A stretch of DNA of 63,731 bases, filler included, from Hyphochytrium catenoides (GCA_900088475.1; 9 parts of 9 records of this genome joined end to end with filler, not necessarily neighbours in it), one strand, 5' to 3'; numbered from the whole stretch's first letter, positions 1 through 63,731 are shown. The notes: generated from the letters alone by a model not told the origin. A program made the numbers and translations.

Positions 1-3000
1 AACCTCTTGTCCTAGGCTCCGACCTTCCTCACATCAGATGATGGACATCAATATGATGAGAAGATGGCGGAAGATGATGCAACGAGAACGGAGAATCTTC
101 GAGAGTCTGGTGCCGAACACTACCGATCTCTCACCTCTGATGAACTTTCTAAATGATCGCGACTCCTTTAGCCAGCTGCACTTAGTTTAAGCTGCCTCCA
201 GATGCTCGATGGTCTCCCTGGTTTCCGTGTATCTTCATGATCTAATAGTGCTGCTTCTTTAGGAGTCCGCTCTTCATGGGCACTGTTTATGCAGTCGGTC
301 GAGTCAAATGAAGCTGCACTCAAGCAGCTTCAGCTTGAGTTTGATGAAGTCAAGAAGCTACAGATATCTGTGTCACTGACCACTTCTACTCCACATCCTT
401 TCGTCGTGGGCCACTCTAAGGAAGGTCAGTACGGAAAGGACATTTAATCACGGTAGCCCAAATGAGGGGATGTGTTGAGGACAAAGTATTGGAAAAAGAT
501 AGGCCAAAGACATTGCGATTAGAACGAAACTGGAAAGGGTCTTTACCAAAGTGAGGAGCAAGAGAAGCCGAGGATAAACGCTACCAGAGAAGAAGAGTGT
601 GAAGCAAGTTTTATAGAAAGTCAGTAAAACGATAGAAAGGTGATTAATTCTCTGTAGAGTTCCACACGATAGATGGTGGCGAAGGAGAAAATGCACGGCG
701 AGTTGAGGAGGGTGGAGCTCCAGGTCAGCCTTCGTTGCTCCTTCTTCCGTCTTTACTTGCATCCCATTGGCCCTTCTGTCTTCTTCACCTCTAAGTCGTC
801 CACCGCCAAGGGCCTCCAGCGCCAAATTCTTTCCTCTTAACCATGGCTATATTGCCCATCTAATTGCATCGCTTTCCGCCAAGAAGTGGACCTTGAGACA
901 GAAGAGGAGGCTGAGGTAAGGCTAGTGGTGGATGATGAAGAGCAACAAATCCGAGAAAGGGGGTTAATGGAAGCTGAGGAAGAACAAAGCAAAGCTTACG
1001 ACAGGAAACTCCTTGACCAGGTGATGGACAGCCACATATCTAGTTACCGAAGTCTTTCTCTTGCTGTAGACCTTGCCTTCAAACCCTCCATGCTCCGGCC
1101 TTGCGTAACCATCTTGCACTTCTAAGTGAGTAGCCACTAATCAAGAGTGGCTTGACGTTCGACTGCTCCGTACTTTCGTCCATTTTCCCAACTGGTGTTG
1201 TTCTCAGGTCCGTCAGCATGCGAAGAAGGTCCAAGAGCTTAATCTGGAGGCCTTACTCCAGGGCGAAGTTGTTCGTTTGCAGGCTCAGGAGGAGCTCCTA
1301 TTCCAGACAATATCCTTGCCACCTCTGTTACCATCTCTTGATGTGATGCCCTCTTTGATCCCTTTGTCATGTTTCAAAGTTTCCAGGATTTCTCCTTTTC
1401 TTATATCGAGCCTTGCTGGACTGGCCTGGACGTTACCTCTCACCCAAAATTTTGAGCCTTAACTTTACTCGCCCGTTCCTACTGCCAGCAGCAAGAGGAG
1501 GAGATATTGCAGCGGCACAGATTGGAGGCCGAGCGGCTTGAGGCAAGAAGGTTAAGATTCGAAGAGGAGAAGAGGCGTAACGAACAGGAGGCGACGTTGC
1601 TGCTGAAGAGGTTGAATGAGGAGGAAGAGGTACGCGAAAGCTCTTTCTTAAGTAGTGCTCGTTATCTTGGGGACGTGATAGCTCTTATCATGGGTCTGAT
1701 GGGCCGGCCCTACCTTAAACGATTTATCTGCTTCCTGAATGATGTAGGCAGCCCGCAGACTCCAGGATGTTATACGACTAGAGCGACAAGCCCTGGAAGC
1801 ACATCGCCAGCAAATAGCGGCGCATGTCCTGCTTAGATGTCTTCGAAAGAACCTGGAAAGAAGGCAAAAGTGGCTTCTTCTCGAACTGACGCAGTATTGG
1901 AAGAGCAGCCTCTTACCATCACCAGGGCTTCTGACTGCTTTAACTATAGCTGATGCAACTCATCTAAGAAGGGAGTTACTCGCTCTGCATCTACCAGTCA
2001 GTTCCCTCCAGAGCCTGAGGGATGCTCTGAAGCTTTGGAGGTGTCTGGTCTCTCGGTTAGAAAGTGAGAGGCTGTGCCCTGATGCCAAAAAACATGCAAA
2101 GGATGGGCCACCGGTGCTTTCTGTGGCTGTTTCTCTCATTATTAGAGTTACGAAGGACACTGGCAATAGCGACAAGCTCTCCTGCTGCTCTTCAGAGCGC
2201 GGACTGCGGAGGAGTTCACAGCTTTTGCAGCGGTTGCTCTCACTGGAGGGACATCTTCTCTGCGTCTTTATTCCTTTCCTTGGCTCTCTCTATGCAAATA
2301 CTTCTTGGTACTTGCTAGAGTACCTCTCTACTATTAGTTCCCATGCCCGCTCGGCAGTGGCTTGGTGGTTGGTAGGAGAGTTTCCAACATTATCGGTGAA
2401 AGGAGAGGACATAGACGATCCTCTGGATATGGAGCTTGAAGAAAGTGTGCGCAAGCTTTTGGATACTGTCTCCACTCCACGCCTTCGCTTATTGGTTAAG
2501 GAGCTGAGCGCATTAGGTCCTTCTCCGGCTTGCCTTCTAGGCCATTTAGAGCAGAGAACACGGAGGGAGAAGCGTCTACTGTTCGTCCTTTGTTTACTTC
2601 ACGTCTCCGACCCCAAGTTTTCTTTGGAGAGGCAGCTCCACTCCCTCCAGACACTCGGTCGCAAAGGGTTTGAATTTCTGACGGCAGTAGCAAGAATGAC
2701 CCTTCGTGGCTCGCTTAATTTCCTGCTTTGTGAGGAGAATGAAGGAGAGGAAATAAGGGCGGAGAGAGCTAGTACTTCTAGTACCGGGCTGTCTGTCCTT
2801 TCATCACTGCTTCAATGTATGGTCCTGGAGGAAGATACCGGACGAATGGAGAGGGACCTTGCCTTCTTACTCTCTTTAAAAACATCTCTTCTCCCTTCCT
2901 TCTTAGGCACCTTTACCTCCTTAACTCCCGCGGGTCTTTCAAGTGCATGGGGCGAAGCAGTAAGAAGAGTAAAGGAGGAACAGGAGAGAGAAGAGGCCAG

Positions 3001-5468
3001 ATTGGCCGAGAGAGAGAGACGGATAGCTGATCTTCAGTTGATGGCACAGGAGGACATTCGATCCACCATCATGAGAGATGCCCTTAAGGAGGAAGAGAAA
3101 GTGCGTCGACTAGCACGAGAGACACAAGAGAGAGAAACAGCACGAATGAAGGAAGAAGAAGAAATTCAAAGGATGGTAGAGATCATGGCCGCTCATAGAG
3201 CGGAAGAGGAAAAGAAGAGATTGGCGGAAGAAGCTTCATACCGACGGAAGGAGGACGAAGAGCGCCGTAGAGTAGAGAACGAGAGAGAGACGCTGAGGAA
3301 GGAGCAAGAAGCAGGATGGCGTCGGCAGGAGGAAGAGAGTTGCCGGCTGATGGAGGAAGAGGAGACACGACAGCGGACTATGGAGAAGGAGAGATTCAGG
3401 CTGATGGTCGAGCAGCGAGCCAGAGAAGCTTTCGAGGCTTCCCGTCTGGCCGCGGAGGCAGAGCGCATGAAGAGGGAAACAATTAGTAGGGAGACCGAAC
3501 AGAGACTAATGCAACTGGCAGACTTATTTAGTTCTGCCGCTGCGGAACAATGGAGGTGGGAGTGGAAGGAGAAACAGAGTGAGGCGAGAGAACGTAGGTG
3601 CATAGAGACTGAGGATGAGTTCAGTAGTAAGTGGAATAGAGAGCTGAGGAGGGAGATCGAGAGGACGAGGAAAGCAGCACAAGACAAGAAGGCATGGCTT
3701 GAAAAAGAAGAAGAGAAGAAAGTCGAAAAGCAGAGACAGGAAGAACTTCAGCGAGAAGAGGAGAGAAGAGCACTAATAGAAGAGAAAGAGAGAGAGAGGG
3801 CGGCCCTAGCTATACAAGACGCATGGTGGGAGTTGCAAGAAAGGCGAGCGCATACCAGCGCTGCACTTGCCCTTCAGGCTCTTTACAGAGGATACCGACT
3901 GCGGAGGAAGGTAGCTGCGGCGCGCTCACGGTGCAAGGTTTGCTATAGTTTACGATGCTACAGATACTTTTTGTCTTTCGTTATCCACCTCTCTCTGTCC
4001 CTCTTTACAAGCGCTCTCGTGTCTCTTACTTTATCTCGGTCGCTAAAGGTTCTCCCTCCTTCCTTAAGTCGTACTCCATTTGACACCAAGTTCGCCCATA
4101 TCATTGCGTCTGCAAGCCGTTAGATGCCACCCTCGGCGAGTGCTGTCGTCCATCCACTGAAACCACTATTGCTGCAAAGCTGCTTACTAGTACTCTCACT
4201 TTCTCTCTCTTCTTCTTCCTCTTCTTCCTAGGCATTTGTGACCTGCCTGCTCCCTACTTTGTTCTTGGTCTAACGTCTTCTTGCCTACCTACATGGACAG
4301 GTGCCGGAAAGCGAGGACCTAGGCTATTCTGAGATTATTACGGAAGACTTTTTGCAGAAACCTCCCGAGCTGGATGAAGGATGGGAAAAGCCAGAGAGAC
4401 TTCCTATCCCTCTGCATCTCCCTAGAATGACACAAGGGCATGAAATAAAGACAAGACGAGTGACAGGCACGGGACACAGCAGTGCTGGCTCCCTTGGACC
4501 GTCGTCCGAAGAAGATGCTCGCATACTTCAGGAGATAGAAGAAAGACTGCGAAGCAGAAGAAGTGACACAGCCTCTCGCCCAGGTCAGGCAACGCCATTT
4601 CGTTCTGGATCTTCCAAACAAAGTCGAGAGGAAAAAGAAGAGTCAGGAACAATCAAGCAGATGGACAGAAAGCTCACCGCAAAGGAAGAGATCAAGCAGG
4701 AATGGGGCTTTCAGGACCCTAATACTGTTCGGCTACTGCTACAACGGAGAAGGAAGGCCCAACAGGGAAGACAAAAGCATGATAAAAAAAGGAAGGTGTC
4801 AGGTGCTAGGGGACAAGCGGACCAACTAAAGGTAAGTCCTACCACAAGTAACAGAACGGAGTGGGAGTAGAGCGAGACCAATTGGTGTTCAAGAGATATA
4901 TAGGTGATGCAGTCAGAGAAGGAGTAGTAAGGAGGACACTAAGATTTTGGAGTTAGCAACCCAGTCGACTACCGCGAAGCAACTTCAGACTTCCCTGTCG
5001 TAAGAGCTGCTCATGCTGCTTTTCTGTCTTCAGAAGCCCAATCAAGAGGAAGATGATCTAAGCAATCAACAATCAACGCCACTGTCGCTCCGTAATGGGG
5101 AGAGAAGGACGATAAGGCCAGACGGTAATCCCTCCTTTGGAACGATGGTTGCTAGCAGCCCTAGATTGGAAGAAAAGGGAGGAAAGGTGACTCACGCTGC
5201 TGGAGGAGCCAGGGCTGCCATTCAAGCGCTCTCGCCCCGCAACAGCCCGAGCCGCAGTCGGGAGGAATTGAACCCAGAGGAGGAAGGAAAGCGTCCGTCC
5301 GTTCTGGGCCCACAAATGCGCCTAACACCCTCGGAAAAGATGACCATTCCCCGCTCTGAAAATGTCGCAAGCGGATGGCAGCGGAAGTCCCTCCCACCGT
5401 TAGTGGCAAGGACCCTCACTCTTCCATTGGAGCACCGATCAGCCTCTGAATTGCTTCATCCACCATAG
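1..5468 (+). CDS. LRRIQ1-like IQ-motif / coiled-coil protein (multi-exon, 5' end uncertain or upstream of window)
   Basis: Long exon at ~1749-3936 encodes an E/R-rich coiled coil ending in an IQ motif (ALALQALYRGYRLRRK). Exon at ~4301-4831 has an acidic segment and QEWGFQDPNTVRLLLQRRRK, which resembles the EWGF motif I recall from the LRRIQ1 C-terminus. Last exon ends at TAG 5468. GT-AG introns. Confidence 0.6.
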
Positions 5469-5866
5469 CTCTTCATTGTACCTTGTCTCCACCTTTGCGT
5501 AGGGTGTTAACGTCCTTGCCAGACTCTTAGACCACTTTATTTATTGCGAGGAGCCATAATTATGACATAACACGCTATGGCTTCTGACCCTAAGATTGAA
5601 TCCAATCTCCTCTATCAGGCCAGAGGAAAGGAAGAAAAATCTATCGCATGCAAGGGAGCCTTAGGCAAGCTGTATCTTTAATAGGGTGTGGCCATGTCAC
5701 GGTGTGCTGGCAATGGGCTGGAGACAGACCGGACCAAGAGCGGCCCATTCCTGCTGCTAGAGTTAAGAGGGGCGGAACTGCGGACACTTTTGCTGATGAG
5801 GTTTTCTACGGTGGCAGCGAAGAGCACTGGACAAGGAAGGGACAATGGCGTGGGTTGACAGTGGCC

Positions 5867-8800
5867 TCACTCCGGAAGAAGAGGAGAATGAGATGATTGA
5901 GAAGAGAGTAGAAGGGCTTCTTGGGCTCGCAACTCCTCCATATGAAGCTGTCTTAATCTCAGTAACTCGCCGTTCTTCTCCTGTATCTCATTCCTCAGCT
6001 TTCCAAGGGCATGCAATGCGGAGGCTAGCTTTTGCGTCATGTTATTTGGGGAGGAACAGAGAGAGATATCTTCTGTCATCTTGCCGTCATTTGGCCTTAT
6101 CCAGTTGTGCTCTTCTGTTCGTATACATTGTCCTTGCCATGTAGCAGGAGAGAGATCCAACGACTGTACCCCAGTGTAAATAGTTGGATTGGCTGGCTTC
6201 TCTGAGTTTCCTTCGTCGTCTCGCTCGACTCTAAGCGCTAGGACTTGCTTTCGAAGCTCCGTTATGGCAGCTTCCTTCGCCCTTAGGCTCGATTTCAGCT
6301 TCTCGACGAGTTCACCATCTCGATTCTCCCTCCTCCTGGGTCCAGTTTGGGTGATAGCCTTTAGGGAAAGGAAGATAGCAAAGTTATTAGCCAGTGTTCG
6401 TCGAGAATCGTTATTTTCTACTTGCACGATTATGGTCTTGCCTTTTTCAGTTGAGCCTTGAGCTCTCGGACATCCTTGTCGTGTCGCCTTCTCTCTTCCT
6501 CCATCTTCAATCGCCATCTGCGCCCAAGGGCTTCTACCTCAGCTGCGCTTGACGCTAATTGCCCTGTGATGCATAAAGAGAGAAAGGCATGTCAACGGAG
6601 AGGACACGTAACGTGCTCTTAAAGCGCTCGCCGTAGGAGCTCTGCATTACTGTTGATGGTCTTCAGGGCCGTCCTTGTGATGTCTCGTTTCGACTGTTAG
6701 ACCTAAATCTCTTACCGGCTTTCATGGCTGCGATGGTCCCTTGAAGGGTTTTCATCTTGTGATCGTTTGCGCTCTTCATTTGGGCGAGCCGTCTGGACGA
6801 GGAGACGCGGACACTAGCGGTCTGGACGACATAAGTGGTTGAACATGCAGGGAGAAAGTGTGACAGAATAAGTTCAATATGCAGAGGTGAGCTCTGAAAC
6901 CCTACGTCAAATCGATTATGTGCTAGAAGACCTATTTACCTTACACATACCTCTCTCTCTAGCTCCGCTGCTCTTTGTTGAGACTGCTTTAGTAACACAT
7001 TCAGCGTCTGACAGCTTTCGGTCACCTCCTTCAGAGAATGCTCCTAATAGACGAAGATGGTTATCAGACACCGCAGGTGCTGCTAAAGCCTCTGTACTGT
7101 TGTTAGAAGTGAAGGACCATTGAAAGGAATATAGATTTAACCTCTTGCAGCGACAGTTATGAAATGCTGCTAAGTCTCAGGTAAGGGATAAGGGTCAGTC
7201 ACGGCACTGACCGTCTCAGCTAGTTGAGCCTTTACATCGCGGTTGTGCCGCGTTTCTATATGGCCCTTGGCCTGCAAAACATAGGAGTGCACAATGTTCA
7301 GAGTCGGAGGGATTGCGGAAAAAGGATAAAGGTGTGACCTATTTGTGATTCAGACTGCGGGAAGAATAGAGAGAATGGTAGGCAGAGGTAAGGAGCACGT
7401 TCCCTCTACCTCAAGGGCTGCACATTGAATCTGGAGCTCAGAGTTCATGCCTTCCAACTGCTTACTATAGAGCTGTGCCATGCAAAATAGAGGTGGTTGG
7501 AGATCTCAGTAAAATTCTGCCTTCGTCCTCAAAGTCCGACTCTCCAAGCTGCCATCTACTCTTTCACTGTGACATTCCATTTAGCTTGCTTCTTAATTTG
7601 AAGTGAACGACCGTACTGCAACTTAAGGGCAGATCTCTCTGTGCTTGGTGCGGTTTATTTACCTCAAGCTCTTTCACTCTTTCTTTTAGACTTTCAGCTT
7701 CTCTTTGAGATTGATCCAGAGCTGCCTGTGATAATGATTCACAAACAGGAGAGCGACAGGTGGTTAAAAAGCAAAAGAGCCTCTTGCCTTGCTTACAGTC
7801 ATTGCTAAAAGTGAATTGGTCACGGTAACACAGACGTTGCCAGTGAGATCATCGGGAGGCTGGCAACAGAGACTGACACCAAGATGCCCTAGCTGTTTAC
7901 CTTTGTTTCCTGTAGCTCCACCTGCATGCCGTTTATTCGGCAGAGTGCTCCAGGAGTCAGCGACCCCTCTTCCTCGGGTGTTATTGTTATCGCGGGGAGC
8001 TTTTCCACCTCCAAGCTCCCCTGTTTGTCGATGCCTGTTTTTCCCTCTTGGCCACTCTGCTCTCCTTTCCGGCCCCTATGTGGTACCTCTCCTTGCTGTT
8101 TGAGCGGGTAAGATATCCTTCTCTCCAGTTTCTTCTGCTTCACTCCTCTAAGTACTTCTCGCGGGCTGACGCTCTTCGTTACATTGATGTTTGTGCCAAG
8201 TTGTTGGCAGTCAGGGTTGGAACCTGCTGGTGGCGCCAATGTAGGCAGCGCTTCTAAGGCGCCCTCAGCAAGTTTACTTCTTTTTGGCCGTTGAAACTGA
8301 GGGGAAGGATCGAGGAGTTCCTCGACACCTGGGAGGTACTCTGCCATGACAGAGATTAGTTCTTTGCCGCTCAGTGAACTCCTCTCCTTTATTATCTCTT
8401 TCTCAGCTTTTGTTCCTTCCACTTCATCTTTCTTGACTCTGACCTGAAGGGAGCCCTCGACGTTGGACCCCTTTCCGGCGTCCATTCTTTGGTCAACTTC
8501 ACCTCTACGTTCCAAACCTTGGTAAGTGTCTGCAGCATTTTCTTTTGCAGCGTTTTCTTTTCCTTGTTTACCACTTTCAAGAGATGGAGCAATACCGGAA
8601 GACAAGTGCCGTATATCTGTACTGGAGATCTCCTCAGCTTTTGAAGTGTCGGCGGTGGCCTCTTTGTAGCTAAGGTCACCAGTGGGAGGAACCTCTAAGG
8701 CGACAACGGATGGGACGTCTTCCAGGCTGGCGCTCTTTTCCCCCGCAGATATTGTCACTTCCGTGGTTTGAATAACCGAAAGAGACCCCAACTGGTTACT

Positions 8801-10815
8801 GTCCTCTCTCCCTTCAACCAGAAGTATCCCTCCTAGGCTGCTTTGGAGACCGCATCCCGTCATGTTTCCTTGTCCGTCACAATTTGGCTCGGGAGCCCCC
8901 GAAACAAGCAGTGGTTGCCCAAGATGGCCGTTGTTCTCCCCGGTTTGGTCACATGATGAAGCGGACAGAAGAGCAGCCGGAGAAGGATGAGAGGGCTCCT
9001 CCGCCAAGCTAATATGTGTGGAAGTTTCATCCTTGTCGACGGCAGGAGTAGGCACTGGAACGTTGGCCTCATCGTCTTGCACCATGGCGGTTTGGCAGTG
9101 CCTGTCTTTCCCGTCTGTGGTTGCGAGGATGCTCCCACTCCCTCTTGTGCTAACCCTCTCAATCGCCTCACTTTCATCGTTTTGCTTCAGCTCTACGTGG
9201 CTGATTTGAGATTCATTCTTTGTCTCCTGTAATTGGTCCGTCCCTCTCAGCTCCCCCACCTTCCGCGTGCTCTCCTTTCCACCAGATGACTTCGTTTCCA
9301 TATCAATTTCCTTGCTTTTGACCTCGTCTTTGCCGCTCGTCACTCCCTCGTCAGTTCTTGCTCCGTCCATAACAATGACTGACTTGTCCAGTAGCTTTTC
9401 CTGCTCTTGTTTCCATGCATCATCAACCAACAGTTCTGCTTTCTCAACTTCAGTCTTGAAGACACCTCCTTCATCCTTCTCTTGACCAGCTTTCAGGGTG
9501 AGAATATCCTCTAGGCTGTCGTCGCTGCAGACACTGTCCAGGTCAGCGTCCTTCTCCACTCCTGAGTCCAGGCACAAGGTCAGACCTTTCTTTATAAGAA
9601 GTACTGGGACAAATCAAGGTAACAAGTGCAAATTCACGGCTTAACCTTTCACTCCTAAATCCGAACCCAAGTCCTCCAGGTCAAACTGGCGTTTGTCAAA
9701 TCTGGACGTCTTGTCAACTTTATCAGAGTCTCCAAAGCCTTTCTCCTTGGTCTCAGTTTGGCCAGCTTGGCCAGTAGGGCTATCGGAGGGCTCAGCAGTG
9801 CGTGGGTTTATACGCGAAGGCAGCGCCGGTGTATTCTGTCCCATGTTCTCCTTTGGAACAGGGTGATCTGCCATGTAGGAGAGAGAAGATCCTACGCTGG
9901 CAGAGGGAAGGACAAGCGAGACGGAGAAGAGTACTTCGACACCCTTTGCGCGATTGAAGTGCTGCCTGAACATAGAAGTGGAAAAAAGCCGAGAATAATT
10001 AGGAAGAGATAGGTCTAACAGACTCGAGTCTTTGCGTTGCACATACAAATGACAAGAACAGCAGAGGTCGATTGCTTAACGAACGTTGAGCTCAATCGAC
10101 TACAAGGTGTACATGGGACTTCGTGAAGCGAGGAAAGAGCAAGGGAAGGACACCTCATAGAAGGGGCATGGGTTAGAGGATAGCATGTGAAAGTGAAGGA
10201 ACTAGGAGCCCACCATTGTCTCTGAAACGATGCCCTTTGCAATCCTCCTAGAGGATAGCTGTCTACGAAGTCCTTCAGCGGTTGCTGAAACTACCCACCA
10301 TGACAAGCAAAAGACGGATTAGTGGGACTAGTAAAGGCGGTAAGTATGTGGAAAGAGCAGCCAATAACACCCAGCTAGGAAAGCATGTATGAAACGTCAA
10401 GAAATTATCTAAAGGGCCAATCACTGTCGAACAGAGAAGATTGGGAAAGGATTACGGCTCAGAAAAGGGATTATTACAGCCCACCGTTCCTCTCACTTCG
10501 CCACTTTCCTCGTCTCCTTGGCACAGCTGCACAACCAAGTCCCCCTATCACGGCAGACGATTTTAACGAAGGTCAGAGGGAAACCGAGATGGACGGACAA
10601 GGGAGCAACAAGGAATGGATCGACACGGAAAGTAAGGCTCTGAATACGAGGCATATCGAATCCACAGGAGACTGTTTATGCAGCTGCTGATAGCGAAAGG
10701 GGCATAATAGAGAGAGCCATACATCAAGCTTCTTCCACTGCACCACACCCTTGATACCCCTTTCTGGTGCTTCTATTTCACTGTGGCCGTGCAGGGAAAG
10801 GTCAGTCCCCAGCAA
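5867..10815 (-). CDS. Large hypothetical protein, disordered middle and coiled-coil C-terminus (multi-exon, 5' end uncertain)
   Basis: 562-aa low-complexity exon (7889-9577), further ORFs at 9641-10048 and 10573-10815, several short GT-AG-bounded exons at 6500-7750, and a terminal exon 5867-6517 with heptad-like segments (VEKLKSSLRAKEAAITELRKQVLAL). No family recognised. Confidence 0.55.
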
Positions 10816-12514
10816 GTAGAACGCAGGGCAAAGTCATGGAGTGGGGTATAGACCAAGGTAGGGCCATTTGCCCAGAAATTACGGAGAGATAGAGGAATGT
10901 TGAGGGCAGCACTTTGGCAAAGTGCGAGAGCAACAGGCTAGACACTACAGAGCAAGAGAAAGGGAGGAGTTATCTCACAAGGGGTATGAGGGGTCCTGCC
11001 ACGAGAGAGAGGTGTCACAGTGAGAAGTCTTGCACAGGCTAAGATTCTGCCCAGGAATCATTAGCTCGACCTGAGCGCAATCGTGAGTAGGAGGGCGCTC
11101 GTCAATTAGCGGCCATAGAATGAGCTAAATGAACCGTGGCCGCGTAAGGGGAGTGGCCATCAATGTTAATAGAGAGATACGGTCAATTTGATAGAAAGCG
11201 TCGGAGTAATAGTGAATAAGAAGCATCGGAAGTTCGGACGCTTCAAGGTAGGAACAAGCGTTCCCGCTCCTGATGTCCCGCTTTTAATGTTACGTTATAC
11301 CTTCAGGAAGAACAAGCCCTTCGATCCTGCAACTCGCAGGTGTAGATGGCAAGGTTAGAGTGGGTCTACTTATGAGAGACAGCTATGAGAATAAAAGGGA
11401 GCGGGTACAGGCCACAAGGCTGTCAGCCAGAGCGAAGAGTAATCAGACTACCGGAACTCATGAGGACAGGGATAGGGTTATGGGTTAGGGTCTATGGAAG
11501 AACGGCAAAGGGACCCTTACCGGTCGCACTCTCTACGCCCCTCAGCTGGTGGACTGGGTTAAAATATTACGGGGAGGTAAAAGAATGACGGGGGAAGGTA
11601 CGCTATGTAAGCGTTTTGCCAAGTAGAGCTAGGACAGGGAAAGGTGCGTTCAAGGACGTGTATATAGGATCCATCGAAAGGTATTGATATAAAAGCAATG
11701 AATCGCAGACATCAGCACTCGGAGGAGGGATGATTGAAGGTTTGTCTTGTTTCGAAGAAATGAGAAGTCGTGGACATACAAGTGACTGTCAGCTTTGCCT
11801 TTCCCGGGCCAGAGACCCGGACACCCTGGTATCTATGGGTCATGGTGGTTTATCCTCCTTTTGTCAGACCTTGACCCTTACTGTTCCGTTGTACCGGTCT
11901 CTTGGGCTTGCATTGGTCCAACATAGAGTATGTTCAGCCCGGACTGAGGCAAATGTGCCTGAAGAGAGCAGCAGAGTACATAATGCGTGACAGCTTCCAG
12001 AACTAGACTACTGCACAGACACGACAACGAGGACCCAGAGGACTGCGGCGTCAAAGGAAGTGACGCCAACAAGGACTGAGACGAATAAGCACAGAGAGAT
12101 GAGAGAAAAGGAGAGGCAATGGAGTGACCGACTGAGAAGGATGAGACAGGCCGTAGGAGCTCCTACTAGAACTGAAGAGAGATCCAACAGCCCACATCGC
12201 CTACGTGCTGTGCCTGAGCTCTATCATTGAAGCTCAAGACTCAAGAATCTGCATCTTCATCACGGCTTCTCATGTTCTGTTCGTGTCTCTTCGTGTCTCC
12301 TCCTTCTTTTCCTCCCGCTTGGTAGACTAAGACGCTGCGTACGACGATGTTAGTAGCTGTTTGTGTGGTGTATTCTGATCGTTGCAACCTCTATTATATG
12401 GGGTAAGCCCGCAGATCTTACCCCCACAACCTTTTGGATTCTGATGTTATCTGCCTTGTCTCTCTCTCTCTGTCTCTCTCTCTGTCTCTCTCTCTCTGTC
12501 TCTCTCTCTCTCTC

Positions 12515-12614
12515 NNNNNNNNNNNNNNNNNNNNNNNNNNNNNNNNNNNNNNNNNNNNTTAATTAATTAANNNNNNNNNNNNNNNNNNNNNNNNNNNNNN
12601 NNNNNNNNNNNNNN
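12515..12614. other. Artificial contig linker (N44-TTAATTAATTAA-N44)
   Basis: TTAATTAATTAA at 12559-12570 gives stops in all six frames and is flanked by N runs; the same linker recurs 8 times. Confidence 0.97.
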
Positions 12615-13317
12615 TCCTCAGTAGGAGAAGAAGGCTAGTAGTAAATACTGCCTGCCAGTGAATGATGAGAGGAGAGCTGTATTGCTATTGCTATGACAGC
12701 AGGTCTACGTCAAGACTGAGCGCAGTCACCGCGAACAGCCGAGCATGGAGATAGACAGATGCAATATTTGTATGGATTATCAAGGAGGAGGGCATCGCTT
12801 TCGACCTCAACTCCCACCACCCAGCGTATGGTCTGCCTCTTCTTCGTATCGATATCAGTTCTTGCTCCGGTGAGAGGGCCGGGTCATTCACAGCAATGAA
12901 TGTGCTGTCATGGCATGGCATGCTAGAAGACCAAGCGCTACGAGGTTGTCCGCAAGTGCGCTACTCAGTCGGCTGGGGTGCCGCCTAGTAGGAAGCTTGA
13001 TGTCATGGGTTTGACTTGAAGGCTTTGACAATGGCAGGGTGAAGGCTTTGACAGTGGCAGGAGAGGAGGGATTGAATGTACTCACAAGCAATGGGACGTA
13101 GCAGCAGGAAGACATGTCTGGCTAGTGCTGCCCTGCTGTTGTTATTCTATCTTTGCTGACAAGCAGTGACGAGAGGAGAAGGAGGAGGATGAAGTGCCGA
13201 CACCATTATCATCACGTTCGAAGGCAAGGGAGAGAAGAGTCCAAGAGCTAAGAGAAACAACGCTTCAAGTTCTCGATTCAATAGCTCAACAGAAGGGACG
13301 TTGTCCAACAAGAGAGT

Positions 13318-15341
13318 TTAGGTACTGGTTAACTTTTTACCGTCTCTTTCCTTTGTGAGCATGTTGACAATCTCCATCCTTTCATAGCGTTCTGCTAGTT
13401 CGATGGCTGCGTCCATAGAATGGCAATAGTTGGAGTTGTCTAGTTCCGTCATGAGGAACCTGACGATATCCACGTAACCATCCCGAATTGCTACTTTCAT
13501 GGCTTCGTCCATAGACGGATAATAAGAACTGTCTTTCATCTCCTTTGTGAGGAATCTGACCAACTCCAGGTGATTAAACACAGCTGCGTTTGTCATGGCT
13601 TTGTCCATCGACTGGTAATAAGGACGATCTATCGACCCATTGGTGGAGTCCTTCTTGACATTGTCATGCAGCCACTTCACTACCTCCAGATGTCCATTCC
13701 TGGAAGCACTAACTATCAAAGCGCCTGGTGATAACGTCCGCTCCTCTGCGGGGATAAGTTCCAGCAACCTTTGTAGAAGTCGTAGTCTCCCACCAAAGGC
13801 AGCCCCATGAAGAAGCTTATCTTCTCCCAACCCTTCGTTGTCCTTCTTCTTCCGTCCCTTTCTTCTCTTTTTCTTCCCGCTCGCTGTTGCGGTGGTATCG
13901 TCTTCCTCCGTTTCTGTAGGAACAAGGGCAGCTTGCCGCTGTCTTCTTTTTTTCTCCGTGTAGAGTAACAGAACAATGTCATAAAAGCCTTTCTCAGCTG
14001 CGAACTGGAGGGTATAGGGGTCATAGTCCACAAAGCCATGTGCCACAAACCACTCCACCGCTGCAGTCTGACCCCAACTGATCGCCATGAATAGAGCATC
14101 TTGAGTACACGGTGCGCTCCCGGTGGTATGAAGCCATTCAAGTACATGGACAAGACCTTCTCCTGCCGCTATTTCCATTGCATACTTCACAGCATCGAAA
14201 GCCCTTTCCTTCGGTATAAAGCCAGACTCGTAATAGACTCATCTAATGACATCCATAACCTTGCTGCCGACCGCATCTCCCAAGAAGTAGTGGCGCTTTT
14301 TCAGTCGACCATTGTGATTGTCGTGGAGCCATTTCGCCATGCCGATATGCCCGATCCCGAGTGCACAACGAATGGCCTCTTCCACATTACCGCCATAGAG
14401 TGCGCGTCTGGCGAAGAGCCACTTCACCGCATCAAAGTGTCCACCTCTTGCAGCCTCAGACAATGCTGTGCTCATGTAGTCCTTCCTGCCTTTAGGGTAG
14501 TTGCCATACTTGGCTTTGTAGGCCTCCGCATACGTTTCCAGTAGATTGAGTGCCTCCATGTCACCCGCATTAGCTGCCGGTACCACGGCGCACCAAACAC
14601 TATGATTGAAACCCATCACTGAAGTTACCCAGGCTAGCATCTCTGGCGATGGTGCCGGAGGATTGTGCGTTGAAGTTGAACCTCAAGCAAGTCTGGAGTC
14701 GTCATCGAATATATATACTTTGCCATGTCAAGATAACCTTCGGAGCAGCACCTGAAGACGGGAAACGTAAAGCCCTCATCCTCACCACCCAGACGATTAG
14801 CAACAAGATAGCGAACGACATCCATATGCCCGTTTCCGCCCGCCTCGGTCATGGCAAAGTCAGTACAGCCTTCTGTCCGATTATCGTGTAGCCATTTGAC
14901 AACATTCAGATGGCCTTTTGAAGCCGCCCCGTCCATCGCCCACGTCGTGCAGCCCTCATTTCGGTGTTTGTGCAACCATTCCACTACATGCAAGTGACCA
15001 TTATAAGCTGCGCGATCCATTGCCGACGTTGTGCAGCCCTCCGTGCGATTATGATGCAACCATTGCACAAGTTCGAGGTGGCCATTTTCAGCAGCCCGAT
15101 TCATGGCCTTCTCGGAGACAACAAGAGTTCCAGCGTCATGTCGCTCTTTCAGAATGTCCAGTCGGCCGATGGAGGCAAGGTAGTCGCCCTTTATATAAGG
15201 CAAGGGCTCCCCACCACGTACAAAGGATCCGATAGTCTTCAGCAATACAGGCATGGTGACAACACAATAAGCACTACTACTAAAGCCCATAATAGCAGAA
15301 CGATGCTCACCATCGCTGCTTTCTCCTGCCTCCTCAGCCAT
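13318..15341 (-). pseudogene. Ankyrin-repeat protein (oomycete/amoebozoan-type 'MDxAAxNGHLxVVxWLHxxRxEGCT' repeats), disrupted
   Basis: Three consecutive ORFs (15341-14634, 14640-14239, 14190-13318) all carry ankyrin repeats. There is a frame change near 14640-14680 and an in-frame TGA at 14239-14241 (MDVIR*VYYESG). Confidence 0.75.
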
Positions 15342-17060
15342 TATCTAGTGGTTTGTCTTTCTCTTTATACTGCCCGCCGGACAATATCAACACTCTGCAC
15401 GTGAGCTTCAAAAAGAGAGTCTAAGAAGCAGCAGCAGCAGCACCCGCCGCCAACACCACGATGACCATTTTTTGTTGATTGTTCTGGAGGAGCAGCTTCT
15501 GCTGCGACACACGCCGAAGAAGATAAAGAGTAAGCCCTACTAGGCCTTACGATGATTGATGGGAACTTTGCTTTATCAAAACATATAAAGAGAACGAGCA
15601 ACAAACAAGGTCAATCTGAAGCCTCTGCTGGTCGGTGGAAGTGAATGAGAGGGCTTGGGCTGCCTAGGTAGGTACCAAGGCCAAAAAGGAGCTGACTATC
15701 TTCAGAAGACCACCCTCCATACAGAAACAGTACGAAGTGATGACAGAAGTCTTTTGGTCCTTTTTGGCTATTATAAACTTCAGAACCAGAAGGAGGACAA
15801 CAAGAGGAAGAAGAAGAAGGAGGAGGAGTTGGAAAAAAGGGGAAGAAGAAGAAGGGACAACAAACAAGAAGAACTACAAGGCTTTGGCATCTTCATCAAC
15901 TCTCTCTTCTCCATCAGCGAGCGCTACCAGCAAAGGAAGACTCATAGTTGAAAAGTCCTAAGCAATAACAGGAGGAGAAGGAGGGGAAGAAGATAATGAA
16001 GCGCCGAGACAACCGTCACGGTTGACAAGGAGGCAAGTGAGAGAAGGGGTCCAATGAAGAATGGCGACAGAGACTCCGGTATGAACGCACAGAGGAGCGA
16101 TAGCAACTAGGGACTGGTGATGAGGATCATGCATCATGACACGGGGAAGTATCAAAGTGAAGAGCAAACCACATTGTTGAAGCTTCAACAAGCTGCTGTA
16201 CACAACAGTCCACCAGGACGCGCGGCATAGCGCCTCCCAACAAAGACTCCCAAACTATCGGGAGAGACGGCAGCTCCACAGCCCTATCAGCGAGCCTCAT
16301 CATTAACATTCGGAGCTTGTGCTTCCATTGGTAAACTTCATGACCGGTCGCTTTGTTGGGCAAGCATTTAGCGATCGTGGTCAGTTAGTTTGAGGAGAAG
16401 GATATAGTCCATGTGCAGGGAATCCCTAGAGTGTGATAAACATTCATGGGTCTAACATCTTCTTACTCCTCCTAGGACTAGAGCTACTCTTATCATTGAG
16501 TATAGAGAAGCGACTATTTGTGCCGTTAAGCCTCAGAACAAGAGCCGACAGGAAAGGCACGCAACTCTAGTTGAGGCCCTTTGCTCTCTTGTTTCGTCCT
16601 TCTTGATGACTCAAGAGGCAATGGGTCTTCCCATGAACTAGCTAGGCGAGGAGATCTCCAGCAGTTAGCTGGTGCCTCGCCCTGCCGAGGTAGGTATATT
16701 ATGCTCAATAAAGTTAACATTAAAGGCTGCGACCGAGGGAGGATTGCTTGAGTCATTCTCTGACTGCGCCGCCAGTTCATCTCCCCACAGCTGATGCCAT
16801 TCGAAGGCGGCTCTGCTCTCTGCGGTGTCCTCTCAAACATGACTATTGGTGAGTGAAGGACCGAGCGATTTAATGGTCTTTGAAGAGCTTGGAAGGACCT
16901 TTTAGACACTTCCCGGCCTCTCTTCTTGATTTTCCGGGCCGTGACAACGTGCGAGGCCGGGGAATGATAGTAGAAGGCAGAAAAAGGCTGGTACAAGGAA
17001 GCAAACAAGGAAAAACTATGGCGCTATCTATGCGTTAGACGGAGAAGAAGGCGGCCGCAA

Positions 17061-20000
17061 TTAGAGCAACTCGGGAGTGTTTATCTTGGTCCCGAGAGAG
17101 AAGAATGCAGCTGGATCTCCTTCTTCAGTCTTGTCTTTTTCTTCTCCTCTCTCTCCTTCTCGAGGGTTAGGCAAGGGTCCTACTTCTAGCTCGTGCAGCT
17201 CTTCTTCTAGTGACTCTTGCCTCTTGCCCTCGATAAGAACTGAGCGCTCTTCTTCGGTAGCGAAGAGGGGAAGAGAGAGGAGACTGTCATCTTTTTCCAT
17301 CAGTCTTTCGAGTGATCTCTCCTCCCCTTCTCCCTCTTCCCCTGGTGGTCTTTCTCCTTCTTCTCTCAAGAGTGACATCATCGGATCGAGCTTGGCGATT
17401 CCATCGTTCTCTTCTTCTTCCTTCCAGGCCTGAGACCAAGCCGCAATGAGCTTTTCGTCTTCCTCGTCATTCTGCTTTCCGTCTTCTAGGAGGGACGGCG
17501 AGCGAGGGAGGGAAAGAGGTAGAGATGGAGAAGAGAGAGCAGACGCAAGAGGAGTGGAAGGCAAAGTGGAAGAAGAAGCCGGCTTCCTTTCCTCTTTTCG
17601 CTCTCTCTCTTCTTCTTTAAGAGCCTCCGCATCTCTTTCACGATCCAAAGCTTTGTCTTCCTCTTCAACTTTAAGCTTCTCTTCATCAGCAATTCCTTCT
17701 TGCTTTGCCTGGAGTGCCGGAGATTGTGGAGGTGAAGGGCTTGGCGAGAGAGAGAAGTTTGGAAGAGAGAGAGCATCAAGCGCCGTCGCTCCAGCGCCTG
17801 GCTGCTGCCAGGGAGCGGGAGGGAAACCTTGGGATATCTCAGTGGTGTTATTCCCGCCTTGTCCGCCTCTTTGGGCATTGGCTGAACGCCGAACCTGCTG
17901 TGGAAGCCCAGCATGAAAAGAGAGAGCAAGACAGGGTGAGTGAGTGGGCGACGCAATGAGCGGATGTGTTTTGAGGAAGTGACACAGAGAAAGCTTGACC
18001 TTTTCCCATGCGTAACAAGGCTTTGAGCAGAAGAGATCTCAGAGGAAAAGCCGTTTTTCTTAAGACGGAACCGCAGTGGAGAAGAGGATAGAAAAAGACG
18101 AAGAAGAGGCAATATGTTCACCTGGTAGCCCCTGTACTGCGACTGGATTCTCACTGCCGCCTTGGGATCAAAAGGGACGAACTGTGGCGCGGGAGAAGAG
18201 ATAGATTGTCCTTGTGGTGGGGGCGGCGTTGACGGCGGACGAGGTGTAGACGAGGTAGGAGGAGGACGGCCAGAGGGAGGAGGAGGCTTGGCTTGTCCCG
18301 GAGAGTCCACCCTTCGTAGAACGATGATCGGGTCTCCATTAGCACCTGCAGGACAAGGAGATCGAAGAGGTTGAGGCCAAGGTCCAAAGATATGTATTGT
18401 TGAAAGAAGTGATCAATGAAGTCTTTATGTAAACCTTGGCACGAGAAGACGTAGCAAGAAAGACAGACGTTGAAAGGACTAGCGGCAGCCAGAATGTGGA
18501 TAGGGGAGAAAAGGAAGAGAGAGGGAGAGACAGACACCAGAGAGCTCGCCTGGCTATAGTAGAAGAGAAAATGAGAGTGTCCTTGAGTGACCTGTGGCCA
18601 TGCGCATGGAAGCTATCGGAGGCGGAACTCCTGGGACAGTGAACGGCCTCCCTTCGTTGATGGACTTGCGAGTCTATGGAGGTAGATTCATTGAGTGATG
18701 CATAGCAAAACAGACAGAGAGAGAGACACATACAATAGGTCAAATACTAAGCGCACGAGGTGAGGAGATCGCACGTTGAAAAGTGGAGAGGAGAGAAAAG
18801 TGGTGCCACGCAACAACCCAACGCTTTCTTTGCGTCTCCTTACAGAGTATCCCCGATAACGTGCTTGAATGGCCACTGCAGCTTTGGAAGGATCTGGGGC
18901 TGTCCATGCGCGGGAAGGTTGAGATAAGACAGCGCCTCGCTTCTCCTCTTCCCCTTCGCTTACTAGTCTTTCCTCATCTTTTTCTCTATGACTGGGCGAA
19001 AACGCACTGTAACCTCCCGGCAGCTGGCCTGCAGCTGAGAAAGAGAGAGAGAGAAGAGGAGAGAACGAGTACAACCAGAATCCTAAGTAGGGCATAGGGA
19101 ATCCAAGGACCACGACTTCACTCTACCTGCGGTAAACTGTCCGATCGACGCAGGATCAAACCCCAGAAGAAGAGAGAAAGAGGAGAGAGAGGCGGAGAGA
19201 GAGAGAGACAGAAAGAGAGCAGAAAGAGAGACACAACAAAGGGAGAGAGATACGGCGTTATCCTCTCAGGTCTGAAGAAGGTGGTAGTAGGTGGGAGAGC
19301 AAGAAAAGCAGGCAATAAAGCAACAAGGCCTGACGAAGGTAGTAGCCACCGGTCTATCAGGAGGACAGAGACAAAGGAGCAGGGAAAGGGCCGACGGAGA
19401 GAGAATAAAGAAAAGGTATTCTTAAGTAGAGAGACAGAGTTGATGCTGGCAGGAAAATCCTAGCATTCAAAAAAAATGAGAGAAGAGAGGCTTCACCTGC
19501 GGTTGCAGCGTAGGGAAGAAAGAGACTAAAGGTACAGCGCCTTCTATGTCAGACTGCAGCGTGCCACTGGAGCTCTGGACAGGCAACTGTCCAAACGGGA
19601 ACGGCAGCGGGACTGCGAGGGGAGAGGGAAAGAAAAACAGACGAGAGAGAGAAGTGAAAGACAGGCATTAGGCAGAGGACTCAACTTCAAGTGAGAGAAC
19701 TAAGATAGGAGGAGAGACAGGCAAGGGGAAGGAGAGGAGAAAGAAGACGAAGGTTGCTAGGGAGTTGTAAGGGGACAGACACGTCACCTCCAAACGGAAA
19801 AGGGATGGCGGAAGAGAGAGGGGCCATTGCCAGCGTCTTCTCTTCTTCCTTCTTTCTCTTAGAGGTTAACTCTTCTTCGACCAACCGCTGCTCCAAGAGG
19901 AGGAAAGGACGTTTGGAGTCAGGAGAAGTGAACCAACAAGAAGGAAGGAGCAGAACCTAGAGAAAAGACATAGTTCCGGGATAAGAAGGGCAGACTGAGG

Positions 20001-20456
20001 GAAGAGAGAGAGAGTGGGATACAGAGATTAAGAGAAGCCGAGACTGAGTGCATAATAAGAATTGAGGAGACATAGGAGCTATGTATGAGACAGAGAAAGA
20101 GAGAAAGAGTAACGCACCGCCACGAGCCTATCCACCGCAGGCTTGTTCTCCATGTATCTCACGGCCTCTAGCGCTTCCTGCTCTAAATAACGTTCGAGGA
20201 CTGTGCCAAACTGTAACCACGAGACAGAGAGAGGGAGAGGAGAAAGCACAGAGAGAGGGAGAGAGAAGAGAAGGCACAGAGAGGGAACGGGAGAATTACA
20301 GAGGAGAGGAGAGACGGGAACGAAGGGGAACATGAAGTAAGCCTGTCAGTGATTCAAAGGAGGACCACTGAGCTAGTACTTCAGCTCTTTAGAGACTCAT
20401 GCAATGAATGAGTCTCCATGGGTTTTCTCACACTCTCTCTCCTCTCTCTTGTTCTG

Positions 20457-20502
<46 letters not shown>

Positions 20503-23021
20503 TTGTCTCTCACCTGTATTGCAAAGAGCTGGAGGGCTTCCCTCAGTGCCTCACTACTATGACTGGGAAAGCTGCAAGCCAACTGGCGAGCTCGAGGAGT
20601 GTGGACTACCTGGGAGAGGGAGAGAGGGGAGAGAGAGGAGAGAGAGAGAGAGTGTATGTGTGTGTGTTGTGTTGTGTGTGTGAGAGAGAGAGAGAGTGAA
20701 ATAGTAAGCACAAGATTGACCTCGTGATGAAGGGAAAGGAGGGGGGGGGGCTCTGTTGCCATTATGGATGCCAACGCAAACTCACAGGATGGTGGAAATT
20801 CATACCTGATAGAAAGGCACACGCACGCACACACAGAGAGAGAGAGAGAGGGAGAGAGAGAGAGAGTGAACAAAGAGAGAGAGAGAGAGAGAGATAAAGA
20901 GAAAACACTGGGAGAAGCACGAGAGAAGAAAGAGGAGAGATTTAGAAACGGAAAGAGGAATGGAATGAGAGGATAGAGAAGGAGAGGACAAAGAGAGAAA
21001 GAAGAGAAACAGGGACAGACCTCAATAACAGCAATAATCTCCCCATTGGCGCCTCTGACCGGAAGAACAAGCAGCCTTGTTCCTTCTCCCTCACCCGTGA
21101 TGTCGACAATGTCGTTAAAATAAGGGTGTTTCCCTCCTCCTTCCTCTTCTATCGCTTGTCCCTCTCGGATCACGAGCCCTGGAAGGCGCATTTAGGCAAA
21201 TAACAAAATTAGAGAAAGAGAGAAAAGAGAGAGAGAGAGAGAGAGAGAGTTAGAGAGTATATAAAGAGTCCACTTCTTCCTGACATTCACGGGCTGCGGA
21301 CAAAAGTTCTCGTCGTCTCCTTTACAACCTTGTTTCTCCTTTCCCGTCTCTGTGCTCGGCTCTCTCCTTCCTCCTCATCCCTCCATCCCTTTCCCCGCTT
21401 TCTCTTTCTGTGTCTGTCTTCTTCTTCTCTATCCTTAGAGTAGCAACGGAATCCTCCCTCTTCTCTCTCAAATTGCAGTGGAAGAGGTTCTATTCTCTAT
21501 TTTCTTCTTCTCTCCTTGGTCATTCTCTCCTCTCCTCTTTCTCTTCTTATCTCTTGTCCGTCTCCCCGCCTCACCACAGAGTCCAGCGTTTGTATGATGA
21601 AGAGCCTTTTGATAAGGAGGAAGAGGAGAAGGTCCGTCTCCTCCCTCCAGGTCACTCGGTACCGCCCACCAGACAGACTTCCGGTCAGCAGTCACCACTA
21701 GAATCTAAGACCCAAGAGAGAGGAGAGAGAGAGAGGAGAGAGGAGAAAGAGAGAAAAAGGGAGAGAAGGAAGAAGAGGGAGAGAAGAGAAGAGAAGGAAG
21801 AGAAAGACCGATAAAAATGGGAGCAGAGAGAGGCTGGCCGTTAGTGGACAGAACTCCTGCCAATGATGCGAGACGAGGAAAGAGACATTGGAAGAGCAAC
21901 GAGAAAGAAGAGGCTGCCAGCACTCTTGCTTGTCTACGTCTACCTCTCTCACTCCCTTTCTGTCTCTCTTTTTTTTTCTCCTCTTTCTTCCTCTCTCTTT
22001 CTCTCTCTCTCTCTCTCTCTTACTCCCTCTGTGTGCACACACACTCCCTTCTCTTCTCTCTCTCTCTCTCTCTCTGTGTTTCTGTCACTTTCCCCTCGAT
22101 CTCTCCACTAATATCTTCTCCTCTTCTCTCTCCCGTTTTCTACCCCTCCTTTGTGGTAGGACACATACTTTGGCGTGAGTGCATCTGAGATTAGCCAGAA
22201 GAAAGTCCTCTGCCGCCTTGACGAGGCTGCACAGGTCGGCGCTGGCTCCGGAGTAGTGAGTCTTTCTCTTTCTTCTCTCTCCTCTCTCTCCCGTCCTCTC
22301 CTTTGCTGCTGTTTCCAGCTCTTCTACCTTCCCTTCTCTTTCCTTCTCTCGATCTTCCTCTTCTGATGGCTCTCTTCCTCCGTGGGCTTGTGCAGCAGAA
22401 GCCAGCGTTTGAGGAAGGTCAAAGAGCTCAAGAATTGCTCGGCGAAGATTGAAGATCCGCTGGCCAACCTGGGAGAATTGAAAGACAAGAGAAAGCAGAA
22501 GTAAAGAGCAAAAGCGTCACAGCAGAGAGAGTGAAGCATGAGGACGGCTGTGGAGGGTACGACGCCTGGCCAGAATGTATGTTGAGAAGGATAGAAAGAA
22601 ATAGGGAGAGGAAGAGGAGAAGAGACAACAAGGACGACACGGAGAGAGAGAAAGGCGGAGAGAGAGAGACAGGGAGAGAGAAAGACCGAGAGTGATGACG
22701 CGGGCGAAGGAAAAGGGTTGACAAAGACTTAAAAAGGGGAGGAAAGGAAGCAGCAAGACAGAACGAGGAAAGCAAGAGAACTTGGGCGAGACAAACAGAG
22801 AGAGAAGACAGAAAGAAAGAGAAGTCGTCAGACAGAGAGAGAGGTAGGTTTCTGCAATGGGAGCGGCTTTGATTCACCTTCTCACCCAGCGCCACCATCG
22901 CCACCCAGAGGCTACCGAAAGCCATCACCCGCTCATCTGAGTCCGAGAACCCATTGGCTGCATAAGAATTAAGTGCCTGATGGGAAGACACAGCGANNNN
23001 NNNNNNNNNNNNNNNNNNNNN

Positions 23022-23054
<33 letters not shown>

Positions 23055-23600
23055 GGGTGGGGAGAGCAGCAGCAAATTGCAGGGAGAAAGAACGAAGTCG
23101 CAGGGAAGTCAGAAGTGCGGACAGCCACGTGAGAACTAATTGGAGACAGCGAGTGGGCTGAAAGGAAGAGGCAGAAGAGGTACCGAGGGCAGCCGCTTAG
23201 GCCAGAAGATGTCGTAGGAATCCCGTCTCTCTCCTTCTCACTCCCTCCCGTAGAACATGTCTCTCCGCACTTTTCTCTATTGCTACTCTCTCTCTCTCTC
23301 TCTCTCTGCGCCTCTCTCTCTCTCTGTTTTTCTTTCTCTCTCTTGTACATCTTGCCTCTCTCGTCCTTCCGCTTCTCACCTGGATCACAGCCACGCACTC
23401 TCTCTCTTCGCCTGTTAAGACTGGGTAAGAAAGAAGAGAGGTAGGCACTTGACATTCCCTAATAATATCTATGGAGCTATCAAACTTTGCCTCTTCTCCC
23501 ATATTCTTGACTCTCAAAGTTTTTTTTGAAGAAAAGACAGAGCCTACAAGACCCTGAGAGAAGGAGGAGCGAGGAGGGATCCGCGTCTTGTGGGCATCCT

Positions 23601-23639
<39 letters not shown>

Positions 23640-23758
23640 AAACGCCGAGACGCCGTACGTAAAGTGAAGGAGCGTGAAGAAGAGGAGGAGAAATGACGAA
23701 GAAAGAGCGAGAAAGAGGGAGGAGGAGGGAAGCACAAAAAGTGGAGGCGGGGAAGATC

Positions 23759-23806
<48 letters not shown>

Positions 23807-26044
23807 TGTGGGAGATATACTACAACGCTCTCTTTCTTCCTCTTCCCTTCCCCCTACCTTTGCTTGAATACTTTCCCCTTTCTCTCACCTCCTCTCACGA
23901 TCTTTTGACTCTCTCTTATTTATGTCCACGCCCACAGAAACGCTTCTCTCGCTCTTCTTCTGTCTCTCTTTTCCCTCGCTCTATCACTGTCACTGTCTCT
24001 GCTCTTTTTCTCTTTCTTCCTTTCCTTACCAAGTGGTTCTGTCGGATCAACTGTTTTGCTATTGGATCCACAGTAAAGATGAGTACAAAGTCACAGCGCA
24101 GCGCGCGCTGCAGCAATTTCCCAAGGCTGGAAAGACACGAGAGAGAGAGAAGGAAGATCCGGGGGAAGGGAGTCAATCNNNNNNNNNNNNNNNNNNNNCG
24201 AGAGAAAAGACTCACCGCACAAAGAGCTCTCCAGGGTCGGAGCTCACGGGAAAGTCTCTGCAGAAGTCCACAAGAGAGAAAAGACGCGATTGAAGCTCAA
24301 ACTCGACAGAGTTCCTCCTTCGCCCTCCGACGCCAACACCACCAGTAGCTCCTCCTCTCTCTCCTGCACCCTTGTCTCCTGTCCCCTTTCTTTCTCCTGG
24401 AGTTGTGGCCCTCTCGCCAGTCTTTCCTTCTCCGTCTTTTGCTGTTTTCTTCTCTCCCTCTCCACTGGTTCTTCTTCCTTCTTCAGAAGAGGAGGACGTG
24501 CTGGCTCTCTCTTCTCCCTTTATACCTCCTCCCTCCGTCCCCGGTCTTCCTTTTTCCGTGCTGGGGATCCTAGAAGGGGGAGGAGGAGAGGAGGAGAGAG
24601 GAGAAGGTAAAGAAGAGAGAAGAGGTCTCCTAGGCAGAAGAGATCTTGAGCTATCTCTCTGTGAACTGCAGAGATCTAACTCTTCTTCCTTCGCTTCTAA
24701 CTCATTCTGAAGCCTCTGATGAAGATGGTAAAGGATCAAAAGAGAAGAGTTAAGCGATGGGCACGGGAGCGGGTAAGCGTGGCCGCGAGAGAAAGATTGA
24801 GAGAGACAGAGAGAGAGACAAAGAGACAAAGAAACAGAGAGACAGATACAAAGGTCGAAAGGAGGGATGAGGAGATAGAGAGAGAGGCCGTAAAGGGATA
24901 ACGAAAAGCAGCAGAGGGAACGAGAAGAGGAGGCAAGTGCAAAGGATAGAAGAGAGCTAGGGCAGAAAGTGCGCGTGAGAGAGAAGGAGAGACTTCAGAA
25001 AAAAAAAAGAAGGTCCAAGAGAGAGAAGAGGTGCACCTCAATGGTCCTCGTGAAGTCTTTCCTCTCCTCAAGAAGAATGCCAAGGGCTTTCCTAGTTTCT
25101 TTTAGCGCTCCGTTGAGATCTGTGCCTCCCGATTCTCTCTCTCTCTCTCCTAAAGAGGAGGAAGACTGGAGGAGAAGTTGAAAGGCTTCCGATAGCTTAG
25201 AGAACCGAGAAGACAATTTCTTTATCATGTCCCTTTGTCGTTCTATCATTTTGGCATTCTCTCTCGCCTCTCTCTCCGCCTCTGCTCTACCTTGTCCCTC
25301 TCTCTCTTCGTCCTTTGAGAGAGAGGAGACTCTTCTTTCCAGTTCTAGGTTCCTTTTCTGGAGCTCTGCATTAGCTCGAGAGAGCTGCAGGATCTTCTTC
25401 TCCAGCAGGTGAGAGCGGTTCTCTTTCTCTTGCAGCTGTCGGGTCATCGCTCTAAGGAAGCTTCCTCTGGTGCCCTCTTCCTCGCCCGCTTCTCTCTCTT
25501 CCCGGGTCTTTCCTCCTACTCCTTTCCTTTCTCTCTCTTTCTCTTCTGCTCCATTCTTGTTTCTCTTCTTTCGTTTGTCGATTTTCTGTCTCTTCCAGCC
25601 TTTGAGCTCTGGAAAGGATGGCCGCTGAGAGGTGTCATGAAGCTTTAAGTCTCTACTGGTAGGGGAAGGCGAGCGGAGTGCCTAAAAAAGAGCAAGAACG
25701 GAGGCCGTGTAAGAAAGGAAGAGAAAGAGCAACAACAGGAGTCGAGCCAGAAGAGAGCAAGAAAGAAAGAAAAGAAAGAGAAAAAGAGAAGTAAGAGAGA
25801 AAAAGAGTGTTTAGAGCAGTTAGTCGGCAAGCAAGTAGTCGTGAGGAGGAAGACAAGAGCGTGTGAAAGAGAGACATGAGATTAAGTCGGCAGAGAAGAA
25901 GAAAAGATTGCTTTGAACGAATGTGCCCCGCTCTCTCCCTCTTCCACTGGTACCTTGCTGGAACTCTCTCCCTCTCTTCCTGACTCTCTCTTGGTGTTTC
26001 ACTCTCTCATAATCTCCCCTCTTGCCTACATAGCTCCTCTCCTT

Positions 26045-26110
<66 letters not shown>

Positions 26111-26444
26111 CACTCTCTCTGCCAAAAAAAGCTAGGACAGGCCTCCGCTCTATCCGCTTCTCTGGCAAGTTACTCTGTCTTTTTACCTGCAAAGTGTGAT
26201 CTTCTTCTCCTCTTTCATCCTCTTGCTTTTCTTCTTCGACCTTCCTCTCCGTCTCTTCTCCTCCCTTCTCTCTCTCTTCTTCTTCTAGAGGGAGATCCTT
26301 CAGCGGGCCTGAGGGCTCTGAGGAGGGAAGGAGGGAGTTTTTCCGATTCTCTCTCATTCTCTTCGAGACGACAATCATGCCGTTCATTGGAGAAGAGCGA
26401 GTCTTCCATGACTCCGCTCCTCCCTCTTCTTGCTGACTGGTCAT
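17061..26444 (-). CDS. Coiled-coil + tandem GAF-domain + two IQ-motif protein (many exons, 5' end uncertain)
   Basis: Spliced exons give GAF-like motifs (QGLVGSVFSSKKTLRVKNMGEEAKFDSSIDIIRECQVPTSLLSYPV...VAVIQ|ALNS...GFSDSDE, and AGLCG|LVIREGQAI...HPYFNDIVD...LLVLPVRGANGEIIAVIEV). IQ motifs are AAVAIQARYRGYS (~18850) and AAVRIQSQYRGYQ (~18140). Coiled coil at 24995-25447. Confidence 0.7.
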
Positions 26445-26480
26445 ATGGTCCCCTCTCTCTCTCCTCTTTCTCTCTCTCTC

Positions 26481-26518
<38 letters not shown>

Positions 26519-26945
26519 ATCTATCGATTTTCTCTTTCTGTCCCCACGTCGCTGTCCACTAGCTTCTTTCCACTGGCAACCTTCTCTTATCTTCTTCTGC
26601 TGCTCCCCGGCTTGATTATCTCGCAGATCTCTAGAATAATAGAGCCAGGCGAAGAAGAGGATCCTGACGGGGCAGAGATAGGGAAGAAGGAAAAGCACAG
26701 AGATACTGCGTAGCCGTCGCAGAAGCAGCGGGCAGAAGAAGAAGAGAGAGAGAGAGATGACTAAGGAAGAAGGTGATGACCAGACCGCCAGTTCTGCTTG
26801 AGAAAGAAGATGCATCACCCTGCTGCCGAGACAAAAGCAGAGGAAGGTAATAAGGATGATGAGGTATTATCAGGAGCAGCTAGAGTAAGCAAAGGACGAC
26901 CAAGAGAGAGAGAGAAAAAGAGAGAGAGGAAAAGAGAGAGAGAGA

Positions 26946-27045
26946 NNNNNNNNNNNNNNNNNNNNNNNNNNNNNNNNNNNNNNNNNNNNTTAATTAATTA
27001 ANNNNNNNNNNNNNNNNNNNNNNNNNNNNNNNNNNNNNNNNNNNN
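26946..27045. other. Artificial contig linker
   Basis: TTAATTAATTAA at 26990-27001 between N runs. Confidence 0.97.
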
Positions 27046-27467
27046 CTCTCTCTCTCTCTCTCTCTCTACCCTAAATCGAGTAGGTACGAGAAGTGCATGC
27101 ATCGCCACTGCAGATGTGGGCAGAGACTGACCACAATGGAAGCTCTCTTCTCTCTCTCTTTCTCTCTCCATGATAAGAACTAAGTTCGTCACTAGACGCA
27201 GCCAGATCCCAGACAATTGGTCACGCCTCTTCAACTTCCTCTTAATTCTCTCTCTCTTACTCTCTCTCTCTTCTCTCTCAGTTCTCTCTCTCTCAGTCTC
27301 TCCTTCTCTTTCCATGTCCAACTTCGGTCAAGGCAGCGGAGATCCTGGACATTTGGCCTTTCAGAGACGACGACGGCGACCTGACCTGATATTTGAGCTT
27401 TCTCTCTCTCTTCGGTCTCTCTCTCTCTCTGCTGCCTCTTCTCTATCTTTTGTCTCCCTTCCTTTTC

Positions 27468-27500
<33 letters not shown>

Positions 27501-27570
27501 TCTGCCACGTCTTTCTTTCTGCGACTGGATTCATGGTATCAGGAATGATTTTATTCTTCAAGACGATCTG

Positions 27571-27625
<55 letters not shown>

Positions 27626-27823
27626 CTATCTCTCTTGAAGTCAGCTGCTCTTTTCTATCAGGTAGAACTATCTCTAGTTCCCGTGTAGGTTTCTCTTCTT
27701 TCTCTCTCTCTCTCCTCTCCATCCACCCCGCCTGGCGCTCTACTGGAAGAAGCGCGGCGCGCGACGAAAGGTCTCTCTTCTTTGTCTCTCTCTTTCAAAT
27801 CTTCTACGTGTCTATCCGACGTC

Positions 27824-27872
<49 letters not shown>

Positions 27873-28357
27873 TCCCCCAACTCGTCTGGGCTCTGTCTCA
27901 ACTTACCTCTCTATTTTTCTTACTCTCTCTCCTCTCTGTTTTCCTCTCTCTCTCTTTCTCTCTCTCTCTCATTTCCTCTTTTGATTCTCCTTACCTTTAT
28001 TATTAGAAAGAGAGACAGATTATGTGAAAGCTAGTTCTTCTACAGAGAGATATACAAAAAGGAGAGACAGAGTTAGAGAGACACAATGAAGAGAAGAATG
28101 GAAGAGGAGAGAACTGATCTCTCTCTTGATTCTTTTTACGAGATACCTGGAGTACTATCTTTGCTTTAACTCGCTATTTCCTCAGCGTACTCTCTCTCTC
28201 TTTCTCTCTCTCTCTTGTGTCTCTCTCTCTTCTACGTAAAGAAAAAGAAAGACGCAGACAAGCCGAAGAGAGAAAGAGAAAAGTGAAAAAGAGTGCAATT
28301 TTTGTTAATAAAGAACAGCTTTCTCGAGGCTCTCTCTCTCTTTCTTCTCTATAGGAT

Positions 28358-28589
28358 TTATTCTCTCTCTTCCTCTTTTCTCTTCTGATCCCTTTCTCCT
28401 TTTCCTGTCTCTTTCCCATCATCAGTAGGGGAAGCGGGAAAGGGAGGAGAGGGAGAGAGAGAGAGAGAAGAAGAAGAGGAGGAGGTTGGGATTTTTGACG
28501 GCGCGACTTCCGCTGTCCTTTGAACTATTGGACGGACGCCCCGAGAGAGAGTTTCTTCATAGATCTTGCGGAACCTCCAGATCTGTTTG

Positions 28590-28620
<31 letters not shown>

Positions 28621-29416
28621 NNNNNNNNNNNNNNNNNNNNNNNNNNNNNNNNNNNNNNNNNNNNGAGAGAGAGAAAGGAAGGAGAGAGAGTGTGAGAGTG
28701 AGAGCCAGAAGGGGAGAGCCAAAGAATTCAAAGAAGGCGAGATCAGCGATTGAGAGAAGAACAAGAGGGAGGCAGGACCAACAGGGAGAGAGAAAGAGAG
28801 AGAGAGAAAAAGAGAACACGGACCAAGAAAGAGGAAGAAGGAGAAACAGCAGGTACAGACACGACGAGAGGAAGGTAAAGAGAGAAGAGCGAACCATCAA
28901 GAGAGAAAGAGAAAGAGGTGAAAAGAGAAAAAAAGAGAGAAGACAGAGATGATACAGAGATTTCGAAACAGGAAGAATTCCTCGGGAGAGAGAGACAGAA
29001 GGAGAGAGAGAGAGAGAAGAGAAGCAAAGGCGGTAAACAAGGCGAGTAGTGCAGCAAAGAGACAGGGACAGAGAGTGGAGCGAAAGAGGGAAAGAAAGAG
29101 AGAGAGAGAGGGCCTTACCCCGGCGAGCATGACAACAGTGAGAAAGGCGATGGTGGAGATCATAACCATCGCTGTCCAGGAAATGGAAGAGATTCCCGCC
29201 TTGAAGACAATGAATTGGTTCACAGAGAGAAAGGTCAGGAAACAGGAGAGCGTCTCCAGATCATTGTGAAGTTTTTCTGTTCAAGAGAAAGAGAGAGAGA
29301 GAGAGAGGAGAGAGAAGGAAGGAGAGAGCGACATGGAGGGAAGGGAAAATAAAGCAGAAGGAGCGAACATGTTAGCAATCTACAACTCTAGGTCTTTCTC
29401 CCCGGAGCTGGTGCCT

Positions 29417-29458
<42 letters not shown>

Positions 29459-29643
29459 CCTTTCTCACATTCCCCCTGAGTTTCCCCTGTTCCTCTCCCC
29501 ATCTCCTCTCCTTTCCTCTCTCAGTTGGCCATGCTCATCTTTCTCTCTTTCTCTCCCTCTCTCTCTTTCTCTCTCTCCACCACAATATTAGCCTTTCTCT
29601 CTCTGCGTCTCTCCTCTCGCTTTCACTTCCTGCCACTGCCATA

Positions 29644-29692
<49 letters not shown>

Positions 29693-31326
29693 TTTTGCTG
29701 ACCTGCATAAGGCTGGACTCTGAGCTGGAGAAAGAGAGAGACCAGCCAGAGACACCAGAGCGTGAGAATTTTATTTTCCACCTTCCAGAGGCATTCCAAG
29801 GCATAAGCCATAATACCCTGCTGAAGGAGCTTGACCGCCACCCAGAATTGGAATTTCTCTTGATAGACGTGGGAAAGAGGCGCCAAGAGCTCTCTGAGGA
29901 TCTCACAGCGAGGGACACCTGCTTTGGGAAGAAGAGAGAGAAAGAGAGAGAGAGAGAGAGGGAGAGAGAGAGAGANNNNNNNNNNNNNNNNNNNNNNNNN
30001 NNNNNNNNNNNNNNNNNNNNNNNNNNNNNNNAGATAAGACGGTGAGCGAGACAATGTTAGAGCGTGGGTGAGGGGAGGGAGGATTTTAAACGAAGAGAGA
30101 GAGAGAGAGACACAGAGAGAGAGACAGAGAGAGACAGAGAGACAGAGAGAGAGAGACAGACAGAGAGAGAGAGGGAGAGACTGATGAGCCAGAAAGAGAG
30201 GGGAGAGAGAGAGACTGTTGAGCAAGAAAGAGAGAGCGAAAGAGAGACTCTTGAGATAGAGCGAAGAGAAGGGTAGAGAGGAGAGGAGAAGACAGACAGG
30301 GAGAGTAGGAGAGAGATGGTTTGAAAAGAGAGAGAATGAGAGAGAGACGAGAGGAAAAGGAGAGAGGAGCAAACTAAAGAAGGGAAGAAAAGTAAGAATC
30401 AAAGTGAGAGAGATTTGCGACAGAGAAGAGAGAGAAAGAGAGGGAAAGAGGAGGAGAGAGAGTCCCACCTCTAATCGTTTTCTCTCTTCTGCACACTTCA
30501 ACCTTCTGCTGAGAGCTCGCCCCAAGAGAAGCAGAAATACCTTCCTTCTTCCCTTTTTCCTCTCTCTCTCTTTTTTCTTTCTCTCTCTCTTCTCTCTCTT
30601 CTCTCTTTCTTCTTTGGCCGATAATGGTCCGGAAGGCGAGAGAGATGAGAAAAATGAAGAAAAGACAAAATGCCCAGAGAATGTAACCGAGAGAGAGAGC
30701 CACCGGATGGTCCGAGCATTTCATACTGGTGTCCGCTAGAAGGACCTAGAGAGAGAGAAGAGAGAGAGAAGGGAGATAGCAAAAGAAGAGAGAGAGAGAG
30801 AAAAAGAGAGAGAGAGAGAAAGAAAGAGAGAGAGAAAGAAAGAGAGAGAAGGAGAGAGGTGAGATACATCGAATCTTCTTGAATAATATATGTAGAGACC
30901 AAAAGAAATAGGTAAAGAGAGTAAGGGCGCGATGGANNNNNNNNNNNNNNNNNNNNNNNNNNNNNNNNNNNNNNNNNNNNNNNNNNNNNNNNNNNNNNNN
31001 NNNNNNNNNNGAGAGAAAGATGTAGCTATACCGCCGAGGATAGTAAAAAAGAGAAATACATGTATGGACAAGCGTCTCAACCCTCTACCTCTTGTCTCCC
31101 ACGGCAAGTCTCTCTCTCTCTCCTCTCTTTTTCTCTCTCTCTCTCCCACCTCCCTCTCTCTCTTCCTCTCTCTCTCTTCTTTCCGTCTTACCCTGTCCTT
31201 TCCAACCCTGATGCAGGTGGACATTTGAGAGGCCATGCGGAAGGCCGGGATAAAGAGAATGTAGACTAAGACATATACATAGATCTGGAGCGCCTATAGA
31301 GAGAGAGAAGAGAGAGACAGAGAAGG

Positions 31327-31365
<39 letters not shown>

Positions 31366-31466
31366 GAAAGCAGAAGGGGAAAGATAAGTATAAGTCTTGG
31401 AGATGGGCAAGATCCAAATGAGCTTCATCATCTCTCCTCTGAATATCCCTTTCTCTTCTCTCTCTC

Positions 31467-31498
<32 letters not shown>

Positions 31499-31605
31499 CC
31501 TTTTCGGTTCGACCTCTCTGTTTCTCTCTCGCCTTCTTTACCTGTCTCTATCTATCGTTGTCTCATCTTTTCTTTCCTCTGTCTTTGTCTCCAAGCCCCC
31601 TTCCT

Positions 31606-31646
<41 letters not shown>

Positions 31647-32060
31647 CTCTCTTAGACCTTGAGTTTGAGTTTATCTCTTGGCCTCCAAGAAGAGAAAGGA
31701 TCGGCAAGTTCAGCTCCTTCTGAGGTCTTTCTCTCAGCAGGAATGGAGAGGATGCTGATAAGGAAAGAAAGAGAGAGAGAGAAAGATATTAATTCAGGGA
31801 AAGAGAGAGAGAGAAGGACAGGCAGAGAGAAGGAGATAACTATGAGTCCAAGAAGATAAGGGTAATGAGGATAAGAGAAAGGAGAAGGAAATCGCCCCAA
31901 TGAAAGAAAACGGAGGAGACAGAAAAAAAAAGAGAGAGAGAGTGAGCGGCCAGACAGAGACAGAGAAGAGAAAGGGCGATGAGGCAAAGAACGCTAAGAA
32001 GGAGAGAAAGAAAGAGAAAGAGAAGAGGACAAAAAGAGCGTATCAAGCGGGAGAAGAATT

Positions 32061-32100
<40 letters not shown>

Positions 32101-32855
32101 AGTCTCAGTATCTTTGATTTTTTGACTTTCTCTCTTTCTGCCCACGTTCCTCCTCCCCAGGCGCCATAGATAGCGCACGAGAGAAAGAGAATGAGAAGGA
32201 GAAAGAGAGCACAGAGAGAACGCCAGGAAAGATGAGAGAGAAAGTCTCCATAGCCAAAGGCGCTGCAACCCTAAAGAGAGAATTTCAGAGAGAGAGAGAG
32301 AGAGAGAGAGAAAGAGTGAGTTCAGAGAGAAAGAGAGACAGTGAGGGCGAGTAAGAGAGGAGATCGGAGAGGGCAGAAACGGAAGAGAGAGACACAGAAA
32401 GCTGGACAGGTAAACGAAGCCAAGGGAGAGAGAGAAAGAGAGAGAAAAGAGACAGAACGTCGAACTCGAAGTGTCCAAGTTAAGGGAGAAGAGAGAGAGA
32501 AAGAGAGGCACTCGTAGGATCGAAGTAGAAGAAGGTGGCAAGAAGAGAGAGGAGAGAGAACCGGAAAAGACATCCATTCAGAAGAGAGAGATATGAAGAC
32601 GGAAGGGAGAGAGTGTGACACCGAGAGATGGATAGAGACGAGCAGCGCAGGATAATAATAATAGGGAAAGAGAGAAGATGGAGAGAGAGAGAGAGAGAAA
32701 GAGAGAAGGAAAGAGAGAGAGAAAGAAAGAGTGAGAGAAAGAAAAAGAGAGAAAAAGAAAGAGTGAGAGAAAGAAAGAAAGAGAGAAAGAAAGAGAGAGA
32801 AAAAGAAAGCGAGAGAGAAAGAAAGGGAGAGAGGGGAGGAAGAAAGATGTAGGGC

Positions 32856-32915
<60 letters not shown>

Positions 32916-33040
32916 AATCCCAAGTACTTTACCTTTCCTTTCACGAAAATCTTCGGGAAGTCTAAGAGTGTGACCCGCAGGAAAGGCAAGCCACCCTCGG
33001 ACGAAGAAGGAACAGCAGAGTTGAAGCTCACTTGCACTGC

Positions 33041-33073
<33 letters not shown>

Positions 33074-33211
33074 AGAGTCAGAGTCAAGAGGAGGGGCAAA
33101 TCGGAGAAGAGAGAAAGCGATTTAGAGGGAGAGGAAGTCTAAAGAGAGAGAAAGAGCAGCAACAAAGAGAGAGCGAGAGAACAGGAGGAAGAGGGGGTAG
33201 AGAAGAGAGGC

Positions 33212-33242
<31 letters not shown>

Positions 33243-33483
33243 AAGTGAGAGAGAGAGGAAAGAAAAAAAGAAAATCAGACAAGAGAGAGCTAAAACACAG
33301 CAAGCCACTGTTAGCTCTTTCGCACTCTGTCTCACCCTGTAAGAACCCGATAACTATGGAGATGAGAGCATTGTCTCTGATTCTGTCTGCCATCAACTGG
33401 AAGGCAAATGCGTAAGAGAAGATCAGGAGGCCGCCCAAGGCCATTGCCCAACCGATGTACCAGCTGCCAATGCCATCACACAC
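28358..33483 (-). CDS. Multi-pass membrane protein, protist TRP-like/GPCR-related C-terminal TM region (partial, multi-exon)
   Basis: In-frame spliced exons: WYIGWAMALGGLLIFSYAFAF...ISIVIGFLQ; VYILFIPAFRMASQMSTCIRVGKDR|VLLADTSMKCSDH; LSHVYQEKFQFWVAVKLLQQ; LQLRVQPYA|EKLHNDLETLS. This Cys/D-x-x-x-x-C, Y..W and QPY..N.LE..S pattern is typical of that family. Confidence 0.6.
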
Positions 33484-33531
<48 letters not shown>

Positions 33532-34183
33532 AGAACAGAGAGAAAGAAGAGTTAGAGTGACTGAGGAGGAAAGAGAGAAGGGTGAGGGAAGAAGGAGAAG
33601 AGACACAGAGAGAAGGAGAGAAGAGAGAGAGAGAGAGAAGAGAGAGGGAGGGGAGAGAGAGAGAGAGACAGAAAGAGGAAGGCACATGGCAAGGACTTCC
33701 GTTCTCCTTCCTTGACCATTTGTACCGATAGAAAGACAGACTTGTATGATGGAGGATGCTTTCTTCTCCCATCTTCTCTGTTCTCTCTCTCTCTCTCTTT
33801 CTCTCTACTGCTATGGACCTCCGTCCAGTCTCTTTGTTACCTGACTGTCTCTCTTTCTCCTTCTCTCTTCTCTGTCTTTCTCCTTCCACCTTCTCCATTT
33901 TCTCTTCCCCGCGTTTTATTCTCTTCTCTCGTTGTCTCCCTCGTCGGTGTTACCGCTAGCCTTCGCTCTTTCTCTCTCTTCTTCATCTCTCGTTCTCTCT
34001 TTCTCTCTCTTTTACTCTCTCTCTCCTCCCATTCCCCCTTCCTCCTCCTTTTTGACACCCTTCCACCAATTTTTTCTCTCTCTCTTCCTCTCTCTTTATC
34101 TCTCTTCTCCCCTCCCTTTTCCCTCCCTCTATATTTTTTCGGGGTTTGGGTTTTCTCTCTCTCTCTCTCTCTTTCTCTCTCTC

Positions 34184-34282
34184 NNNNNNNNNNNNNNNNN
34201 NNNNNNNNNNNNNNNNNNNNNNNNNNNTTAATTAATTAANNNNNNNNNNNNNNNNNNNNNNNNNNNNNNNNNNNNNNNNNNN
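34184..34282. other. Artificial contig linker
   Basis: TTAATTAATTAA at 34228-34239 between N runs. Confidence 0.97.
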
Positions 34283-34356
34283 NCTCTCTCTCTCTCTCTC
34301 TCTCTCTTCCTCCAAATCATCTCTTGTCGCTCTCGTCTCTGGCCTCAATTTTTAGG

Positions 34357-35016
34357 ATCCATCTATTGTCGAGGCTTCTAGCTCGAAGGCATCCGCGACC
34401 CCCGTGGGGCTGGGAAACTCTATGGTAAGGGAGATAAGAGACAGAGACACGCGCCAATGATACCGCATATAGAGTATAAAAAGGAGAGAAGGAGAGAGAG
34501 AGAGAGAGAGAGAGACAGAGACAGAGAGAGACAAAGAGGTCTAAGTTAGCACAGGGAACAAAGGAACAGCTAAAGAGAACATGACGGGTGACTGGAAAAA
34601 GGAGGAAAGAACCTAAGAGGATTAGGGAAAATAAAGAATAGATGTCGGAGAAGAGAGAGAGAGAGAGAGAGAGCGAGAGCGAGAGAGAGAGAGAGAGAGA
34701 GCCAAATTGCAATAGAGGTAGAAAGAGAGAGAGAGAGAGAGAGAGCTCACACCGCTCTTTCTCTCTTTCAGTTTGGTTCTCATCCATCCCTCGGCCTGCC
34801 TCCTCCGGTCCCTGGACAGCCTCCCCGCGCCTCGCTGCTGAAGGTCCCACAGGCTCCCCCGCCACCTCTCCCAACGCTGCCCTCAGGACCCATCGGCGGA
34901 CAGATCTCGCAGCCTAGAATCGCTGTGGAGCCGCCCAAGCAGAACCTCATGGAGGAGATCGGAGACAAGTAAGGGAGAAAGAAGAAAGAGGGACAAACGA
35001 GAGAGACAACGGGGAT

Positions 35017-35079
<63 letters not shown>

Positions 35080-35780
35080 AGGGAGAGAGAGAGAGAGAAG
35101 GAGGGAGAGAGAGAGGGTGAGAAAGAAGAGAGATGGATAAGAAGAAAAACACTTTTCAGAGAAGGTTTGTATGAAGGATAGACGACTGATATTATTGCAT
35201 TGTGGTTGCTTTTCTTCTTTCTCTCTCTCTCTTGTCTTCTTCTCTCGTCTCTCTCTCTGTCTCCCTCTGGTTATCCTGATTCCGGACAGACTTGTGAAGA
35301 CGGACGCGTCGGTGATTTTGAAAGTGATGCGGGTGCTGAACATCATTCTCTCTCTCTTCACCATCGCTGTCGGCATCGTAGCGATAATCTTCGGCTACGT
35401 CACTGGCGTCTCGACCTTCTTCGCTGTCTTCTACACCATGTCAGGACCCATCCTCTCTCTCTCTCTCTCGCTCTGTCTCTCTCTCTCTCTCGCTCTGTCT
35501 CTCTCTCTCCCCTCTCTTCCTTTTCCTCACACTAATTTCTCTCTCCGTTGTCTCTCCTCTCCTTTCCTTGTAGTCTCTCTCTTCTCCTCTTACTTTCTCT
35601 CTCTTTCTCCCCCAGTCCCTCTTTCTCTTTCTCTAACGTTTACGTTTGATCTTCTGGCTTTAGAATGTTTGGTATCCTCCTCTTGGCCTTTGAGCTGCGC
35701 GCTGAGACTGTGGACCAGACAATCAGAAGGAACTTCGGCTTTATGTACTCATACAAGGGCAGACTTGCCTTCATGATCTT

Positions 35781-35812
<32 letters not shown>

Positions 35813-36871
35813 ATGTGTGTGTGTGTGTGTGTCTTTGTTACAGGTTTCCCTTCCTTTTGGTTGTAAGTGTCATCGACAGTCCTCTTCTTTCCCTTTTCTC
35901 TCTCACCCGCGCACAACGGCAGATTCTCTCTCTCTCTCTCGCGCTCGTTCTCTCTCTCTCTCCCTCTTCTTTGCTCCCCAGTTACATGACCCTATGTCAT
36001 TGTGTATATCCATTTCCTGTCGGTTTTCTATTGCTACAACTCAGTCTCTTTGTCTCATGCTGTTAGTTTTTATCTAACCTGTTCATCTCTTTGGTGATCT
36101 CTTCTCTCTCTCATCATTCACTTTTCCCTGTTCTCTGCGTCCTCCAGCATCGCGATCTGGCCTCTGTCTCTCGGATGGCACAGCATCACCGTCACTTGCG
36201 CCGCACTCATGTTCTGCAACGCTTTCTTCAATTACTTTATCATCTACAAGGTAAAAGGGCACAGCCTCTCTCTCTCCGTTCTCTTGGCCCCCTCTGTCCT
36301 CTCCCTCCCTCTTCTCCCTCCCTCTTTACTATCTTTTCTCTCTTTCTGGCGCTCGGTTACCTTTTCGTCTTTTCTCTGTTCTGCGGTTGCACATTGACGG
36401 CTTTTCAAACCCTGCGACAGCTGCTTCTTCTCTCTCTTTGCGTCGGTGTCTGACTCTCTCTCTTTCTCTCTCTCTCTCACTTGAATGATCCACGGTCTCC
36501 TGCCTTTTCCCGATTCGGTTCTGGGTGACACCCTCTTTCCTTCGCTCTCATCTCTCCTCTCATTCCCTTTCTAACTCTCTTTCCTGTTCCAGCATCCTGC
36601 CTTCCAGCAGCTGCCGCCTCAGTATGTTCCTGCCCGCCAGGTAGATCACTGAGCTGAACTGTACGCTACCCTTCATATTGAGCTGACCGAGAATGGGAAC
36701 TAATCCCACTTCGTCTCTCACTCTCTTCCTCACCTGCGTCTCTCTCTCTCTCTCTCTGTCCTCTTCTTTCTTTTCTCTGTGTCTCTCTCTCCTATGTATC
36801 TGTCTCTCTGGCATGAATATGCTTATCAACAGGCCTCTGCTGGAGGAAAGATGCAAGGACAGACGCTGTAA
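34357..36871 (+). CDS. COPI-associated / Golgi TVP15-like membrane protein with Pro-rich N-terminal region (5' partial)
   Basis: Spliced product: ...MEEIGDK|LVKTDASVILKVMRVLNIILSLFTIAVGIV...VFYTI|MFGILLLAFEL...IRRNFGFMYSYKGRLAFMIF|IAIWPLSLGW...NAFFNYFIIYK|HPAFQ. FGFMYSYKGR-x-x-F matches the COPI_assoc signature. Introns 34969-35289, 35440-35662, 35781-36147, 36251-36592. Confidence 0.75.
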
Positions 36872-37289
36872 AGGCAACCTTCCGACATACTTCTCCTCTC
36901 TCTGTTCTCTTCCCTCTCTTCTCTCCTCTCTCTTCTCATCCCTTATCTAGCAGGAAGCAGAGTATATTAGCCACATAAATAACATTTCTCCTTAAGCAAA
37001 CTCCTCAGTCTCTCTGACCGAAGTTGCCTGTTCCTCTCTCTTCCCATTTCTCCTTATCCTTTCTAACTCACTGTGTCTCTCTCTCTCTCTCTCTCTCTCT
37101 AGACACTGTTTGTGGGTCTCTCTCCCTTTCCTCTCAGAGATTAGAGATAGAGTTAGCGATAACAGATAGATGGAGATAGAGACAGAGAGAGAGAGATCAA
37201 GAGAGAGATACGAAGAGAATAGAGAGGTCTTAGCTGAGTGCGTCGAAGAGCTGTCGGTAGAACAAGCAGTCTTCCTGGGCAATGATGCA

Positions 37290-37560
37290 GCGACTAAAAG
37301 AAAACGGGGGCGCTGTCTATATCGTAGACACGGTAGCCTTTGGTGCGTAGCTCGTAGCGTAAGAAGAAGACGCAGCGCTAGGTCCTCGCGTTCAATGTGC
37401 TGCCGGAGGACCTTAGGCATGGCAGAACAGGAGGTGCAGCCAAGAGCTCGAAGGGAAGAGAGAAAGCAGGGACTTTCTTCATACCAGAATTCATCGGGCT
37501 GTGGCCACTTAGGACGCTGGTGGGAGAACAGCTTCTCTCCAATATCAAGAGGAAAGGTTA
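37290..37560 (-). mobile_element. Degenerate Ty1/copia integrase C-terminal fragment
   Basis: Minus strand reads LRALGC... and RCVFF.YELRTKGYRVYDIDS, the copia SH3-like region. It is homologous to 38350-38610 on the plus strand. Confidence 0.6.
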
Positions 37561-37859
37561 GCCGTACAGAGCTGGATGTGCCTGTCAAGCAGTCGATCGA
37601 GGGAAGGGAAGGGACGGCGTAGGGGCCAACGATGTCAAAGTGGATGCGGCAAGCTTCTTCCTGGTGACGGGGGCGCTGGCGGGCGGAGGAAAAGTTGTCG
37701 TGGTACGTTTTCTGAGTGCATGCGCCAGCTCTATTTCCCTTTCAACCTTCTCTCCTGAGCCCCTGTCTCTTTCTTCCTCTCTCTCTGGCACCGCCGTACT
37801 AGACACCTAGGTATCGACAACTTCAATCTCCTTGCTTCTGAGCTACAGGCCTGCCTGCT

Positions 37860-39140
37860 TTAGCCATTGAGAGAGTTCCCGACTGTGAGGGCTGTGCCCT
37901 CGACAAAGGCACCACCGCACCTTTGCCTCCTCCCAGCGCCTCCCAGCCACCACGAAGCTTGTCCGCATCCACTCTGACATCGCTGGCCCCTACGCCGTCG
38001 CTAGCCTTCTCTCAATCTTCTGATTGACGGGCGCATCCAGCTTTGTACCCGCTACCTCCACGACGCAAAGGCTGAGATCTTCCCTATCCACCTCGCCTCC
38101 CAAGCCGAAGTCGAACGCCAAAGCGGCCTACAGGTCAAGACTCCTCGTAGCGGTACCCGCGGAGAATATCACCTCCCACGCCTTCATCTCCCACCTGCAG
38201 ACCAAAGGCATCACACATGAGCTCACCCTTCCCTATTCTCCCTCGCAGAATGGCATTGCCGAGTGCATGATCCGCACCATCACAGAGGCAGCACCGGGCG
38301 CTGCTCCAAGGCTGGTAGCCTCCCCTTCTCGCTTCTGGGGAGAAGCCCTTATGTCCCTTACCTTCGCAACCGATCTCCAACCAGCGTCCTGAGTGGCGGA
38401 GGACCCGTAGGAAGCCTGGTACGGACAAACTCCTTGCTCAGTCTCTCTCTTACCTTCGAGCTCTTGGCTGCACCTGCTGCTATCACCTCTAAGGCCCTCC
38501 CGCGGCACGTTGGACCCTCGGAGTAAGCGCTGCATCCTCTAGGCTTAGGAGCTAAAGACCAAAGGTTACCGTGTCTATGATATAGACAGCGGCCCCGTCT
38601 CCTTCTTCTGCCGCCGGTCTGTCCCACCTAGCCCTTCTCCCGGCCTCCTCTTCCCTTCCTGCAGCCACTCCCTACTTCGATCTATCATTATCTCTGCTCC
38701 TCCCTGTACCTGGTGAGCCCTCAAGCGAAGGCTGCCCTTGCTGCTTCCCCAGCTGAGCCTTCGCCTCCTTCTCCCTCTGATCTCAATCTTCTTGACCCCT
38801 AGACCATCACGACGACAGAGTGCCAGCCAGTTTTCTCTCTCTTCCCCTAATACCTTACCTGCCAGCAGATCATCCTCTCGTCTAAAGACCCACACAACCT
38901 CATTGAATCCCTACCCTGCCGGCTACATGGCCACGAGCACCAGGTCACAACCTAACAGAAGCTCCTGTCAGGTGTACACAGGAAGCCCTTCGATTCAGCG
39001 GCCTCAGGCTTCTCATTGGCGCCATGCGGCCCAGACAAGATCTAGTCCTTCCCTCGACCAGGAGCAACTAGGGCCTTCCATCGCTTCCAGGTGAGAGACT
39101 AGCGTTGGATCAAGAAGGAGCCTGACGGCTCTATAATAGC
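37860..39140 (+). mobile_element. Degenerate Ty1/copia pol remnant (integrase to start of RT)
   Basis: Fragmented motifs DCEGCALDK, IHSDIAGPY, GITHELTLPYSPSQNGIAEC, RFWGEAL, YLRNRSPT, KGYRVYDIDS and KKEPDGSI, with many frameshifts. Confidence 0.8.
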
Positions 39141-39648
39141 TAAACCACCGGGGCACGCCTTGCTTGTGGTACCAGGATCCCGTCATCAGCAGTCTCCTTG
39201 AGCCTTAGACACCTTTCTCGGCCATCGTGCCCCTTACCCTGACCTCCTGAAAGCACGCTGTCTCAATCAAAGAAGCAAGACGCACGGATGCTCCTTCCTG
39301 CCTCAGCCAACAACTACCCTGGCGGGCGCCTCATCATTAGGCAGAAGTACGCTTCGAAGGTGCCCAGAAGACTTTCCCCTCGCGGCCCTCAGCGCTCCGG
39401 TTCCCGCCCCAGCCCCACCGGCACACCAGAGGTAGTAAGGCTTGTAATTATTGGCGCAAGAAGCCCTGCAACGGGCGCAGATGCACGAATGCTGAAAAAA
39501 GCAGCAGCGCAACAACCTCCCGCCAGCTCGAAGAGAGAGAAGGAGAGCGAGCGAGCGAGAGAGAGAGAGAGAGAGAAAGAAAGAGAGAGACAGAGAAGAA
39601 AGAAAGAGAGAGCGAGAGAGAGCAAGAGAGAGAGAGAAGGGAAGGCAG

Positions 39649-39798
39649 AGTGACTGAAAGCGAGAGAGCGAGAGAGAGAGAGAGAAAGAGAGAGAAGAGG
39701 TGAAGACACAGTGACTGAAAGCGAGAGAAAGAGAGAGAGCGAGAGAGAGAGAGAAAGAGAGAGAGAGAAGAAGAGAAGAAGACACAGTGACTGAAAGC
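39649..39798 (+). repeat. Three copies of AGTGACTGAAAGC separated by AG-microsatellite spacers
   Basis: Copies at 39649, 39710 and 39786. Copies 2 and 3 share the longer GAAGACACAGTGACTGAAAGC. Confidence 0.85.
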
Positions 39799-40199
39799 CC
39801 TTTCTTCCTTCGACCGTTACAGTTCCCAGAAAATTGCAACTCAAATATCTTGCAAGAATGAAAGTTTCGTGACGTTACCAACTTTCCGTGTGACTAGTTA
39901 TCAGTTATCAGTAATGGCAGGTCATTGATCTTTCAGCTGGTCGTTGTTACCCATGGCCCACCATCATGGCCCATCATCATGGCGAAGGAGACGGAAGTGG
40001 TGGCAGCGAGTCGTCGTCGTCGAGAACGAGGAGAGAGAATCTTAACCATCGTCGTCGGACTACTAACTCTCAGAGCCAGCTCTGTCAAAGGCACAGTGTT
40101 TCAACAGCCGTGACTATGGCAACCGCAGAGACACCTACCTGTCGCAAGCTCAAGGCATATCATAGTTATATTTCAAGAAGATAAGTATACTCAGCAGAC

Positions 40200-43100
40200 A
40201 ACGACGACGTCGCCAGTTTGGACCAACCAAAGGAGGAGGAGGACTGACCGCCACAGCAGTGATCAGTCGTCCTACAATAGAGACGCTAAATGTACGTTCT
40301 GTGACGGGAGGCGTAAGGCGCATAACCCCAGTCGGTCTAGAGTTTGGCGAGGCTTTGGGAAACTTCTTGATCCTTATTAGCCGTTGCTCTTCCTTGGCTG
40401 CTCTGGCCACCACTTTCTTCTTCGCCCACTTACGCTCTGGACAATACCCCACAATTAGCGTCTCTATTCTTGGACGACTGATCGCGGCAGTTATTGTGGT
40501 CCTTTGTGTTCGTGGAACCAAGGTTAGCAAGGGCAGGTAAGGAAGGGGAAGAAGTTGTAAGGGAGCGTACAGTGCAACGTAGTTCGTAAAGGCCTTGAGG
40601 AGTCTCCACAGCAGTAGTAAGAACTTTATCTGTGGCCTTCTCGTAGATCGTAGCCCTACCGGCTTCGAAAATCACATAGACGGGAGATGTCTTTACCCTC
40701 CGGTATACCTCGACTCGGGAGCTACTCATCATATGTGCCCCCGTGGTGACTGGTTGATCTCTTTATCTCCTTCTGAAGCCAACGCTGCCTATATGGGCAA
40801 TAACAGCGCTGCGCCGATTCTTGGCATTGGGACTTTACCTCTTCGTTGTGACGGTGTCTCTTTTGATGTTAAGGACACTCTTCTTGTCCCTTCCCTGTCG
40901 GCCACACTTCTCTCTGTATCTCGGATGGTAAAGACATCTCCCGTCTATGTGATTTTTGAAGCCGGTAGGGCTACGATCTACGAGAAGGCCACAGATAAAC
41001 TTCTTACTACTGCTGTGGAGACTCCTCAAGGCCTTTACGAACTACGTCGCACTGTACGCTCCCTTACAACTTCTTCCCCTTCCCTACCTGCCCTTGCTAA
41101 CCTTGGTTCCACGGCTGTGGCCTCTCCTGCTATTTGGCACCAACGCCTTGGTCACTTATCTATGGGATCTCTTCGGTCGTTTGCCAATTCTGGACACGTT
41201 ATTGGGCTAATTTTTGTGGGAGTTGGGATTCTTCTCTACCTGTTTGTGAGGGCTGTGTCCTCGGCCGTTCTACTCGTCAGCCATTTTCCAGTATCTCTTC
41301 AGATCCTAGACCCTCTGAGCCTCTTGCCAAGGTCTATACTGATCTTTCGGACGTTAATATTCCTTCTCTCTCTGGCTGCCGACATGCTTTTCCTATTACG
41401 GACGCTGCTACCTGGTATGGATGCGTTCTCTTTATTAGGACCAAGGACGAAGCTTTCACTCAGTTCCAAACTTGGCACCGTGAGGTCTGTGCCTTCACTG
41501 GCAAACGCCTCTTGCACTTTCATTCTGATGGTGGCGGTGAATTTGTGAGCAACGCTTTTCGTCGTTATCTTGGCAATCATGGTATCTCTTTCACCTGTAC
41601 TAATCCGCGTTCTCCTCAGGAGAATGGCGTCGCTGAGCGCCGTAATCGGACTCTTTTTGACACTGCTCTTAGCATGTTACATGGCTCGGGTTTACCCCCG
41701 ATTCTTTGGGCTGAAGCTGTGAATACTGCTTGTTATTTGCGGAATCGTTCCCCTACTAAAGCCAACGATGGTGTCAATCCTCATGAGCTTTACTATGGCT
41801 CTCCCCCTGATGTTAGCCATCTCCGTGCTTTGGGCTGTGCTGCCTATCGGCATATCCATAAAGTATTGTGGAAGACTAAGCTGGACCCTAAGGCAGAACT
41901 GTGCGTACTTGTGGGATATTCTACTGAGCGTCGGGCTTATCGCTTATGGCACCCTATCAAACAGCGTATTTTTGTGGAGCGTGATGTCATCTTTTTTGAC
42001 GAGACGCATTTTCCACTCCGACCTCTAAGTCCCCTACCGCCTCCCTCTTCTTCGCCTGAGTTGTCCTTTGCCCCTTCTGCTACTCCTCCTCCTTCTTCCC
42101 CTACTCTGCCTGACTTCTCATCAGCTCCTCCACTTTTAGCCGGACCTTCTTCTTCTCCTTCAGGTCCTCGCCAAGTTTCCTTTCCTGATGAAGTTCTTTC
42201 TGGCCCTTTGGAGGATACCCCTACTATGGACTCGTCATCGGATGTTACTGAGCTTTCTTCTTCGCTCCCTATGGATACGCCAGACGCTCTCTCTCCGGAC
42301 TCTACTTCTTCAACTCCTGTCCCTGACATTGCTAGTCATACAGACACTGCTGAACCTTCGGCACCTACTGTCCAAGCTCTTCGACGTAGCGAGCGTCAAC
42401 GGACTCCAAAGACTCCTGCTTTTGTGGTTGATGGAGTGGTCTATACTGCTTCTGTCTTGCCTTCTGATACGGATTCTATTCCTCTCCCCCCTCCTCCTCA
42501 GTCTCGTGCTGAAGCTATGGCTCGCCCGGATGCGGATCAGTGGGAGTTAGCGATGGCTAGTGAGCTTGCATCTCTTGATGCTCATGGTAGTTGGGATCTC
42601 GTTCCTCTTCCTGCTCACCGCAAGCCTGTCGGTTGTCGTTGGGGTTTCGCCCTTATTAAACTTCACCCTGATGGCTCCATTGCTCGTTATAAGGCTCGCC
42701 TTGTTGCTAAAGGATTTACACAGCTTGAAGGTGTGGACTACAATGCCACGTTCTCTCCTGTTATCTCCTATGAGTCTCTCCGTGTTTTCTCTCTCTTGGT
42801 GCTTCTCTCGACTTGGCACTAAACAAAACATATGGATGTGAAGACGGCCTTCCTTCATGGCCATCTCGATGAAGAGATATACATGACACTACCTCCCGGG
42901 CTCTCTGACACTGATGGTCGCGTCTGTCGTCTTCGGAAGAGTCTTTATGGCCTCAAACAAGCCTCTCGGGCATGGTACACTGTTATGCATAGTTTTCTTC
43001 TTTCTCAAGGTTTCATCTCTTTGACTTCTGAACCTTGTATTTATATTCAACGTGGTGGAGACGATATTCTTCTTATTGCTCTTTATGTAGATGATCTCCT

Positions 43101-43616
43101 TTTAGCTGGTTCTTCCATTCCTCTTATACGATCTCTTCAGGAGCTTTTCTGTTCTCGTTTTGAGATGACCGATCTTGGTGACGCGCATTATTTTCTTGGT
43201 ATGCGTCTTATTCGTGATCGTACTTCTCGTTATATTTATCTCTCCCAACCGCTTTACACCGAACGTGTTCTCTCTCGTTTTGGTATGTCTCATTCTTCAC
43301 CAGTCTCTACTCCTCTCGTCCCGAGTCATGACCTTCTGCCTCTCCCTCACGGCACATCAGAACCTACGGGCTTCTCTCCCTACCGGGAACTTCTAGGTTC
43401 TTTGATGCACCTTATGGTAGTATCTCGACCCGATTTAGCTGCCTCGGTGGGAGTCTTGAGTCGCTTCCAAGCCAATCCTGGCATGGCGCATCTCTCGGCT
43501 GCCAAACGGGTTCTCCGATACCTACGTGGGACTTCCAACTATGGCCTACGTCTCGGCGGTTCTTCTTCGGAACTATCGGCTTTTGTTGACTCTGATTGGG
43601 CTGGAGATAAGACTGA
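40200..43616 (+). mobile_element. Ty1/copia LTR retrotransposon pol (PR-IN-RT-start of RH), frameshifted, truncated by contig end
   Basis: Protease YLDSGATHHM, GAG-pre-integrase WHQRLGH...CEGC, integrase [42 protein letters not shown] and LYVDD, RNase H start FVDSDWAGD. Copia domain order. Frameshifts near 41210 and 42790-42830. No LTR or PBS identified. Confidence 0.95.
40511..41113. repeat. 187-bp inverted repeat (40511-40697 / 40927-41113) with ~230-bp spacer
   Basis: Minus-strand ORF 40430-40732 and plus-strand ORF 40595-41548 share VKTSPVYVIFEAGRATIYEKATDK.LTTAVETPQGLYELR.TVRSLTTSSPSLPALANLGST. About 4 mismatches seen by eye. Confidence 0.95.
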
Positions 43617-43716
43617 NNNNNNNNNNNNNNNNNNNNNNNNNNNNNNNNNNNNNNNNNNNNTTAATTAATTAANNNNNNNNNNNNNNNNNNNNNNNNNNNN
43701 NNNNNNNNNNNNNNNN
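43617..43716. other. Artificial contig linker
   Basis: TTAATTAATTAA at 43661-43672 between N runs. Confidence 0.97.
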
Positions 43717-43894
43717 TCCCTCGTGTTGGACCACAAAGCCTTCCTCTGTCTCTTCACCAGGACTCGCAGGCTGAGAGATGTAGAGCCGCGCACATCAGAG
43801 AGGTAGTGAGAGGGTGAGAAGAGAGAAAGAAAGAGGGGGGGAGAGAGAGAGAAGGAGAGAGAGAGAGAGAGAGAGAGAAGAGAAAGAGAGAAAG

Positions 43895-43952
<58 letters not shown>

Positions 43953-44480
43953 AGAGAAGAGAGAGACAGCAGCCGACTCAAAGCAGTTAGAGAGCTTCCA
44001 ACGGCCTCTCTCACCAGTTCAAACTTGACCGCTGCCTGGGCTCCAGGGTCATCAGAGGCCGTGGGACCCCTGCGCCTAAGCAGCTGCGTGAGATCTGCGA
44101 GCTCCAGAAGCTGGTCCTCGGGCCCTAGAGCGGCCTGTCAGTCACGTCAGTGACCCGACGGCGGGAAGAGAAGCTTGAGACTCACCATTGGCGCCTTCTC
44201 CAGAGAGAAATCTGCAGATTATCGGTCGCTGTCCTTGCTGCCATGGCTGCCGAAGGACTGTCAGACCCTGCACTGGCCGGCAGCATTGGAGGTTAAATGG
44301 TGAAGAGACAGGAGACGCAATGAGAGCTCTGAGTCTCCAACCTTCAGTTCCCACGGCAGGAGCGCCGCCCGCGAGCGCCGCAGCAGCGCTCTTCTCATCA
44401 GCTCCAGACCAGGCCGCGGCCGCTCTCCCTTGGGAACAGAGGCAGCAGGTCCTTGGATCCTTGAGTCCGTCTCTCTACTG
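43717..44480 (-). CDS. Hypothetical protein fragment (spliced, runs off contig end)
   Basis: GT-AG-bounded exons join in frame (...LLPWELK|GLTVLRQPW...EGANG|PEDQLLELADLTQLLRRR...VKFEL|PASPGEETEEGF), with a sense-CT intron at ~43770-44005. Confidence 0.4.
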
Positions 44481-45295
44481 CAGGAGGGAAGGGAATGTGT
44501 CGCGGCGGGGAGCTCAGAGGAGGAGCCACGGCCTGATGAGGGAGGAAGCAGTCCTGCTGATGTGCCTCGTTACTTGTAATCTCCCTCTGTCTCTTTCTGT
44601 CTCTCCATCTCTCTCTCTCTCGCGCGCGCTTTCTCTCTCTCTCTCCCTCTCTTATTTTTTCCCTCTCTCTCGCTCCCCTTTCACTCCTCTTCTCTCTCTC
44701 TCTCTCNNNNNNNNNNNNNNNNNNNNNNNNNNNNNNNNNNNNNNNNNNNNNNNNNNNNNNNNNNNNNNNNNNNNNNNNNNNTCTCTCTCTCTCTTTTTCT
44801 CTCTCTCTCTCTGTCTCTCCGCCTCTCCCTCTCCCCTCTCCCTCTCCCTCCCCCTCTGTCTCTTCGGTTCTGATGACACACCGCTAACAGTTAGCCGTTA
44901 GCGGGCAGTGAACAATAATGTCTCTTTGATGTCTGCCAACGCTCCTCCTGCCTCTTCACCGTCGTGTGGGACGCGTTCCTGCACTGTTCGTCTTCATCCT
45001 CCTCCTCCAAAGCGCGCGCTCCTCTGCCATCGTCTCTCTCTCTCTTTCTCTCTTCTTCTTCTTCGTAGGCTTTGAGGATTGGCGGGCTGAGTTGTTTGTC
45101 TATCTATCCAGATCTCTCTGTCTCTTGTCTGCAAATCAGAGCTTCTTCAGATCTCTGTGCCTCGAGCTCTTCGGCGAGAACGAGAGAAGATCGTGGGCGT
45201 CAGCAATGGATCTTTATTGAGCTCCTTTGCTCTTAAGCCTAGAAAGAAAGCGTCCAACATATACAGAGAGCTCGTTTTCGCTGCTGGAAGAAGTG

Positions 45296-46738
45296 ATGGT
45301 CCGCACTCTGTCCGAGGCATTGACGCCTGGCTGGATGATGAGTCTCTTTCTGACCATCAATGTCATCTGTTACCTTGACAGAGGCATCATCCCAGGCGCT
45401 CCGACGAGCTTCACAGCTTTCATCGCCTCCACAATGCGGACAGAGGAGACAGGCGCTCTCTTTGGTCTGCTCAACAGCATCTTCATCGTCGGGTACAGCG
45501 CGGCATCCATCGCTGTGGGGCACTTGGTTCACCTGATGCCGCCGATGAGAGTCATCGGCTATGGATTGGCCATTCACGCGCTAGCGGTTCTAGGCTCTGG
45601 TCTCTCTTATTATACGCAAAGCTATTGGTGTCTGCTGATCGCCAGATGCATCTCTGGCGTGGGTGAAGCTTCTTTCTGCTCTATCGCGCCGACTTTCATC
45701 GATGACAAAGTGCCTGCGCAGTGGAAGGGTCGCTGTATGTCTCTCTTCTATGTGGCGATACCTGTTGGCATTGGCAGTGGCTACATCTTTGCCGGGGCAA
45801 TGGCCACACATTGGGGTTGGCAGTGGGCCTTCTTCTTGCAGCTGATCCCTTTCATCCCTTGCACTGTGCTCTGCTTCTGTCTCGATGAGCTGCAACTTAA
45901 CCATCAGGCGCGGCAACAGGAAGAAGGCCCAAGCATGACAGTTATTGGCGAGGAAGAAGGGAAGAAAGCGCGGCCAGCAGTAGAGAGTCCGCCAGACAAC
46001 GGGACTTTGAGCCTTTCTAAAGATCTGAAGAGTATTCTGTCCTCGCCTCTCTACGTCATGACCGTGCTAGGAGAGGCCGCCTTCAGCTTTGTCTTTGCCG
46101 GGCTAGCTGCCTTTGCCCCGGGGCTAGTGCTGGATCTGGGCTTTTTTGTCTCTGAGGCGGAAGGCTCGCTATACTTTGGGCTGGTGACCACGCTCTCTGG
46201 CATTGCTGGGTCAGTTCTAGGCGGGCTGCTCTTTGATCGGTTCTCTAATGCGCTAAATCCAGGACCAAACCTCTCTGTGGGCCTGGCGCAGCAGGCTTTC
46301 TATGGACTATTCGGCTTCTTTATTATGATGTTCCTGCCCTGGGCTTCATCAGCTTCTCTCTTCTTTCTCACTGTTTTCTTAGGTCTCTCTGTGTGCACTT
46401 CTTCCTTTACTCCTACGCTGTTCGTCATCGTACGCACCGTGCCAGTCAGAGCTCGATCTCTGGCTATCGGTCTGCAGAATGTTCTGCTCCATGTCTTAGG
46501 CGATGTGCCATCTCCAGTGCTGATTGGAGCACTGAAAGATGCCATGGCGCCGTCGAGTATGAAGGTGCCAGGCACTAACCGGTACTCTCCTGAGGGACTC
46601 AAGAGACTTAGGGAAACGTGTCTCATCGTGATCTGTTGGCTGGGCTGGATGGCAGCCTTCTGGGTTGGCGCATACATTTTCTATAGGAAGCAGATGCCCA
46701 AGAAGGTTCGACAAGCCCGACAAATGGCCTCCGTATGA
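45296..46738 (+). CDS. MFS transporter, Spinster-like (sphingolipid/lysolipid transporter family)
   Basis: Intronless ORF of ~480 aa with ~12 hydrophobic segments. Motifs INVICYLDRGIIPGA, ARCISGVGEASFCSIAPTFIDD and HVLGDVPSPVLIGALKD are Spinster-type. First in-frame ATG is at 45296; an upstream exon is possible. Confidence 0.9.
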   Translation: MVRTLSEALTPGWMMSLFLTINVICYLDRGIIPGAPTSFTAFIASTMRTEETGALFGLLNSIFIVGYSAASIAVGHLVHLMPPMRVIGYGLAIHALAVLGSGLSYYTQSYWCLLIARCISGVGEASFCSIAPTFIDDKVPAQWKGRCMSLFYVAIPVGIGSGYIFAGAMATHWGWQWAFFLQLIPFIPCTVLCFCLDELQLNHQARQQEEGPSMTVIGEEEGKKARPAVESPPDNGTLSLSKDLKSILSSPLYVMTVLGEAAFSFVFAGLAAFAPGLVLDLGFFVSEAEGSLYFGLVTTLSGIAGSVLGGLLFDRFSNALNPGPNLSVGLAQQAFYGLFGFFIMMFLPWASSASLFFLTVFLGLSVCTSSFTPTLFVIVRTVPVRARSLAIGLQNVLLHVLGDVPSPVLIGALKDAMAPSSMKVPGTNRYSPEGLKRLRETCLIVICWLGWMAAFWVGAYIFYRKQMPKKVRQARQMASV

Positions 46739-47397
46739 ATAATATCAGCTCTTTTTGACGTCTCCCATGTCCTGCGTCTTTGTTCGCCTTTCTCCCTCTC
46801 GCTCTACACTCGTGCCCTAATCCTTTCATCCACGTCTTCTTACTCCTCTATCTCACTAGGGTTACGCTTTACTTGGTAGCGATGTCAGTAAGAAGAGCCC
46901 AGAGCCATCATAGATGCCTCTCAGCCTGTAGGCTGCCGGCGGCCAGACACTCTATAAGACTAAAGCAAGAGGCTATAGAAGCGAACCCTAAAAGGACAGG
47001 GGCAGACCCCAGCAACATGCGCCACAAGCTGGAGAAGGTGCTGGCGAAGGGAGATAGACAGAGAAAGGAACAGGCAATAAACGCAAAGCTAGAACGAGAA
47101 GAGTTTGTCTGAGAAAAGAGAGAGAGCGCGAGATAAGTAGAGGAGGGTGGAAGCTGGCAGCACGTAGTCCACTGCATTCTCAACAGTGCCACACGTCTAC
47201 AGAATGGACTTGTGCAGCACCAGATCCCCGACATTGTCCGTGGCAAAGGGTCTGCTTTATTAGCAATAAAGAAGAAGAAAGACTTGCCCCTCCAGCGCCG
47301 CGCTGAGGCACCACCCATGAGCATTCTGCCCTCTGGTTTGCACCTCTGTGTGATGTGTACACTAGCCCAAGAATCCGAGACCGGCGAGCCAAACAGT

Positions 47398-47922
47398 TTA
47401 TTCATCAACGTTCTCGGTCTGCAGTCCCTTGAAGGAAGCAACCTCTACGTGCTGGACAAGGGTGTAGAGCTGCAGGGAGAACGTAAAACTCTATCGTCAG
47501 TCGCATCACAGGACAAAGGACAGTGCATCAACGCCTACCTTCTCCTTAGCCTCCTCATCCTCATTGCGTCTGCGAGACAGACGTACACGTACGCGGTAGG
47601 GCACGTTGCGGACGCCCTGGGACCAGAGGAACTTGTTCAGCTTAGTGTCAATGCGCACATCCTTTGTCCTCATAGCCTTCTCAGCGAAAGCCTTGATCTC
47701 ACGGATAGCGCGAGGAGCCTTCTTCTTGAAAGTACTAGAAAGATAGGACGTAGATAGTCATCAACAGAACAAGACATGGCAAAGATTAGCCACCTCAAAA
47801 CACAGTGAACTTCCAGTTTATCATAAGTAGACGTACACGCCATGGAGCCTCTTGTGGAGGTGGATGGTGTAGTCGCGGCTGACTACGTCCGCGGCCTTAG
47901 CCTTTCTGTTGTCCTTTGCCAT
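47398..47922 (-). CDS. RPL31: 60S ribosomal protein L31 (eL31), 3 exons
   Basis: [29 protein letters not shown]|[65 protein letters not shown]|[23 protein letters not shown]. Introns 47735-47836 and 47470-47538. Not present in the supplied ORF track. Confidence 0.97.
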
Positions 47923-48375
47923 CTTGCCGGTTATTAAGTCTTCAGATCACCCGCGGGCTTGGCGTCTGCAGTCTTGGATTGTGAGGGCTCAATGGCGATG
48001 AGAAAGCTTCAGAAGCCCGAGGCAGACAGAGCCGAAGCTGCGCCACTGGCGCGAGTGGTCAACAAGCACTGGCGCGGCGGGTATTATTACGATAACTATG
48101 GTAATAACACGGTGATAAGGCTGTATTACTATTACTACCCATGATTGGTGGAGGCAGTCCCAGGCAAATCCAAAACTCCGCCATGTAGAGGCCATCGGGG
48201 AAATTAATCCACGAGGTTAAATTGCGTAATAGCGGATATTCAATATACAGGATATAGAGTTGTTGTATTTGTGATAAATTGCTTAGAATTTGATCCTAGG
48301 GGAGGTCTGAAATGATTTCATCTGCCAGGTTTTGCAGATTCTTTTTCTGAAGATTTAGCGGATCTTTCTGTTGAG

Positions 48376-50018
48376 ATGACAGAAGAGGTCAGAGTCTTGT
48401 TGAAAGAACCATTGCGGTACAAGCACTGGGCCTTGGGATGAGCCGTCTAGGGGCCTTAGGATGGAGAGGATGTCTTTGGTTGTTTAAACACCCATCTGGG
48501 TGCTCTTGCTCCCTCACCAATGCGGCCCGAAGTATATCATGTCATCGCTCAGCTCTGTCAGGAGTGTATAGAGCACAGGACGGTGCCAAGCTTCCCAGAG
48601 GTTGCGGAAAGGCTAAAAGAGAGTGGTCTAGGTAGAGATTGTATGCACCACATCTGCATATAGCCAAACTTTTCCCTGTCCTGCTAACAAGACCTAAATG
48701 TAGCAGATGCATGGGTGTCCATGGACACCGTGCTGAGCATTCGCGCGACCATCGCTCAGAGACACATCAAGCAGTCATATCACCTGCACCGCCGACCTGA
48801 AGCTTTACAGCTGTACATGGAGAGAGTTCAAGAAGGAGAGACTATCCTACAAGTGGCGCAAAGCGTCAGATTTTCCCCTTACCTTCTAGCCAGGTAAAGT
48901 GGAGGTTCTGCTACACGGCGCCGGGCTGGCCTTCTGGCTTATGTCTCCCTACCAAGACTGATTATAGAGAGAAAATATGATCTTCATGGCAAAGATCTGG
49001 CCCGAGTGATGAGGGATTCGAGGCTTATCATGGACGAAAAGCTCCGAGAGCAGGTAGTTCGAGGCCAAGACTATTCTCATCACGTCCACACGTCTGAGAC
49101 AGTTTTTGGCAGGTGGAGGCGTGTATTGAGCTTGACCAAGACGCATCGCCCTACATTGATACCCTGAAAGGTGTCATAGGAGAAGAGTATGAGACTCTGC
49201 TTTACCAGGAGCTTGAGCTGCGGCATATCCCTTTCGAGTCTGAAGAATCACTAAGGTTAGTCCCAGGTTCTCTCCAATCAAGAGGGCGCCATAACGTGCG
49301 GCAACGGGTGAGGTGTGGGCGGTCACGTTGCACTGTCTTCCCTGTGATATATCTAGCTGAAGCTTGTTGGAGTCTCTCGTGGGCCTGGGGGAAGTTGGCG
49401 GGGAAGAGATCTAAAGGGAGCGAGAACTATAAAGACGCGTAGGAGAGAGGGAGAGAGGCGACTGTCAAGGAACTCTAGAGATGACTGAAAGAGGAGAAAA
49501 GAGAGAGAGAGACGTTGGCTTCTTCCGCCGTCTTTAGTCTGTGCCTTGCTGCTCTCATCAGGGCGCGAGGGGTGGCCAAGACTCCAGACGCCAAGCTTCT
49601 GGTCCCCTTGGGCGTGACTCTGCCTGCGAAGAGCGATGGTCACATAGTGGAAGGGGAAGAAGAAAGGTCCTCAAAGAGCTACGTCGTGAACTGGATTGAC
49701 AGTAAGGCAATGTTTGGAGACTATGAGAGCTACTACGAAGACCACCTTCCACAGGTAAACAGCTGAGGCCTTGCATCTCATAGCTTAGGAAGACGGGCTC
49801 TGACCTGCTTGTGTGCCTCACAGATACGCAGCTATGTGCATAGATTTGGCCCAGGATTAGTGATCTACTGGTTTGACTTCGATGAGAGGCTTAACTCTGA
49901 TCCAGATGTCCTTGTCCTCCGCTCTTTCCCCAGCTCCTACTCCCTGCCAGCGCACGCCGAAGCATCTGGACGGCTAGGCGGAGTCCCAGCTCTCACGTGC
50001 GACATCTCCATACGATGA
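48376..50018 (+). CDS. CDIN1: CDAN1-interacting nuclease 1 (C15orf41 / TPD-domain) homolog, ~7 exons
   Basis: Spliced motifs FSPYLLAR, IGEEYETLLYQELELRHIPFESEESLR|ARGVAKTPD, VNWIDSKAMFGD, Q|IRSYVHRFGPGLVIYWFDF. Start codon is tentative. Confidence 0.88.
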
Positions 50019-51417
50019 CACGGCGCTCTCCAGGTCCCTGGATCTGAGGACAAGGCAAGAAAGAAGACTCTTAACGCTCTTACACATTTCTAGCAAAGAC
50101 CCAGTCTCCGAGCTCTACGTATCAGACTCCCAAGCCAGACGACATAGCGCTAGTGAAAGAATAGTGACCCGATGAAGGCAGCCTGTAAGCCGTGGTACTG
50201 ATGGCATTTCCAGTCCTGGCTGGCCTCCGAAGCTGAGGCTCTTGTGCGCGTGCCCATCTCGCTAAGCTCTCTCACTTCTCTGTCAACCCCCAATCCGAAG
50301 CCGCTGCGCCCTCTCTGCTCTTGGCTCTTTGCCGTGGAAGGAAGAGTTCAGCCAAAGGGAGATCATTGATACACCGAAAGCTAAGATCTGAAGGCACTCG
50401 CAACAATTTGGTTCCTTTCTTTCTTTCTCTCTCTCTCTCGCACCCTCCCACCTCCTCTCTCCTCTTCCTCACAAGCACGGGAGCCCTTTCAGCTTCTCTG
50501 CTTGGTCTACGATCCTTTGTGCAGACAATCGTCCGGGCCAAGAATGCTGGCGGGCCTCGGAAACACTTTCAAAGAAAGGGGAATACCGTTCTCACGGGGT
50601 TCCTCTCAGGCCAGGGGCACACTTTCTCTCTTTCCCTTGCCTTCCTCTCGCGCCTTCCTGGCCGCCTCCTTGCACACGCACACACTTTCTCTCTCTTTCG
50701 CGGTTGATCTCAAAGGTTCTCCTCGTCCCGTTATCGCCCCCTGTGAGCCATTCCTGGACCCGACATACGGAAGAGCCGACTGGTCCCGTATGAGGAGACA
50801 GAGAAATGAATATACGGGACAAAGAGGTCAGACAAATGCGGGAGGCTAAGAGAAACAAGGCAAACAGGAGACCAGGAAAGAGACGAAGAGAGAGGACACC
50901 AAGAAAAAGACAAATAGAGAGGAGATAGATTGGATGAAGTTGCGCCAAAGCAGCTTTGTTTACCTCCCGAGGCTCAGACATTATAGGAAGAGAAGACTCT
51001 TCTCTTAGTCTCTCTTTGCTTTGCAATCTCCACTGCCTCTCTCTCGCGTCTCCCATCAATACTATAACCCTGCGTTAGGATCTTCACGAAGATTGTCTGA
51101 TGTACGTTAGAATATAGGTAAGGGAAGCTCTCGAAAGCATCATGCCCTAGTAATAGGCTCAAAGGACAAGAAGACGGAGAAGAGCGATAAGTGGAGAGAA
51201 GAGAGCTCGGATAAGGGACGCCAGCCGCGAGCCTGGCGCACCACAGAGAGCCTAGCTTAGCGCATGATGGACCCAGCTCCAGCACCACTGCTTTCCTTTA
51301 GAGCAACAACAGACAAGAGGCAGGGCTCCCCAAGGCGTGGCGTCAATGTAACCTCACTGGAGGCCTCACCACCCATACAGCCCATCGATAAGAAAAGGAA
51401 AAGATATATAATTCTGC

Positions 51418-51529
51418 GTTATGTCTCTTGCTCTGTGCTATCGATTCTCTCTCTCTCTCCAGTGCCGGCTGTTATGTCTCTTGCTCTGTGCTATCGACTC
51501 TCTCTCTCTCTCTCCAGTGCCGGCTGTTA
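51418..51529 (+). repeat. Tandem duplication of a ~53-55-bp unit containing a CT tract
   Basis: GTTATGTCTCTTGCTCTGTGCTATCGA(T/C)(TC)nCAGTGCCGGCT occurs twice; the copies differ by one substitution and CT-repeat length. Confidence 0.9.
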
Positions 51530-51872
51530 AGAAAGTGATGCAATGACGACGTTTGGCAGAGGAAGAGAAGGTTTCCCAGTCCGAATGAATATCTTGGTAC
51601 TTCCACAGTGGTCCTTGGCCATAATAACTGCTATGCCAAAGAAGTGGAGGGAGGTAAAGAGAGACCACAAGCTTACGCGGGACAAAGGGCTGACGAGCCA
51701 AAGAAAGAGAAGAAGAAGAAGAGAGAGAGAGAGAAAGGACAAGCAAAGAACAGGCAGAGGAGAGAGAAAGACGCCACAACAGACCAACCCTGGATAAATA
51801 GCTACATTTAACTGCTTAAATGCCGAGAAGAGAGAGAGAGGGAGAGAGAACAATAGTCTTGCAGGAGGATAG

Positions 51873-51903
<31 letters not shown>

Positions 51904-52103
51904 CCCATTTTTAGCCCACTTTCCGGCAGACCATTAGCCTTTACTCTCCCCCTGTGTCTTCCATTCTGTATGGGGCAGCACTGGAGATAGTGCTGCCGTT
52001 CTCTCCCCCTGATCTCTATCCACTCTAATCTTCTGCAGCTATCTCACAGCAATTTTAGATTAGAGAGAAAGAACCCCCAGAAGCTGTGGGGAGAGAGAGG
52101 CGA

Positions 52104-52134
<31 letters not shown>

Positions 52135-52560
52135 GGGAAGAAAAATGCCAACGGGCTTCCTGGTTTCTCAATAGACCGCATCCCTATCCAGACCCTGCGG
52201 CCCTCTCTCTAAGAGAGTAGCATGGCAGCGCTAAACTTGCTGAGAATCTGGAATAATCAGGGCTTGAAAGTTGTTCTTCCTCTTTTTCTTTCTCTCTTTC
52301 TCTGTCTTTGTCTCCCCTCATTCAGGGCAAGAGCTTGTCTCTGCAGGCCTCCCTCACACGCTGTCCGTTAGGAGGTCACCGCTCGGACAGGAGCTGGACC
52401 GCAGCGCGACCGAGAGAGCACACGCCGCTCAACTTCCCTCTTGTAAGAAGTTGCGGCCTAGTCAAAAGGGCGGAAGGACGCAGTACCGTCCTCCTCTTTC
52501 TCTCTCTGTCTCTCCCTCGCGCGCTCTCTCTCTCTCCCCGTGGCGACCGTATATTTCCCG

Positions 52561-53488
52561 TCATTGCCCGTGGCTCATCTTCTCAGTGGCAGAAGAGTGC
52601 TCCTTCTTCCTCTTCCGCGCTGTCATCTCTTGGGCTGGGAAAGCTCCACCGCTTGCCGATGATCCTCCTCCCTCTCTCCTCACAGCGCCATCGTTGCTCT
52701 CTGCAAAGTGCGCGAGACAGAGGTTGTCTCTCTTCGCAAAGCGCTGACAGTTGGGCCGCAGACATTTTCTCTCTATCGTCGAGTGATGCCGCTTGCACAT
52801 CCCTTCTCGCACTGCGTGCTTTGTACAGCCTTCCACCCAGCAGCGGAGAAAGCCTCCGTGAGCTTTACAAAGCCCTTCTTTCGCAGCGAAGGTGGCGCAG
52901 CCTGGAGAACTGCAGATCTTTCTTCTTCCTAAAGCAGCAGCAGCAGCTTTCTGTGTGCCTTCAGAGTTCTCTATGTCGAGAGAAAAGAGAGAGAGAGAGA
53001 AAGAAGTGAGAGAGAGAGAGATTGATCAGAAGAAGAAGAAGCGATATAAATGCATCTCATCCGCCAAGGACAAGGGGAAGGAAGAGACCGAAGAGGGAGA
53101 GAGATAAGAAGATAATTGACAGAAGAGGAGGCAGTCAAGAGGGGAAAGAAGGGGAGACGGAGAAAGAAAGAGAAAGAGATCAGAACCAAACATCAGAAAT
53201 AAGAGGGAGAGGAAAAGTAGCACAGCGAGAGAGAGAGAGAGAGAGATAAAACCCCATCTCTCCTTAACGTTTTCTTTCCTGTCTGTCTCACTAGGTCTCA
53301 CCTCTCTCGTCACTGCTGCCATCTGAGTGTTTCTTGCTCTCTAACTCAGGAGCGGACTTGGCTACTCTCTTCTCTCTCTCCTTCCTGGCTTGTCCGTCTC
53401 TTCTCTCTGTCTTCTCTCCGCTCTTCTCCATCTTCACGTCTCGAGAACCTTTCTCTTCCTTGGGTGACGTCTTCGGTATGGGCGCCAT
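52561..53488 (-). CDS. WRKY19-like zinc-finger repeat protein (3 x C-x4-C-x9-C-x2-H)
   Basis: Exon 1 MAPIPK...SDER, intron 52971-53301, then exon 2 CSSPGCATFAAKEGLCKAHGGFLRCWVEGCTKHAVREGMCKRHHSTIERKCLRPNCQRFAKRDNLCLAH. Confidence 0.8.
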
Positions 53489-54895
53489 AGCAGTTACTTG
53501 AAAGCCTCGGAGAGATGAAGAACGAAGACTCTTTCTCCTTCTCTCTCCTTTCTTCTTATCTCTTTTTATCTCTATCCAGCTCTATTCTTCTCTTTCTCTT
53601 TTTGTTAATGGTACTTCACTACTTCTCTCTCCCTGCCTGTCGTCCCACTTTCTCTCTTTCTCTCCTCGCTTTAAAATAGCTAGGAAGAGGAGAGAGGACA
53701 GCACAGGCTGTTGCCTTTCGGACACCAAGTTCTAGGGCTCCACATCGGCAAACTTCCTTGGGAAGAAAGGGAGAAACCGAGAGAGAGAGAGAGAGAGAGA
53801 GAAGATTTTTTGAACAATAAGGTGGTCAAGAGAGAGAGAGAGAGGTAGTTACATCGAGCGCGGAGATGTGCAAAAGGAAAAGAATCGTATCCCTCTTCTG
53901 CTCTTTTTAACCTTCTCTTCTCTTTCTCTGACTAACCAACCGAGAAGTCTCTTTTCTTTCTTCTTCTTCTTCTTTTGCTGACCGAGCACCTATCTACTCG
54001 GCTCGCTGGCCCGAGAGTAGCCTTCTTGCCGCAAACTTTCTCTTTGTTTCCTCTCTCCTAGAGGCATGCCGCTTCACAGAGAGGAGAGAAAGAGTGACTC
54101 AAAAGAGACAAAGAGAGACAAAGAGAGACAAAGAGAGAGAAAGAGAGAGAGAGGGAGAACTGAAGGTGGCAAAAGAAAGGATAAGAGGGGCTTTACGGCC
54201 TGGTGGTAGGGAAAAATTGGACGGATAGAGAGAGAGAAACCTGTCTCTTCCTTCTACTCGTGATGGCACCTGGTGGTGCCTACCCAACGAATGATGAGAG
54301 AAAGAGAGAACAAGAGAGAGAGATAAGGAAAGTGGGGACCAAACCCGCTAGTCGTCGACCAGAAAAGAGAATGAAAGAGAAAGAACGAGAGAGGTGCCCA
54401 CAGCTCTCTCCTTCTTGAGCTGCCCAAATAGAGAGAGAGTACCTGCCGCGCTGCCCGAATACGACGACAGATGGAGAGAAAGAGAGTCTGATCTACAACA
54501 GAGACGTCTCCCTGTTTGTCGAGAAGGGCAAAAGAGAGAAAAGCGAGAGAGAGAGAGACCTTCCTCTGGCTGGGAGAAGAAAGAAAAGTGCGCTGTGTAT
54601 AGCTTCTCTTCCCCGTTCTCCTCGACGCTGTTGGCGCTCTCCACTTGTCACTTCGGTGGTTGTTGGCCTGCTGCTGAAATAGAACACTACTCGTAACTAG
54701 ATTGGCTTGTTGTCTTTCCTCTTTTGTTCTCTCTCTCTCTTTGTCCCTCTCTCTCTTCACTTTCTCTCTTTTCCACTCTCCAGGCAGCTGTTGGCTGCAG
54801 GCAAGAGGCACAGAGGTGCTGGTCGTCTTCTTCCTTCTTTATATAATCTTCTGTTTTGTTGGCTAGATGGCGACACAATCTCTCTCTCTCTCTCT

Positions 54896-54995
54896 NNNNN
54901 NNNNNNNNNNNNNNNNNNNNNNNNNNNNNNNNNNNNNNNTTAATTAATTAANNNNNNNNNNNNNNNNNNNNNNNNNNNNNNNNNNNNNNNNNNNN
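54896..54995. other. Artificial contig linker
   Basis: TTAATTAATTAA at 54940-54951 between N runs. Confidence 0.97.
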
Positions 54996-56262
54996 CTCGT
55001 TCTTTTCGTCCTCTTTGCCATGCTTCGGAGCATCCAGTCCGGTGCGGGGAATGGATGATGATGACGCACCATCTCCTTTGGTGATGAGAGTAGGCAAGGG
55101 TGGTGTGAGTCAAATAGTTCAGGTAAAGACTCTTTGGAGAAGTAAAAGCGACTATCTCATACCAAAGATCTTCCAGGGTAAAGCCCACACAGAGGACAAG
55201 ATGAAAACCAGAAGACAAGATGAACACCTCCCGAGAAGGAGAAGTTTGTATGAATCCGCTTCAGAGTTGCTGAAGAAGGGGCAAGGAGCCAACCCGCTAG
55301 CGGAGAATGTGCTCTGTCTCGTACCTGAAAAAGTAAGACTCAAGCTGTCTTCACTACGCGCCAGCCCAAACATCTCACGCCAGGTCGCCAGTTCCGTATC
55401 CAGCGCAGCAGAATCCAGCTACGGTATACACGGTTGCGAGAGGCCGGTCACTTCTTTATCTCAACTGGCGCAGCCTACCCTATCTCGTCCCTTAAGCGAC
55501 TCTCTGTCCTCCGCACTGTCCTTCCGACGCGATCCACCGACTAAGCGCTACGAAAAGCCTCACCTGCCAGAAAGAGAGTAGTCCATTCTCTTGCAGAGTG
55601 ACCAAAGAGCCGTCATTCAGCTCTGCGACACCCACAAGTGCATCAGTCGGCCTGCGTGACAAGAGTTATACTTTGATCTGACTGTGTGATCGGCGTTTTG
55701 CAAGGTCAACTTTTACGCCGGTGATGAGTTGAAGTCTCAGTAGGATGATCTGCCTCCCTCTTTCGTAGTGTCTCTCCTTCTGTAAAATACGAGTGCATTC
55801 TCTTCTTCAACCCTTTCCCACTGGAGAGCCAGGTTGCTATGCGTGCAGGGACTTCTCCAGTTCCGCTAACCCCCATTAGTTCCTGTGGACGTACCGGCTC
55901 CCTTTTCTATAGCGGGAAGTATCACCATCCTCTCCAGTGACGCTGGGTAAGGGAATCTCTCGTTTTGTTCTCTCAGCGGGAGAAATAACCTCAAGATGGT
56001 ATCTATCCGCACGTCGCTTGCCTTGCTGACCCCTGTGCTTGTCATCTTGCGTCTTTTCAGCCTCTTCCACGGGCAAGGCACAGGCATTAATGAGGAAAGG
56101 CGTCTCTTCAAGGTTTCTCGAGAGCAGGAGTCTCTCCTCTTCCAGGTTCCCAATTGAGCCTGCAAGACAAGATACAGTGGGATAGACAACGCAAGGATTG
56201 ACGACCGAAGTGGTTTTTGTTGAAGGCAGAAGGTGATGGAGCAGCAGACAGTTAGGAGTCAA
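54996..56262 (-). CDS. VWA8: VWA8 (von Willebrand factor A domain-containing protein 8 / KIAA0564) homolog, internal fragment
   Basis: Spliced exons LVGVAELNDGSLVTLQENGLLSFWQ|LDSAALDTELATWREMFG... then TGLDAPKHGKEDEKNE at the contig end. This matches my recollection of the VWA8 segment (LW..G...L..W..M.G ... PKHGKED..N.PHVGGN) preceding the vWA domain. Confidence 0.72.
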
Positions 56263-56962
56263 GCATAAAGATAGGCGAGATTTAAAAGGCGAAAGTCAGT
56301 GGACCTTGTCTTCTAGAGAGGAAGATATCCATCCCCTTCCGTCTTGTGTGTTCCCAGTTCGCTGTCGCGCTGCTGGTGCCGTCGACAGGATAGGAGAGGC
56401 CCACGGCGAAGTAGGAGGTTGGCAACGAGAAACAGCGTGCCTCGGAGTCCTCCCTAAGGTGGGGAGGAGATAGAGCTCTACCTGATGGCGTTGGCATGAC
56501 GGAGAGCTCTGTCCACACGACGAGCGAGAGGAGAAAAAAGCAGGGTTTAAAGAGCAAAGGAGAACAGCAAAAGGGGAACACTTAATCAACGAGGAGGAAA
56601 TATGCTGTTGGGAGAGTCAAGGAAAGAGCGCAAGTGTAAGCGAATCACTATCGGGCAAACAGAAACTTTCGAAGTCTAGCATTTTAGAGGCATGGAGACC
56701 CCGGAGAAGGAAAGTCTATCGCTGAAAGAGAAAAGCTCCACAACATTTAAAAACGTAGTGTGATCAAGTCAGATAGAGCAATAGCAGCGAGGACGAACCA
56801 GAGGGTTGACAGTGAGACTGGTCGGGAGCCGCCTCAGTTGTCACTGGCGTTAGAGACGCAGTGTGATGGAGGAAGTCTCGTCTATCTCTCTTGTCCCCTT
56901 CCCAAATCATCCAGAAGGACGTGGAGGGATCTGAGGTATGCAGAAGCCTGGTAGACGTTCCG

Positions 56963-57062
56963 NNNNNNNNNNNNNNNNNNNNNNNNNNNNNNNNNNNNNN
57001 NNNNNNTTAATTAATTAANNNNNNNNNNNNNNNNNNNNNNNNNNNNNNNNNNNNNNNNNNNN
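56963..57062. other. Artificial contig linker
   Basis: TTAATTAATTAA at 57007-57018 between N runs. Confidence 0.97.
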
Positions 57063-57862
57063 GAGAGAGAGAGAGATGGGGGGTGTAGAACTGGATTATT
57101 ATATTGGAGATGTGACGAGACTTGCTACTTCGGTTACTGAAGGTAGGAGAGGAGACACCATGGGGAATGAAAGAGAGAGTGCGGAGAGAGGAAGAACAGT
57201 CTGCCCAAAAGAAAGGAGAGAGAGAGGCAGAGAAAAAGAGAGAAACACAAAGAAAGAGAGAGAGAGAGGCAGAGAAAAAGAGAGAGACACAGAGAAAGAG
57301 AGAGAGGAGAGAGAGAGAGAGGCTGATGAGGAAGGAGAGACGAAGCGTCACCTCCTCCGTTTCATCGGACGTGTGGAGGCGGGAGGACGGGAAGTGAAGA
57401 GGCGGGGGGAAGATGCTGCCTTCGAAAAGTGCAGGTGCAGGAGGGAACCTCCTTTCTCTCCTCTGTCCTTACAAAGCCTTCAGCTCCTATCTTCTCCCAG
57501 GAAGGAGAGAGAAACTCTCAAGGAGAGAGACAGAGCGAGAGAGACAGAAGCGGTAGAGAAGAAGAGAGGAGCGAGAGAGAGGGCGACAGAAATGTACCAG
57601 TAGATGGAGAGATGGAGGGAGAGAGAGAGAAGGAGAAGAGAGAGAAGGAGAGAGAGAGAAGGAGAAGAGAGAGACAGAGAAAGAGAGAGAAAGAGAANNN
57701 NNNNNNNNNNNNNNNNNNNNNNNNNNNNNNNNNNNNNNNNNNNNNNNNNNNNNNNNNNNNNNNNNNNNNNNNNNNNNNNNNNNNNNNNNNNNNNNNNNNN
57801 NNNNTTCGCAAGTTCACAGGCCTCACTGCTGTCTCCCCTTTCGGCTCTCGTAAAGGCCTCGG

Positions 57863-57941
57863 ATTGGCTGAGAAGAACTGAAGTCTTTGTTTTGATTGGC
57901 TCATTACACGAATGAGAGTTGTTCCGACGTTCTTATTGGCT
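57863..57941 (-). promoter_or_regulatory. Cluster of three CCAAT boxes (ATTGGCT on + strand)
   Basis: ATTGGCT at 57863, 57895 and 57935 (spacing 32 and 40 bp), ~360 bp upstream of the ATG at 58297. Confidence 0.55.
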
Positions 57942-58038
57942 CAGCCAGAAGCTTGTGATAACTAGAGGTATCTGGGGTTGATAACTAATGTAGATGGAGA
58001 GGAGAGGAAGGAGCTGTAAGAATTGGTTCTCCCCCGCA

Positions 58039-58086
<48 letters not shown>

Positions 58087-58296
58087 GCGCGAGCTCTCCG
58101 TCTCTCCTCTCCTCTTGTCTCGCTCGCTCTCCAGCGCTGCCTCACACTCTCCCTGACACTTCTTGAAAGAAGAACCTCTGCCACCACCATCTCCCGCTCA
58201 CTTTCCTGTCGTCTTTTCATAGCAACACCTTCCTTTTCCCTCATTCTAAAGCCCTTTCCTCTCTCTCAGAAAGCTCGCCCTTCATCTACTCCCGCC

Positions 58297-58538
58297 ATGC
58301 CGTCCAAAGCTCCTGCTGTCCCCCGGCGCGAGCGGCGGCGGGCAGAGAAGCTTCAGAAGAAGCAAGCAAAGCAGGCGCGGCATCAGGGGAAGAGACGACA
58401 CGAAGAGGCCAAAGAAGAACCGCAGCAGCGCCAACAGCCGTCCACTGCCCGTCATGCAGGAAGCAAGCGTCGAAGGTAAGAAGAGGAAAGACAGATGCAG
58501 ACAAGCTACCTGCCTGGCAGAGCAGAGCAGAGAGAGAG

Positions 58539-58600
<62 letters not shown>

Positions 58601-58999
58601 CAAGATTCAAGGTCAGACGAGACGCATGAGATTTAGGGAAGATGTTGAATGACCAAACTGCTTGTCTTCTTATCAGCAAACATCTCTCTTTATGATCTTT
58701 TCTGCCCTCTCCTCTTCTCTCTCTCCCTCTTTCTCTCCCTCTTTCTCTCTCTCTTCTCACTATCTTCCTCTCTCTCTCTCTCATTTCTCTCTCTCTCTCT
58801 CTCTCTCTCTCTTATATTCTGTCTCTCTCTCTTCCCGGTTTCTCTTAAAACACAGAGTGGAGGCTGGAAGCCGGACCGGCCAGCCCAAGCCCGAGAATCT
58901 CTTCACAAAGTTTCTGGCCGAGCAGCGCGAACTACAAAGAGAGAGAGACGGAAGAGGAGGGGGAGAGAGAGAGAGAAAGACGGACAAAGAGCAGGAGCT
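58297..58999 (+). CDS. N-terminal fragment of a basic, probably nucleolar protein (possibly NOM1/SGD1-like)
   Basis: MPSKAPAVPRRERRRAEKLQKKQAKQARH...SKRRR|VEAGSRTGQPKPENLFTKFLAEQRELQRE, with intron 58476-58855. The family call is weak. Confidence 0.5.
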
Positions 59000-59099
59000 N
59001 NNNNNNNNNNNNNNNNNNNNNNNNNNNNNNNNNNNNNNNNNNNTTAATTAATTAANNNNNNNNNNNNNNNNNNNNNNNNNNNNNNNNNNNNNNNNNNNN
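59000..59099. other. Artificial contig linker
   Basis: TTAATTAATTAA at 59044-59055 between N runs. Confidence 0.97.
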
Positions 59100-59691
59100 C
59101 TGTTGCTGCATTTGCATCTGCAGCAGCATCTGCTGATGCAAATGAACAGGAACCTGTTGCTGTTGCAGCTGCATTTGCTGTTGCTGTTGCAGTGACAAAT
59201 GGTGATGGGACTGGGCCTGATTCCTACGTTGCATTTCATGATATTGATCCTGTTGTTCTTGCTCCTCCTGCTGACCCCATTGAGTGTGGGAAGTGACTTG
59301 CTGAGTTGGCTCATGTGTTTCTCGCCGTGTATGGAGCTGTCGCAGCTGCTCAATTGACTGCTTCAGAGGTGGAACCGCCGCAGAGGCAGGCTTCTGCATA
59401 CCCTCTTGCTGGAGCCCATACAGGTGGTGATGGTGCTGCTGTCCCTGGCCCGCAGTTTGTGCCGCTTGATGCTGCTGCTGGAGAGAATGCTGCTGCTGCT
59501 GCTGATTGTCCCCAATTTCAACATCTTGCTGCTGATAACCCAGATTCCATGCGTTACCTCCTACGAGACAGCCGTAAGTGAACGGTATTCCAAAAAAGAA
59601 TGAAGATTAACCCCTACGTACCAGTGGAGCTCAGTCCAGGGAGAAACTGATGCCGACGCTGCTGACCACCGCTCTGCTGCTGATGATGCAT
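59100..59691 (-). CDS. Gln/His-rich (polyQ) protein N-terminus, truncated by contig end
   Basis: MHHQQQSGGQQRRHQFLPGLSSTG|GNAWNLGYQQQD...QQQQQMQLQQQQ. The GTACGT...CGTAG intron joins in frame with ORF 59052-59399. Confidence 0.65.
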
Positions 59692-60358
59692 CTCCCTATC
59701 GTATCTCTAGCCCTAGGTAGGTTACTTTAATGATATTGTGGAGGAAGGAGCCAGAAGGGTTACGACTAATCGTACCAGGAAGTGGCCAAGGCGGCCCAAT
59801 GCGGCAGCAGAGTGAGCGCCACTTAGCCCCCAAGATCTAATCCCGCAGTGGCAGAGGTGAAGCTACTAGCTTATTGTTCTTGGCCTTAGAGCTTTCATGT
59901 GCCTCACCACTTCGAAGATTGTGCGCAAAGATTTTGGAAGGAGCCTCAGCGATTTCCAGCGTCCGCCCCACTTCGAGGTATAACTCAAAGATGTCCTGTA
60001 CCAAAACCCTAGCTCTGACTCAGCAGATCCAAAGCAAAAGCCGGAAGAAATGTTTACAAAGAAAAAGGATAAAGTCTAGGTGGAGCGAGAAGCTAGGAAA
60101 AATGGTCGCCGTTCTGCATTCCAATCCAAAGACACGCCTCTACGTCTCCGTAAGCAAGATAAAGGGTCAGTACCAGCAGTCCAGTTTAACGGTTTTTCTT
60201 TTTCTAACTAGAATTCTTTGCTGACCCAGGTATTTTGAGATTGACCACTTGCTCTGTATCTTCCGACAACGCTGCGCTAATCCTTCACTACGAGCGGGAT
60301 GGCGCTGACGATCTCCAGATTTTATTTCAGAGACAGAGTGGAGATTTTCTTGGCAACC

Positions 60359-60405
60359 AAAAGCTCCAAAATCACAGAGAAAAGCTCCAAAATCACAGAG
60401 AAAAG
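60359..60405 (+). repeat. 21-bp direct tandem repeat (AAAAGCTCCAAAATCACAGAG x2)
   Basis: Two identical copies at 60359 and 60380, plus a partial third. Confidence 0.9.
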
Positions 60406-61526
60406 GGCGAGAACCAGCCAAACCAAATAGAGACAGACTCAACGAGACAGAGTAGTAAAGAGATAGAGATCGCAGAAGTATAGCGACCATCCATCACAGA
60501 TATTTTAGCGATCCAAAGGAAGTCAGAGAGGAAGAGAGAAGAGGACAGGCTGAAGACAGAGCAGCAAAAGCAAAAGAGAGGTAAAGGAGTTCAATTTCTA
60601 TTTCGATTCGCAGTTCTGTAGAACTATCAGCCCGCCCTACCGTCCAGTAGAAGAGGCATAGGAACAGATTCTAACAAAGCGAGAAAGGCAGAGGACAGGC
60701 TTGCTACAAGTAGGCTGTAGAAACAGAGAAAGGGACAAGGACATGGTCAGAAAGAGCAAAAAGCCCGCTTGACCTTGGTGTTGTTTGAATGATTATGGTT
60801 AGGCTTTGACAGAATACACCTTCTGGTGCTTTTGTCTTTAGGAAAACATGGTATTCTTTAGCACAATATTGTCGAAAGGGCGGCTACCCAACTAGCAAGA
60901 TTTAGATGTAGTTGTCAACCTGGGTTTATAGGTTGTAGGTTCTGATTCTTTAACTTAATTTCTCGATAACCATTGATGAGGGAGAGCCTAATGCAAATAG
61001 CTCACGCGAATTACAATCTGGAATTTCGCGCTCTAATAATTCTTGCATGCGCTGGTAAAACGCGTTTCTATAGATGATAAAGGCCCAAGAATGACTCTTT
61101 CTCAAATAAGAATCTCCGATCACTAGTTCCTAGTCCTTTTAGAGACAATGGACATCATTATAGAGATTGAAGGACCGATTGAAGACAGTTCAAATAGCCC
61201 TTTATGCTTATAAGGATGCCCTAGAGGACTCATCCAAGTGCCGCCAACAAGGAGCTGGCGCCTGGCCCTGTGGTCCCTGCCTTGGCTGGGCCCGCACCGG
61301 TGAGCCTTTTGTCGGAGAGGGATGAATCAAGTGCCGAATCCAGATGATTTTGCCATTGATCGGTCCAATGCGGTGGACCTTTTGGCGCGTCTCAGGGCTC
61401 ACATAGTTGAAGGCAACAAAAATGCAAGCTCATCCTTTGGATGGTCAGATCTAAGCCCACAACGAGAAGCTTCAGTCTCAACCAATATTAGAGCTCTCAA
61501 TCGATGTTTCAGCATAATTCTTTTTG

Positions 61527-61626
61527 NNNNNNNNNNNNNNNNNNNNNNNNNNNNNNNNNNNNNNNNNNNNTTAATTAATTAANNNNNNNNNNNNNNNNNN
61601 NNNNNNNNNNNNNNNNNNNNNNNNNN
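61527..61626. other. Artificial contig linker
   Basis: TTAATTAATTAA at 61571-61582 between N runs. Confidence 0.97.
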
Positions 61627-62107
61627 GGTTGGTCTGCATCTCGCTCACTTTCTGCGCAGATCTGCAGGACACTTCTCTCGCCCGCCCGCAGGGCACTCAC
61701 CCTTCAAACCTTCAAAACTGAGGGACTGCCTGGCTATCCCCGTGCGCCATCCCTCTCTTACTTCTGTCTCAAGGCCCAGTGTTCGGTGCAATCTGTCACT
61801 CAGGAACTGATAGCGAAAAGTCTGCAGACAACAAGCTCTCAGATCTCAAAAAGCATGCAGAGCTCAGAAGCCCCTCATTTGTAATAAAACAGATTTGATT
61901 TCCCGAATAAAAGCCAAAGATACTGATATTATCCCCGATCGATATAATGGAGACGGCCCCATTCTGAAGATTGAAGATTTCGAGAGACAGAGCGTTGAGA
62001 CAGATTATTGGCAAACTGGAAGAGAGAAGCAGACCGGCCCGGGCGGAGAGGGAAGCAGGAACCAATAAAGGTGACGAGGGAAGTGGTCGAGGTTATAACT
62101 AGCGACT

Positions 62108-63339
62108 ATGGTGACCGTCACGACGGAGGGCGACGGGCTGCGGCTGAAGGCGTTCAAGCAGGAGCTGCATCTGCACTGCGACTGGGGCGTCGGCATTGGA
62201 GGCTCCGTCTGGACCAGCGGTCTTTTGCTCCTGGACTATCTCGAGCGCAATGAGGCTGATATGAGACAGCGCTTTGCTGGTGAGAGACACCAGGACATCT
62301 TACTCCCACTTATCGAGATAGATGTGCATACCTTCCTCACTCTTTTGCTTGTTCCCCTTTGTCTCTCTATCTTAAGCCCCACACTCTCGCTGTCGCTCTT
62401 TTCTCTTTCTCTCTCTCTCGTTTCCCTCGCTTCCGCTTATCACATACTTCCCATCAGTGTCCGCTCTGTCTTGTCCATATCGCCCGCGCTCACAGTTCTC
62501 GTCCTGGGCTTTCCTCTTAGGAAAGCGTGTGATAGATCTGGGAAGCGGGACCGGGCTGGTAGGGCTAGGGATCAGCCTCCTGGGCCCTCAAGAGGTGTTT
62601 TTGACGGACCTCTCTTCCCATCTGGACGTCATCAGGGAAAATGTGAAGAGGAATCAGCAGCACATACAGTCAAAGCTGCAGGTTGATATCCCAGCGCTCT
62701 TGAGCGGCTAGATGATTTCTCTCTCTCTCTCTCTCTTTATTACTGTCTCTCTCTCTTTCTCTCTTGCGGTTTCGCTGGCTCTGTTTCTCTCTCGGCAGCG
62801 TTGTCTCTCTCCTTTCACTACCTCCTCTCTTTCCCCGTTATCAGTGCCTCACCTGTCTCTCACCCTCTCTGTCATAGGTGGAAGAGCTTATCTGGGGAGA
62901 ACCCGCGGAGAACCTGCAGCCTCCGTTTGACTTGGTTGTGGGCACAGACGTGGTGTACCATCGAGAGCTTTATCAGCCCTTTATAGCGGCCTTGGAGACA
63001 CTGTCAGGAGAGCGCACTCAGATCTATGTGGGCACCTCTCGGGCTGATACTGATCTTGACTTCTTTAGGATGTAAGCGACTTCGGGCTTCTCTCTTTCTC
63101 TATCTTGCTCGTCGCAACTAAGGCAGCCGTCCAAATCGTGTTTCTTGGGGTCTCACTATGCCTCCACTCTCTCCAAGAGAGAAAACTTCGGATCCCACTT
63201 ACCATATACCTCTCTCTCTCTCTCCCTGTGCCACGTCAGGCTCGAAGACAAGGGTTTCTCCTACTATAAAGTACCTGACCGAGACGTCTCCCCTGAGTTC
63301 CGAGGAAAGGACTTTGGCATCTTCAAGGTCACTCGCTAA
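62108..63339 (+). CDS. Seven-beta-strand lysine methyltransferase, family 16 (METTL21/EFM-like), 4 exons
   Basis: Exons 62108-62279, 62521-62681, 62878-63071 and 63240-63339. Motifs GIGGSVWTSG, VIDLGSGTGLVG, VFLTD, LIWGE and FDLVVGTDVVY. Confidence 0.92.
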
Positions 63340-63435
63340 CTTTAATTCAATGCAGCACCAATCCTTTTTCATTCCTCTCTCTCTCCTCCGTCTCGTTCTC
63401 TCTTTTTCCTCTTACGTTCTAATTCTTTTTCTTCT

Positions 63436-63493
<58 letters not shown>

Positions 63494-63731
63494 CTTACTT
63501 CTCGTCATAGGGAGAAAGCTCTACCCCTCTGCAACAACTCTTGTTCGTGCTTTTTGATGAAAACTCTTAGCTAATGTGCGGAACCATCCACAGATCAGCT
63601 GCCAGCGGGGATGAGGCTCTAGCATGGAAGAGAGGAGTCTATGATAGACTGCCAGGAGACCCACTCAATTGAGGGGGAAGGAAGACGTATTTGGGGCAAG
63701 GAGAGAGACAAGTTTAAGTTCTCAAAAGGCC

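What the first reader, a model, noticed from the sequence alone, without database searches (positions are those of the whole stretch)
20211..58855. Bipartite introns with 5' (AG)n and 3' (CT)n complementary tracts: candidate fold-back splicing system
Seen: in introns whose ends I could fix from in-frame exon joins, a recurrent class has an AG-rich/(AG)n tract after the donor and a CT-rich/(CT)n tract before the acceptor on the sense strand. Examples are 20211-20513(-), 21179-21574(-), 22977-23379(-), 23599-24029(-), 29277-29702(-), 30746-31191(-), 31294-31657(-), 34969-35289(+) and 58476-58855(+). These come from four contigs, four genes and both strands. Other introns are CT-only; I found none with the reverse order. 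Several donors in these genes are off-consensus (GTCTAA, GTCAGC, GTCAGG). Known: teleost introns use complementary 5' (AC)n / 3' (GT)n repeats to bring splice sites together and reduce U2AF2 dependence. Inference: (AG)n:(CU)n pairing could be an independent version of this in a protist, or could reversibly mask the polypyrimidine tract.
Basis: partly seen in the sequence, partly recalled or inferred. Interest (0 to 1): 0.78.

Follow-up and report, generated by a model that had tools for sequence, protein, structure and literature searches.

The report
AG-then-CT microsatellite introns in a protist
About half of the long introns modelled in this protist's repeat-rich genes start with an AG-rich stretch and end with a CT-rich stretch that are predicted to fold into a hairpin, but the two halves are not matched to each other, so the pattern is most likely a repeat expansion shaped by ordinary splicing rules rather than a new fold-back splicing system.

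Summary
All nine listed introns are GT-AG, purine-rich at the start and pyrimidine-rich at the end. In 44 modelled introns, the 10 with both repeat types all run AG then CT; 24 are CT-only, 3 AG-only. Twelve are bipartite by composition and are predicted to fold strongly.

The zebrafish-like reading fails the tests I could run. Arm lengths are anti-correlated (rho -0.68). An AG arm pairs no better with its own CT arm than with another bipartite intron's (p 0.94). Pairing across the exon wins in 5 of 9 cases. Donors are no weaker. Long introns are 12 AG-led against 11 CT-led. A relative's orthologous intron is about 75 nt.

Most likely a strand-neutral AG/CT bloom filtered by splicing: the last ~100-230 nt stay AG-free behind a predicted distant branch point, and the hairpin is a by-product. 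Against this, one null model expects 5.7 internal CT-to-AG switches and none occurs. No RNA spans a bipartite intron, branch points are unmapped, and there is no genome-wide sample.

The parts
25682..26186 (-).
   Evidence: AG-free zone 227 nt
23599..24029 (-). Bipartite intron inside first GAF-like repeat; 214/217 nt
22977..23379 (-). Bipartite intron; 159/244 nt; 25-nt assembly gap in the CT tract
21705..22168 (-).
21179..21574 (-). Bipartite intron; 306/90 nt
20211..20513 (-). Bipartite intron; 91/212 nt
31294..31657 (-). Bipartite intron, gene C; 235/129 nt; donor GTCTAA
30746..31191 (-). Bipartite intron, gene C; purine domain 117 nt; 74-nt assembly gap
29277..29702 (-). Bipartite intron, gene C; 324/102 nt; donor GTCAGC
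34425..34771 (+).
34969..35289 (+). Bipartite intron, gene D; 181/140 nt; position matched by a ~75-nt intron read through in relative P0121
58476..58855 (+). Bipartite intron, gene K; 182/198 nt
17060..26408 (-). Host gene A: coiled coil, two GAF-like repeats, two IQ-like motifs (IQ label recalled); 17 modelled introns, 6 bipartite; start not fixed
   Evidence: open spliced frame; repeats align to each other, score 62.5 vs shuffled max 52.5 of 300; Atlas GAF clusters 0.92, a lead only
28358..33482 (-). Host gene C: C-terminal part of a multi-pass membrane protein; 8 modelled introns, 3 bipartite
   Evidence: open spliced frame; unnamed eukaryote clusters 0.94
34422..36872 (+). Host gene D: COPI-associated protein; 6 introns, 2 bipartite
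   Evidence: PF08507 E 6e-4, below curated cut-off
58297..58999 (+). Host gene K: N-terminal part, no Pfam hit; 1 bipartite intron
49256..49561 (+). Counter-example: intron with an AG run near its 3' end, a short pyrimidine tract and no CT run
47470..47836 (-). Control: two short repeat-free introns (69 and 102 nt) of the L31e ribosomal protein gene, skipped in contigs of two public runs

Best explanation
These are most likely ordinary GT-AG spliceosomal introns, lengthened by a genome-wide bloom of AG/CT repeats whose orientation is then likely filtered by splicing, with the predicted AG:CU hairpin as a by-product. Shown: AG/CT repeats dominate the window on both strands (114 AG and 103 CT runs, 3 GT, no others); each long intron ends in a pyrimidine domain with few or no AG dinucleotides; its 5' part is AG-led or CT-led about equally often. 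Inferred step 1: short ancestral introns (60-100 nt, as in repeat-poor genes here and in the relative) grew by slippage on both sides of a mixed core. Inferred step 2: the branch point sits in or near that core, about 70-200 nt from the acceptor, and the spliceosome takes the first suitable AG after it, so only the CT orientation survives downstream. Inferred step 3: upstream either orientation is tolerated, but AG runs after a CT run are avoided, probably as cryptic acceptors or because each 5' domain grows from one seed. Inferred step 4: when the 5' domain is AG it can pair with any CT tract nearby, own or upstream, and the cell tolerates or prevents this.
For: Repeat census. First 60 nt after the donor: 11 purine-led, 16 pyrimidine-led, 6 mixed of 33, p 0.44 against 50:50; 12 of 23 long introns bipartite. 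No positive length matching: run lengths rho -0.36 (p 0.24), domain lengths rho -0.68 (p 0.015), switch point from 0.26 to 0.93 of intron length. No partner specificity in a 12x12 swap: p 0.94 for energy, 0.74 for alignment score. Cross-exon pairing exceeds own pairing in 5 of 9. AG-free zone 100 nt or more in 10 of 12. Four of 11 informative bipartite introns have no adenosine at -45 to -15 (23379 set aside because that region is a gap). Branch-point-like adenosines lie mostly 69-167 graph steps from the donor in the predicted fold (one at 29), while donor and acceptor lie 3-32 apart, so the hairpin would not join donor and branch point. Relative's intron about 75 nt. In other eukaryotes, 6 of 10 hand-picked donor-(GA)10 introns have no (CT)4 run. 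Scanning to the first AG after a distant branch point: PMC1431707, Background section read.
Against: A run-gap model from 28 non-genic run pairs expects 5.7 CT-to-AG switches upstream of the AG-free zone and 0 occur in 41 pairs (P 0.002); a window-sampling null expects only 0.8 (P 0.43). So the AG-free zone alone may not explain the polarity. Single decoy acceptors (pyrimidine run plus YAG) persist in 14 of 44 introns, which weakens cryptic-site avoidance. Branch-point-like pentamers are no commoner than same-composition controls. Eight of 12 introns fold 2 SD or more below half-wise shuffles (8 shuffles each). The last 100 nt are more pyrimidine-rich in bipartite introns (p 0.022), though not after length matching (p 0.27). 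Own arms beat CT-only 3' ends in 78 of 132 swaps. n is 12, and assembly gaps at repeats blur tract lengths.
Confidence: 0.6

Rival explanations
1. Functional intron bridging: AG and CU arms pair in the pre-mRNA, bring the splice sites together and help splice-site pairing, as (AC)m-(GT)n repeats do in teleosts. Because all arms are near-interchangeable, no partner specificity would be needed.
For: Strict order in 10 of 10; strong predicted folds with donor-acceptor distance 3-32 steps; purine domain begins at the donor in 11 of 12; no internal reversals; weak trend to stronger CT tracts (odds ratio 2.8, p 0.29). Lin et al. note that six repeats suffice in simulation and that orthologous introns often do not keep the repeats (PMC4691745), so weak length matching and a short relative's intron do not exclude it.
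Against: Anti-correlated arms and an AG domain of 321 nt facing 26 nt; cross-exon pairing not avoided; CT-only introns of equal length in the same genes; pairing would hide the pyrimidine tract; predicted branch points far from the donor in the fold.
Confidence: 0.15
2. The purine domain is a protein-binding element next to the donor (GA-rich sites bound on RNA by SR-type or hnRNP proteins, or on DNA by a GAGA-type factor) that aids 5' splice-site use or chromatin state, with no pairing needed.
For: Domain starts at the donor in 11 of 12; donor-(GA)n introns without CT partners occur in other eukaryotes. GA-binding factors are recalled knowledge; plant BPC and Drosophila GA-element papers seen only as search listings.
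Against: Donors of bipartite introns are not weaker (6.9 vs 6.6 of 9 matches, p 0.20); half of long introns lack the domain; AG runs are as common outside genes.
Confidence: 0.12
3. Regulated masking: the AG arm sequesters its own or the upstream intron's pyrimidine tract and tunes intron retention or exon skipping.
For: Predicted pairing covers 13-25 of the last 30 nt; the AG arm has two competing partners of similar energy.
Against: No transcript data; host exons are constitutive-looking parts of folded domains; no partner specificity.
Confidence: 0.08
4. The introns derive from an inverted-repeat element (introner or MITE) or from fold-back duplication, the two arms being terminal inverted repeats.
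For: AG-then-CT reads the same on both strands; lengths cluster at 303-505 nt.
Against: Masked arms share no more complementarity within an intron than between introns (7.0 vs 7.3 nt); no blastn hit between any two of 44 masked introns at E 0.01; an intron already exists at this position in a relative.
Confidence: 0.03

Closest known systems
Teleost (AC)m-(GT)n structured introns (Lin et al. 2016, PMC4691745; parts 1-4 of 7 read: abstract, results, discussion; supplements not read)
   Same: Complementary dinucleotide repeats at opposite intron ends; much lower predicted folding energy than other introns.
   Different: Dimer is AG/CT. In fish 61% lack a pyrimidine tract, co-occurrence is across introns and avoided across exons, and the exemplar branch point lies in the last 35 nt. 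Here the 3' repeat is the pyrimidine tract, cross-exon partners are always present, arms are unmatched, and branch points are predicted to be distant.
Distant-branch-point introns with long AG exclusion zones (Gooding et al. 2006, PMC1431707; outline and Background read)
   Same: Long AG-free pyrimidine region before the acceptor, AG at normal or high frequency upstream of it, branch-point-like motifs near its 5' edge in 8 of 12.
   Different: Here the region upstream is an AG microsatellite domain complementary to the zone; the layout is the norm in repeat-rich genes, not a rare class; branch points are unmapped.
Human (GGG)m-(CCC)n and lamprey repeat introns (same Lin et al. paper)
   Same: Complementary low-complexity ends with a computed structural signal only.
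   Different: Other motifs; much smaller energy gain in human.
Introner / MITE-derived introns (recalled, no call)
   Same: Inverted-repeat-like ends and a narrow size range.
   Different: No shared sequence between introns and no specific arm complementarity.

Membership tests
Teleost-type repeat-bridged introns | Complementary dinucleotide repeats at opposite ends of the intron | tested here: met
   10 of 10 introns with both run types are AG then CT; dimer differs from AC/GT
Teleost-type repeat-bridged introns | Co-occurrence across the intron above independent expectation, longer with longer | tested here: not met
   Fisher p 1.0 (40 nt) and 0.29 (100 nt), n=33; rho -0.36 and -0.68; small sample
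Teleost-type repeat-bridged introns | Cross-exon complementary arrangement avoided | tested here: not met
   Upstream intron captures more of the AG arm than the own arm in 5 of 9
Teleost-type repeat-bridged introns | Lower folding energy than other introns and than shuffles | tested here: met
   mostly compositional, and swapped arms do as well
Teleost-type repeat-bridged introns | Pyrimidine tract often absent | tested here: not met
   Last 100 nt median 85% pyrimidine
Teleost-type repeat-bridged introns | Structure shown by probing, rescue by compensatory change, U2AF2 independence | not testable with these tools
   Needs bench work; no genome held to inspect U2AF genes
Distant-branch-point (long AG exclusion zone) introns | AG-free zone of about 100 nt or more before the acceptor | tested here: met
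   10 of 12 bipartite introns, median 127 nt
Distant-branch-point (long AG exclusion zone) introns | Branch-point consensus near the 5' edge of the zone | tested here: inconclusive
   YTRAY in zone in 8 of 12, but such pentamers are not above controls; no adenosine at -45 to -15 in 4 of 11 informative
Distant-branch-point (long AG exclusion zone) introns | Branch point mapped 100-400 nt from the acceptor | not testable with these tools
   Needs lariat sequencing
Introner / MITE-derived introns | Specific terminal inverted repeats | tested here: not met
Introner / MITE-derived introns | Families of similar introns at unrelated sites | tested here: not met
   No hits among 44 masked introns; window only
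GT-AG spliceosomal introns | GT and AG ends removed from mature RNA | tested here: inconclusive
   Shown for two short control introns; for bipartite introns only open frames and one homolog

The most novel reading that the evidence does not exclude
A protist has independently evolved repeat-bridged introns in which an (AG)n arm pairs with the (CU)n pyrimidine tract itself, either across the intron to pair splice sites or across the upstream exon as a co-transcriptional switch, in about half of its long introns; donor-(GA)n introns in high-GC metagenome eukaryotes would be a second case.
Probability: 0.2. Interest if true: 0.75.

Novelty: new variant of a known kind. Interest (0 to 1): 0.38.

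Why it matters
If the best reading holds, it is a clean natural example of splicing signals imposing polarity on a microsatellite bloom, and of a spliceosome that copes with 100-bp predicted hairpins over its pyrimidine tracts. It also supplies the null model that any claim of repeat-bridged splicing must beat. If the novel reading holds, structure-assisted splicing by simple repeats would have arisen outside chordates with a different dimer. I found no paper describing AG/CT bipartite introns in six searches, in an open-access library only.

Tried and rejected
No whole genome is held, so no genome-wide test and no look at U2AF genes. No RNA holder was listed on record for the searched stretch; reads were obtained only over 44900-50100, which holds no bipartite intron. 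Single-exon homolog searches for genes A and C found nothing at E 0.01; weak evidence. A metagenome scan with P0121 found no locus, so its DNA was not seen and the 75-nt length is inferred from its translation. Pfam gave no hit for the GAF-like or gene C exons. A first model with an extra exon at 20805-20721 was dropped because a single 21020-20610 intron keeps the frame; that intron holds a strong decoy acceptor. AG tracts as coding sequence: rejected for most, although an AG-rich tract at 53488-53302(-) is exonic in another gene. Inverted-repeat origin rejected. Weak-donor compensation rejected. Left out of the 44: the intron 53301-52971(-), a probable truncated AG-led intron ending at 33483(-), and the unmodelled genes of contigs 1-12514(-), 27046-28355, 43717-44900 and 57063-58000. 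Several run-order tests left out genes I, J and R and introns under 150 nt (n=32-33). Earlier scan findings: none on this genome; two from other genomes.
Full report
Setting. The window is nine contigs joined by N-padded linkers, about 49% GC, with several contigs ending in AG or CT runs. Dinucleotide runs of five units or more are almost all AG (114) or CT (103), with 3 GT. The intronless MFS transporter at 45296-46735 has its best named relatives in stramenopiles and chlorarachniophytes at 30-36% identity and one unnamed relative at 53%. I infer a SAR protist without a close sequenced relative in that search. No whole genome is held.

Observation. All nine listed intervals are GT-AG with a purine-rich first quarter (0.80-0.93) and a purine-poor last quarter (0.04-0.25). 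I built spliced models by coordinates. Gene A is open over 1395 codons with 17 introns and gene C over 474 codons with 8; genes D, M and K are also open. The two GAF-like repeats of gene A align to each other across four bipartite-intron junctions (score 62.5; 300 shuffles mean 29.3, max 52.5). A relative of gene D (P0121, 86% identical) aligns with a 25-residue insertion exactly at the 34969-35289 junction and diverges at the next donor. That confirms the position and implies an intron of about 75 nt there, against 321 nt here. Contigs of two public runs skip two short GT-AG introns of the L31e gene (69 and 102 nt), so the organism splices conventionally. No RNA evidence spans a bipartite intron.

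Census. Of 44 modelled introns, 10 carry both AG and CT runs of four units or more, all AG first; 24 carry CT only, 3 AG only, 7 neither. Switches between runs are 10 AG-to-CT and 0 CT-to-AG inside introns, against 4 and 7 outside modelled genes (p 0.004). Read-through meets a stop inside the purine domain in 9 of 12. The polarity is real.

Pairing. Bipartite introns are predicted to fold at -52 to -208 kcal/mol, far below CT-only introns. Eight of 12 lie 2 SD or more below half-wise dinucleotide shuffles, on only eight shuffles each. But the arms are interchangeable: in a 12x12 swap the native pairs are no stronger (p 0.94) and sum to less than random pairs (1311 against 1397 +/- 45), and masked arms share no specific complementarity. 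Against 3' ends of CT-only introns the own arm wins 78 of 132 swaps, a mild trend the other way. Run lengths correlate at -0.36 and domain lengths at -0.68, partly because total length is confined to 303-505 nt. In 5 of 9 cases with a modelled upstream intron the AG arm pairs more with that intron's pyrimidine tract, across the exon, than with its own. Lin et al. report that zebrafish largely avoids this arrangement (PMC4691745). Donors are not weaker in bipartite introns.

Mechanism. The 5' domain is purine-led in 11, pyrimidine-led in 16 and mixed in 6 of 33 introns (p 0.44), and 12 of 23 long introns are bipartite. That is what a strand-neutral repeat process gives. The 3' domain is always pyrimidine and is AG-free for 100 nt or more in 10 of 12. 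Four of 11 informative bipartite introns have no adenosine at -45 to -15, so their branch points are probably distant. Gooding et al. describe such introns, where the acceptor is the first AG after a branch point 100-400 nt upstream (PMC1431707, Background). An (AG)n tract cannot persist in that zone, which fixes the order. In the predicted folds the branch-point-like adenosines lie near the loop, mostly 69-167 steps from the donor, while donor and acceptor are 3-32 steps apart. The first splicing step needs donor and branch point together (established chemistry), so this hairpin would not help it.

Results against this reading. One null expects 0.8 reversed 5' parts and sees 0 of 32, but a run-gap null expects 5.7 switches and sees 0 of 41 (P 0.002). 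Something beyond the AG-free zone may keep the 5' domain uniform; I propose cryptic-acceptor avoidance or single-seed growth and tested neither directly. Single decoy acceptors survive in 14 of 44 introns. Branch-point-like pentamers are not enriched over controls. Bipartite introns end slightly more pyrimidine-rich (p 0.022; p 0.27 after length matching). Lin et al. also show that short repeats suffice and that orthologous introns need not keep them, so bridging is weakened, not excluded. The sample is 12, and assembly gaps sit in the repeats.

Other genomes. A metagenome scan for a donor followed by (GA)10 gave 119 loci. A (CT)5 run followed in 4 of 56 loci with enough sequence. Ten hand-picked loci look like coding exon-intron-exon units; in L079 the flanks hit adjacent parts of one Pfam profile (positions 42-68 and 70-108). 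Their introns run GA tract, then an AG-free pyrimidine- or A-rich end, and six have no (CT)4 run. So AG-led introns occur elsewhere without a CT partner. L071 and L092 do show AG followed by a long CT tract.

Comparison and verdict. The introns resemble teleost (AC)m-(GT)n introns in layout and predicted folding but fail three testable defining features, so they are not filed there. They fit long-AG-exclusion-zone introns on sequence, with branch points unmapped. Six literature searches found no description of AG/CT bipartite introns, and the Lin main text has no mention of AG, GA, CT or TC repeats under those terms; its supplementary tables on other motifs and species were not read and may bear on this. 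Verdict: real, apparently undescribed intron architecture; most likely a by-product (0.6); functional pairing in some form about 0.2; interest 0.38.

Noticed in passing
window 47288-47966 (-): Ribosomal protein L31e gene; near-identical spliced contigs in two runs from other studies (X4, X5), so this organism or a very close strain occurs in other samples.
   Followed up: yes
window 44900-50100: Runs X1 and X2 both show two versions at many sites and small indels, which suggests a heterozygous diploid or mixed strains.
   Followed up: no
window 37400-43616 (+): Long repeat-poor stretch with broken frames that look like copia-type LTR retrotransposon integrase and reverse transcriptase (read by eye, label recalled); an AG-rich tandem block at 39540-39790 separates two parts.
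   Followed up: no
window 13318-15344 (-): Intronless ankyrin-like repeat gene with one frameshift and one internal stop; possibly a pseudogene or assembly error (ankyrin label recalled).
   Followed up: no
window 52564-53488 (-): Gene with WRKY19-type zinc fingers (PF24906, E 1e-13); its first exon is AG-rich coding sequence, and its intron 53301-52971 has only a short purine head.
   Followed up: partly
window 1-12514 and 45000-50100: Repeat-poor regions with short or ordinary introns sit beside repeat-rich genes, so the AG/CT bloom is patchy by region or gene.
   Followed up: partly
window 20610-21020 (-): CT-only intron holding a strong decoy acceptor at 20806 and a consensus donor about 22 nt later; a micro-exon is possible.
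   Followed up: partly
window 19127-19136 (-): A 10-nt micro-exon is needed to keep gene A in frame in my model; unverified.
   Followed up: partly
L020, L025, L038, L041, L056, L066, L079, L100, L103: High-GC eukaryote contigs with 120-185-nt introns of the form donor, (GA)n, CTCAA/CTCAC motif, AG-free end; a nitrite-reductase-like exon in L038 suggests an alga (inference). A better system for a genome-wide test.
   Followed up: partly
L061 downstream of the match: An (AC)n run followed by a (GT)n run and CAG, the teleost-like layout, in a metagenome contig of unknown origin.
   Followed up: no
window 61627-63339 (+), 48400-50020 (+): Methyltransf_16 gene with three CT-type introns and a TPD-domain gene with mostly 59-69-nt introns.
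   Followed up: yes
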